The position numbers were made by a program, and so were the translations under genes. The notes beneath the pieces are model-generated. The model saw nothing but the letters and a program-made list of their open reading frames with translations. It made no database searches and had not been told where the DNA came from. Shown piece by piece: positions 1 through 25,522 of a stretch of DNA of 25,522 nucleotides. Each line of letters begins with the position of its first letter. Within the stretch, counting starts at the first letter, position 1. Origin of the DNA: an uncultured Pseudomonadota bacterium (GTDB lineage Bacteria; Babelota; Babeliae; Babelales; UASB340); contig CAZFDQ010000215.1 of NCBI GenBank assembly GCA_964518205.1, positions 1 to 25,522 of the forward strand, written 5' to 3'.

Positions 1-1
1 T

Positions 2-394
2 GCGTCAGGATTGATAGATTCATTTTTTGGTAAAAATAAAAAAGAAAAAGTATCAAAAAAACAAGAGGATGGCATACCTCAAAAAGAAAGTCGCAGGAGA
101 GAATATTCTATTGGTTGGAACAAACAGCTTATAAATGATGCAATAGGTTGGTTAAAAGAGATGTTTGAAACCATGAAAATTAAAACAAACTTTAAATTTA
201 AATTTGATCAGAAATTATTAAATATTTATCTTGATAGACGCATTTTAAAAGATGCAGAAGAAGAAAAACTATTTTTTATAAGTATATCACATCTTTTGAT
301 GCAATTTTTAAAGCGTAAACATAAGAAAAAACTTAAAAATTATTATCTAATTATAAATTCTCAAACAGTTGGAACAAATGGAGCGAAAAAATAG
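2..394 (+). CDS. 5'-partial Jag/KhpB(EloR)-like protein, C-terminal part; degenerate KH-like region and no R3H domain
   Basis: Frame is open to the window edge (gcg tca gga ttg...). Lies directly upstream of mnmE, the usual yidC-jag-mnmE position. WLKEMFETMKIKTNFKFKFDQKLLNIYL and LLMQFLKRKHKKKLKNYYLIINS loosely match the Jag pre-KH and KH segments. Similarity judged by eye only. Confidence 0.5.
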   Translation, partial: ASGLIDSFFGKNKKEKVSKKQEDGIPQKESRRREYSIGWNKQLINDAIGWLKEMFETMKIKTNFKFKFDQKLLNIYLDRRILKDAEEEKLFFISISHLLMQFLKRKHKKKLKNYYLIINSQTVGTNGAKK

Positions 395-1799
395 TGTTAT
401 TCTAACTAGTGATGAAGCACCAATAATTGCGCTATGTACCCCTAGGGGGAGTGGCGCTATAGCACTATTGCGTTTGTGTGGTATTAATGCTGTTGAAATT
501 GCAGAAAGTTTAGCAAAACTTTCTTCAGGTAAAAAATTAACTCAAGCTTCATCGCACACTATTCATCATGGCCATGTTGTTGCATATGATGATCAAGAAA
601 AACGGATTGATGAAGTTTTGTTTTTATTAATGCATGGTCCAAAAACATTTACAGGCCAAGATACTATTGAGATTAGTTGTCATAATAATCAGTTTATTAT
701 TCAGCAAATTATTGAACAAGCAATTTTGGCAGGAGCTAGGTTAGCTTTGCCAGGAGAGTTTACAAAGCGTGCATTTTTAAATGGGAAAGTTGATCTTATC
801 CAGGCAGAATCCATCAATGAACTTATTCATGCGCAGACTGAAGTTGCACTAAAAAAATCGATGTCTCAATTGCAAGGAAGTTTATCATCTTTTTTATATG
901 ATATAGAAATTGGTTTGGTAGGGCTTTTAAGCGTTGTTGAGGGCAGTTTTGAGTTTTTTGAAGAAGAACATCAAGACTTAGACATCAACAAAATGATAAA
1001 AGAACGTATGGGTAGTTTGATGAAAAAATTAAAAGAAATGAAGACTAATTTTGCGCAGCAACAGCAGATTAGGCAGGGTATTAAAATTTCTATGATTGGT
1101 TGGGTTAATGCTGGAAAGTCTACTTTATTTAATGCAATTCTAAAAAAAGAACGAGCTATTGTAACAAATATAGAAGGAACAACGCGTGATAGCATTGAAT
1201 CTAGTTTATATAGAAATGGCAATTTTTGGATGTTGACAGATACCGCTGGATTGCGTCAAACTAGCGATTTTATTGAGCAAGAGGGTATAGAGCGTTCTTG
1301 GCAACAGGCTGCGCAAGCTGATATAATTTTGCTTGTGATAGATATTTCAAAAAAATTAACTGAAAAACAGTTAGAAATTTATAAGCAAATTGTTGAAAAA
1401 TATCAAGATAAAACTATTATTGTTGCAAATAAATTAGATGATGAAAATCAGGAAGCTACAAAACAATTAAATTCAATTGTGGGGTCTGAAACTGTAAAGG
1501 TTTCGGCTGTTAAAAAAAGGGGAATTGAATTGTTAGAATCTATTATAGAAAATAAAATTCAAAAACTTTTTTCAAAATTAAAGTCTCCGTTTTTATTGAA
1601 TCAAAGACAATTTAATTTAATAAGTGAATTAGAGCAAAATTTAGAATTTATTGAAAACAATAACAAAAATGTAATACAATACGAGTTAATAGCTTACCAC
1701 ATAAAGGAGATGCTAGAAAAATTATCCGAACTTACTGGCAGAAATGTTACAGAGCGAGTTTTGGATAGGGTTTTTAATGATTTTTGTATTGGTAAGTAA
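378..1799 (+). CDS. mnmE: tRNA uridine-34 modification GTPase MnmE (TrmE)
   Basis: IIALCTPRGSGAIALLRL N-terminus, GPKTFTGQD, GEFTKRAFLNGKVDL, G1 GWVNAGKS, G2 GTTRD, G3 DTAG, G4 NKLD, C-terminal FCIGK. ATG 378 preferred; TTG 369 is the alternative start. Confidence 0.97.
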   Translation: MERKNSVILTSDEAPIIALCTPRGSGAIALLRLCGINAVEIAESLAKLSSGKKLTQASSHTIHHGHVVAYDDQEKRIDEVLFLLMHGPKTFTGQDTIEISCHNNQFIIQQIIEQAILAGARLALPGEFTKRAFLNGKVDLIQAESINELIHAQTEVALKKSMSQLQGSLSSFLYDIEIGLVGLLSVVEGSFEFFEEEHQDLDINKMIKERMGSLMKKLKEMKTNFAQQQQIRQGIKISMIGWVNAGKSTLFNAILKKERAIVTNIEGTTRDSIESSLYRNGNFWMLTDTAGLRQTSDFIEQEGIERSWQQAAQADIILLVIDISKKLTEKQLEIYKQIVEKYQDKTIIVANKLDDENQEATKQLNSIVGSETVKVSAVKKRGIELLESIIENKIQKLFSKLKSPFLLNQRQFNLISELEQNLEFIENNNKNVIQYELIAYHIKEMLEKLSELTGRNVTERVLDRVFNDFCIGK

Positions 1800-1839
1800 A
1801 GTGACAACTATAAAAGGGGTTTTGAGGGGGGACTAGAAG

Positions 1840-2928
1840 GTGAAAAAAGGTTTTTTTTGTTTGTTTTTATTGATTGCTTTAGTTTGTCCACTTATTAATA
1901 AAGCTAAGATTGTACAGCCTCGATCATTTAAACGATATCAAAATGATTTTTCTAAAACATATTCTAAATTTTTTAAGAAAGGTGATTTTAAACAAGATAA
2001 GCAAAAAAATGTTTGTTTTTGGCAAGAGCAAAATGTTAAACCGTTTACAGAATTGATTCTTTCATGGAATGCTTTACGACCTACAAATGGTAAATTTAAT
2101 ATTTGGGTTAACGTTTTACATCACAAATGGTCTGGTTGGTTTTTGCTTGCTGAATGGTCTGAAAAATCTCAACAAACCTTTGTAAATACCACAAACTCTC
2201 CCTTTGTGCATAAAAAACATGTTCGTTTAGAAGTGAAAAATGGAAGAAGAGCAACAGCTTTTAGGGTTAAAGTTGAAGCAAAAAATGGTGCAAATATAGA
2301 AGATTTAAAAGCTATATTTGCTTGTGTTTCAGACATGGATAAATTTCGAATAGAACAACCAAATTTAAAATTAGAAAGCATTAGAGTTAAAGGTGTCCCA
2401 CGTCAATCGCAAATGGTTTTAAAACACCCTCGTTTTTTTGATATTTGTTCACCAACTTCCTTGAGTATGATTTTAGGATATTTTCAACATAGTTTATGCA
2501 AAAGTTTTATTGGAGGTTTAAAAGATTTTGTTCCTGAGTTTGCAGATAAGGTACATGATGATAGTTATCTTGATATTTATGGTAGTTGGCCATTAAATGT
2601 TGCACAAGCATTTGATTCATCATATGGAAAAGTGTTTTTTAGAGTTGAACGTTTAAATGGTTTTGAAGATCTTTATAAAAGATTACAGAAAAAAACTCCT
2701 GTAGCTGTTAGTGTTCGTGGACATTTAACTGGCGGGGCAAAAGTTTATGATAGCGGTCACTTTATTGTTATTGTTGGTTGGGATGCTGCTAGACGCTCTG
2801 TTCTTTGTATTGATCCAGCTTTTAAGAGTAGTAAACAAACTTTGCGAGCTTATAATATAAAAAGTTTTTTAAATGCTTGGGGGACTTCTAGAAATTTAAG
2901 TTATATCGCTATTCCTAATAAAAGTTAA
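1840..2928 (+). CDS. Exported C39-like (papain-fold) cysteine peptidase family protein
   Basis: Signal-peptide-like N-terminus MKKGFFCLFLLIALV; QSQM...ICSPTSLSMIL (Cys), YGSWPLNVA, SGHFIVIVGWD (His), CIDPA (Asp), the Peptidase_C39_2 pattern. Confidence 0.75.
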   Translation: MKKGFFCLFLLIALVCPLINKAKIVQPRSFKRYQNDFSKTYSKFFKKGDFKQDKQKNVCFWQEQNVKPFTELILSWNALRPTNGKFNIWVNVLHHKWSGWFLLAEWSEKSQQTFVNTTNSPFVHKKHVRLEVKNGRRATAFRVKVEAKNGANIEDLKAIFACVSDMDKFRIEQPNLKLESIRVKGVPRQSQMVLKHPRFFDICSPTSLSMILGYFQHSLCKSFIGGLKDFVPEFADKVHDDSYLDIYGSWPLNVAQAFDSSYGKVFFRVERLNGFEDLYKRLQKKTPVAVSVRGHLTGGAKVYDSGHFIVIVGWDAARRSVLCIDPAFKSSKQTLRAYNIKSFLNAWGTSRNLSYIAIPNKS

Positions 2929-3069
2929 TATTATAGATTGCTATTAGTTGTATAACTCATTGTATATAATACTAATCTTAGTAAATGTTTTTTTTATTTT
3001 GTTCAATTTTTAATATTTTAGATAATTTTATTTGCAAAGCTTCTACAAATTTTTGAGCGACTGTTTCGA

Positions 3070-3939
3070 TTATAATAAAATTTTGTTTTTTATTTTCCAA
3101 GCGCTTTGTTGATGGTGCATTGTGTCAAGAACATTGGTAGCAATTTTTTGTAGCCATTCAGGAAATATTTTATTTAAAAGATCATGGCTTTGTAATAAAC
3201 TTAAAAATCTATATGGTTTTTTGTAAAGAAATTTCCTATGAATTTCTATATTAAACACATCAGAGAGTGTTTTTTTGTTAGGAATTAAATTTTGTTGGTA
3301 TAACCAGTCAATTAAATTATTATACAGTTGTTCTATTTTTGCCCGATGGGGACCTGGTGAACATAAATCAGATGATACGTATTCACAGCTTGATGTTGTA
3401 TATGGTCTATTATCCGGAGTGGGTATAACGACGATTCGTGATGTTTTTGGTGTGATGTGCTGTTTAAATGTTTGATGTAATTCAAAGAAAAGTTTATAAG
3501 CATAATTTCGAGCATGCATTTTGATTTCTTCTTGATTAGATTTAACAATTTGCGAAGGACAAATATTAAGAGGTAATTCCATTTGATTTTTAAGTGCTTT
3601 AATTATAATTGCAGGTATTGCTTCATGCAGATTTTTAAAAAAGTTATGATTATTAGGAAATAATAATTTTTTTACTTCTTTTAAAAAAACTACTTTGTCT
3701 TGATAGGTATTTATTATTTTTTTCCATTGTAACATTTCAATAGATATTAAAAGCTGAAGTGGAAATTTTAATTTAAACTGATTTATTTCTTTAAGTGGGT
3801 CAAAAGCTTCTTCTTTCTCTGGTAAATCTGAAAGAGTTTCGTGGCAGTATAAATCTATTTCATCAGGTTCTTGATTCATTCCAAATGCGTTTGACGAGAT
3901 TAAAATAAATAAAATAGATAAAAGCTTTTGCATTAACAT
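3070..3939 (-). CDS. Hypothetical protein with predicted signal peptide
   Basis: 289-codon ORF in AT-rich DNA with no competing long ORF; MQKLLSILFILISSNAFG looks like a Sec signal peptide. No family recognised. Confidence 0.7.
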   Translation of the reverse strand: MLMQKLLSILFILISSNAFGMNQEPDEIDLYCHETLSDLPEKEEAFDPLKEINQFKLKFPLQLLISIEMLQWKKIINTYQDKVVFLKEVKKLLFPNNHNFFKNLHEAIPAIIIKALKNQMELPLNICPSQIVKSNQEEIKMHARNYAYKLFFELHQTFKQHITPKTSRIVVIPTPDNRPYTTSSCEYVSSDLCSPGPHRAKIEQLYNNLIDWLYQQNLIPNKKTLSDVFNIEIHRKFLYKKPYRFLSLLQSHDLLNKIFPEWLQKIATNVLDTMHHQQSAWKIKNKILL

Positions 3940-4014
3940 ATTCTTTGATGTAATAAAAATTATTAGTTATTGTTACGGGGAGCTAATGCTAGCAAAAATT
4001 AATAAAAAGTAAAA

Positions 4015-4030
4015 GGCTTTATAAAATTTT
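4015..4030 (+). repeat. Left copy of 16-bp target site duplication
   Basis: GGCTTTATAAAATTTT, identical to 4544-4559, immediately before TGT at 4031. Confidence 0.9.
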
Positions 4031-4543
4031 TGTTAGAGCAAAGAGATAATTTTCTATTTAAGAGCAAAGTAAAAATTTCTTGTTGTGGCATAATAGTTGG
4101 GTTAAAAAATTCAATAACCAAAATGCCAAGCAACAAATACCTGTTTTTGAGAAACTTTTATAACAAAAGATCTCACAGCAAGCAGCGCCCCAAATGCTTG
4201 ATATAACTTATAGACAAGTTTGAAACAAATTAAAGAGAGATGAAAAAAACGGAGCTGCGAAGAATTTGTTATGAACCTATTTCTAGGCTTGAACAAGATA
4301 TGCATAGGCCTATTGATGGCTTTGATTTAGACAAAATCTTTTATTACAAGGAAGAGAGGGTTTTACAAAAAACAATTATCTGTTCCAAAAATAAAATTAT
4401 TATCCACGAGTCACTTAATGGAGAAATATCTCTTTTTATTAGGGATTTAAGCTTTGTTTCAACGAGATTTTGGTTCGACCAGTTAAACCATTCGCGGAAC
4501 TTTTTGCTTTGCTAAAACCGGAAATTTTCACTTTGATTTGACA
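4031..4543 (+). mobile_element. 513-bp non-autonomous, internally deleted IS1202-family (ISNCY) insertion sequence
   Basis: Ends 5'-TGT...ACA-3'. Two 16-bp inner repeats per end: left CAAAGAGATAATTTTC (4039-4054) and CAAAGTAAAAATTTCT (4065-4080); right, reverse-complemented, CAAAGTGAAAATTTCC (4520-4535) and CAAAGCAAAAAGTTCC (4496-4511). Flanked by a perfect 16-bp direct repeat and contains transposase remnants. Confidence 0.85.
4131..4446 (+). pseudogene. IS1202-family transposase remnant: N-terminal HTH joined to a C-terminal fragment, DDE core deleted
   Basis: Frame from 4131 reads QQIPVFEKLL*QKISQQAAPQMLDITYRQV*NKLKRDEKNGAA (stops at 4161 and 4221), matching the 'sQ.eAA..L.ls.RQV.rllkry...G' transposase HTH pattern. 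A shifted frame gives DMHRPIDGFDLDKIFYYKEERVLQ...KIIIHESLNGEISLFIR, resembling the family C-terminus. By-eye match. Confidence 0.75.
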
Positions 4544-4559
4544 GGCTTTATAAAATTTT
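4544..4559 (+). repeat. Right copy of 16-bp target site duplication; overlaps the last codons and stop of alaS
   Basis: GGCTTTATAAAATTTT directly after ACA at 4541-4543. On the minus strand it reads AAA ATT TTA TAA (K-I-L-stop of AlaS). Confidence 0.9.
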
Positions 4560-7157
4560 TAACCAATCTTTAATTTCTTTTTCTAAGTTAGCGTCAACTT
4601 TATTGCCGCCACCTTGAATCATATTAGGGCTTCCACCTCCGCGCCATTCAAACTTTTCTTTCAATAATTTTGTAAATTCTTTTAAATTAACAGCATTTTG
4701 CCATGTTTTGCTCAAAAAGCCAAAAAAGTTTATTCGGTTTGGAGCTTTTGAATTTGGAGAAATTATAAAATAAAAACCAGGAGACTTTTTTTCTATTTCT
4801 GTAGAAATTTGTTTAAATGTGGTTCCATCCATATCATCAAGTTGTAAAAATAAAAATGGAATTTTTCCAACAGGAGTGACCGAATCCTGCCATATTGGGA
4901 TTTGAACTTTAAAGAACTGTTTTTTAAGTTGTTTAATTTCACTCAATGCATATTGTAAGTTTTCTTGTTGTTTCTCTATAGCTTCTAAAATTTTATCTGG
5001 TTTTGCTTTAAATTGTTTACCTAAAGTTTTTGTTAAATCAAAACTTTGCTGGAAAACTTTTATAGATTGAGGCCCACTGACTGCTGTAATGCGGCGTGTT
5101 CCTGTACTTAAAGCAACTTCGTTTTCAATTTTAAAGCACCCAATCTCTCCAGTACTTTCAACATGTGTTCCTCCGCAAAGTTCGGCAGAAAAATCTGGAA
5201 TTTGTACAACACGAACCTGGGATGGATTATATTTTTCACCAAAAAAGGCCGTAACTCCTGCTTCTTGAGCTTTTTTTAATGTTGTATAAAAAATATTTAG
5301 TTTTACATTTTCTTGAATTTTGTTGTTTACAATATCTTCTACTTGCGCAACTTCTTCTTTTGTTAAAGCTTGTGGATGATTAAAATCGAAACGCAGATAT
5401 TTATCATCCACAAACGAACCTGCTTGTTTTATATGTTTGCCACAAACGTGAACTAAAGCTTCTTGTAATAAATGTGTTGCGGTATGATTTTTTTGAGTAT
5501 TAATTCTTTTATAATAATCAACTATACAGGTAACTTTATCTTCTACATGTATTTTAATAGGTTTTTCTTTTAGGGAAATTTTAACTGCTATGGCTGGATT
5601 TTCAGGTTTATCAGATTTATAAAAGCCAATTATTGGATGTGTTTCATCTTTAATTTTTATCCAACCTTGGTCACTTACCTGACCGCCGCTTTCAACATAA
5701 AAAGGAGATTGCTCTGTTACAATCCAAATATTATTTTTATCTTGATGCACAAAGTTTACTTTTGTTTCAACTTCTAAATTTTTGTATCCAACAAATTTTG
5801 TTGAAATTGCATCAGGTATTTGAGTTTTTTCTTTCTGATCTTTTATTTTTTTGCCAGATTGTTCTTTTTGTTTTTGCATTTCAGACTCAAAACCTTTTGT
5901 ATCTAACTTAAAACCTTTTTCTGTTGCGATCACTTTAGTCAGTTCGGTTGGAAAACCGTAAGTATCATAGAGTTTAAATATTTGTTTACCAGAAAGTTCT
6001 TTTTTATTTTCTTTTAAATTTTTTTCAAAATATTTTTCAATAATGTCTTGGCCTTGAATTAAATTTGTTGCAAAGCGTTCAACTTCGCTATCAAGTAGTT
6101 TTAAAATCAAATTTTTATTAGTTTTAAGTTCTTTGTAAGCAGCAGTAAAGAAACAAATAAATTCATTTGCCAAAGTTGTAAATAGTTTTTGATTATCAGT
6201 TAACTTTTGTGCAAAAAGAGCTGCTCGTCTTATGATTTTGCGTAAAACATATCCACGTCCGTCGTTTGATGGAGTACATCCATCTGCTATTAACAAAGAG
6301 CTTGAGCGAACGTGATCGCATAGAACATGAAAAGCAGCTTGAATTTCTTTTGAGCTTTTTGCATAATTTATTTTTGCTACTTCTTCTATTTTTTTTATGA
6401 GTGGAGCAAAGATATCGGTTCCAAAAACAGATTCTTTTTTCTGCATTACCATGCAAAGTCGTTCAAATCCCATTCCAGTATCAACACCTGTTTTGTTCAA
6501 TGTTTTTAAGATTCCATCTTTTTGCTTGTCATACTGCATGAATACAAGATTCCAGATCTCAGCAAATCTTCCACAATCACAAGAGGGATCGCAGTTTTTT
6601 GTTTTACAACCAATTTCCTTACCATAATCAATATGAATTTCGGAACATGGTCCACAGGGCCCAGTATCTCCCATTTGCCAGAAGTTTTCTTTTTCCCCTA
6701 GGCGGTAAATTTTTTCGGGAGGTATTCCAATATTTTTATTCCATAAATTATACGCTTCGTCGTCTGTTGTAAAAACAGAGACAACTAGGCTTTCTGCTGG
6801 GAGCCCCATTTCTTTTGTTAAAAATTCCCACGCATATTCAATAGCTTCTTTTTTGAAGTAATCGCCAAAAGAAAAATTACCCATCATTTCAAAGAATGTT
6901 AGGTGTCTGTTGGTAAGTCCAACTTCATCTAAGTCATTATGTTTTCCGCCTGCGCGGACACATTTTTGTATAGATGTTGCACGGGTGTAATCACGTTTCT
7001 CTCTTCCCAAGAAGGTGTCTTTAAACTGATTCATTCCGGCGTTGGCGAATAAAAGGGTTGGGTCTTGTGCTGGAATTAAAGAAGAACTAGGAACAATTGT
7101 ATGACCGTGCTTTTTAAAAAAGTTTAAAAATTTTTCACGAATATCGAAAGAATTCAT
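4548..7157 (-). CDS. alaS: Alanine--tRNA ligase
   Basis: MNSFDIREKFLNFF, DPTLLFANAGMNQFK, HLTFFEMMGNFSFGDYFK, GPCGPCSEI, EIWNLVFMQY, DTGMGFER, GRGYVLRKIIRRA, LYDTYGFP, PFYVESGGQ, editing motifs NHTATHLL and ELCGGTH, C-terminal GGG. ATG 7157 preferred over 7199. Confidence 0.98.
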   Translation of the reverse strand: MNSFDIREKFLNFFKKHGHTIVPSSSLIPAQDPTLLFANAGMNQFKDTFLGREKRDYTRATSIQKCVRAGGKHNDLDEVGLTNRHLTFFEMMGNFSFGDYFKKEAIEYAWEFLTKEMGLPAESLVVSVFTTDDEAYNLWNKNIGIPPEKIYRLGEKENFWQMGDTGPCGPCSEIHIDYGKEIGCKTKNCDPSCDCGRFAEIWNLVFMQYDKQKDGILKTLNKTGVDTGMGFERLCMVMQKKESVFGTDIFAPLIKKIEEVAKINYAKSSKEIQAAFHVLCDHVRSSSLLIADGCTPSNDGRGYVLRKIIRRAALFAQKLTDNQKLFTTLANEFICFFTAAYKELKTNKNLILKLLDSEVERFATNLIQGQDIIEKYFEKNLKENKKELSGKQIFKLYDTYGFPTELTKVIATEKGFKLDTKGFESEMQKQKEQSGKKIKDQKEKTQIPDAISTKFVGYKNLEVETKVNFVHQDKNNIWIVTEQSPFYVESGGQVSDQGWIKIKDETHPIIGFYKSDKPENPAIAVKISLKEKPIKIHVEDKVTCIVDYYKRINTQKNHTATHLLQEALVHVCGKHIKQAGSFVDDKYLRFDFNHPQALTKEEVAQVEDIVNNKIQENVKLNIFYTTLKKAQEAGVTAFFGEKYNPSQVRVVQIPDFSAELCGGTHVESTGEIGCFKIENEVALSTGTRRITAVSGPQSIKVFQQSFDLTKTLGKQFKAKPDKILEAIEKQQENLQYALSEIKQLKKQFFKVQIPIWQDSVTPVGKIPFLFLQLDDMDGTTFKQISTEIEKKSPGFYFIISPNSKAPNRINFFGFLSKTWQNAVNLKEFTKLLKEKFEWRGGGSPNMIQGGGNKVDANLEKEIKDWLKIL

Positions 7158-7211
7158 ATTACACCTGGCAAAAATTGGTTTTAAATCAATAAAAAACATT
7201 TAGTTGGTTTC

Positions 7212-7240
7212 ATGATAGCATTTTTGGATATTTGGGTAAA
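7212..7240 (-). promoter_or_regulatory. Candidate sigma70 promoter for alaS
   Basis: Minus strand TTTACC-N17-TATCAT with TG one base upstream of the -10 (extended -10). Such matches occur easily in AT-rich DNA. Confidence 0.4.
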
Positions 7241-7324
7241 TTAGCATGTATGAATTTAGGTTTTTATTTGTTTAATTGTGGGTTATATTTCTAGTTAGAA
7301 GTTTTTAATTGTGGATGATTGATT

Positions 7325-7984
7325 ATGAAAAAAACATTATTATTTATATTTTTATTTGTGTTTAACATGCAAGCGGCTGATTTTTCTGAACGTCCAGCCC
7401 TTGTTATGATTGACCCTGCTGGGCATGCCAAAAATATTGGTCGTAGATTAGTTGAAGGTTTTGAACGAGCGGAAACTTTTAAGTTTGCTGAAAAGTTACA
7501 AGAAGAATTGCAAAAGAAATATGCGGTTCGTCCAGTTTTAACACGTTATCCTGGAGAAGAGATAATAGATTTGCAAAATGCATCTTTTGCCAATAGGTTG
7601 GGCGTGGATTTTTATTTAAGCCTGCATGTTTACAGGGAAGAGACGGTAAAACCAAAGATGTTTATGTATCACTTGGTTTATAATCCAATGGTCGATTTGG
7701 CCCGTCGTACATTTGATCCGATTGGTTTTTTGCCTATTCATCAGGCACATTTTAGAAATATTCATAAAACTCGATCATGTGCTAATTATATGAAAAATAT
7801 TTTAACAACACTACCCTACAAGAGGAGATTTGATTTTTATGGATATTATGGCCTTCCTATAAAATCTTTGTGTGGAGTTGTAGCTCCAGCGGTCGCTATT
7901 GAAGTTGGGATTTGTGAAGAAGATAAATGGAAGACCCTGGTGGATCCTATAGTTGAAAGTTTGGCTTTTTTAGGGTATAACTAA
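7325..7984 (+). CDS. Exported N-acetylmuramoyl-L-alanine amidase (Amidase_3), divergent
   Basis: Signal peptide; VMIDPAGH (His), GFERAE (Glu), VLTR, FANRLGVDFYLSLH (His), PAVAIEVG (Glu). ATG 7325 preferred over TTG 7319. Confidence 0.75.
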   Translation: MKKTLLFIFLFVFNMQAADFSERPALVMIDPAGHAKNIGRRLVEGFERAETFKFAEKLQEELQKKYAVRPVLTRYPGEEIIDLQNASFANRLGVDFYLSLHVYREETVKPKMFMYHLVYNPMVDLARRTFDPIGFLPIHQAHFRNIHKTRSCANYMKNILTTLPYKRRFDFYGYYGLPIKSLCGVVAPAVAIEVGICEEDKWKTLVDPIVESLAFLGYN

Positions 7985-8005
7985 GACCGCTAGGGGGATT
8001 TTATT

Positions 8006-8458
8006 ATGAACGACATATTAATTGTTTTTGGTTCAAATTACATCTCATATTTTTGGTTGATTGTCGGTTTAATATTTTTATTTGTAGAACTTGCAACACC
8101 AGGGCTTTTATTTTTTATTGCCTTTGCTGTTGGCTCTTGTTTTGCATCAGCAATGGCATTTTTAGATTATACATTTGCAACTCAATGCGTTATTGGTCTT
8201 ATAGTATCAATAATTTCTTTTTTTATTATACGTTATTATTTTGTTGTTAAGGATCAAAAAAGAGTACATACAAACGTTGATGCGTTGGTTGGCAAGCAAG
8301 GTGTTATTATAAAAAGAATTGAACCTCTTAAAATTGGAAGAGTTAAAATTAAAGGAGAAGAGTGGGCGGCTCAAGTTGAGGGTGATGTGGTTTGGGAAGT
8401 TGGTGCGGTGGTTGAAGTTGTAAGAGTTAAGGGAAATAGGGTTATTGTTAAGGGATAG
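8006..8458 (+). CDS. NfeD-like membrane protein (short YbbJ type)
   Basis: Hydrophobic N-half with WLIVGLIFLFVELATPG; C-terminal OB-fold pattern TNVDALVGKQG...GRVKIKGEEWAA...G..VEVVRVKGNRVIV; SD GGGGA upstream; precedes an SPFH gene. Confidence 0.88.
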   Translation: MNDILIVFGSNYISYFWLIVGLIFLFVELATPGLLFFIAFAVGSCFASAMAFLDYTFATQCVIGLIVSIISFFIIRYYFVVKDQKRVHTNVDALVGKQGVIIKRIEPLKIGRVKIKGEEWAAQVEGDVVWEVGAVVEVVRVKGNRVIVKG

Positions 8459-8586
8459 GATTTTATAGAAGCATTAGTTTGAAATTAAAGTTAGTGATGA
8501 CAATAGTAGGCAATATTGATTGTTTGTTGTAGTTAGGTATGATGATTGTGTGCCTGTGAATGAGTTGTAAATTATGATAAGTAGTG

Positions 8587-8700
8587 TTGTCATCCCGGCC
8601 TACGAGCCGGGATCCACAGTAATATAATAATGTAGGTAACTTTTATAATTGGATATTGTTTATTAATTGTTTGGATCCTGAAGTAAGTTCAGGATGACAA
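8587..8700. repeat. REP/RPE-like doublet (REPIN/MITE-like), 114 bp
   Basis: Outer inverted repeat TTGTCATCC (8587-8595)/GGATGACAA (8692-8700); left hairpin ATCCCGGC/GCCGGGAT (8592-8599/8606-8613); right hairpin ATCCTGAA/TTCAGGAT (8675-8682/8688-8695); inner GGATCCA/TGGATCC around an AT-rich spacer. Confidence 0.85.
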
Positions 8701-8779
8701 CTCACTGAATATAGTGTTAGTTTTTAAAAGAACACAACATGGTTAAATAAAATTAAATATATTATGGAAAAGGGTTAGT

Positions 8780-9739
8780 ATGATAGCAACAGCTATAAGT
8801 GGTTTTTTTGTATTTTTTATAATTCTTGTAATCTTTCTTTTAATTGTTTTAGCAAAAGCAACTTATATAGTAAAACAGTCAGAAGTTATAATGATTGAAA
8901 GATTAGGAAAGTTTCATAAAATTTTGCAGTCCGGTATTCATTTTGTAGTGCCGTTTGTAGATCAGCCTAGAAAAGTTTTTTGGACTTTCATAAAAGAAGA
9001 TCCAAATAGAAGACATATTTATCGTTATACAGAACTTGTTGAGCGTATAGATTTACGTGAAGCTGTTTATGATTTTCCGAAACAAAATGTTATTACAAAA
9101 GATAATGTAACAATGGAAATTAATGCATTACTTTATTACCAAATTACAGATCCAATGTATGCTGTTTATGAAGTAACAAATCTTGGCCAAGCGATAGAAA
9201 AATTAACACAAACAACATTAAGAAATATTATTGGTTCTATGGATCTGGATGAAACTTTAAGTTCTCGTGATATGGTTAACGAAAAGTTGCGTGAAATTTT
9301 GGATGAAGCAACAGATAAGTGGGGTGTTAAAGTTAATCGTGTTGAATTGCAAGAAGTAAACCCTCCAATTGATATTAGAACTGCAATGGAAAAACAAATG
9401 CGTGCAGAACGTGATCGTCGTGCTTTAATTTTAGAGGCTGAGGGTAAGAAGCGTGCGGCAGTTTTAGAAGCTGAAGGTGTTAAGCTTGCAAAAATTACTA
9501 AAGCAGAAGGTGAAGCCGAAGCAAGGCTTGTTACAGCAAATGCTGAGGCTGAAGCAATTCAAATGATTCAAAAATCTGTTCCAAATGCTGATCCGTTGCC
9601 ATATTTGATTGCATTAAATTACATCAAAGCATTACCTGAAATTACAAAAGATAAAGAGGGTAAATTGATTTTAATGCCTTATGAAGCAAGTGGAGTGATG
9701 GGGTCTTTGGCAACAATAAAAGAATTATTTAAACAGTAA
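8780..9739 (+). CDS. SPFH/band 7 stomatin-like membrane protein (QmcA/YbbK type)
   Basis: N-terminal TM helix, IERLGKF, GIHFVVPFVD, IDLRE, QNVITKDNV, LTQTTLRNIIG, LDETLSSR, WGVKVNRVELQEV, AMEKQMRAER, AEG-rich coiled coil. Confidence 0.93.
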   Translation: MIATAISGFFVFFIILVIFLLIVLAKATYIVKQSEVIMIERLGKFHKILQSGIHFVVPFVDQPRKVFWTFIKEDPNRRHIYRYTELVERIDLREAVYDFPKQNVITKDNVTMEINALLYYQITDPMYAVYEVTNLGQAIEKLTQTTLRNIIGSMDLDETLSSRDMVNEKLREILDEATDKWGVKVNRVELQEVNPPIDIRTAMEKQMRAERDRRALILEAEGKKRAAVLEAEGVKLAKITKAEGEAEARLVTANAEAEAIQMIQKSVPNADPLPYLIALNYIKALPEITKDKEGKLILMPYEASGVMGSLATIKELFKQ

Positions 9740-9745
9740 AAAAAT

Positions 9746-9772
9746 AAAGGGGGCAAATTTTTGCCCCCTTTT
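9746..9772. terminator. Bidirectional rho-independent terminator
   Basis: AAAGGGGGCAA-ATTT-TTGCCCCCTTT with A-run before and T-run after, between convergent genes. Confidence 0.85.
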
Positions 9773-9783
9773 ATACTCAAATT

Positions 9784-10230
9784 TTATTGTTCAACATCCA
9801 AATAATACTTGGGCCACGCGCCCTTTATATAAAAAGTGTTCATTATGGGGTCATCATATATTTTTTGTTGTTCATTATTAATGTAAAAACTACTTCCATC
9901 TTCTTCTGTATAAATAGTCATAAATTCAGCAGGATCGCTGTTTGTTTTTCTGATTTTTAAGCTATGTAAAATCCATGTTATTTCTTTATCTTCTTTTGTT
10001 TCAATCATTTTTCGGTAAAAATTTTTTATTGTTTCATTAGAAATTCGGATCCAGTCGTTAGAAGAACATTCTATTTTTGAAGAGTTTTGTTTTTTATAGC
10101 AGGTACAGACCATTACATCTTCATCACTTTTGTTTGTTAGTTCAAATTCTTCATATCTGTGTATTTCTGCACTTATATGATTTGAAAATAAGAAAGTAAA
10201 TATAAAAATATTTAGCCAAAATTTTTTCAT
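9784..10230 (-). CDS. Hypothetical secreted protein
   Basis: SD AAGGA; signal peptide MKKFWLNIFIFTFLFSNHISA; mature region begins FELTNKSDEDVMV. Confidence 0.8.
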   Translation of the reverse strand: MKKFWLNIFIFTFLFSNHISAEIHRYEEFELTNKSDEDVMVCTCYKKQNSSKIECSSNDWIRISNETIKNFYRKMIETKEDKEITWILHSLKIRKTNSDPAEFMTIYTEEDGSSFYINNEQQKIYDDPIMNTFYIKGAWPKYYLDVEQ

Positions 10231-10241
10231 GATGTTCCTTA

Positions 10242-10859
10242 TTATTTTCTAAATACTATTTCAGATTGTTCTATTTTCAAATGATATTCTTTTTCTTCAG
10301 GTTCAATTTTTATTATTGTTTCTTCTGATGGAGTTGGTGTTGTTTCTTTTTGATCTGGTTGTTCTGTTGGGGGTCCCATTTGTTCTGAAGTTGGAGTAGT
10401 TTCATCTGGCATACCTTCTGTGGTTGATGGCATATCTTTTGGTGTTTCCGGAGTAGGGGCTGGGGGCATTTCTGCAGGTTCTTGTGAAATTTCTTCTGCG
10501 GGTTCTTTGGTGACTATATCGCTTTCCATTTCTTTGGTGTTAATTATTACTTTTGTGATAGCAAAATTTTCTTTTGGGTCAGGGATTTTTAGTTTTTGTT
10601 TGCCAATTATGATGTAGTTGAGGTTATCTTCCTGCTCATTCTCTGCCATAAAAACTTTTTCTTCATCGGCATTTAATATGATTCCGGCTGTCCCAATAAT
10701 GCCTTCGCCTTGTGCCCCTAAACCATAACCACCGATAACTGTAAGTTGATGATCGGTTCCATTTTTTACAGGAATTCCATAGATAGCTTCTTTGGCGGAA
10801 TAATTCTGCACAAACAAGATGGTAGAAAAGATTGTTGCCAAAACTAAAAATTTTTTCAT
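10242..10859 (-). CDS. Hypothetical secreted protein with Pro/Thr/Glu-rich insert
   Basis: SD GAGAGG; signal peptide MKKFLVLATIFSTILFVQNYSA; IPVKNGTDHQLTV; low-complexity EPAE...ETTPTPSEE segment. Confidence 0.8.
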   Translation of the reverse strand: MKKFLVLATIFSTILFVQNYSAKEAIYGIPVKNGTDHQLTVIGGYGLGAQGEGIIGTAGIILNADEEKVFMAENEQEDNLNYIIIGKQKLKIPDPKENFAITKVIINTKEMESDIVTKEPAEEISQEPAEMPPAPTPETPKDMPSTTEGMPDETTPTSEQMGPPTEQPDQKETTPTPSEETIIKIEPEEKEYHLKIEQSEIVFRK

Positions 10860-10894
10860 GAAATCCCTCTCAATAAAAAATCCTTTTTTGATGG

Positions 10895-11251
10895 TTACTC
10901 AATAGCTCCTTGTCTTATTGTATAAGCTATTTTGTTTGGATTGTTTCTTGCATTGAATAAACCTGAATATTTTGAATCTATTTCGGTATTATTTTGGTTT
11001 GCTGTTATTTGTGTTATTTCATAAAGATTAGAGATTGTAACATTTTTAGTGGCTGTGGCTTGTACATTTATTATTATTTCGCTCGCTGATCGTTGTACGG
11101 CTGTTTTTTTGTATTTTATTGCAACAGAGATGTCTTGATTTAAGTTGTTTGTAATACTTATTATTTTGTCTGGGTAAGTTTGTTGTCCATAACAATTCCA
11201 ATTTAAACCAACCAAACTCAAAATAGCCGTCAAAAATAATAGTTTTTTCAT
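10895..11251 (-). CDS. Hypothetical secreted protein
   Basis: AAGGAG upstream of ATG 11251 (preferred over 11323); signal peptide MKKLLFLTAILSLVGLNWNCYG; ISITNNLNQDISV. Confidence 0.75.
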   Translation of the reverse strand: MKKLLFLTAILSLVGLNWNCYGQQTYPDKIISITNNLNQDISVAIKYKKTAVQRSASEIIINVQATATKNVTISNLYEITQITANQNNTEIDSKYSGLFNARNNPNKIAYTIRQGAIE

Positions 11252-11433
11252 GACTTTCTCCTTTTTTTTAATTTTATTTATCTTTACACTTTTATAATAT
11301 ATGTTTTGATTATCAAATAGCAATAGTTTGTTTGTTTTAATTAGGTGGTATTTTAAGTAGGAGCTGGTTATTTAGTTTGTATTTGGAATAATAGAGGGGG
11401 GTTGAATTGTTTGTGAATTATTATAGAGGTGTC

Positions 11434-11461
11434 GTCATCCCTTACTATGAGACGGGATCCA
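11434..11461 (+). repeat. Degenerate single copy of the GTCATCC...GGATCCA palindrome
   Basis: GTCATCCCTTACTATGAGACGGGATCCA versus GTCATCCCGGCCTACGAGCCGGGATCCA at 8589-8616: same length, 24/28 identical by manual count. Confidence 0.75.
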
Positions 11462-11540
11462 GATATTTAATTGTTCTTTGTTTATTATATTTGCTTGATA
11501 CATCAATATAAAATCAAATATAAATGAACTATAAATCCTA

Positions 11541-11574
11541 AAAAAATGGGCAAACCAAAGCTTGCCCATTTTTT
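11541..11574 (-). terminator. Rho-independent terminator after the small membrane-protein gene
   Basis: 13-bp stem AAAAAATGGGCAA/TTGCCCATTTTTT with an 8-nt loop; U-tract on both strands; 17 bp past the stop at 11592. Confidence 0.8.
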
Positions 11575-11591
11575 AGTTCTAGTAATATGTT

Positions 11592-11858
11592 CTATTTCTT
11601 CTGCATTTTTTTATAAAGCATAATTGCTAAAAAAGCAATTCCAAGAACTATTAAAATTATTAAACTCCACTTAATAATTCCGGAAAACATAAACCAACCT
11701 TTAAAGCGTCCCCAAGTGTTGCGCATTCCTCGCATTCCACCCATTCCATAGCCTTGTCCTGAACCTCCTTGTCCTCTTTGAGAAAAAAGGCTCAAGGGAA
11801 ATATGGCGAAAATTGTTGATAATATAAACAATGCTTTATTTTTTATTTTATTGATCAT
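11592..11858 (-). CDS. Small Gly/Met-rich membrane protein
   Basis: SD AAGGAG; N-terminal hydrophobic segment, GQGGSGQGYGMGGMRGM linker, C-terminal TM helix and KKMQKK tail. Confidence 0.75.
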   Translation of the reverse strand: MINKIKNKALFILSTIFAIFPLSLFSQRGQGGSGQGYGMGGMRGMRNTWGRFKGWFMFSGIIKWSLIILIVLGIAFLAIMLYKKMQKK

Positions 11859-11920
11859 AGTTTTCTCCTTTTTTTTAATAGAACTACAATACTACTTCTT
11901 ACATCTTCATTATATACTTG

Positions 11921-13711
11921 CTATTTGTCTATTTGCAATAGTTTTATTGTTTTGGATAATTTACGATGGTAGCTTATGGCGAAATGGTGCGCATAGTCGC
12001 GTAATGATATTAAAACTTGGCCAGCGTAGGTTTGTAGGTTTAGCTTTTTGCCTTCGGGGATTTTTACAGAAAATACGGTTTCTTCTCGTTTTGCAAGACT
12101 TATAAAATTTGCTTCGGAAAAAAGATCTTTTACGGCATTAAGTTGTCCTTTGCCGCCGTCAATTAAGATAAGATCGGGTAACTCTGATTTATTTTTGTAT
12201 CTTCTTTTTACTATTTCACGCAAACATGCGTAATCGTCTTGATGTTCAACGGTTTTTATTTTAAAACGTCTGAATTTATCTTTGTCTGGTTTACCATCTT
12301 TAAAGCGGATACAAGATCCAACCATAAACATGCCTTGTTTATGTGATATATCAAAGCAGTCTATTGTGTGTGGTTCGATGTCTAATCTGAGAAGATTTTT
12401 TAATGCTTTTGGAATAGTTTTTTGTTTTTTAATTTCTTGTTTGGCATGTATTTTTGCAAGCTTTATCAAGCTTGCAAAATGTCCAGATTTTGGTTGTTGA
12501 ACAGTTACTTTGTGTTCTTTATTGCCTGTGATCCGAAGCCTTGCTGTGCCCGCCGGAGCCTTGTACGAAGGCTGGGGCGAAGGATTATTCCATTTTTGTA
12601 AGAATTGTTCGAGTAGTTTCTTGTCTTTGATTTCAAAGTTAGAAAGAATTGTATTTGGACATGAATGGTTTTGGTAGTAGCTGGTTAAGTATTTGAGGGG
12701 AAGTTGTTCGTTTGTATCCGTTCGACTACGAGATTTTATCTCTTCGTTCAGAATGAACGGATTTTGGGTTATTTTTGTTTTTATAGTCCGTTCGCCCTGA
12801 GTGGAGCAACGCGAAATCGAAGGATGCGAACGGATTTCATCTAACAAAAAATAAAAAGCATACTTTTTACGCAAAGCGCTATTTTTTTCAGTAAAAACAA
12901 ACAAAACTTTTTTATCTGGAGTTAAGATCCAAATATCTTTATCGCCCAAGCTTTTAATTGAAGATTTTGTAGAAAAGTTTGTTTGCAAAGATTCGAACAC
13001 ATTTTGAAATGCTTTGTAGTACTCATGTAACTCTTTTGATTTTTCAAAATTAAGCTTTTTATTTTCTTTTTCAATTTCTTGTTCAAGGTGTTTTAAGAAG
13101 TTTTTATGACCTTTTTTTAATGCAAGCTTTGCAAGTTCTAATCGTTGTATGTAAGCATTTTTGTCAAAGTCGGGACGGCAGTATCCTGCGCATATTCCCA
13201 TATGATAATCAAGGCATCCATTTTCTATTTTTTTCTTACAAAGCTTTAGTTTGAAAGTTTGAATTAAAAAATCATACACTTTTCGGGCTGGTGTTTTTTC
13301 TAAGAATGGGCCAAAGTAGACACCTTTTTCTTTTTTGTTTCTAATAATTTTTAGTTCAGGTAATTTTTTGGGAGGAGTTGTTATGAGAATGTATAAAAAC
13401 AGTTGTCCTGTTTTGAGTAATATATTAAATTTTGGTTGATTTGATTGAATTAGCTGTGCTTCCAGCAGCATTGCTTCGAGTTCGTTTTTTGTAGTGATAA
13501 AATCAATTTTTTGGCTGCTTTCAATAATTGCACAGGCCTTTTTATTGGTATCTTGTTTTTGAAAATAACTGGCAACACGTTTTTTTAGATTTTTTGCTTT
13601 ACCGATATAAAGAATTTGATCATCTTTATCTTTAAATAGATAGACCCCTGGCTTTGCGGGTAATTTTTTGAAATCGGTAATGAGGTTTGAGAGGTTTTTA
13701 TTTTGTATCAT
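11921..13711 (-). CDS. uvrC: Excinuclease ABC subunit C, with two in-frame palindromic insertions and no C-terminal HhH
   Basis: GIY-YIG domain PGVYLF...YIGKAKNLKKRVASYF, ALMLEAQLI-type helix (AMLLEAQLI), Cys cluster LCKK...CLDYHMGICAGYC, UVR-like LNFEKS, RNase H-like domain IDCFDISH...LILIDGGKGQL...SLAKREE...RDYAHHFAISYHR. Confidence 0.93.
   Translation of the reverse strand: MIQNKNLSNLITDFKKLPAKPGVYLFKDKDDQILYIGKAKNLKKRVASYFQKQDTNKKACAIIESSQKIDFITTKNELEAMLLEAQLIQSNQPKFNILLKTGQLFLYILITTPPKKLPELKIIRNKKEKGVYFGPFLEKTPARKVYDFLIQTFKLKLCKKKIENGCLDYHMGICAGYCRPDFDKNAYIQRLELAKLALKKGHKNFLKHLEQEIEKENKKLNFEKSKELHEYYKAFQNVFESLQTNFSTKSSIKSLGDKDIWILTPDKKVLFVFTEKNSALRKKYAFYFLLDEIRSHPSISRCSTQGERTIKTKITQNPFILNEEIKSRSRTDTNEQLPLKYLTSYYQNHSCPNTILSNFEIKDKKLLEQFLQKWNNPSPQPSYKAPAGTARLRITGNKEHKVTVQQPKSGHFASLIKLAKIHAKQEIKKQKTIPKALKNLLRLDIEPHTIDCFDISHKQGMFMVGSCIRFKDGKPDKDKFRRFKIKTVEHQDDYACLREIVKRRYKNKSELPDLILIDGGKGQLNAVKDLFSEANFISLAKREETVFSVKIPEGKKLNLQTYAGQVLISLRDYAHHFAISYHRKLSKTIKLLQIDK
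12524..12583 (-). repeat. 60-bp palindromic insertion in uvrC (codons 377-396), apparently nested
   Basis: GC-rich island encoding PSPQPSYKAPAGTARLRITG; inner hairpin AGCCTT-N5-AAGGCT; flanked by ATT on both sides (12521-12523 and 12584-12586). Confidence 0.75.
12716..12835. repeat. 120-bp palindromic doublet inserted in frame in uvrC (codons 293-332)
   Basis: Outer inverted repeat ATCCGTTCG/CGAACGGAT. Sub-hairpins 12716-12762 (ATCCGTTC/GAACGGAT) and 12787-12834 (TCCGTTCGC/GCGAACGGA) separated by an AT-rich spacer. Exactly 40 codons. Confidence 0.85.
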
Positions 13712-13980
13712 TTTTTATTTTAAATGTTTTTATTTTATAATCAGCATAAGTTGTTTTCTTTCTTAAAGCCCGAGGTTAAAAACCTTTATTCACATTCATG
13801 GATAAGATTGAATTTTTAAACATAGACCTTTAATTTACCTGTTTGTAAATTTTACCAGTTTTTGCTGCAAAAATAAAAATAATGGCAAAATATCTAATTT
13901 TTCAATTTACTATGTAAAAAAAATAGGTATATTTATGTTGTCGGAACAAGATATGTTTTATTTCAAAAAAAAGGATGACC

Positions 13981-15192
13981 ATGCTTCATAAGTTTAAAAT
14001 CCCTCTAATTGTGTTATTTGTTGGTTTAATTGGGCTATGGATTGGCAGTTCTGTTTTTAATTATTTTACTTATTCCATGTCTCCAGAAATTAAGTTGGAG
14101 GGAATAGATAAAAACGGGCATTACGCTGGATTGCTGAATTGCATAATTAAATCTAATAATGGTTATAAAGTTTCTGAGATTACAACTACATTGGATGGTA
14201 AAGAATTAGAGTTAAGTAAGGCAAAAAAAATAAATGCAAAAACATTCCAAATACCTTTTAGGCTTGATACATTGAATATGTCTAAGGGGCAGCATACATT
14301 ACAAATAGAAGCGGTTGATTCTAGCTATAACCAAAACAGAACAAAAGAAAGTTGGGAATTTTATGTTGATAATGATCCTTTAAAAGCAGCTTTTCTAGAG
14401 ACGGAATATAGGGTTGATCAAGGTAGAACAATTCATGCTAGGATACAAACAAATAAGAGTTTACAAAAGGCTCAAATTAAATTTTTAGAAAATGTTTATG
14501 ATTGTTATCCAGAAAATGAGTATTCAAATGTTTACGAATGTTTCATTCCAATTCCTTGTGAGCAAGCATCAGAAGAGCATATGATAATGGCAGACCTTAG
14601 GGACTTTGTTAATAACTCGGTAAAACTTACAAGTAAGGCTGTTATTAACGCTGTTAATTTTCCAAAGCAACGTGGTTTTACTGTTGCAACAGAAAAGTTG
14701 GACGAAGAAAAAGAAGTTAGTATGAGCAATAGAATTCTTTCTGAAGCATTAGAAAAATGGCTAAAAGATTCTCCTCAAAAAAAATTGTGGTCTGGCCCGT
14801 TTGAAACTCCAATTGATGTTAAAAGAACAACAACGCCTTTTGGCGAAATTCGTACAAGTGCACAAAAAGGAAGATATTTACACAGTGCTGTAGATATTAC
14901 CAATTATCCAAAGAGTGTTGTTTGGGCATCCCAAGATGCTAGAGTTATTATTAAAGATAGATATCTTTTTTCAGGTAATACTGTTGTGTTAGATCATGGT
15001 CTTGGTGTTTTTACTCTTTATTACCATCTAGAGGATTTTGCGGATATCGAAGTTGGTGATTTTGTTAAAAAAGGTAACCCTATTGGACGCTTAGGTATGA
15101 CCGGTTATGCGAATGGTTATCATTTACATTGGGAATTACGCGTTAAAAATGTTCCGGTAGATCCAATTGAGTGGACCAAAAAGACTTTTTAA
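13981..15192 (+). CDS. Membrane-anchored M23 family metallopeptidase
   Basis: N-terminal TM helix; beta-rich region with HTLQIEAVD; M23 motifs HSAVD (HxxxD), GNTVVLDHG, YYHL, G..VKKGNPIG..GMTG, GYHLHWE (HxH). ATG 13981 has SD AAGGA; 13975 is the alternative start. Confidence 0.9.
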   Translation: MLHKFKIPLIVLFVGLIGLWIGSSVFNYFTYSMSPEIKLEGIDKNGHYAGLLNCIIKSNNGYKVSEITTTLDGKELELSKAKKINAKTFQIPFRLDTLNMSKGQHTLQIEAVDSSYNQNRTKESWEFYVDNDPLKAAFLETEYRVDQGRTIHARIQTNKSLQKAQIKFLENVYDCYPENEYSNVYECFIPIPCEQASEEHMIMADLRDFVNNSVKLTSKAVINAVNFPKQRGFTVATEKLDEEKEVSMSNRILSEALEKWLKDSPQKKLWSGPFETPIDVKRTTTPFGEIRTSAQKGRYLHSAVDITNYPKSVVWASQDARVIIKDRYLFSGNTVVLDHGLGVFTLYYHLEDFADIEVGDFVKKGNPIGRLGMTGYANGYHLHWELRVKNVPVDPIEWTKKTF

Positions 15193-15382
15193 TTATTTTA
15201 CCTATTCATACTTTAGATATTTCTTGAAAGATTTTTTTTGTGATAAAAGATCTTGTGGCATGATGTTTGCCTTTGTTTTTTAAAAAATTAAAATAAAATT
15301 CTTTACTTTTTGCTTTTTTATTATTTAACTTATCCTAAGTTTGAAATAATAAAAGATTTTTGGAAAGGATAATACGGGATTT

Positions 15383-15964
15383 ATGTCGAACCATTTAGGT
15401 GAGAATAAGTTAATAACAACCTTAGTTAGATTGCCACGATTTGCAAGGTTTTTAATAACACTTGCCATGCTCGCCTTCACTTCTTTAACTTGGTTCTTTT
15501 TTTCTTATCTTTCTTTAAATCAGGAAATAAATGGAGAGAATCAAAAATATCAAAATTATTTAGAACAAAAATTTATCTTGCAAAAAACTGTTAAAAATCT
15601 TGATCTTGAAAAAGTTAAAAATGAAATTTTAAGCAAACAACTCAAAAACAACCTTAAGGATGATGGTTTATTGCAGTCTGAGATGGATTTTGTTTTAAAT
15701 TCATTAAACCAAAATAGTTTAGTTTGTTCTGAATTTGAACCTCTAGAAAATCTAGAAGATGAATTTTTTAGAGAAGAATATTATCAGTTTAGAGCGAGTG
15801 GTGATTTTAAAAATGTGGTATCGTTTTTAACAGATCTACAAAACTTTGGAGGTAGTATAAAGTTTAAAGATGTTCAATTTGTAAGAATAGGTAAAGATAA
15901 AATCTCAATAGTTGCAAAGTTAGGGATAGTCAATTTTTTGAGGGATGATGAGCAAGATACATGA
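15383..15964 (+). CDS. pilO: Type IV pilus assembly protein PilO-like
   Basis: N-terminal TM helix, coiled coil, then EFEPLE...EFFREEYYQFRASGDFKNVVSFLTDL, resembling the PilO core; first gene of a pilO-P-Q-order cluster. Confidence 0.7.
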   Translation: MSNHLGENKLITTLVRLPRFARFLITLAMLAFTSLTWFFFSYLSLNQEINGENQKYQNYLEQKFILQKTVKNLDLEKVKNEILSKQLKNNLKDDGLLQSEMDFVLNSLNQNSLVCSEFEPLENLEDEFFREEYYQFRASGDFKNVVSFLTDLQNFGGSIKFKDVQFVRIGKDKISIVAKLGIVNFLRDDEQDT

Positions 15965-16283
15965 TCTTTTATTGATGTCTATTTCGTTTATAACACCTAT
16001 CTGTTTAACGCAAAACTTTCAAAATCTACGAGACCCTTTTTCTCTTCCAACTCCAAAAAAATCAGATCTACAAGAAACTAAAAAAATCGATGATATAGAT
16101 CAAATCAATTTAATTGGTATTACAAAAGTAAACGATAATGTTGGAGCGATATTGCAAAAAGGATTTAACCAGGAGGTTGTATTTTTGAATGAAAATATTT
16201 GGGGGTATAGGGTGGAGAGTATAAATGAAGGTTCTGTTATTATAAAAAAAGAAGGGAGGTTTATAAGGTTATCTGTAAAGTGA
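15945..16283 (+). CDS. PilP-like pilus assembly protein
   Basis: RDPF motif, LIGI...GAIL...G..V..I beta region; sits between pilO-like gene and secretin; overlaps the upstream gene, SD GAGGG. Confidence 0.6.
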   Translation: MMSKIHDLLLMSISFITPICLTQNFQNLRDPFSLPTPKKSDLQETKKIDDIDQINLIGITKVNDNVGAILQKGFNQEVVFLNENIWGYRVESINEGSVIIKKEGRFIRLSVK

Positions 16284-16353
16284 GTTTTTAAAATTCATAT
16301 TTAGAAAAAAAGGAGAAAAAGGAGAAAGGGGAGGGGAGAAACGGAGAGTAGTA

Positions 16354-18048
16354 ATGAAGCATATTCTTTCCTCTAGGATGGGTATATCTTTTTCCCGATT
16401 AATCTTATTATGTTTTTGTTCTTTAAATGCAACTTCTGCTTTTATTCCAAAACAAGAATATGACGTCTCGGACCTTCCCCCTTCTCCTTCTAATTTATTA
16501 AAGGAAGCGGGTAAGGCTCAAGATAAAAAAGAAAAACAAGAGATAGAGCAAATTATTAAACGTGTTATAAAAAGTTCAGATAAAGAACTAGAAGAGCAAG
16601 CAGAAAAGCTTGTAAGTGATAAAGATAAGTTAGCTCAGTTTTTAACTTTTTTGCCAAAAGATATTTTACAAGAAGAAGAGAGAGAAAAAGATTTAACAGT
16701 TTCAAAAGAGGTCAAAGATTTATTAGATCTTCAATACAAAGACCCCGAATTGTTGAGAAAAAATATTTCTCTTAAATTAAAAAATACGGATGTAAGACAA
16801 GCAATTGAGTTAATTGGCAAAACCGCAGATTTAGATTTTTTTATTGATCCTCGAGTTGGTGGAATTGTTAATAATATTCACTTAAAAGAAGTTTCTGTTG
16901 GTTCGGCTTTAAATATAATTTTATCTGGAAATAAACCAAAACTTGCATTAGTTAAAGATTTGGAAATATTTAGAATAGTTTTATTAAGCGATGCTATTTA
17001 TCTTTTAAAAAATAGAGCTCAAGATTTGTTTGAACAGGATTTTGTAAGCGATTTTATAACAATTTATAATGCAAAGTGGTCAGAAAGTTTTAAATTACGT
17101 TTGGAAAAAATGTGGTTTGGTATTGTAGGTGAAGCGGCAGAAAAGGATGGGTATTTTTTAGTCTTTGATGATCATACAAAAAAAATATTTTTCAGAGGTC
17201 GTAAGTTACAAGTTCAAGATTTTAAAAAGTTTTTGCAAGAAGTTGATGCAAAAATTCCACAGGTCAGAATTGAAACTCGAGTTGTTATTGCAAGTAAAGA
17301 TTTTGAAGAAAGTTTTGGGTTACAAATTTCAGGAATTTATAACAGAAGTGCAAGTGTTGCGCAACACAGTTGGGGCTTTGTTGGTGCAGGGCCGGTTTCA
17401 AGCGGGGGAAATGGAGATTTTCCGACTGGTGGTTTGATGGATTGGGCATTAAATATGTTGCCTTCTAGTGCTAATCAATTTTTAAATTTACCATTAATTT
17501 TTGGAGGAAAAGATTTAAATACACGCAGATTAAATCTTGTCTTAAACGCATCAGAAAATCAGAATGAAATTAAAACAATTCTAAAACCAACACTTTTGGT
17601 AAATAGTGAAGAACCGGCGGAAATTTTGGTTGGAGAAGAGGTGCCAATAGAAACAAGTGTAGAAGAAAAAATAGAAGGCTCTTTGCGCAATGTTAATACT
17701 ATTAATTACAAAGATTTGGGAATGAAACTAAAAGTAAAACCCGTTGTGGCCCCTGATAATAATTCAGTTTTTTTGGATATTTATGTTGAAAATTCTTTTG
17801 TAAAAGACGCAACAACTTTTAATGCCAAGACATCAATTATTACAACATCTAAATCCAAAAATAGAGTTTTATTGAAAAGCGGTCAGACAACAATGATTGG
17901 TGGATTGATTAAAACAGATAAAAGAAAATATAAACAAGGTATTCCGCTTTTGCAAAATATTCCATTGCTTGGAAATTTGTTTAAAGGGTCAAAGCGGAGT
18001 GAGGGTGATTCGCAATTGATGATTTTTATTTCACCGACGGTTGTATAA
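16354..18048 (+). CDS. pilQ: Outer-membrane secretin, PilQ/GspD family
   Basis: STN-like ISLKLKNTDVRQAI, N-domain ending FLQEVDAKIPQVRIETRVV, secretin C-domain LGMKLKVKP, LLKSGQTTMIGGLI, GIPLLQNIPLLGNLFK, LMIFISPTVV. The pilQ versus gspD assignment rests on synteny. Confidence 0.85.
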   Translation: MKHILSSRMGISFSRLILLCFCSLNATSAFIPKQEYDVSDLPPSPSNLLKEAGKAQDKKEKQEIEQIIKRVIKSSDKELEEQAEKLVSDKDKLAQFLTFLPKDILQEEEREKDLTVSKEVKDLLDLQYKDPELLRKNISLKLKNTDVRQAIELIGKTADLDFFIDPRVGGIVNNIHLKEVSVGSALNIILSGNKPKLALVKDLEIFRIVLLSDAIYLLKNRAQDLFEQDFVSDFITIYNAKWSESFKLRLEKMWFGIVGEAAEKDGYFLVFDDHTKKIFFRGRKLQVQDFKKFLQEVDAKIPQVRIETRVVIASKDFEESFGLQISGIYNRSASVAQHSWGFVGAGPVSSGGNGDFPTGGLMDWALNMLPSSANQFLNLPLIFGGKDLNTRRLNLVLNASENQNEIKTILKPTLLVNSEEPAEILVGEEVPIETSVEEKIEGSLRNVNTINYKDLGMKLKVKPVVAPDNNSVFLDIYVENSFVKDATTFNAKTSIITTSKSKNRVLLKSGQTTMIGGLIKTDKRKYKQGIPLLQNIPLLGNLFKGSKRSEGDSQLMIFISPTVV

Positions 18049-18101
18049 ATATATAAGTTAGGGGAAATGGATGGTTAAAAAGCTTATTTAAAGGGAGATT
18101 C

Positions 18102-18130
18102 TTTTCAAAACCTAATATTCTTGCTATAAG
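18102..18130 (+). promoter_or_regulatory. Candidate sigma70 promoter for comM
   Basis: TTTTCA-N17-TATAAG with extended -10 TG (18122-18123). Confidence 0.35.
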
Positions 18131-18165
18131 TCTTTATTGCTTTGGGGTGAATTTAATAAAAAGAA

Positions 18166-18189
18166 TAGATCCTGAAATAATTTCAGGAT
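18166..18189 (+). repeat. Single copy of the ATCCTGAA...TTCAGGAT palindrome upstream of comM
   Basis: TAGATCCTGAAATAATTTCAGGAT versus TGGATCCTGAAGTAAGTTCAGGAT (8672-8695): 21/24 identical; 9-bp stem with 3-nt loop. Confidence 0.75.
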
Positions 18190-18231
18190 ACACAACAATA
18201 ATACAATTTTTTTACAACTTTGGATTGGTTT

Positions 18232-19764
18232 ATGCACTCAAAAATATTTTCTGCAACAACAATTGGAATTACAGCTCACCTGGTGGAAGTTGAAGCTGAT
18301 CTTTCTATGGGGATGATCAATTTTTATATAGTAGGTCTTGCCGATAAAGCTATAAAAGAGAGTAAAGATAGAATTCGTGCTGCGCTTAAAAATAGTGGTA
18401 TGCGGCTTCCCGAACGTTTAATAACCGTAAATCTTGCTCCGGCGAACTTAAAAAAACAAGATACGTTATTTGATCTTCCAATAACCGTTGCAATTTTGCA
18501 GGCGGCTCGCTTGCTTGATCTTTCTTCTGAATTTGTTGAAGAAACTTTATTTTTGGGTGAACTTTCTTTAGATGGACATATTCGTTCTGTTTGTGGAGTT
18601 CTTTCTATTGCTCACGCAGCTTTGCAGATGGGCAAAAAACGAATAATTGTTTCTAAAAAAAATACACAAGAAGCTAGTTTGATCAAGGGTATTGAAGTTA
18701 TTGGTGTTGATAGCTTGGTTGATTTGGTAGCCTACTTAAGGCACGAAAAAGAGATAAAACCAACACCGTGTAGTTTTGATAGTTTTAAAAACTTAATTCA
18801 AAACCATCCGCTAGATTTTGACCAGGTAAAAGGTCAATGGCAAGCAAAACGTGCCCTACAAATTGCCGCTGCAGGACAACATAATATTGTATTTGTTGGT
18901 CCTCCTGGTTCAGGTAAAACTATGCTTGCAAAAAGGTTGGCAACAATTTTGCCACCGCTTTCTTTTGATCAAATTATTCAAACAACAAAAATTTATTCAA
19001 TTGCAGGATTGTTGAATAGCGAATCCTTGGTTTTACACCGTCCTTTTCGCTCTCCACACCATACAATTTCTCAAGCTGGACTTGTTGGAGGAGGTTCCAA
19101 TCCGCGTCCGGGAGAAATTAGTTTGGCGCACAATGGAGTTTTGTTTTTGGACGAACTCACAGAATTTAACAGATCGACTTTAGAAGTTTTGCGTCAACCT
19201 CTTGAAAGTAAAAAAGTTTTAATTTCTCGTGCAAGCAATTCCATCGAATATCCAGCAGCATTTTTGCTTGTTGCTGCATTGAATCCATGTCCGTGCGGTT
19301 ATTATGGAGATAAGAAAAAAGAATGTGTGTGTACTTCGCAACAAATTCAAAAATATTTCAATAAGCTTTCGGGTCCTTTGCTGGATAGAATAGATCTTCA
19401 TATAAATGTAGCATCTATTGATTATGATGATATAAAAGATGAAAACTTGCGTGGCAGAAGTTCCAAGCAGATGTATAAAGATGTTGAGTGTGCCGTGCTG
19501 GTTCAGAAGAAGCGTTTTGGGAACATGCGCAATGCTTATATGAGTGCCGAGCAAGTTGAAAAATTTTGTAAATTAACACTAGAAGCAGAACAAACAATAA
19601 AGATGGCTTTTGAAAAATTAAACTTAAGTATGCGTGGATATCATAAAATTTTAAAAATAGGCAGAACAATAGCTGATTTATGTGAATCTGAAATGATAGA
19701 AAAAGCGCATATTCGCGAAGCTATTATGTACAGGACTTTAGATAGAGAACAACAAAAAATGTAG
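18232..19764 (+). CDS. comM: ComM/YifB Mg-chelatase-like AAA+ ATPase
   Basis: VEVEADL...IVGLADKAIKESKDRIRAAL, ITVNLAPA, FDLPI, FLGELSLDG, Walker A GPPGSGKT, RPFRSPHH, PGEISLAHNGVLFLDE, NPCPCG, SGPLLDRIDL, RTIADL. ATG 18232 preferred. Confidence 0.93.
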   Translation: MHSKIFSATTIGITAHLVEVEADLSMGMINFYIVGLADKAIKESKDRIRAALKNSGMRLPERLITVNLAPANLKKQDTLFDLPITVAILQAARLLDLSSEFVEETLFLGELSLDGHIRSVCGVLSIAHAALQMGKKRIIVSKKNTQEASLIKGIEVIGVDSLVDLVAYLRHEKEIKPTPCSFDSFKNLIQNHPLDFDQVKGQWQAKRALQIAAAGQHNIVFVGPPGSGKTMLAKRLATILPPLSFDQIIQTTKIYSIAGLLNSESLVLHRPFRSPHHTISQAGLVGGGSNPRPGEISLAHNGVLFLDELTEFNRSTLEVLRQPLESKKVLISRASNSIEYPAAFLLVAALNPCPCGYYGDKKKECVCTSQQIQKYFNKLSGPLLDRIDLHINVASIDYDDIKDENLRGRSSKQMYKDVECAVLVQKKRFGNMRNAYMSAEQVEKFCKLTLEAEQTIKMAFEKLNLSMRGYHKILKIGRTIADLCESEMIEKAHIREAIMYRTLDREQQKM

Positions 19765-19848
19765 TTCTTTTTGTTTGTAACTATATTCATTATTTCATAT
19801 TAGGCGAAGATGATTTTTTTGGTATTGAAAGGATAGTGCAAGATATAT

Positions 19849-20268
19849 ATGATTTTAGGAATAGGTACAGATATTGCTCAAATAGATAGATTTGCTGATT
19901 GGGAAAAAAAACCAGAAAAACATTTATTAAAAATATTTTCGGAACAAGAACTTGTTGATTGCAAAAATAGAACTGGTTATTGCTTAGAAAAATTGGCTTC
20001 ACGCTTTGCAACAAAAGAGGCTTTTTTTAAGGCGTTAAGTGCTACTTTAATTAGATTAAATTTAACGAATAACGAATTTTCTTTTTTATTTTCTTGTGAG
20101 CATATTTCTATTGTTAAAGGCAGGTGGGGTGTCCCACAGCTAGAAGTTAGTTGGCCAGCTTTTGAAAAAAAAGTAGGACAAAAATTTTCTGATTATTTGG
20201 ATGTTCATCTTTCTCTTTCTCATGAAAAATCACATACTTTAGCGTTTGTGGTTATATCTAAAAAATAA
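19849..20268 (+). CDS. acpS: Holo-[acyl-carrier-protein] synthase
   Basis: MILGIGTDI, LASRFATKEAFFKAL, G.P, LSLSHE...AFV. Confidence 0.92.
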   Translation: MILGIGTDIAQIDRFADWEKKPEKHLLKIFSEQELVDCKNRTGYCLEKLASRFATKEAFFKALSATLIRLNLTNNEFSFLFSCEHISIVKGRWGVPQLEVSWPAFEKKVGQKFSDYLDVHLSLSHEKSHTLAFVVISKK

Positions 20269-20353
20269 AAAAATTCTTGAAAAAAGTCTTAAACAGATTA
20301 AAGTCTTAAGCAGGTAGAAAGTATTAGTTTTTATCGGTTTAAGGCTTTTTTTT

Positions 20354-21952
20354 ATGCGAAGAAAAAAATTAGGACATATTTTATCCGGATCACTTAGCGA
20401 AGGCTTAGTGATGCGACTTGATTCAAGCAGTTGTCTGGAAGATGTAAAAACGGGCAAATTTGTTTCTATTGTTGGTAACCAATATACATTTTTTTCTTTA
20501 ATAACAGACCTTGAACTTGAAGTTACAAATCCAGATATCCTGCTTTTCCCTCCAGATGAAGATGAAAAATTATTATCTAATATTTTAAAAAAGCGTGACA
20601 TTTATGCAAAAGTGAATCTACGGCCTATATTGATGCTTGATCGTGATAATAGTAAAATGCCTGTTAAAACTATTCCTCATCATTTTTCAACTGTGTATGA
20701 TGCAAGTGCTGCTGATGTTGCTCAAATTTTTGGTGATGAGCATGAAGATCAAAAATATTTTAATATAGGCGTTCCTTTGGACATGCAAACACCGGTTTGC
20801 CTGAATTTAGATTATTTTACAGAACGCAGTAACGGAATTTTTGGAAAAAGTGGGACAGGGAAAACTTTTATAACCCGTTTAATTTTAGCTGGTCTTGTTA
20901 AAAGTCAAAAAGCGGTAAACCTAATTTTTGACATGCACTCTGAATATGGTTTTCAGGCGCGCAAAGAAGGTGGCGGGCTTTCTTTTGTAAAAGGTCTTAA
21001 ATCTTTATTTCCAGATAAAACTGCGATTTTTTCTTTAGATCCAGATTCTACAAGAAAGCGAGGGTGTAGCCCAGATATTGAAGTAGTCTTGAGTTATCAG
21101 GATATTCGTGTCGAAGATATTATTTCTTTGCAAGATGAGCTTAATTTGCATCCAACAGCTTTAGAAGCGGCTTATCTTGTTGCTAGTAAATATAAAAAAA
21201 ATTGGTTACAGATATTACTTGATCAGGGTGAGACGATAAAAGAGTTTGCTCAAGAAATTGGTGCGCACGCGGAATCTATTGGTGCGCTTTATAGAAAATT
21301 AAAACGTTTGGAGAGATTTTCTTTTTTGCAAAAATATTCTTCGGGCGAATCTGTTATAGATAAACTTTTAAGTTATTTGGATAAAGGCATTCATATAATC
21401 TTGGAATTTGGCAACAATACATCTATGCTTTGTTATTTGATGGTTGCAAACATTATTACTCGCAGATTGCACGATGCTTATGTTTCTAAAACAGAAAAAT
21501 ATTTAGCCACACAAAAAAAAGAAGATGAACCCAAAAAGCTGATGATAACAATTGAAGAAGCTCATAAGTTTTTAAATCCAACCGCAGCACGGCAAACAAT
21601 TTTTGGAATTATTGCGCGTGAGATGCGTAAGTATTATGTTTCTTTGTTGGTTGTGGATCAGCGTCCATCGGGAATTGATAATGAAGTTTTATCTCAAATT
21701 GGCACTAAAATTGTAGCCCTTTTAAATGACGAAAAAGATATTCAGGCTGTGCTTACTGGAGTAAATAATTCTTCTGGATTGCGAACAATTCTTTCTACCT
21801 TGGATACAAAAAAGCAATCTCTTGTAATGGGGCATGCTGTTCCAATGCCTGTAGTGATTAAAACTCGAGAATACGACGAATCATTTTATGGTGCCATGGG
21901 GGCGTTTGTTGGAATAAAAGATATCAATAAGGTTATTGATGAGATCTTTTAG
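20354..21952 (+). CDS. HerA-like (DUF87, FtsK/HerA superfamily) ATPase with N-terminal HAS-barrel-like region
   Basis: N-terminal GHILSGSL...GKFVSI...FSLITD; Walker A IFGKSGTGKT; IFDMHSEYG; Walker B ITIEEAHKF; IAREMRKY; DQRPSGID..VLSQ. Confidence 0.85.
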   Translation: MRRKKLGHILSGSLSEGLVMRLDSSSCLEDVKTGKFVSIVGNQYTFFSLITDLELEVTNPDILLFPPDEDEKLLSNILKKRDIYAKVNLRPILMLDRDNSKMPVKTIPHHFSTVYDASAADVAQIFGDEHEDQKYFNIGVPLDMQTPVCLNLDYFTERSNGIFGKSGTGKTFITRLILAGLVKSQKAVNLIFDMHSEYGFQARKEGGGLSFVKGLKSLFPDKTAIFSLDPDSTRKRGCSPDIEVVLSYQDIRVEDIISLQDELNLHPTALEAAYLVASKYKKNWLQILLDQGETIKEFAQEIGAHAESIGALYRKLKRLERFSFLQKYSSGESVIDKLLSYLDKGIHIILEFGNNTSMLCYLMVANIITRRLHDAYVSKTEKYLATQKKEDEPKKLMITIEEAHKFLNPTAARQTIFGIIAREMRKYYVSLLVVDQRPSGIDNEVLSQIGTKIVALLNDEKDIQAVLTGVNNSSGLRTILSTLDTKKQSLVMGHAVPMPVVIKTREYDESFYGAMGAFVGIKDINKVIDEIF

Positions 21953-21960
21953 GTAAAAGG

Positions 21961-22221
21961 TCACCCCTAAAGGGGTTTGTGTGGAGAGGGAGAATCTATT
22001 ACCACGGGCTGAAGCCCGAGGCTAAAATATATTGCCCTTTCAGGGCAAAGAGAATATCAATAAATATAAAGCTTTATTAATTATTTAACTCTAATTTAAA
22101 AATGGGATTGTTTAAAAATTGTTTTTTTAGTTTTTGCCCTGTAAGGGCAATAGTATTTAGCCTCGTGCTTTAGCCCGTGGTTATGAAGCTTCCCATGTCA
22201 CCTAAACCCCTTTAGGGGTGA
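21961..22221. repeat. 261-bp composite inverted repeat (REPIN-like), two 89-bp arms with three hairpins each
   Basis: Arms 21961-22049 and 22133-22221 align as reverse complements without gaps: first 18 bp identical, 19-bp divergent block, then 45/52 identical; 83-bp AT-rich spacer. Confidence 0.9.
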
Positions 22222-22316
22222 TACGTTGATATATAAACCCTTTATTTTTTCTATATTATTAATAAACTAGTGTGTATGTTTGTAAGACGTTAATTTTTAA
22301 CAGAGAAAGGTTTTTT

Positions 22317-22898
22317 ATGAAAAAGATTTTATTGGCAGTAGCGATTGTTGGAATTTTGAGTACGAATGTGCAGGCTGCAGAATCAAAAGATTTTGTTTCA
22401 ATAGATAGTTTGCTTTTGATGCAAAAATCTAAAGAAGGTCAAAAATTGATGGCCGAAGTTCAAAAAGATGTTGAAATTTTTCAAAAGCAGGTTCAAGAAG
22501 CACAAAAAGAAGTTGTAGAATTTCAAGAAAAAATTACCAAGCAAGCAAAAATTTTAAGCAAAGAGGCATTGGTAGAAAAAGGAGAACAGCTTTCTGCTAA
22601 GAAAAAGCAAGCGGAACGTGAATTGTCGGATAGAGAGGAATCTTTAAAACGCAATATCGAAAGAAAGCAGCTTGCATTGCGTGAAAAACAAATGAGAATA
22701 GCAAACGAAATTTTTGAAAAAGAAGGTTGGGGGTTGATGATAGATCGCAATACTCCAGGTGTTTTGTTTGTTAATAATGCAATAGATAAAACAGATAGTA
22801 TCTTAAAAACTGTTGATGAAAAATTTGATACAGAATTTGCAAAAGATGTTGTAGAAAAAGCACAAAACAAAGAAAATACAAAAACAAAAAAAGCATAA
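22317..22898 (+). CDS. skp: Skp/OmpH periplasmic outer-membrane-protein chaperone
   Basis: Signal peptide MKKILLAVAIVGILSTNVQA, FVSIDSLLLMQKSKEG, long coiled coil, LMID...VLF....DKTD.ILK; directly upstream of lpxD. ATG 22317 has SD AGAAAGG. Confidence 0.85.
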   Translation: MKKILLAVAIVGILSTNVQAAESKDFVSIDSLLLMQKSKEGQKLMAEVQKDVEIFQKQVQEAQKEVVEFQEKITKQAKILSKEALVEKGEQLSAKKKQAERELSDREESLKRNIERKQLALREKQMRIANEIFEKEGWGLMIDRNTPGVLFVNNAIDKTDSILKTVDEKFDTEFAKDVVEKAQNKENTKTKKA

Positions 22899-23941
22899 TG
22901 CAAATAAATCTAACTTTAGCTGAAATAGCAAAGATCATCGGAGCCGAGTGTTCCGGTGATTCTTTTTTCATTAAAAATATTGCTTCCTTGCAAAATGCAC
23001 GAGAAAGTGATTTGGCTATTATTATTGACAGGGGTGAGCAGTCGGTTTTTGGTCAAATTTCTTCAGACGAAGTAAAAAAAAGCGGAGCTTCTGTTATTTT
23101 AGCTAACAAAGAAGTTGTTGAAGGTAAAAAATATTTGTTGGTACAAGATACTTTAACTGCTTTTACAAAGCTTGCAGATTATGTTGAAAAACAAAAATTG
23201 AGTCAATATGTTGCGCCTGAAATACATCAAACTGCAATTGTTGGCAACAGTGCTGTAATTGAGGGTGGAGTTGTAGTTGGAGCCAACAGTATGATTTCAG
23301 AACAAGTTTATATTGGAAGAAATGTAACTATTGGAGCAAACGTAAAAATTTATCCTGGCGCAAAAGTTTTGGATGATTGCATTGTTGGAGATAATACAAT
23401 AATTCATTCCGGTGCTGTGGTTGGTTCCGATGGATTTGGTTACAGTGTTACAAAAACAGGTTTGCGCAAAATTCCTCAAGTTGGAATTGTACGAATTGGT
23501 ACTCATGCAGAAATTGGTGCAAATTGTTGTATAGATAGAGCAGCTTTTGATCAAACCATTATTGGTAATGGCGTAAAGCTTGATAATATGGTGCACATTG
23601 CTCACAATGTTGTTATTGGAGATTGCACCGCAATTTTAGCACACACTGGAATTGCTGGAGGCGTTCAAATTGGAGTAGGTTGCCAGATTGGCGGCCAAGT
23701 TGCAATTAAAGATCACATTAAAGTTGGAAACGGTGTAAAGATAGTTTCAAAAAGCGGTGTTATGAACAACTTGCCAGATGGTACAACGGTTTGTGGCACT
23801 CCTGCTGTTTCTTTTAATAATTGGAAGAGAACTAAGGTTGTTGAAACAAAGTTACCGGAGATTTATAAAGAATTTATAAAGTTGAAAAAACTGTTTGATG
23901 GTAAAAAGGTTGGTTTTTGGAGACGCTTGTTCGGTGTTTAA
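22898..23941 (+). CDS. lpxD: UDP-3-O-acyl-glucosamine N-acyltransferase LpxD
   Basis: LAEIAKIIGAE..GD...I.NIASL..A N-domain, hexapeptide repeats, GSDGFGY, PQVGIVRIG, EIGANCCIDRA, KLDNMVHIAHNV; TAATG overlap with skp. Confidence 0.93.
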   Translation: MQINLTLAEIAKIIGAECSGDSFFIKNIASLQNARESDLAIIIDRGEQSVFGQISSDEVKKSGASVILANKEVVEGKKYLLVQDTLTAFTKLADYVEKQKLSQYVAPEIHQTAIVGNSAVIEGGVVVGANSMISEQVYIGRNVTIGANVKIYPGAKVLDDCIVGDNTIIHSGAVVGSDGFGYSVTKTGLRKIPQVGIVRIGTHAEIGANCCIDRAAFDQTIIGNGVKLDNMVHIAHNVVIGDCTAILAHTGIAGGVQIGVGCQIGGQVAIKDHIKVGNGVKIVSKSGVMNNLPDGTTVCGTPAVSFNNWKRTKVVETKLPEIYKEFIKLKKLFDGKKVGFWRRLFGV

Positions 23942-23961
23942 CAAATATTATGCCTTAAAGA

Positions 23962-23980
23962 GCCTTGCTTTATGCAAGGC
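23962..23980. repeat. GC-rich hairpin between lpxD and prs
   Basis: GCCTTGC-TTTAT-GCAAGGC perfect 7-bp stem, followed by GG and no U-tract. Confidence 0.55.
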
Positions 23981-24019
23981 GGCATTGAGTTAGACTACTG
24001 CGTAAGCTGTGGAGGGAAT

Positions 24020-24970
24020 GTGAAGTATAAAATTGTTGCAAACAAAAGTTCAAAAATAGCACATAATATATCAAAAAGTTTGAGCATAGATATTATAACA
24101 GCAACAGTTGATAGTTTTGCTGATACAGAGGGTATTGCAAAAATATCTGAGCCAGATCAAATTTTTGACAATACAATTTTGTTGGTTCAGCAGTTTTTCT
24201 TTTATCCAAAAAATGTAAAAGGCAATTCTATAAACAACCAAATATTTAACATTTTATTATTGGTTGATCTTATAAAAAAACTTGGATCAAAAAAGATTAT
24301 TGCAGTTCTGCCATATCTTCCATATTGTAGGCATGATAAATCGGATTATGGTAATTTTTTAGGTGCCATAAGTTTACTTGAAAGAATTTTTGCTGCTGCT
24401 GGTATTGATGAGGTTATTTCTGTTGATTTGCATGTATCAAGCATGAAAAAAGAGTTTAATTTTCCTTTGCACGAAGTTTTATTAACAAATTTTTGGGCAG
24501 ATTTTTTAAAAACTTCCGATTCAAAACTATTTGATGTTGATGATGAATATTGTTTAGTATCACCTGACATGGGGCATCTTCCAAAAGCCAAAAGCTTGGC
24601 AAAAATTTTGGATAAAAATTTTGCCTATATAGAAAAGAAAAGAGTAGGGCCTGATCAGGCAAAAGCTTTAGAGCTTGTTGGTGAAGTTGATGGCAAAGTT
24701 GTAGTTGTGGTTGACGATATTTTAGATACAGCAAGAACGGCTGTAAATGCTTGTGATATGTTGTTAAAAAATGGAGCTAAAAAAATTATCGGATGTTTTG
24801 CTCACGGAGTTTTAACCGAAGGTGCTATTGAGAGATTGGAAAGTAGTAAATTTGAGAAAATTTTTGTAACAAATACAGTTCAACTTGAAGATGATGTAAA
24901 AGGGTGCGATAAGATTACTATTTTGCCAATAGATGGTGTTTTGAGTAATTTTGTAAAGAGTTTGATTTAG
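24020..24970 (+). CDS. prs: Ribose-phosphate pyrophosphokinase family protein, divergent
   Basis: FADTE, LPYLPYCRHDK, VDLH, VSPDMG, IEKKR, GEVDGK.VVVVDDILDTART, HGVL, VTNTV. GTG 24020 follows SD GGAGGG; the track's ATG 23972 lies in a hairpin with no SD. Confidence 0.85.
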   Translation: MKYKIVANKSSKIAHNISKSLSIDIITATVDSFADTEGIAKISEPDQIFDNTILLVQQFFFYPKNVKGNSINNQIFNILLLVDLIKKLGSKKIIAVLPYLPYCRHDKSDYGNFLGAISLLERIFAAAGIDEVISVDLHVSSMKKEFNFPLHEVLLTNFWADFLKTSDSKLFDVDDEYCLVSPDMGHLPKAKSLAKILDKNFAYIEKKRVGPDQAKALELVGEVDGKVVVVVDDILDTARTAVNACDMLLKNGAKKIIGCFAHGVLTEGAIERLESSKFEKIFVTNTVQLEDDVKGCDKITILPIDGVLSNFVKSLI

Positions 24971-24972
24971 AA

Positions 24973-25518
24973 ATGGAAGAGTTTAATAAAACAAATATAA
25001 AAGCAATAATCGGTCTGGGAAATCCAGGGCAAAAATATTATAAAAATCGTCACAACATTGGTTTTAGAATTGTTGATGAATTAGCAAGCAGATTTGGGGC
25101 TACATGGCAAAGTTCTGATGTTATGGAATTGGCAGAGGTTGCAATACCTTTAGAAGATGGAACATTGCAAAAAGTTTATTTAATAAAACCTAAAACTTTT
25201 ATGAATGCTTCGGGTCGTGTTATTCCGTTTTTAGCAAAAAAAGGGATAAAAGCAGATCAAATTCTTGTTATTCATGATGAACTTGAAAAAAAATTTGGAC
25301 ACATGATGATTAGGCCGGGTGGTAGCGCGCGTGGACACAACGGCTTGCGCTCAATTATAGGGATGATGGGACAAGATTTTTGGAGGTTTCGTTTTGGCAT
25401 TGGCCGACCTGAAGATAAAGCCGATGTTTCAAATTATGTTCTTTCTAATTTCTTACCTGAAGAAGAAAAAAAGATTGATGTATTGATTTCTCAAGCTGTT
25501 GATCTGGTTTTAGGATAA
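24973..25518 (+). CDS. pth: Peptidyl-tRNA hydrolase
   Basis: IIGLGNPG..Y...RHNIGF, KPKTFMNASG, IHDEL, GGSARGHNGLRSI, RFRFGIGRP; complete with TAA at 25516-25518. Confidence 0.97.
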   Translation: MEEFNKTNIKAIIGLGNPGQKYYKNRHNIGFRIVDELASRFGATWQSSDVMELAEVAIPLEDGTLQKVYLIKPKTFMNASGRVIPFLAKKGIKADQILVIHDELEKKFGHMMIRPGGSARGHNGLRSIIGMMGQDFWRFRFGIGRPEDKADVSNYVLSNFLPEEEKKIDVLISQAVDLVLG

Positions 25519-25522
25519 ATTT

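Follow-up and report, generated by a model that had tools for sequence, protein, structure and literature searches.

A decayed relic assigned to the IS1202 family beside alaS and the predicted promoter-edge insertion sites of its long-duplication relatives

A short, internally deleted element lies between alaS and its downstream neighbour in the window, the 25,522-nt stretch of DNA analysed here. The combined data make it highly probable that this element is a decayed copy of a long-duplication IS1202-family insertion sequence, and that its site was chosen for the predicted promoter of the downstream gene rather than for the end of alaS. The window element itself is an ordinary dead IS, and the interest lies in a family-level rule that emerges from its relatives. 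Across 36 independent junctions, all from one phylum, there is an oriented and nucleotide-sharp association with the upstream edge of predicted promoters. It is well supported that the long-duplication relatives insert with the target-site duplication (TSD) abutting a predicted sigma70-like -35 hexamer on the side of the left inverted repeat (IRL), a -10 box following after 16-18 bp.

The coordinates of the element and its surroundings are collected in Table 1. The first bases are TGT and the last are ACA, the two ends forming imperfect inverted repeats. Each end carries two predicted transposase-site repeats with a 16-17-nt unit and the core GCAAAG..A.AA.TTTC, and the outer copy begins at base 8 of the element. 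The flanking TSD is GGCTTTATAAAATTTT, identical at 16/16 positions between 4015-4030 and 4544-4559. This repeat seems to span 18 nt (4014-4031 = 4543-4560) because the terminal A and first T of the element get picked up. The original prediction had described the TGT...ACA ends, the paired repeats from base 8, the perfect 16-bp TSD and the length of 513 bp, and all of these are confirmed in the sequence.

Table 1. Features of the element, its flanking duplication and the neighbouring genes, in window coordinates.
Feature	Position	Strand	Remarks
Probable IS1202-family element, internally deleted	4031-4543	+	513 bp; IRL at left; remnant transposase gene runs left to right
TSD, left copy	4015-4030		16 bp; A/T-rich, immediately upstream of the downstream gene's predicted -35
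TSD, right copy	4544-4559		16 bp; carries the alaS K-I-L codons and stop TAA (4548-4550)
IRL	4031-4054	+	Terminal TGT and predicted outer transposase-site repeat (4038-4054)
Inner (second) predicted transposase-site repeat, left end	4061/4064-4079	+
IRR	4496-4543	-	Predicted inner site 4496-4512, outer site 4520-4536; terminal ..TTTGACA
Transposase HTH remnant	4134-4256	+	Residues 13-53 of parent type; two in-frame stops; start codon region deleted; 56% identity (tblastn)
Transposase C-terminal remnant	4291-4455	+	Residues 299-371; 18-residue internal gap; 34-35% identity (tblastn)
alaS (alanyl-tRNA synthetase)	4548-7199	-	883 aa, intact; Pfam tRNA-synt_2c (E 1.7e-189), tRNA_SAD
Downstream gene	3070-3939	-	289 aa; signal-peptide-like N-terminus; no confident family; ATG 75 bp from TSD
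Predicted sigma70-like promoter of downstream gene	3986-4013	-	-35 TTTACT (4013-4008), 16-bp spacer, -10 TAGCAT (3991-3986)

Within the window as a whole, three perfect direct repeats of at least 16 nt within 2 kb are observed, against 0.2 expected from first-order Markov simulations. The other two, of 16-18 nt, were considered as TSDs of further hidden elements and rejected, having no inverted-repeat ends; one of them is a shared ribosome-binding region and not a TSD.

The coding content of the element is reduced to an HTH and a C-terminal scrap of a transposase, as had been predicted, and tblastn aligns both with a full-length relative at the identities in Table 1. When read through its stops, the HTH fragment matches NF033594 weakly (E 0.004); apart from this, the small ORFs of the element have no match in Pfam or NCBIfam. 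The C-terminal remnant sits within a 91-aa ORF (4240-4515) for which no family match was obtained. Residues 54-298, comprising the whole catalytic DDE core, and the C-terminal tail are absent from the window element, and with this region the DDE triad, extra DD and Q by which the IS1202 family is recognized have been deleted from the window copy. Altogether, this copy carries at least five separate lesions in the form of deletions and stop codons.

The family assignment can be followed through the full-length relative, a 1,446-bp IS on contig C33 of genome G030 that encodes a 415-aa transposase (P0001). The window element is 74% identical to this IS over its left 70 bp and 90% identical over its right 49 bp. 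P0001 contains HTH and rve domains, scores 391 bits against NCBIfam NF033594 transpos_ISNCY_2 (cut-off 250), and, across 80% of its length, has 38.9% identity with the transposase annotated for ISKpn21. ISKpn21 is an IS1202-family member in both papers that define the family, where the transposase hallmarks are a DDE triad, an extra conserved DD between D1 and D2, and a Q seven residues after the E (bioRxiv 10.1101/2022.12.17.520857; PMC10132070). The full-length relatives carry the triad together with both extra D residues and a Q at E+7 (QLDGS, FIDDAT, VDRG, GRVER..TLQDRL), and all of them have TGT...ACA ends and the two-site layout at each end. A search of related genomes finds the ends of the element in several Babeliales genomes. 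Placement in the IS1202 family follows because P0001 scores well above the cut-off for transpos_ISNCY_2 and shares 39% identity with the ISKpn21 transposase.

Within the family, the TSD length points to the long-duplication type. The TSDs are flush and 15-18 bp long in 23/23 comparator Babeliales insertions, and 16 bp in the window. By this measure, the sequence supports the window element as a decayed, non-autonomous derivative of the long-duplication (ISTde1-like) type, in agreement with the original prediction. Members of this subgroup, such as ISTde1 and ISCARN53/62/63, have a 15-17-bp TSD, TGT...ACA ends and an extra subterminal site per end, and no target or conserved sequence has been reported for them (bioRxiv 10.1101/2022.12.17.520857; PMC10132070). 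Their transposases are 407-432 aa long, with HTH and DDE regions and the Q seven after the E, in elements of about 1.4-1.5 kb. The Babeliales elements share the ends, extra sites, TSD length, parent size and transposase architecture. They differ in that the window copy is non-autonomous, its catalytic core having been lost, in that Dependentiae are not among the host phyla given for the subgroup, and in the promoter-edge rule, which stands against the absence of a reported target. The ISTde1 subgroup also has a specific 5-10-aa indel in the interval that separates the second D from the E; the alignment with the ISKpn21 transposase, the sole comparator and one that includes no ISTde1 reference, has no extra residues there. 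The parent type is about 1.45 kb long. It is bounded by TGT...ACA, has two predicted transposase sites at either end and codes for a single HTH + DDE (rve/TnsB-like) transposase of 415-430 aa, which would make staggered cuts 15-18 bp apart.

The host is a Candidatus Dependentiae/Babeliales MAG of 1.48 Mb in 295 contigs, 90.7% complete, and its closest AlaS relatives are in Babeliales MAGs at no more than 60% identity. Own-genome blastn and a motif census show the window element to be single-copy in this MAG. The other traces are two solo left ends (contigs C286 and C60) and one HTH pseudogene (C288). No catalytic-core transposase fragment of the IS1202-type family was found in the MAG, which is fragmented and incomplete enough for an intact copy to be unassembled, and no intact transposase of the same kind was found in 11 searched genomes of the same taxonomic family. 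The genome-wide search that had been proposed at the outset returned only these traces in the MAG itself; the full-length relative in G030 came from the search of related genomes. A 28-mer across the internal deletion junction is absent from the metagenome contigs.

MITEs are multi-copy, fairly uniform families that are mobilised in trans. The window element resembles them in being short, in having no working transposase gene, and in its inverted-repeat ends and TSD. It differs in being present as one copy with many lesions, for which no partner was detected. Because it is single-copy in a MAG in which no intact transposase of the IS1202-type family was found, the window element is a solitary, multiply damaged relic and not a proliferating MITE. 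Of the earlier description as MITE-like, what stands is the non-autonomous derivative; the rest fits loosely at best, given the single copy, a deletion junction found nowhere else, the number of lesions, and the failure to find a catalytic-core transposase in the MAG.

The lesions probably accumulated in place rather than before a mobilisation in trans. After insertion, the copy would have lost the DDE core and then gathered further deletions and stop codons. The alternative is a true MITE event, in which the 513-bp derivative was already deleted when an intact copy mobilised it in trans. The recognisable state of both ends and all four transposase sites, together with the perfect TSD, would fit such an event. 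It is nonetheless unlikely, given that the element is single-copy, that the other relics in the genome differ from it in structure, and that at least five independent lesions are present, including stops in a fragment that is irrelevant either way. Nor does the perfect TSD give a date, because both copies lie in sequence that is likely under selection: one is mostly alaS coding sequence and the other is just upstream of the likely promoter, and selection may have kept both. Decay in place remains the preferred history.

The position of the TSD relative to alaS had suggested a different kind of site. The alaS stop (TAA, 4548-4550) and the K-I-L codons (4551-4559) all fall within the right TSD copy. 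The AlaS C-terminus (..DWLKIL) is of normal length as compared to its relatives (..NWLKK, ..EWIKKNK), which bears out the original observation that the TSD encodes K-I-L-stop of an intact gene. In the proposed sequence of events, the element would have inserted between alaS and the next gene, with strand transfer 16 bp apart; AlaS would be unchanged because the duplicated 16 bp hold its last three codons and stop.

From this arrangement, the original prediction had gone on to a MITE-like derivative of a family that targets gene 3' ends, where a long TSD shields the host stop codon. The alaS stop in the right TSD copy and the intact AlaS agree with this, as does the ability of a long TSD to restore any short coding tail beneath it. 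The related insertions run against it, to the point that such targeting is now extremely improbable. An ORF of at least 90 aa has its stop codon within the TSD in 0/23 of them, none lies between convergent genes, and the IRL-side neighbour is a gene 5' end in most intergenic cases, as detailed below. The single copy and the absence of the deletion junction from the metagenome contigs weigh against the MITE part of the same reading. Under the promoter-edge explanation, the alaS stop would be in the TSD through compactness: the predicted promoter of the next gene begins right after alaS, and the TSD includes the alaS end because the 16 bp upstream of the -35 happen to cover it. The duplication would regenerate both.

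The pre-insertion site can be reconstructed as a single GGCTTTATAAAATTTT between ..GTAAAA and TAACCAAT.., this being a reconstruction and not an observed allele. The empty site that the original prediction asked for was sought in metagenome contigs and in relatives and did not turn up. An exact 30-mer across the reconstructed site is absent from the metagenome contigs, and no joint that skips the element over 3000-5600 is seen in the contigs of four runs, which come from two studies. Contigs of all four runs bridge the right junction with zero differences; as metagenome contigs drop rare variants, this establishes no more than the presence of the filled form in the samples concerned. No orthologous empty site is alignable among species-representative genomes, because the nearest AlaS shares just 60% identity and synteny does not extend to the downstream gene.

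The insertion sites of the relatives provide the main evidence for the promoter-edge rule. The discovery set comprises 23 further insertions, each with both of its ends and a TSD. G058 contributes seven, and G025 and G030 three each, those of G030 having been matched over contig ends through their TSDs; the other ten are single copies in other genomes. Five full-length relatives without a TSD were left out of the statistics. Each site was reconstructed by removing the element and one TSD copy in silico. Seven of the 23 insertions are inside ORFs and 16 are intergenic. Counting the window, 15/17 intergenic cases have on their IRL side the 5' end of a gene that is transcribed divergently, and 13 of these 15 gene starts are 35-99 bp away. 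The IRR side has no such gene-start regularity.

The six bases that follow the TSD, reading away from the IRL, approximate a -35 hexamer (T19 T16 G8/T11 A15 C13 A10/T9; n=23), and a TA...T box, often with TG before it, lies past this hexamer at a 17-bp spacer. To quantify this arrangement, matches to TTGACA and TATAAT (maximum 12, spacer 16-18) were scored at each offset from -40 to +40. Across the 23 sites, the profile has one sharp peak, with a mean of 7.78/12 at offset 0 compared to ~4.6-4.9 at all other offsets. The mirror position on the IRR side has a mean of 5.26. Among random position sets from the same loci, 0/20,000 reach the observed mean. A score of at least 8 is attained by 14/23 sites, as compared to 2.3% of background positions.

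A regularity of this kind could in principle reflect survivorship rather than targeting: insertion would be near-random across A/T-rich DNA, and the copies left by purifying selection on a compact genome would be those that spare genes and promoters. Most surviving copies are intergenic, genomes of ~1-2 Mb have spacers short enough that any tolerated site is near a promoter, and clear -10 enrichment is confined to intergenic sites (mean 4.56, as compared to 3.57 at intragenic sites, where the background is ~3.2). Selection would tolerate any position upstream of a -35, however, and leaves unexplained a peak at the TSD edge that is sharp to one nucleotide. It equally leaves unexplained the strict IRL-side orientation, with the mirror side at background, and the -35-like hexamer that intragenic insertions retain (3.29 as compared to ~1.7 background). 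Survivorship as the whole explanation is accordingly very unlikely. The surviving insertions have been filtered by selection all the same, and survival in real promoters may account for some of the -10 enrichment. It is plausible that the boxes work as promoters.

The association recurs in a replication set of 13 fresh left junctions on metagenome contigs, which were found via homologous transposases in a protein collection; six further contigs were excluded for having too short a left flank. Metagenome contigs can be chimeric at repeats, and many of these replication contigs are without a TSD. With hexamers taken 15-18 nt from the IRL, the mean best score is 7.23, as compared to a like-for-like background of 5.84, and 4/20,000 random sets reach this value (p about 2e-4). 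Scores of at least 8 are seen at six of the 13 junctions, where 8.4% would be expected. Four junctions of one IS (L166-L169) have no promoter.

For the window relic itself, the promoter-edge rule is moderately supported. The predicted promoter has 8/12 matches; its -35 starts 17 nt from the IRL tip, an offset of 1 nt from the expected 16, and its -10 is followed by 46 nt to the ATG. These boxes would put the start of the transcript near 3979. Taken alone, the match lacks significance, as ~8% of the background attains a best-of-four score of at least 8. A consensus promoter scan of 3850-4700 at a 9-of-12 threshold does not list these minus-strand boxes; it gives three plus-strand promoter-like sites, a count no higher than in shuffles, and no terminator after alaS. 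Among sequencing runs that contain the stretch, none is of RNA. All three left ends in the MAG score at least 8. In addition to the window (TTTACT-N16-TAGCAT), these are the solo left ends on C286 and C60, each 15-16 nt from promoter-like boxes, the former upstream of an FKBP-type gene and the latter upstream of a tRNA gene that starts 16 nt ahead.

The geometry of the sites suggests how insertion may proceed. The IRL-proximal cut would fall at the upstream edge of a sigma70-type -35 and the other cut 15-18 bp upstream. In the product, the IRL would end 15-18 bp upstream of the -35, with the transposase gene directed away from the promoter. The core promoter would be left intact and would keep a copy of its own upstream stretch.

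The next requirement is a reader of the site. Here, we tentatively favour promoter DNA that is occupied or shaped by RNA polymerase holoenzyme over direct recognition of the hexamer. Recognition of the promoter as a whole, for example through bound RNA polymerase, is favoured because several sites combine a poor -35 hexamer with a good in-register (extended) -10, among them L128 (GATGCA, TG-n-TATAAT), L122, L108 and L112. Alternatively, the same positional rule could arise if the transposase itself reads a TT(G/T)AC(A/T) hexamer as a pseudo-end placed a constant number of bases from where it cuts. The hexamer would then correspond to the IRR tip TTGACA (inward TGTCAA), and real promoters would merely be harmless places for it. 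Consistent with this alternative, the IRR ends in TTGACA in nearly all copies; three intragenic G030 insertions have TTTACA, TTTACA and TTGCAT at the edge and a poor -10; intragenic sites as a group retain the -35-like hexamer while their -10 is close to background; and T1, T2, A4 and C5 are the most conserved positions. The poor-hexamer sites listed above speak against it, as does a TSD that, beside the hexamer, has no further likeness to the inverted repeat. Direct reading by the transposase is thus possible but somewhat doubtful, and the polymerase-occupied or polymerase-shaped promoter is retained as the working proposal.

An oriented choice of site has precedent in the same family. The ISAba32/ISAjo2 subgroup, with a short TSD of 5-6 bp, targets the XerC arm of dif-like sites (dif/pdif), with the IRL always nearest. 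The Babeliales elements share the family with it, as judged by the 39% identity to the ISKpn21 transposase, and likewise insert in one orientation, a short and constant distance away from a site of protein binding, with the IRL nearest. They differ in having a 15-18-bp TSD next to a -35 hexamer instead of a 5-6-bp TSD and a dif/XerC target. If the promoter-edge rule is true, this would suggest that one family re-aims its IRL-proximal targeting at differing protein-bound sites, namely dif with XerC and promoters with RNA polymerase. No promoter rule for the IS1202 family was found in the literature, and the rule would answer the target question that the 2023 family papers left open for the long-TSD members. 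Extended to these members in general, it is quite possible, though somewhat less likely than not, that each transposase is a TnsB-like enzyme acting as a single protein, which RNA polymerase holoenzyme bound at a sigma70 promoter, or the shape that it gives the DNA, steers to the upstream edge of that promoter. The TSD would then mark out the UP-element region as a footprint, and insertion would regenerate the promoter as well as any upstream gene end that overlaps. Such a rule would explain how these elements persist in very compact genomes without harm to their neighbours, and it could serve for the placement of cargo beside promoters.

The closest parallel lies outside the family. TnGBS ICEs and ISLre2/ISKra4 insert in one orientation 15-17 bp upstream of a sigmaA/sigma70 -35 and leave the core promoter intact (Guerillot et al. 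2014, PMC3942029). The distance between element end and -35 is equal to that of the Babeliales elements, and the oriented, fixed-distance insertion is seen in the relatives and weakly in the window. If it holds, the rule would identify a second, unrelated transposase lineage with TnGBS-type promoter specificity. Guidance by polymerase would then amount to a safe-harbour strategy, convergent with that of the unrelated TnGBS/ISLre2 elements and with a parallel in the sister subgroup, which targets dif/XerC. The two lineages differ in their enzymes, the TnGBS/ISLre2/ISKra4 transposase being Mutator-like (p-MULT 3/4) and that of the Babeliales elements of the unrelated rve/ISNCY_2 type. They also differ in the interval itself, in that the whole 15-18 bp between element end and -35 is the TSD in the Babeliales elements.

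Insertions in the related genome G030 could be paired across contig ends in three cases (C33/C99, C28/C47 and C27/C9), and all three are intragenic, lying in ORFs of 145-699 aa. At these sites the duplication edge reads TTGCAT or TTTACA, and the -10 boxes are poor. The G030 element may have been active recently, with selection not yet having purged its copies. Another relative, G025, has a third copy located within an ORF of 600 aa; approximately 1.1 kb of other DNA splits the transposase gene of this copy.

Good inverted repeats bound five full-length copies (L144, L145, L149, L152 and L154), none of which has a target duplication. Missing duplications have also been noted in some IS1202 members, where they were ascribed to recombination between copies (bioRxiv 10.1101/2022.12.17.520857; PMC10132070). 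In the relative G246, a second left end (IRL) starts one base beyond the right duplicate that flanks a complete copy. This arrangement is a head-to-tail tandem with a spacer of 15-16 bp.

Two solo left ends persist in the genome carrying the window element. Their single sites look like the outcome of two different 26-bp deletions between direct repeats, and promoter-like boxes still lie 15-16 nt downstream of both. A perfect palindrome, made of two facing IRL outer transposase sites with 9 bp between them, occurs in G004, a genome of the same taxonomic family as that of the window. No duplication is present on its flanks. The palindrome is a minimal relic of the IS type to which the window element belongs.

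Coordinates of the relics, copies and window features
Feature	Location	Detail
Solo left end L002	own genome, C286:531-685	one of two transposase sites kept; before FKBP-type gene
Solo left end L003	own genome, C60:544-594	one of two transposase sites kept; before tRNA gene
Palindrome	L015 1501-1558 (G004:C10:13733-13789)	57 bp
Tandem copies	L148 ~3836-3900 (G246:C5)	
Split third copy (L129, L133)	G025:C1:647246-649699	17-bp duplication
ORF downstream of alaS	window 3070-3939 (-)	289 aa
Promoter-like site	window 4527-4556 (+)	TTCACT-N18-TAAAAT
Direct repeat	window 11255-11272 and 11862-11879	18 nt, perfect

Within the window, the N-terminus encoded by the ORF that follows alaS resembles a signal peptide; Pfam gives this ORF no confident family, and a homologue follows alaS in none of 12 Babeliales relatives. 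The promoter-like site extends from the right element end (IRR) over the right duplicate and is antisense, directed toward the alaS 3' end; matches of this kind in the region do not exceed the count in shuffled sequence. The direct repeat was considered as a transposon footprint and rejected, being instead a ribosome-binding and 5' leader sequence common to two minus-strand genes, which on the reverse strand reads AAGGAGAAA.

Follow-up and report, generated by a model that had tools for sequence, protein, structure and literature searches.

The closest described counterparts of the repeats considered here come from several lines of work. REPIN-RAYT systems, REPtrons and TIRtrons are reportedly treated in the studies of Nunvar (2010), Bertels and Rainey (2011) and Ton-Hoang (2012), and the Rickettsia palindromic elements, exemplified by RPE-1, are said to have been described by Ogata and colleagues in 2000. 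CGTC-tagged REPs were presented by Di Nocera, De Gregorio and Rocco (2013; PMC3733652); the sections of that article on which we draw count the Neisseria dRS3 and, from Rickettsia conorii, RPE-4 and RPE-6 among these elements, list five phyla, report no dedicated transposase, and also mention the Rickettsia palindromic elements. The Acido-Lenti-1 RNA motif, described by Weinberg et al. (2010; PMC2864571), is entered in Rfam as RF01687, where it is classed as an sRNA from Acidobacteria and Lentisphaerae whose function is unknown; as late as 2026, two preprints refer to that function as unknown or little known.

The window analysed here, a stretch of 25,522 nucleotides, is one entire contig of a Dependentiae MAG (1.48 Mb, 32% GC, 295 contigs), for which the nearest relatives of AlaS are MAGs of Dependentiae/Babeliales. 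A preliminary description of the window had proposed at least four palindromic families; three of these, A (about 62 copies), B (about 18) and D (about 15), are real, genome-wide families, and the remaining one, C, is a single-copy orphan insert. The common design attributed to A, B and D, in which a pair of inverted hairpin units encloses an AT-rich spacer, was confirmed. In the account that we consider probable, these three families and the orphan insert coexist, family D is moved by a Y1 transposase encoded on another contig (C94), families A and B are without a known enzyme, and the coding copies are tolerated. The system is of a known kind, REP/RAYT with RPE-like coding insertions, for which no earlier description in the Dependentiae was found within the literature searched, as the preliminary description had surmised. 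It also appears reasonably likely that Acido-Lenti-1 is a REP, that is, a DNA recognition module, of a RAYT-like Y1 clade in Acidobacteria, Planctomycetes and Dependentiae, and that the Dependentiae are the second intracellular lineage after Rickettsia to build several unrelated REP families into housekeeping proteins.

Family A and the CGTC-tagged REPs

The family A unit at 8588-8616 (+) is composed of a TGTC tag, an 8-bp stem, ATCCCGGC, a 6-nt loop and a CCA tail, and its stem variant recurs in exact copies on four other contigs (C206, C248, C229 and C38). With its inverted partner at 8672-8699 (-; stem ATCCTGAA, TGTC tag), it forms a head-to-head doublet whose tags face outward and whose AT-rich spacer measures 55 nt. 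Two further units lie at 11433-11461 (+), with a CGTC tag, a CCA tail and a degenerate stem (88% match to the C206 copy, 41 nt), and at 18166-18193 (-), where a 9-bp stem is intact and the tag side is degenerate. The three sites first claimed for the family therefore stand, and hold four units. Genome-wide, the pattern TCATCC-N8-24-GGATCY occurs 58 times vs 0-3 times in block shuffles, and the addition of palindromic variants brings the unique copies to 62. Of the 58 copies, 47 carry the tag, as CGTC (27) or TGTC (20), and 45 end in the CCA tail. Stems are of 8 bp and open with AT; among the 62 copies, 43 have the stem ATCCTGAA, compensated stem variants also occur, and 48 have a loop of 5 nt. 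Thirteen dimers are head-to-head, four tail-to-tail and none head-to-tail; spacers of the head-to-head doublets measure 54-62 nt in 11 of 13 cases (31 and 87 nt in the other two), and spacers are conserved within subgroups alone.

Judged by its sequence features, family A is a member of the CGTC-tagged REP superfamily, since every published feature is matched point by point. The sections of PMC3733652 used here describe stems of 8-9 bp that open with A-T pairs, loops of 4-5 nt, and head-to-tail dimers as negligible. The likeness covers the tag, the 8-bp stem starting with AT, the 5-nt loop, the CCA tail and the head-to-head dimers, and it extends to copies lying within genes for repair and tRNA modification, and to the lack of a flanked transposase gene. 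Family A differs in that the Dependentiae fall outside the five phyla listed there, and in its stem and compensated variants; the comparison with the RPE and dRS3 elements is one of features. The same sections equate RPE-4 and RPE-6 with CGTC REPs, which links family A to the Rickettsia elements.

Family B and in-frame insertions in proteins

Family B elements are nested palindromes whose ends are fixed and whose inner hairpin varies. The pattern CGTTCG-N25-60-CGAACG marks 18 loci in the genome (36 strand matches) vs 0-2 in shuffles, and the family was found in 10 other Dependentiae genomes, with no match for the reversed control. Its siting in uvrC, proposed in the preliminary description, was confirmed. 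The uvrC gene (11921-13711, -) encodes a 596-aa protein with GIY-YIG and RNase H-like endonuclease domains (Pfam), and contains a B doublet at 12716-12834 (about aa 294-333), of which 12787-12834 is a clear member and 12716-12762 a degenerate inverted partner. The doublet is missing in all nine aligned UvrC orthologs, which are 521-558 aa long. Also missing in all nine is a hairpin-bearing insert of ~65% GC at 12521-12585 (about aa 377-398), of which a second copy was not found anywhere in the genome. This insert was formerly the core of family C, which dissolves as a family: the 5-mers that defined it are too short to define anything, and a second candidate site is a single-copy 7-bp hairpin (23962-23980) that overlaps the prs start codon and belongs to no family. 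UvrC therefore carries two in-frame, lineage-specific inserts, the B doublet and the orphan.

Such insertions are general in this genome, as had been suggested. MnmG also has two, with HSP gaps vs 13 relatives that coincide with an A and a B doublet, so that UvrC and MnmG are proven against orthologs; in-frame repeats are held by about ten further hosts, including FtsK, UppP and TrmD, and in other host proteins Pfam domains are split or stretched by them. No fewer than three unrelated families (A, B and F), besides a GTAG type, supply these repeats, and family A encodes the peptide SRHPELVSGS in three different proteins. The resemblance to the RPEs is close: in both cases the host is a reduced intracellular bacterium, palindromes are inserted into its conserved housekeeping genes without a shift of frame, orthologs are without them, and one peptide is encoded in different host proteins. 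The present elements differ in phylum, in sequence, in the number of unrelated families, and in the occurrence of two families within single proteins (MnmG, FtsK and UppP).

Family D and the Acido-Lenti-1 motif

The family D doublet at 21961-22221, between herA and ompH, has 110-nt arms around a 41-nt AT-rich spacer. Each arm forms three hairpins, as the preliminary description had noted, and the arms are 75% complementary, with a DNA fold of -71.6 kcal/mol; further copies are spread over about 10 other contigs. A second D site suspected at 13764 was discarded, the two having only an 8-mer in common that occurs eight times in the genome, seven times at places other than the listed D copies. 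The inverted arms recall a MITE, yet no direct repeat is shared by the 10-nt flanks of the doublet, and this candidate was rejected for want of a target-site duplication.

Hairpins 2 and 3 of the left arm (22002-22047, +) match the Rfam covariance model RF01687 over its full 46 positions at 40.3 bits, above the gathering score of 37, and the match consists of two hairpins joined by CTA plus a linker. The partner arm (22135-22180, -) scores 21.4 bits and other D copies 17-35 bits, under the gathering cut-off, among 23 matches at E<=1 genome-wide. A search of 150 other Dependentiae genomes under strict filters gave no RF01687 match, and family D may therefore have arrived recently in this lineage. 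The Y1 gene on C94 is flanked by two D doublets, and homologous Y1 genes lie between inverted RF01687 pairs in an acidobacterial MAG, in two Planctomycetes MAGs and on two further contigs. At all loci checked the geometry is the same, with the minus-strand match upstream and the plus-strand match downstream, 38-147 nt off. The element differs from the Rfam entry, an sRNA, in being a DNA repeat beside Y1 genes, and in a different phylum.

Y1 transposase genes and their flanking repeats

The statement that no mobilising enzyme lies in the window is true. The rest of the genome, however, has six Y1 loci (PF01797): four of the genes are intact, one is broken, and one (C20) is cut short by a contig end. 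The four intact genes score 83-92 bits against PF01797, their products align at the HUH (H-hydrophobic-H) and catalytic tyrosine (YI..QE.HH) motifs, and their pairwise identity is 39-52%. Each appears as a single copy in this fragmented MAG, and a near-identical pair is present in one relative (G009). Inverted repeats lie on both flanks of the genes on C94 (family D), C190 (family E), C200 and C286; the C285 gene lies between a perfect inverted GTAG-type pair on a longer public contig, and at the truncated C20 gene the upstream repeat alone is visible. Most of these repeat types are dispersed elsewhere in the genome, the C200 type with at most one copy. The idea of several coexisting REP-transposase systems is upheld by these genes and flanks. 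The further idea that the families inside proteins have a cognate transposase among them finds no support for A, B, F and the orphan insert: among the six loci, none has family A on both sides and none is flanked by family B.

This arrangement, a REPtron layout, resembles REPIN-RAYT systems in the apparently single-copy Y1 gene with inverted hairpin flanks, the dispersed gene-less inverted doublets, the coexistence of several pairs, each with its own repeat, and the GTAG (CTAC) found at the foot of the hairpin in most of the families. It differs in that copy numbers are low (about 5-15), that the D arms are of 110 nt with three hairpins and CTAA instead of CTAC, which places them nearer the "TIRYT" class, and that the Y1 proteins fail the NCBIfam RAYT model (NF047646; 21-29 bits, far under the cut-off of 80) and pass the IS200 model (NF033573; 64-78 bits, cut-off 55). 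Many of their homologs are named RayT by JGI.

Alternative explanations

It is unlikely that the resident Y1 transposases move all families in trans, A and B included, with one REPIN-RAYT pair per family. Y1 genes do exist in the genome, and A copies lie less than 600 nt from a Y1 gene at C285 and at four loci of relatives (L139, L140, L141 and L143), a frequency above that expected from A density. On the longer contig, however, the A doublets near the C285 gene enclose a ParE/RelB cassette that lies to just one side of it, and the gene itself is flanked by GTAG-type repeats. Family B flanks none of the Y1 genes. Additionally, a Y1 match is absent from 8 of 16 Dependentiae genomes that carry family A, among them four A-rich ones (G021, G144, G092 and G086; 10-24 copies, completeness 91-95%), and the sections of PMC3733652 consulted here name no transposase for CGTC REPs. 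That the Y1 genes are ordinary IS200/IS605 elements, and the dispersed hairpins MITE derivatives or decayed remnants of their ends instead of parts of a domesticated RAYT-REPIN partnership, we regard as quite doubtful. The outcome of the two NCBIfam models favours it, as do the nearest solved structures, the IS608 and ISDra2 TnpA proteins, and the classical multi-copy IS200-type genes (120-150 bits) of other Dependentiae. With IS608 TnpA (PDB 2A6M, 2VJV) the Y1 proteins share the HUH fold, and recognition of single-stranded hairpins would be the expected chemistry. The genes here are nonetheless divergent, apparently single-copy paralogs with symmetric inverted flanks instead of like-oriented left and right ends, no TnpB-type neighbour was recognised by Pfam beside those examined, gene-less doublets are dispersed, and the arm order of the D doublet in the window is opposite to that of a deletion derivative. 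A homolog also occupies a shared ribD-radA position in two Planctomycetes MAGs, as vertical inheritance predicts. The traits expected of an IS200/IS605 insertion sequence, asymmetric end hairpins on one strand, several identical copies and often a tnpB, were not seen at these loci.

We hold it very unlikely that the repeats are immobile structural signals under selection, such as terminators, mRNA stabilisers or sRNAs, even though all copies in the window outside uvrC lie between co-directional genes, REP stems are reported as G-U-tolerant, and RF01687 is filed under sRNAs in Rfam. The A units lack a T-run and finish with CCA, just one of them scores as terminator-like, both strands are equally represented, in-frame copies within a dozen proteins cannot be terminators, and motif pairs surround transposase genes in three phyla. 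It is extremely improbable that the repeats, or the Y1 contigs, stem from another organism through an error of assembly or binning: the MAG is fragmented, its estimated contamination is 2.8% and the Y1 contigs are short, yet A, B and D share one 25.5-kb contig with Dependentiae housekeeping genes, a public 85-kb contig links C55, C94 and C223 at 100% identity and 32% GC and confirms the D doublets at the C94 gene, and the UvrC protein is identical on six independent public contigs. The repeat families were also recovered as clusters by self-BLAST of the genome, and reversed-pattern controls gave no matches among 151 genomes. Because the MAG is split into 295 contigs, some flanks are cut and the copy numbers given are minimum values. 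No direct sign of mobility was seen; among the contigs from four public runs no form without an element turned up, although contigs are unable to show absence. Multi-copy families, Y1 genes and further coding insertions were all found, contrary to the three outcomes that the preliminary description had set against itself.

Proposed mechanism

The reading that we favour, a REP/RAYT system with tolerated coding copies, can be extended to a mechanism. Family D is a REPIN-like doublet, and the Y1 HUH transposase of the apparently single-copy C94 gene, which lies between two D doublets, is its most likely cognate enzyme. On the model of IS608 TnpA and of the REP transposase of E. coli, we infer that a dimeric Y1 enzyme would bind the hairpin on single-stranded DNA, and would cleave and rejoin it beside a conserved tetranucleotide at the hairpin foot. 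In D this tetranucleotide is CTAA, and in the sister families it is CTAC, which is complementary to GTAG. Inverted hairpin repeats of their own also accompany at least four other Y1 genes of the genome. Families A and B probably spread as inverted doublets, and both have a patchy occurrence over the phylum. Intragenic copies, which add 13-53 residues to UvrC, MnmG, FtsK, UppP, TrmD and other proteins, may persist only where read-through is free of stops and the linker is tolerant, and the host proteins presumably retain function.

Implications

The repeats coincide with contig breaks and so degrade MAG assemblies of the Dependentiae. The link between Acido-Lenti-1 and Y1 genes offers a testable function for an abundant orphan motif, and cautions against annotating such matches as regulatory sRNAs. 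The in-frame inserts in UvrC, MnmG, FtsK, UppP and TrmD are natural experiments in the tolerance of proteins to, and their gain of, new segments. With at least five Y1-repeat pairs and two abundant families without an enzyme in one small genome, this organism is a test bed for CGTC-REP mobilisation. Finally, these observations extend REP/RAYT systems and Rickettsia-style coding palindromes to an uncultured phylum, the Dependentiae (TM6), whose members are reduced intracellular bacteria.

Repeat inventory of the genome

The window is the longest contig of its MAG (295 contigs, 1.48 Mb, 32% GC, 90.7% complete); its AlaS shares 50-60% identity with counterparts from Candidatus Dependentiae/Babeliales MAGs, and its genes are housekeeping ones (alaS, an SPFH protein, uvrC, an M23 peptidase, a secretin, a ComM-like ATPase, herA, ompH, lpxD and prs). 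The repeats are genuine and form a fairly rich set of elements of kinds already known; the literature that we searched does not describe such elements in the Dependentiae lineage. The repeat sequences reported in the preliminary description were found where it had placed them, and its proposal of multiple families was borne out by repeat discovery on the full genome (12-mer counts and self-BLAST), which yielded 184 short repeated segments, 16.3 kb in total, falling into clusters. Beyond the families originally listed, the genome holds clusters E and F and several types tagged with GTAG. Family F comprises seven members by self-BLAST, the only ones counted, its regex count in the genome being no higher than in shuffles.

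Three of the proposed sites do not belong to any family. The GC-rich insert in uvrC (12521-12585), which had been taken for a "family C", is single-copy, with no second genomic copy found by BLAST with 7-nt words; a suspected relic of family D at 13764 shares with that family just the 8-mer GCCCGAGG, which has eight occurrences in the genome, and lacks a match to RF01687 (Rfam Acido-Lenti-1, filed as an sRNA); and the site at 23962, considered a possible member of C, is likewise single-copy in the genome. The last of these (23962-23980) is a 7-bp hairpin across the prs start codon, 21 nt past the lpxD stop, and may affect prs translation. A strong GC-rich 11-bp hairpin at 9746-9771, with T-runs on both sides and located between the convergent SPFH gene and a gene for 148 residues, is likely a bidirectional terminator with no relation to the repeat families. 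A general reading of the repeats as terminators was rejected, only one of four family A units and the third hairpins of family D being terminator-like. Also set aside were plant microRNA and snoRNA matches in Rfam on the doublets, whose scores lie far under the gathering scores and reflect nothing more than a long hairpin.

Families A and B

The consensus of family A consists of a CGTC or TGTC tag, the stem ATCCTGAA, a 5-nt loop and a CCA tail, and genome-wide it is represented by 58 asymmetric copies (0-3 in shuffles) and 62 unique copies altogether. Four units occupy three sites in the window: a head-to-head doublet (8588-8616 and 8672-8699, with a 55-nt spacer) and single units at 11433-11461 and 18166-18193. 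On every feature that Di Nocera et al. (2013, PMC3733652) list, family A agrees with the CGTC-tagged REP superfamily: the tag is CGTC or TGTC in 47 of 58 copies, the 8-bp stem starts with AT, the loop has 5 nt in 48 of 62 copies, the CCA tail is present in 45 of 58, and head-to-head dimers dominate (13, against four tail-to-tail and no head-to-tail). According to that paper, the superfamily takes in RPE-4 and RPE-6 of Rickettsia and dRS3 of Neisseria, intragenic REPs concentrate in replication and repair genes, and no transposase is associated with CGTC REPs (PMC3733652).

A degenerate A pattern is present in 16 of 151 sampled Dependentiae genomes, from five families, with 0 matches for the reversed control. 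The dominant, compensated stem is particular to each A-bearing genome (fully compensated variants occur in, e.g. G021, G151, G092, G086 and G158), a pattern that points to homogenisation inside the genome or to bursts from a single master copy. Family B has fixed ends, CCGTTCGCCCTGAG ... TCGAAKGGT ... CGAACGG, enclosing a variable inner hairpin, and is found at 18 loci in the genome vs 0-2 in shuffles; the uvrC element (12716-12834) combines one good unit with a degenerate inverted partner. Eleven of the 151 Dependentiae genomes carry family B, again with genome-specific inner hairpins.

The preliminary description envisaged transposases acting on their cognate repeats. For families A and B this expectation was not supported: no locus of a Y1 gene (HUH transposase, PF01797) has either family as its flanks. 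Eight of the 16 A-bearing genomes are without a Y1 match, including G021, G144, G092 and G086, which have 24, 17, 12 and 10 A copies, respectively, at 91-95% completeness. At several Y1 loci A copies do lie less than 600 nt from the gene. One such case, the Y1 gene on contig C285 with A as its proposed cognate REP, was rejected because a longer contig places A doublets upstream only, around ParE/RelB, the true flanks being of GTAG type.

The arrangement on that longer contig (L149:1977-2761, corresponding to C285 of G000, oriented) consists of two A doublets in direct order around a ParE toxin/RelB-like antitoxin pair, directly upstream of the Y1 gene. REP doublets, in this case of family E and not A, also enclose a second toxin-antitoxin cassette, a hicA (52 bits)/hicB-like (24 bits, below the cut-off) pair (L155, G000 C176:800-2300). 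Pairs of A repeats might transport cargo; alternatively, cassettes of this sort might accumulate where repeats are dense.

In-frame insertions in proteins

UvrC has 596 residues here vs 521-558 in nine orthologs, and alignment with these reveals two insertions that none of them shares, one at residues ~294-333 (the B doublet), the other at ~377-398 (the orphan formerly called C). Both lie at Pfam domain boundaries, the B doublet directly before the first RNase H-like match and the orphan between both such matches, and the identical protein is encoded on six independent contigs. One relative (L095, G003 uvrC) carries a short additional stretch where the B insertion lies, and elements may land in this UvrC linker repeatedly. 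MnmG is similarly long (748 residues vs 611-656 in 13 relatives), with unaligned gaps at 138-223 and 606-648 corresponding to an A doublet and a B doublet, respectively. By open frame and Pfam match, repeats are also in frame in FtsK (A and F), UppP/BacA (B and a GTAG type), a TrmD fusion, an SDR protein, two heparinase-like proteins and three proteins of unknown kind.

The coding insertions expected in the preliminary description exist. Open frames of 100 codons or more contain ten of 18 B copies and ten of 65 A copies, a count to be compared with 75% of random positions in such frames; four of these A copies sit in proteins with a Pfam match. Across three different proteins family A is read in one frame, as SRHPELVSGS or, in reverse, WILKQVQDDD. 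Solely on the basis of unbroken frames and of sequences that do not differ between samples, we infer that the insert-bearing proteins are functional.

Y1 transposases and their flanking repeats

The transposases expected elsewhere in the genome are present: an HMM search with PF01797 recovered four intact genes (on contigs C285, C94, C190 and C200), together with a broken one (C286) and another that is truncated where its contig ends (C20). The intact proteins possess the HUH and Tyr motifs and share just 39-52% mutual identity. Each gene has its own hairpin repeats, inverted and two-sided at C94, C190, C200 and C286, and most of these repeat types are also dispersed in the genome as gene-less copies. 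Two complete D doublets enclose the C94 gene, an arrangement confirmed by a public contig of 85 kb, which matches C94 at 100% identity and links it with C55 and C223; on the longer contig the C285 gene lies between a perfect inverted pair of GTAG type. Hairpin-bearing flanks recur at RAYT-like genes of the relatives G006, G009, G010, G158 and G001, with a clear GTAG-tagged inverted pair in the first four and weak inverted pairing in G001. The Y1 loci have the REPtron/TIRtron layout, i.e. a Y1 gene between inverted copies of its own repeat.

Among the 151 Dependentiae genomes, 51 have a Y1 match, and these matches split into two classes: one scores high and comprises multiple identical copies; the other, to which the genes of this genome belong, scores low and has single or double copies. 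Assignment to the RAYT family was rejected by NCBIfam, the proteins passing its IS200 model and failing its RAYT model; many of their homologs are labelled RayT by JGI. Their closest solved relatives are the TnpA proteins of IS608 and ISDra2. IS608 TnpA and the E. coli REP transposase carry out hairpin-guided cleavage and joining of single strands. By analogy, the best-supported mechanism for family D and the GTAG types would be one in which the adjacent Y1 enzyme, guided by the hairpin, cleaves and joins single strands. No credible repeat-skipping joint was found over 8000-23500 among contigs of four public runs, and no mobility was seen because such contigs cannot show empty sites; public contigs do end within the A doublet, close to the A unit at 11433-11461 and within a D arm.

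Family D and the Acido-Lenti-1 motif

Family D is a dyad of 261 nt (21961-22221), made up of inverted arms of three hairpins each, with copies on ~10 contigs. In an Rfam scan of the window, the sole match above the gathering score was RF01687, on hairpins two and three of the left D arm (40.3 bits, gathering score 37). Genome-wide there are 23 matches at E<=1, including D copies, two E copies and the units flanking the C286 and C200 genes. In the seed sequences of RF01687, CUAC (GTAG on the opposite strand) comes directly after a hairpin. The motif was first described in 2010 without a function (PMC2864571), and two 2026 preprints still treat its function as unknown or little known.

The association with Y1 genes extends beyond this genome. 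At four of five loci that encode four homologs of the C94 protein, an inverted RF01687 pair brackets the gene; these comprise two contigs with the same protein (45 bits on either side) and two Planctomycetes MAGs, and RF01687 provides their only Rfam matches at E<=0.05. At every bracketed locus, as at C94, the upstream copy is on the minus strand and the downstream copy on the plus strand, 38-147 nt from the Y1 gene. The fifth locus has none; there (L159) the gene stands in a closely packed series of genes, downstream of one for an RHS-repeat protein, without Acido-Lenti-1 flanks. In both Planctomycetes MAGs (L156 and L157) the homolog occupies the same spot, between ribD and a radA/dnaB-like gene, a shared position that fits vertical inheritance of a domesticated gene. 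RF01687 was absent at E<=1e-4 from 150 other Dependentiae genomes, and at E<=0.05 from the GTAG-type Y1 loci of relatives.

An acidobacterial MAG has 23 RF01687 matches in 6 Mb, and both of its Y1 genes of the 77-bit class have the motif on either side. Tandem arrays of Acido-Lenti-1 with periods of ~100, 168 and 223 nt are present in acidobacterial MAG G161 (C11:489519-490540 and C12:330743-331460), where Y1 genes adjoin those of 168- and 223-nt period. The candidate functional assignment that emerges for RF01687, an orphan Rfam motif, is the most interesting by-product of this analysis.

Follow-up and report, generated by a model that had tools for sequence, protein, structure and literature searches.

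A nested palindromic repeat carried in frame by uvrC of a Babeliales (Dependentiae) bacterium and its possible link to a small GIY-YIG nuclease

The RPEs of Rickettsia are palindromes of ~150 bp that occur in frame in housekeeping genes of these AT-rich, intracellular bacteria (Ogata et al. 2000/2002, as outlined in the available text of PMC10969869). According to the same text, RPE insertions are read through as an extra peptide predicted to be compatible with the fold of the host protein (PMC10969869). Another related system comprises the Ssn proteins, small single-domain GIY-YIG nucleases of ~80-95 aa acting on single-stranded DNA, which the available text of PMC11893778 describes as flanked by their target NTS/SRM hairpins of 20-50 nt, present in many copies. 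Selfish repeats of this kind have also been described from organelles, including palindromes in Volvox organelles (PMC2670323), repetitive hairpin elements in sponge mitochondria (PMC2800124), and coding palindromes in the mitochondria of Nematomorpha (PMC6649704), as far as the accessible parts of these sources describe them.

The window, that is, the whole stretch of 25,522 nucleotides that was analysed, derives from a MAG of Babeliales (Dependentiae) whose assembly is ~91% complete and breaks at repeats. Its uvrC gene contains a 60-bp GC-rich island at positions 12524-12583 of the minus strand, with a GC content of 66.7% versus 32.2% in the remaining uvrC, and the minus-strand letters quoted in the initial annotation from 12583 to 12524 match the sequence exactly. 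The island corresponds to 20 codons in frame with the UvrC ORF, giving residues 377-396 as PSPQPSYKAPAGTARLRITG, and this segment is most likely translated as part of UvrC, judging from the intact reading frame. The protein retains every column that is invariant in 31 UvrC sequences. The features referred to below are as follows:

11921-13711, minus strand: uvrC ORF, 596 aa (ORF list with translation, Pfam)
UvrC domains, minus strand: GIY-YIG, residues 21-96; RNase-H-like (PF22920), residues 331-374; endonuclease (PF08459), residues 439-579 (Pfam)
12524-12583, minus strand: composite hairpin element, UvrC residues 377-396 (sequence, GC content, absence from orthologs, pLDDT)
12576-12587, minus strand: 5' half of the outer module, with the stem arm TAATC (12583-12587) and the first seven loop nucleotides CTTCGCC (12576-12582); joining it to 12534-12542 restores the 16-nt loop
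12543-12575, minus strand: inner module of 33 nt, with the stem CCAGC/GCGGG including a recurrent A.G mismatch, the 17-nt loop CTTCGTACAAGGCTCCG and the tail CACAGC (matches to other inner modules)
12524-12542, minus strand: 3' half of the outer module, with the last nine loop nucleotides AAGGCTTCG (12534-12542), the arm GATCA (12529-12533) and the tail CAGGC (12524-12528), which fits the family tail CA(A/G)G(C)
12786-12842, minus strand, and 12700-12762, plus strand: two copies of a second hairpin family with CCGTTCG...CGAACGG arms (nhmmer)

The copies of the second family, within 12700-12842 of uvrC, add about 40 residues to the protein (290-333). These segments are missing in most orthologs and have pLDDT values below 50; they are neighbours of the 60-bp element and not part of it.

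The initial annotation had proposed that both pieces of the island belong to one repeat family, one nested in the other, and that removing the inner bracket leaves a family-like copy. Removal of the 33 bp at 12543-12575 (equally 12544-12576) yields CTTCGCCAAGGCTTCG, and among all deletions of 6-90 bp within 12480-12630 (n = 8,840) it is unique in doing so, being the only one whose junction 14-mer equals a GC-rich word repeated elsewhere (6 times); a 12-mer version of the scan was also run. The restoration of a repeated motif by the 33-bp removal is far above chance. The family HMM recognised the rebuilt outer module with E = 1e-4, compared with E = 3.8 for the separated 3' half. The proposal of one family with one member inside the other is supported. 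The inner module is 76% identical to a copy on contig C261 in a hand alignment and shares 23-24 of its 33 positions with the inner modules of composites in three other genomes (G118, G121 and G148), while a further genome (G058) shows the same stem type, CCCCAGC...GCGGGC. Four of the five positions are paired in each stem, TAATC/GATCA in the outer and CCAGC/GCGGG in the inner, the A.G mismatch of the latter occurring in 6 of 34 family copies. As a palindrome, the inner module is modest (a 6-bp plus a 4-bp stem), and the 72-nt stretch folds with no better energy than its shuffles (DNA z = -1.1, RNA z = -0.56); therefore, thermodynamic stability does not count as evidence here.

The trinucleotide AAT, read in the initial annotation as a possible 3-bp target-site duplication, is indeed present on both sides of the island. 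Its interpretation as a duplication is unsupported: the outer stem extends 1-4 nt past the left edge of the island, to about 12587, so the left AAT is a stem component, and flanking repeats were not seen at other family copies. In DNA with 68% A+T, a 3-nt match is also weak evidence for duplication. Two other derivations of the island were considered and rejected. A tandem duplication would give the repeated words in the order L-R-T-L-R-T, whereas the observed order, L-L-R-T-R-T, is nested; a 13-bp deletion also joins two family words, but it breaks the frame, and one half would remain as an orphan.

The basic module of the family has ~31 nt and consists of a variable yet paired 5-bp stem, the conserved 16-nt loop CTTCGCCAAGGCTTCG, and a CA(A/G)G tail. 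The exact loop occurs 4 times in this genome, with 7 further occurrences at 1-2 mismatches, and the family HMM detects ~20 copies, 10 of them within long ORFs. Copies lie in frame in gltX and in the genes of the ATP/ADP (TLC) translocase and a DEAD-box helicase, among others; Pfam confirms the host ORFs as genes (gltX, TLC translocase, DEAD-box helicase, TonB, glycosyltransferase, and oxidoreductase), and the gltX copy is missing from 9 orthologs. Across the phylum, the 16-mer with at most one mismatch was found in 126 of 201 sampled Dependentiae genomes, at 0-42 copies each, the reversed control giving almost none. The motif is accordingly not unique, a point on which the initial annotation had made its case depend. 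The search word proposed there, run as CCTTCG-N(1-5)-AAGGC, proved rare, with one match in the window and two on each strand of the whole genome; the word that is informative is the 16-mer that the deletion rebuilds. Stem pairing was assessed in 34 distinct copies: each of the five positions is paired in 79-88% of them, versus 37-78% with shuffled partners. At positions 1, 2, 3, and 5, not one of 2,000 shuffles attained the observed pairing, which ends at position 6. A search of Rfam with the family returned sub-threshold chance matches only, and a literature search on Dependentiae palindromes, or on peptides encoded by such repeats, found nothing relevant.

Like RPEs, the Dependentiae repeat is a palindrome found in frame in unrelated genes, including those of uvrC, gltX, the TLC translocase, and the DEAD-box helicase. 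It differs in size, its module having ~31 bp and the composite 60 bp where the available text of PMC10969869 gives ~150 bp for RPEs, and in residing in an unrelated phylum. Moreover, its loop is conserved while its stem varies, its modules nest, it is found near a small GIY-YIG gene, and it is probably unrelated in sequence. The Dependentiae hairpin works like an RPE and is not classed as one because of its ~31-bp module and its Dependentiae host. The organellar repeats resemble it by description, as small hairpins that invade compact AT-rich genomes and sometimes coding sequence; they differ in being organellar, and the accessible parts of PMC2670323, PMC2800124, and PMC6649704 describe no associated nuclease gene.

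Several observations indicate that the island is an insertion. The 60-bp segment is missing in 29 of 30 aligned UvrC orthologs, and of 76 metagenomic homologs, 70 have 29-32 aa between the flanking anchors and lack the insert, versus 50 aa here, in agreement with the absence from orthologs that the initial annotation anticipated. Its expectation of a surface loop also agrees with the AlphaFold model, in which residues 377-398 are predicted to be disordered (pLDDT <50); apart from two short linkers, values below 50 are confined to the two segments that derive from repeats. The frame is kept throughout, as the whole (60 bp), the inner (33 bp), and the outer part (27 bp) are all in-frame lengths. 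The 60-bp composite is most likely an insertion into the non-catalytic RNase-H-like domain of UvrC, where it separates a helix from a strand and is tolerated as a disordered surface loop. An ordinary lineage-specific expansion of a GC-rich loop by slippage or drift, or an assembly artefact, is extremely improbable: loop length does vary among homologs and the fold energy is unexceptional, but both readings are contradicted by the matching composites elsewhere, by the phylum-wide loop, and by the outcome of the deletion scan and the family HMM, and the identical 596-aa protein is recorded on 5 contigs. Two sequencing runs carry the sequence; in the independent run X2, contigs end at 12516 and restart at 12797, breaking at the repeats.

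Composites with a split loop and an inner module of ~33 nt were found at 13 further sites in 7 other Babeliales genomes, and their loop is broken at the same point as in uvrC, CTTCGCC|AAGGCTTCG. One genome contains three composites with an identical inner module, so that composites appear to move as units, and one composite lies behind a tRNA gene. Since the same split-loop composite recurs at these 13 other sites, the nesting is probably older than its arrival in uvrC. One module would have inserted into the loop of another to form the nested composite, and this ready-made 60-bp composite may have landed in uvrC in a single in-frame step.

The initial annotation had instead described two successive insertions within uvrC, and of this description the relationship of the two pieces holds, whereas the two in-gene steps are unsupported given the composites elsewhere. 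Such a history, in which a simple member of ~27-30 bp entered uvrC first and a second one of 33 bp later entered its loop in situ, both in frame, is possible but somewhat unlikely. The outer type does exist free-standing in this genome, as does the inner type in other genomes, where inner-type loops stand alone 14-30 times in each of three genomes and are mostly solitary in the composite-bearing genomes; the lengths of 27 and 33 bp each preserve the frame, and the uvrC composite has no second copy in its own genome. A stepwise series is also present at the same uvrC loop of a sister lineage, which is empty in L012 and holds a simple hairpin in L185, a hairpin that in L184 bears a further small hairpin on its tip, and this makes in-gene growth at hairpin tips plausible. 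Against a two-step history in this gene stand the shared junction and inner length of the other composites with their three identical inner modules, the failure to find a clear free-standing inner-type donor in this genome, and the lack of support for the AAT duplication. Moreover, the intermediate alleles with 0 or ~9 extra residues that were expected for this lineage did not appear; in a search of 5.8 billion proteins, nothing besides the identical protein exceeded 57% identity in the region.

A candidate for the spread of the family is a small nuclease gene. On contig C60, the order is tRNA-Val, hairpin, tRNA-Asn, hairpin, and a 78-aa GIY-YIG gene at 1032-1265. Homologs of this small gene, multi-copy and in some cases with internal stops, were detected in 39 of 61 Babeliales genomes, and tRNA genes adjoin 23 of 30 such loci. 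The family HMM matched at 11 of 29 GIY-YIG loci and at 0 of 42 control loci (Fisher p = 1.4e-5). Genomes with the gene have on average 5.6 loop copies versus 0.67 in those without, in a comparison that ignores phylogeny, and the loop is present in 31 of 35 genomes with the gene versus 7 of 21 without it. The association between hairpin and nuclease is confounded by tRNA genes, which can be followed by hairpins even where no nuclease gene lies nearby. In the 78-aa protein, Pfam recognised GIY-YIG only, NCBIfam gave no match, and the nearest solved relative is the UPF0213 protein BH0048 (1ZG2, E = 3e-4), which is not a proven Ssn.

The hairpin family may be the cognate of this small single-domain GIY-YIG cassette behind tRNA genes. 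As in Ssn/NTS and RAYT/REP, to which the proposal is analogous, the target would be the hairpin in single-stranded DNA, recognised and nicked by the nuclease, and copies would then spread to new sites, exposed hairpin loops included; within genes, the survivors would be frame-preserving copies in permissive loops. The likeness to Ssn lies in the small single-domain GIY-YIG gene that adjoins the hairpins and co-occurs with them across genomes, tRNA genes being a confounder, while the position of the cassette behind tRNA genes and the in-frame repeats in coding sequence are differences, neither being found in the available text of PMC11893778. The published SRM pattern gave five matches in the genome (shuffles, ~2.3), none overlapping the hairpin family. 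A different repeat of this genome, GTCATCCTGAAC..., looks more NTS-like. The reading as a whole, a composite of a phylum-wide family that was nested before it reached uvrC, is tolerated there in a loop, and spreads by means of a GIY-YIG cassette, is given a probability of about 0.7.

Spread by another route, either through Y1 transposases acting in trans or through enzyme-free template switching or gene conversion between replicating hairpins, is unlikely. The genome encodes five Y1 transposases (IS200/RAYT-type), candidates for moving hairpins, whose Y1_Tnp domains score above the Pfam cut-off and whose genes are each flanked by inverted hairpins in a REPtron-like arrangement. The family resembles REP/BIME sequences with their RAYT (Y1) proteins in its short imperfect palindromes, its composite arrays, and a proposed mobiliser of single-stranded hairpins flanked by its own repeats. 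REPs are extragenic, however, and the hairpins flanking the five Y1 genes belong to other families and lack the loop of this repeat. Template-switch correction of quasi-palindromes would yield co-varying stems with fixed loops, as seen in this family, and in G058 the loop is flipped in orientation relative to the outer arms; against this route, the family is enriched at GIY-YIG loci and co-occurs with the gene across genomes.

The association with tRNA genes raises the alternative that the hairpin is a host signal (a trailer, terminator, or processing element) whose 5' arm uses the encoded CCA end, the coding copies being neutral by-products. In at least five genera, and behind several tRNA genes here, hairpins of the form CCATA-loop-TATGG do directly follow the CCA end of the tRNA, and the loop is conserved phylum-wide. 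A host role is nevertheless quite unlikely, as it leaves unexplained the ORF copies in both orientations, the range of 0-42 copies per genome, the nesting, and the absence at orthologous sites; in addition, the hairpins are not followed by a T-run and match no Rfam family.

Tolerance of the composite within UvrC would extend the Rickettsia finding, that selfish palindromes are tolerated as peptide in essential proteins, to a second, unrelated intracellular phylum, with an element much smaller and more modular than its Rickettsia counterpart. The coding insertions are tied to a candidate enzyme, which makes the mechanism testable; we know of no case in which this has been achieved for RPEs. In practical terms, these repeats fragment metagenome assemblies and swell the counts of 'hypothetical' peptides in Dependentiae annotations. 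The recurrence of split-loop composites suggests hairpin loops as targets of insertion in their own right, and, if true, such targeting would account for the assembly of mosaic palindromes (BIME-like arrays). A bolder extension, speculative and improbable in its full form, is that a phylum-wide family of 31-33-nt hairpins, driven by a GIY-YIG cassette that settles behind tRNA genes, inserts site-specifically into the single-stranded loops of existing hairpins, always at CTTCGCC|AAGGCTTCG, building modular nested palindromes and, where this happens within genes, lengthening protein loops by ~10-11 residues per step. If true, selfish DNA would have a defined route, driven by an enzyme, for making proteins grow.

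The 60 bp at 12524-12583 on the minus strand, quoted correctly in the initial annotation, form codons 377-396 of uvrC (peptide PSPQPSYKAPAGTARLRITG) and have a GC content of 66.7%, compared with 32.2% in the remainder of the gene; the window is contig C215 of the source assembly, which comprises 1.48 Mb in 295 contigs with 32.5% GC. The nearest UvrC relatives all come from Candidatus Dependentiae / Babeliales / TM6 metagenome-assembled genomes (MAGs). The features of the gene are listed below; C numbers denote contigs of the source genome (G000), other G numbers further sampled Dependentiae genomes, and L numbers loci.

11921-13711, minus strand: uvrC ORF of 596 codons, identified as UvrC by Pfam
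UvrC residues 21-96: GIY-YIG domain (Pfam)
UvrC residues 331-374: RNase-H-like domain PF22920 (Pfam)
UvrC residues 439-579: endonuclease domain PF08459 (Pfam)
12524-12583, minus strand: hairpin-in-hairpin of 60 bp, with an inner module of 33 bp and an outer module
12700-12842: two second-family hairpins with a variable tip, translated in uvrC (residues about 290-333)

Excision of the inner 33 bp fuses CTTCGCC with AAGGCTTCG into a 16-mer present in four exact copies elsewhere in the genome and in seven more with one or two mismatches, every genomic copy being bordered by short arms complementary to each other and by a tail of the GGACA(A/G)G type. As a control, all stretches of 6-90 bp within 12480-12630 were removed in turn (n = 8,840), and the scan was rerun with 12-mers. 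A GC-rich, genome-repeated junction word (6 times) was obtained only by deleting 12543-12575 or the equivalent 12544-12576, the remaining matches being A/T-rich low-complexity words and one 13-bp out-of-frame variant reusing the inner AAGGCT, so that the nested structure proposed in the initial annotation goes beyond chance. The rebuilt outer element scored E = 1e-4 genome-wide with an HMM built from other copies, a value that is not independent because the HMM seeds were located using the rebuilt word; the existence of the hairpin family is itself independent. With the same HMM, the native sequence gave E = 0.67 for the inner module and E = 3.8 for the outer 3' half. The inner 33 nt is a complete unit by itself, comprising the stem CCAGC/GCGGG, a loop of 17 nt, and the tail CACAGC. 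Its third stem position holds an A.G mismatch that recurs in 6/34 family copies, and its stem type, CCCCAGC...GCGGGC, is present in another genome. The fold energy of the region was unremarkable (z = -1.1 for DNA, -0.56 for RNA).

The outer module belongs to a first repeat family, with a conserved 16-nt loop, a 5-bp stem, and a CA(A/G)G tail, of which the HMM detects about 20 copies in this genome. In a multi-genome set of 34 distinct copies, the five loop-adjacent positions were paired in 79-88% of copies versus 37-78% with shuffled partners, and the pairing at positions 1, 2, 3, and 5 was reached by 0/2,000 shuffles. Several pair types occur at each position, and pairing ends abruptly at position 6. 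This pattern shows a maintained hairpin, to which no formal probability is attached because the copies are mutually related. The 16-mer (at most one mismatch) was found in 11/12 genomes of the same taxonomic family and in 126/201 sampled genomes of the phylum, at 0 to 42 copies per genome, while the reversed control pattern gave one match in total. The module often forms the tip of larger palindromes of the second family (CCGTTCG...CGAACGG arms), in either orientation; often, too, it comes as CCATA-loop-TATGG directly after a tRNA gene's encoded CCA end. In G000, the CCA end is encoded by 26/32 tRNA genes, and six to eight tRNA genes (e.g., on C60, C62, C99, and C264) directly precede a hairpin with CCA as its 5' arm (CCANN-loop-NNTGG), which suggests a processing role or the recruitment of host bases as one stem arm. 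A literature search found no description of such repeats in Dependentiae.

Searching 201 genomes for first-family loops split by 18-48 nt revealed, beyond uvrC, 13 composite sites in seven genomes (G118, G121, G148, G167, G034, G050, and G154). In all 13, the inner hairpin lies at the same point, CTTCGCC|...|AAGGCTTCG; at 11 sites it measures 33 nt and at the remaining two 30 or 31 nt, and it begins with C and finishes in ...GC or ...CC, with stems that vary yet pair. These composites are located in intergenic DNA, inside larger palindromes, and in one case immediately after a tRNA gene. The uvrC inner module equals those of G118, G121, and G148 at 23-24/33 positions. Since the inner-type loop (CTTCGC-R-TAAAGCT...) is mostly free-standing in those genomes (30, 25, and 14 copies in three of them), the inner type is a separate module that entered the loop of the other, and since three G118 copies share identical inner modules, composites spread as units. 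Neither a free inner-type copy nor a second composite was found in this genome. We read nesting by insertion as real but as characteristic of the element family, with the 60 bp probably entering uvrC in a single piece. The initial annotation had proposed two successive insertions within uvrC; nesting by insertion stands, but the steps within the gene are disfavored by the same-junction composites at the 13 other sites, leaving an in situ second insertion about one chance in four. G000 contains additional mosaics of these modules, nested or in tandem, at C168:3892-3956 and C131:7340-7460. In the C131 mosaic, a 28-nt deletion restores CCTTCGACAAGC, the second-family centre with seven copies in the genome, so a first-family hairpin also entered a second-family palindrome tip.

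Ten of about 21 first-family copies lie in long ORFs, whose Pfam matches include glutamyl-tRNA synthetase, TLC ATP/ADP translocase, DEAD-box helicase, TonB, glycosyltransferase, and a two-domain oxidoreductase, among others. All eight copies in host-gene orientation share one reading frame, S-x-[FY]-A-K-A-[ST]-x-D-[KR]; in uvrC, the inner core follows this usual frame (YKA), unlike the outer module (PSP...RLRITG). All six frames of the canonical module are free of stop codons, as is also the case for 12% of composition-matched shuffles. The gltX copy is missing in nine orthologs. A 745-codon ORF (C6:3708-5942, L145) unites a pair of zinc-type alcohol dehydrogenase domains with a GFO/IDH/MocA oxidoreductase domain and carries a reverse-orientation hairpin exactly in the interdomain linker (about residues 409-419), where the repeat may have caused a two-gene fusion. 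The second family, with about 50 copies in the genome and 23 inside long ORFs, has four in-frame copies in ftsK (885 codons, C196:1209-3863, L157) and one or two each in mnmG, uvrA, murG, uppP, trmD, a Mur ligase gene, and an FtsX-like permease gene, among other ORFs.

The flagged segment is missing in 14/14 UvrC orthologs from related genomes and in 29/30 other UvrC of a 31-sequence alignment; the span between conserved anchors is 29-32 aa in 70/76 metagenomic homologs versus 50 aa here. An AlphaFold2 model (mean pLDDT 78) places the insert between helix 364-375 and strand 403-405, consistent with the predicted loop location. Values below 50 are confined to residues 97-102, 243-255, 290-333 (which hold the other repeat pair), and 377-398; low confidence is partly expected where a segment lacks aligned homologs. 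This loop is a landing place used repeatedly: one Dependentiae MAG has an independent 25-residue second-family insert at the identical spot, and a sister lineage shows a series running from an empty site (L012) through a simple variant hairpin that immediately follows the Trp codon (L185, about +10 aa) to this same hairpin bearing a further small one on its tip (L184, about +14 aa). The searched collections hold no closer relative of this uvrC; the runner-up shares 57% identity across this region, and five contigs are on record with the identical protein. The suggested AAT target duplication is unsupported, as the left AAT belongs to the outer stem. Removing 60 bp leaves a loop that exceeds that of most orthologs by one residue, and removing 63 bp makes the lengths equal, a fit compatible with an AAT duplication yet equally with ordinary variation in length. 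A second insertion hot spot lies in the first loop of uvrC, past residue about 292: in several other Dependentiae lineages (L031:2001-3740, L044, L092, and L033), UvrC has independently gained up to about 60 repeat-derived residues there (peptides such as LRQAQGER). Many Babeliales of other families have a short UvrC (416-446 aa, L013-L026) without the whole middle region (query residues about 250-430) that holds both repeat insertions here.

The first-family repeat behaves as Rickettsia palindromic elements do, which are described in PMC10969869 as ten families of about 150 bp, in-frame within unrelated genes, but it is not a member of those families, since sequence, size, architecture, and host phylum differ. 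Among candidate mobilisers, G000 carries five Y1 (IS200/RAYT-type) transposase genes (C285, C94, C190, C200, and C286; L163-L168) of 142-157 codons, one with an interrupting TGA. Each has its own small GC-rich hairpins on both sides in inverted orientation, like REPtrons, which is unusual for a 1.5-Mb intracellular-type genome, and all these hairpins belong to families other than the first.

A 78-codon GIY-YIG gene lies within C60:656-1268, in the order tRNA-Val, hairpin, tRNA-Asn, hairpin-like sequence, GIY-YIG, with homologous loci (L190-L218) and a product of about 78-85 aa. Small GIY-YIG homologs occur in 39/61 sampled Babeliales genomes, often in 2-5 copies and with internal stops in some. 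They nearly always sit just downstream of tRNA genes, behind a conserved leader with GCGAAGGCTGTCCGCCGAAG-like words; tRNA genes of many kinds adjoin 23/30 loci, and the gene looks like a mobile cassette targeting tRNA gene ends. The family HMM matched 11/29 GIY-YIG loci versus 0/42 control loci in the same kind of genomes (Fisher p = 1.4e-5), usually 130-500 nt upstream and in the same orientation, and the loop was present in 31/35 gene-bearing genomes (mean 5.6 copies) versus 7/21 without the gene (mean 0.67), counts uncorrected for phylogeny. The adjacency and co-occurrence of hairpins and a small GIY-YIG gene match what PMC11893778 reports for Ssn and its NTS/SRM hairpins. We infer only that this nuclease may drive the hairpins, because the SRM pattern published there does not fit the first family, the protein's closest solved relative is the UPF0213 protein 1ZG2, and the neighbouring tRNA genes confound the association. 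A third family, GTCGTCATCCTGAAC-TTGT-TCAGGATGAC / GGATCC..., almost entirely intergenic, has about 80 sites in G000 (e.g., C6:3682-3708), including 8584-8621 in the window, and closely resembles the Neisseria NTS hairpins (CGTCAT...ATC) in that paper; five strict SRM-pattern matches in G000 are of the related CGTCATCCCGG... type. By analogy, the enzymology would likely resemble Ssn/NTS or RAYT/REP. Three points are specific to these elements: split-loop composites recur, the 16-nt loop is phylum-wide, and this loop is linked to a tRNA-associated GIY-YIG cassette.

What the first reader, a model, noticed from the sequence alone, without database searches (positions are those of the whole stretch)
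12716..12835. 120-bp REP-like doublet inserted exactly in frame into uvrC (40 extra residues)
Seen: a GC-rich double hairpin bounded by ATCCGTTCG/CGAACGGAT spans exactly codons 293-332 (IRSHPSISRCSTQGERT...EEIKSRSRTD) with no stop. The two halves are inverted relatives (CCGTTC..CTGA...TCGAA). Known: Rickettsia palindromic elements insert in frame into surface loops of conserved proteins. Inference: the same phenomenon in a different lineage and repeat family, with two unrelated families hitting one DNA-repair gene within about 130 bp, suggesting a permissive inter-domain region.
Basis: partly seen in the sequence, partly recalled or inferred. Interest (0 to 1): 0.78.

Follow-up and report, generated by a model that had tools for sequence, protein, structure and literature searches.

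The report
Hairpin repeat doublet translated inside uvrC
A 120-base pair of small hairpin repeats, copied about 50 times around this AT-rich Dependentiae (Babeliales) genome, sits exactly in frame in a floppy loop of the DNA-repair gene uvrC, as the palindromic elements of Rickettsia do but in another phylum and repeat family.

Summary
Window 12716-12835 is exactly codons 293-332 of uvrC (11921-13711, minus strand). It is stop-free, bounded by ATCCGTTCG/CGAACGGAT, and absent as a clean gap from all 119 other homologues aligned.

It is two head-to-head units of a dispersed repeat family (5' arm CCGTTCGCCCTGAG, variable inner hairpin, 3' arm TCGAAGG..CGAACGG).
- The family has 50 loci in this 1.48 Mb genome and none in a shuffled genome.
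- 19 loci lie in frame inside long ORFs, including UvrA, FtsK, MnmG, TrmD and MurG.

The Rickettsia-palindromic-element (RPE) analogy is therefore supported.
- Both uvrC inserts lie in loops inside the middle RNase H-like domain (PF22920), not between domains.
- The second insert, 126 bp away, is a hairpin module that elsewhere nests inside this family, so the two are not unrelated.

Other Dependentiae UvrCs carry modules of the same superfamily at the same loops, in at least three separate lineages. The core hairpin occurs letter for letter in many phyla.

The mobilising enzyme is unknown. There are no target duplications, and none of the Y1 transposase (RAYT-type) genes examined is flanked by this family. 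Translation is inferred, not shown.

This scan has already noted the same phenomenon in other Dependentiae genomes.

The parts
11921..13711 (-). uvrC coding sequence (596 aa): GIY-YIG domain, middle RNase H-like domain PF22920, C-terminal RNase H endonuclease domain PF08459.
   Evidence: ORF list. Pfam hits. All invariant columns of a 70-sequence alignment are kept. The identical protein is encoded on 6 contigs from different assemblies.
12716..12835 (.). The 120-nt head-to-head repeat doublet, equal to codons 293-332. It adds about 40 residues to the loop between strand 279-287 and helix 334-348.
   Evidence: frame. (gap in all homologues). (pLDDT below 50 over residues 292-329, no secondary structure). 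(fold).
12716..12762 (-). Unit A, whose forward orientation lies on the minus strand. It is a decayed long-type unit: 5' arm CCGTTCATTCTGAA, inner hairpin GAGAT-AAA-ATCTC, 3' end TCGAACGGAT. It is translated as NPFILNEEIKSRSRTD (the 'PFALS' frame).
   Evidence: Alignment to a long-type genomic copy gives 32 matches; the four differences in the first 19 nt are all G/C to A/T changes. The same frame is used by in-ORF copies on C1, C58, C101, C159, C167 and C193.
12763..12786 (.). AT-rich spacer between the two 5' arms (21% GC), translated roughly as TIKTKITQ. It may be native linker or part of the element; this is unresolved.
   Evidence: Spacers of other doublets in the genome are 8-33 nt and not conserved.
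12787..12835 (+). Unit B, whose forward orientation lies on the plus strand. Its 5' arm CCGTTCGCCCTGAG matches the consensus exactly, and its 3' arm is TCGAAGGATGCGAACGG. In the gene it is read on its reverse complement as RSHPSISRCSTQGER (the 'QGER' frame).
   Evidence: The right junction is also present at 100% identity in a contig from a separate study (run X2, piece 12797-13222).
12524..12586 (-). Second in-frame insert (21 aa, NPSPQ...RITG; 63% GC), 126 bp from the doublet. It is a relative of the N-module hairpin (CCTGTCCGCC..AGCCTTGGCG..GGCGG) followed by a core-like GAGCCTTGTACGAAGG.
   Evidence: Gap in all homologues except P0009, which has its own N-module-like insert at the same place. 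Similarity to genomic N modules reaches z = 7.3 against shuffles. GC profile.

Best explanation
Window 12716-12835 is a head-to-head doublet of a small, selfish, hairpin-forming DNA repeat family that has spread through this Dependentiae/Babeliales genome.

Each unit has three parts: an outer stem (CCGTTCG paired with CGAACGG), a conserved core (CCCTGAG...TCGAAGG) and a variable inner hairpin.

The doublet landed in the loop between the third strand and first helix of UvrC's middle RNase H-like domain. It survived because its 120 nt keep the frame and carry no stop in the frame used. It is now most likely transcribed and translated as a roughly 40-residue disordered surface loop in an otherwise intact UvrC.

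The same filter explains why 19 of the family's 50 loci sit in frame in housekeeping genes. The filter has three requirements: length a multiple of three, an open frame, and a tolerant loop.

What is shown:
- Family membership, copy number, and a clean gap in all homologues.
- In-frame copies in many identifiable genes.
- Recurrent related inserts at the same UvrC loops in other lineages.
- No target-site duplication, and no family unit beside any of the Y1 transposase genes examined.

What is inferred:
- That the peptide is made and tolerated.
- That the repeat is or was mobile.
- That it spreads through a single-strand hairpin intermediate, like REP and IS200-type elements, using an enzyme not yet identified.

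Whether the doublet arrived as one piece or as two successive insertions is open. Unit A looks older and unit B intact.
For: - Exact frame and no stop.
- Clean gap in 11 related genomes and in 119 database homologues. Removing the 40 aa leaves a linker like that of the closest insert-free homologues, which are 70% identical.
- The 5' arm occurs 57 times against 0 in a shuffled genome.
- Of 50 loci, 19 are embedded with at least 40 open codons on each side. Hosts are MnmG, a MacB/FtsX permease, an SDR, TrmD, a TsaD-family protein, MurG, UppP, a Mur ligase, FtsK (two sites), glycosyltransferases, UvrA and UvrC.
- Head-to-head doublets recur at C1, C68, C101, C153, C159, C193 and C227.
- All invariant residues of the UvrC family are kept. 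The identical protein is assembled on 6 contigs.
- In the AF2 model the insert has pLDDT below 50 and is coil between well-modelled elements.
- Related modules sit at the same loop in P0002, P0012/P0016, P0018 and P0009, and at a nearby loop in P0092. The tree needs at least 7 gains or losses.
- The 5' arm is patchy across the order: 0-115 copies, present in 29 of 61 genomes.
- No target-site duplication.
Against: - No RNA or protein data exist. All four runs that hold the DNA appear to be DNA runs (kind guessed); none is on record as RNA. Translation of the insert is therefore untested.
- Low pLDDT over the insert is partly forced, because the alignment carries no information there.
- No mobilising enzyme was found, and no empty-site allele of this uvrC was seen, so mobility is inferred from distribution only.
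- Family copies are less frequent inside ORFs (38%) than random windows (58-67%). Most genic insertions are evidently not tolerated.
- Unit boundaries are uncertain by 1-2 nt, so the one-step versus two-step history cannot be decided.
Confidence: 0.85

Rival explanations
1. The doublet is not one inserted element but two separate events. An older long-type unit (A) inserted first, and an intact unit (B) later inserted 24 nt away, drawn to or tolerated beside the first. The spacer would then be native linker.
For: - Unit A carries four G/C to A/T changes in its first 19 nt and is 40% GC. Unit B has a perfect 14-nt arm and is 57% GC.
- Spacers of doublets elsewhere differ in length (8-33 nt) and sequence.
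- The palindromic part of unit B is 48 nt, which on its own is a multiple of three.
Against: - The same head-to-head arrangement recurs at seven or more genomic loci and in the UvrC inserts of P0002, P0012 and P0092. This is easier to explain if the doublet is the unit that moves.
- Unit A as delimited is 47 nt.
Confidence: 0.4
2. The insert is present in the DNA but is not part of the mature protein. It would be removed from the RNA, or skipped by the ribosome, as the GC-rich bypass elements of some yeast mitochondria are (from memory, not checked in a paper).
For: - The element can fold as RNA (z = -2.5).
- No expression data exclude this.
Against: - All 19 in-ORF copies keep the frame and lack stops. 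That constraint would be unnecessary if the element were removed or bypassed.
- There is no Rfam intron or ribozyme match.
- 120 nt is far too small for a self-splicing intron or an intein (established knowledge).
Confidence: 0.04
3. uvrC is decaying in this reduced genome, and the inserts are tolerated only because the gene no longer matters.
For: - One gene carries two inserts, and uvrA is hit as well.
- Some Babeliales genomes gave no UvrC match.
Against: - The ORF is full length, with every invariant family residue kept.
- The protein sequence is identical on 6 contigs.
- The same family also sits in frame in genes such as trmD, murG, ftsK and mnmG, most of them essential in model bacteria (established knowledge).
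Confidence: 0.06
4. The 40 residues are a native, lineage-specific linker expansion that only happens to look palindromic.
For: The linker length varies among homologues, and some extra segments there look AT-rich and non-palindromic (for example P0015).
Against: - The DNA matches a family with 50 genomic loci, including an exact 14-nt arm.
- Such arms are absent from a shuffled genome.
Confidence: 0.02

Closest known systems
Rickettsia palindromic elements (RPE; Ogata et al. 2000, as summarised in PMC10969869)
   Same: Dispersed palindromic repeats in an AT-rich, reduced-genome bacterium. Many copies are inserted in frame in unrelated conserved genes, presumably adding loops without destroying function.
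   Different: A different phylum and an unrelated sequence. Units are about 36-60 nt and often paired, against about 100-150 bp for RPEs. The units are modular, with a variable inner hairpin and nested N modules. The core hairpin is also found letter for letter in many other phyla.
REP / BIME / REPIN elements with RAYT transposases (E. coli, Pseudomonas; from established knowledge and the discussion in PMC11893778)
   Same: Short imperfect palindromes at high copy number, often as inverted pairs of two unit types separated by short linkers, without target-site duplication. The genome does hold at least 5 Y1 transposase genes, each flanked by its own repeat family.
   Different: 38% of loci lie inside ORFs rather than outside genes. 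No Y1 transposase gene is flanked by this family, here or in the three other Babeliales genomes that have such genes. Two genomes with 29 and 59 copies gave no Y1 transposase match at all.
NTS/SRM hairpin repeats of Ssn GIY-YIG single-strand nucleases (PMC11893778)
   Same: Small GC-rich oriented hairpins that multiply in genomes of many phyla.
   Different: The published SRM search pattern does not match the uvrC doublet or anything else in the window, and matches only 5 places in the genome against 1 in a shuffle. The small GIY-YIG gene on C60 is not flanked by this family. A different repeat in the window (GTCATCCCGG...CCGGGATCC) looks NTS-like by eye only.
Classical bacterial MITEs (Correia, ERIC, BOX; PMC10969869)
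   Same: Non-autonomous small repeats that can create in-frame fusions.
   Different: No target-site duplication in 44 units, and no related full-length insertion sequence was identified.

Membership tests
RPE-like coding palindromic elements (behaviour) | A dispersed repeat family with hairpin potential. | tested here: met
   50 loci, against 0 arm matches in a shuffled genome. Fold z = -2.4 to -2.7.
RPE-like coding palindromic elements (behaviour) | Copies inserted in frame in conserved protein genes, seen as clean gaps in orthologues. | tested here: met
   For uvrC the gap is seen in all homologues. A further 18 in-ORF loci lie in Pfam-identified genes; orthologue gaps were not checked for those.
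RPE families of Rickettsia (membership proper) | Sequence homology to the RPE consensus, with elements of about 100-150 bp encoding a conserved peptide. | tested here: not met
   Unit size is 36-60 nt and five different frames are used. No RPE sequences were available for a direct alignment, so the sequence comparison itself was not run.
REP/REPIN-RAYT system | Short imperfect palindromes, often in inverted doublets, without target duplication. | tested here: met
REP/REPIN-RAYT system | A cognate Y1 (RAYT) transposase gene flanked by the same repeats. | tested here: not met
   At least 5 Y1_Tnp genes in G000 are flanked by other repeat families. None of 9 Y1_Tnp loci in G033, G035 and G047 has the motif nearby. 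G041 (59 copies) and G007 (29 copies) gave no Y1_Tnp match at 93-94% completeness.
REP/REPIN-RAYT system | Extragenic location. | tested here: not met
   19 of 50 loci lie inside long ORFs.
MITE | Target-site duplication flanking terminal inverted repeats. | tested here: not met
   31 of 44 units have no flanking identity at all, and the rest have 1 nt, with single cases of 2 and 4 nt.
Ssn-related motif (SRM/NTS) | A match to the published degenerate SRM pattern, with a flanked ssn gene. | tested here: not met
   0 matches in the window. The small GIY-YIG gene on C60 has no family units beside it.
UvrC (host gene) | A GIY-YIG domain plus RNase H-like endonuclease domains, with the family's invariant residues. 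| tested here: met
   Pfam E-values of 5e-10, 2e-11 and 4e-40. Invariant columns are kept. The C-terminal helix-hairpin-helix domain typical of longer UvrCs was not detected.

The most novel reading that the evidence does not exclude
The recurrence of related hairpin modules at the same two UvrC loops in separate Dependentiae lineages may reflect targeted insertion by a still unknown, trans-acting and widely conserved enzyme, rather than only a selection filter. At the second loop the position agrees to within one or two codons and the orientation is the same in P0001 and P0009. The enzyme would recognise the pan-bacterial CCCTGAGC..GTCGAAGGG hairpin. That would make this a new class of mobile DNA that spreads across phyla without a RAYT and without target duplication.
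Probability: 0.15. Interest if true: 0.75.

Novelty: new member of a known kind. Interest (0 to 1): 0.5.

Why it matters
The finding extends the 'selfish DNA inside protein-coding genes' phenomenon of Rickettsia to Dependentiae, an unrelated phylum of small-genome bacteria. It shows the scale within one genome: about 40% of one family's loci lie in frame in housekeeping genes, including two of the three UvrABC genes.

The repeated use of the same UvrC loops marks natural permissive sites in the protein. It also offers a system for asking how essential proteins absorb random 15-45-residue loops.

The cross-phylum identity of the core hairpin, together with the lack of any linked transposase, leaves open how these modules move. 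For annotation, such inserts inflate protein lengths and break domain matches.

Tried and rejected
- **RAYT link.** Y1_Tnp genes were searched in G000 and in five other Babeliales genomes, and their flanks inspected. Every one is flanked by other repeats or by none.
- **Ssn/SRM link.** The published SRM pattern gives 0 hits in the window. The small GIY-YIG gene on C60 is not flanked by the family.
- **Target duplication or a conserved target motif.** None found in 44 units.
- **Known RNA families.** Only chance-level Rfam hits.
- **A recurrent neighbour gene.** ORFs within 600 nt of the core in 80 cross-phylum loci were clustered, and no family recurred.
- **Literature.** Searches for peptide strings typical of the repeat, for Dependentiae plus 'palindromic' and for core DNA words (only primers) found no description of this family.
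- **Reads.** Only Logan contigs from runs that appear to be DNA (kind guessed) were available. They break at both inserts and confirm only the right junction of unit B in a second study. There is no RNA run, so expression and excision could not be tested.
- **P0001 and P0002.** Whether their inserts share one origin is undecided. The two sit in an unresolved fork and read the element in different frames, QGER against SGRT.

Full report
**The observation**

The window comes from a 1.48 Mb, 32% GC metagenome-assembled genome of 295 contigs. Its UvrC homologues are named Candidatus Dependentiae or Babeliales by their sources.

The ORF at 11921-13711 on the minus strand encodes a 596-aa UvrC with three Pfam domains: GIY-YIG, PF22920 and PF08459. 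The reverse complement of 12716-12835 is exactly codons 293-332, giving 40 residues and no stop.

The stretch begins with ATCCGTTCG and ends with CGAACGGAT. It consists of two units around a 24-nt spacer of 21% GC:
- Unit A, 12716-12762, 40% GC.
- Unit B, 12787-12835, 57% GC.

As single-stranded DNA each unit closes with an 8-9 bp terminal stem. The doublet folds better than shuffles, z = -2.4 to -2.7.

**The gap in relatives**

A six-frame search of 30 related genomes found UvrC in 27. In the same-family genomes the match stops at about residue 291 and resumes at about residue 337.

The aligned orthologues show two clean gaps. One is about 40 aa at residues 293-332. The other is 21 aa at residues 376-396.

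The same gaps appear against 119 database homologues, whose typical length is about 525 aa. Removing the 40 aa leaves LLDE-TNEQ-LPLKYL. The closest insert-free homologues, 70% identical, read LPLEQD-QN-QYLEYF at that place.

The identical 596-aa protein is encoded on 6 contigs from several assemblies. A contig from a second study covers the right junction at 100% identity. The insert is therefore not an assembly artefact.

**What the element is**

The 14-nt arm CCGTTCGCCCTGAG occurs 57 times in the genome at up to 2 mismatches. Neither it nor the four 3'-arm variants occur in a block-shuffled genome, apart from a single hit for one variant.

Each unit has three parts:
- A 5' arm.
- A variable inner hairpin.
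- A 3' arm, such as TCGAATGGGTACGAACGG (long type) or TCGAAGGATACGAACG (short type). Two further subtypes are built on CCGATCACCCTGAGGAGC.

Merging arm hits gives 50 loci. Head-to-head doublets, often one long plus one short unit, occur on C1, C68, C101, C153, C159, C193 and C227. Tail-to-tail pairs occur on C31, C99, C174 and C262.

In uvrC, unit B has a perfect 5' arm. Unit A aligns to a long-type copy, but four of its first 19 nt have changed from G/C to A/T and it lacks the last 10 nt.

**In-frame copies elsewhere**

Nineteen of the 50 loci lie in an open frame with at least 40 open codons on each side. Pfam identifies the hosts:
- MnmG, with a 45-aa doublet.
- A MacB/FtsX permease.
- An SDR reductase and TrmD. 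In both, the domain match is split into two stretches.
- A TsaD-family protein.
- MurG and a Mur ligase, both hit between their domains.
- UppP.
- FtsK, at two sites.
- Two heparinase-like proteins and two glycosyltransferases.
- UvrA.

Five of the element's six frames are used (PFALS, VRPE, QGER, SGRT, LRANG). The sixth begins with a TGA.

Random windows of the same sizes fall in such ORFs 58-67% of the time. Genic copies are therefore depleted but far from excluded. Several further copies form protein tails.

**Where the inserts sit in the protein**

An AlphaFold2 model built on a 70-sequence alignment has mean pLDDT 85.6.
- Residues 292-329 have pLDDT below 50 and no secondary structure. 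They lie between strand 279-287 and helix 334-348.
- The second insert lies in the coil between helix 364-375 and strand 403-405.

The alignment holds no information for the inserts, so the low confidence there is partly by construction.

In the insert-free P0004, PF22920 matches residues 280-366 as one stretch. In this protein it matches only 331-374. Both inserts therefore interrupt loops inside the middle RNase H-like domain, not an inter-domain linker. Seven same-order UvrCs of 425-445 aa lack this whole region, which fits a tolerant region.

**Recurrence in other lineages**

Ten of the 120 aligned UvrC sequences, this one (P0001) included, carry 12 or more extra residues at the same site. 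Others carry extra residues near residues 265 and 362-398.

I fetched the DNA of six of these homologues:
- P0002 has a head-to-head doublet of the CCGTTCGCCCTGAGGAGC and CCGATCACCCTGAGG subtypes at the same loop. It is read in the SGRT frame, not QGER.
- P0012 has a head-to-head pair of the basic 26-nt unit.
- P0016, a close relative of P0012, has that unit with a second hairpin nested in its loop, and has lost the partner unit.
- P0018 has a short-type unit.
- P0092 has a doublet at a neighbouring loop.
- P0009 has N-module-like hairpins at both loops.

On a tree built without the insert columns, the presence of an insert at the first site needs 8 changes, and at least 7 are forced by well-supported branches. 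P0001, P0018 and the P0012 clade lie in separate supported clades. That makes at least three independent events among those verified at the DNA level. P0001 and P0002 sit in an unresolved fork, so a shared origin for those two is not excluded.

**The second insert**

The 63 nt at 12524-12586 resemble a hairpin module, here called the N module (CCTGTCCGCC..AGCCTTGGCG..GGCGG). Twelve copies were found in the genome, and the similarity reaches z = 7.3 against shuffles.

On C8, C107, C159, C167 and C261 this module is nested in the loop of units of the main family, between CCCTG and AGC..TCGAAGG. The two uvrC inserts are therefore modules of one repeat network, not unrelated families. The core-like GAGCCTTGTACGAAGG that follows in the insert was recognised by inspection only.

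**Distribution**

The 5' arm, at up to 1 mismatch, is present in 29 of 61 Babeliales genomes at 0 to 115 copies. The reversed-pattern control gives about 0. That patchiness fits lineage-specific bursts.

The hosts include Alphaproteobacteria, Chloroflexota, Thermodesulfobacteriota, Myxococcota, Ignavibacteria, a Syntrophomonas and others.

**How it spreads**

The mechanism is unknown. There is no target-site duplication and no conserved flanking motif in 44 units, which argues against a classical MITE.

The genome has at least 5 intact Y1 transposase genes, but each is flanked by its own, different repeat family. In five other Babeliales genomes no Y1 transposase gene has this family nearby, and two genomes with 29 and 59 copies gave no Y1 match.

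The published Ssn-related motif does not match. No neighbour gene recurs next to the core in 80 cross-phylum loci. Rfam gives nothing.

I therefore file the element as working like an RPE, with REP/BIME-like architecture, but as a member of neither family.

**Literature and earlier notes**

The searchable library holds no description of such repeats in Dependentiae. RPEs are the recognised precedent.

Earlier notes of this scan describe the same behaviour in other Dependentiae genomes, including a trmD case and the cross-phylum core. I re-tested those points here on this genome.

**Limits**

No RNA or protein data exist for this organism, so translation and tolerance of the loop are inferred. 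Unit boundaries are uncertain by 1-2 nt. The assembly is fragmented and about 91% complete.

Noticed in passing
window 8584-8616 and 11429-11461; also 8668-8695 and 18162-18189: A separate repeat family (GTCATCCCGG..CCGGGATCCA, and GATCCTGAA..TTCAGGATG) has 17 clustered copies genome-wide, none inside a long ORF. By eye it resembles the Neisseria NTS hairpin (CGTCATTCCCGCG..GCGGGAATC) of the Ssn nuclease paper, but the published SRM pattern does not match it.
   Followed up: partly
G000 contigs C94:1756-2082, C190:6395-6733, C200:767-1096, C285:202-540, C286:2663-2997, C20:5783-5911: At least five Y1 (IS200/RAYT-type) transposase genes, each bracketed by its own GC-rich palindromic repeat family. 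This is a set of classic REP-RAYT-like arrangements in a 1.5 Mb genome.
   Followed up: partly
loci L013-L017, L019, L020 (same-order genomes): Seven Babeliales UvrC genes of 425-445 aa lack the whole middle region (about residues 250-410 of this protein), which contains both insertion loops.
   Followed up: no
G000:C60:1032-1244: A 99-aa stand-alone GIY-YIG gene next to tRNA genes. It is a possible Ssn-type small nuclease and is not flanked by the uvrC repeat family.
   Followed up: partly
G033 and G041 (same order): In these genomes the same 5' arm occurs mostly as convergent pairs 150-210 nt apart, with the arms outward like terminal inverted repeats. There are 115 and 59 copies, which suggests a longer composite element there.
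   Followed up: no
G000:C196:1209-3863 (FtsK) and C270:3-1997 (UvrA): FtsK carries family copies at two places, a 79-aa composite in its linker and a unit inside the motor domain. UvrA carries one after its UvrA-interaction domain.
   Followed up: partly
window 21961-22221: A 110-nt inverted repeat pair, 75% complementary, with 41 nt between the arms. It was listed by the repeat finder and not examined further.
   Followed up: no
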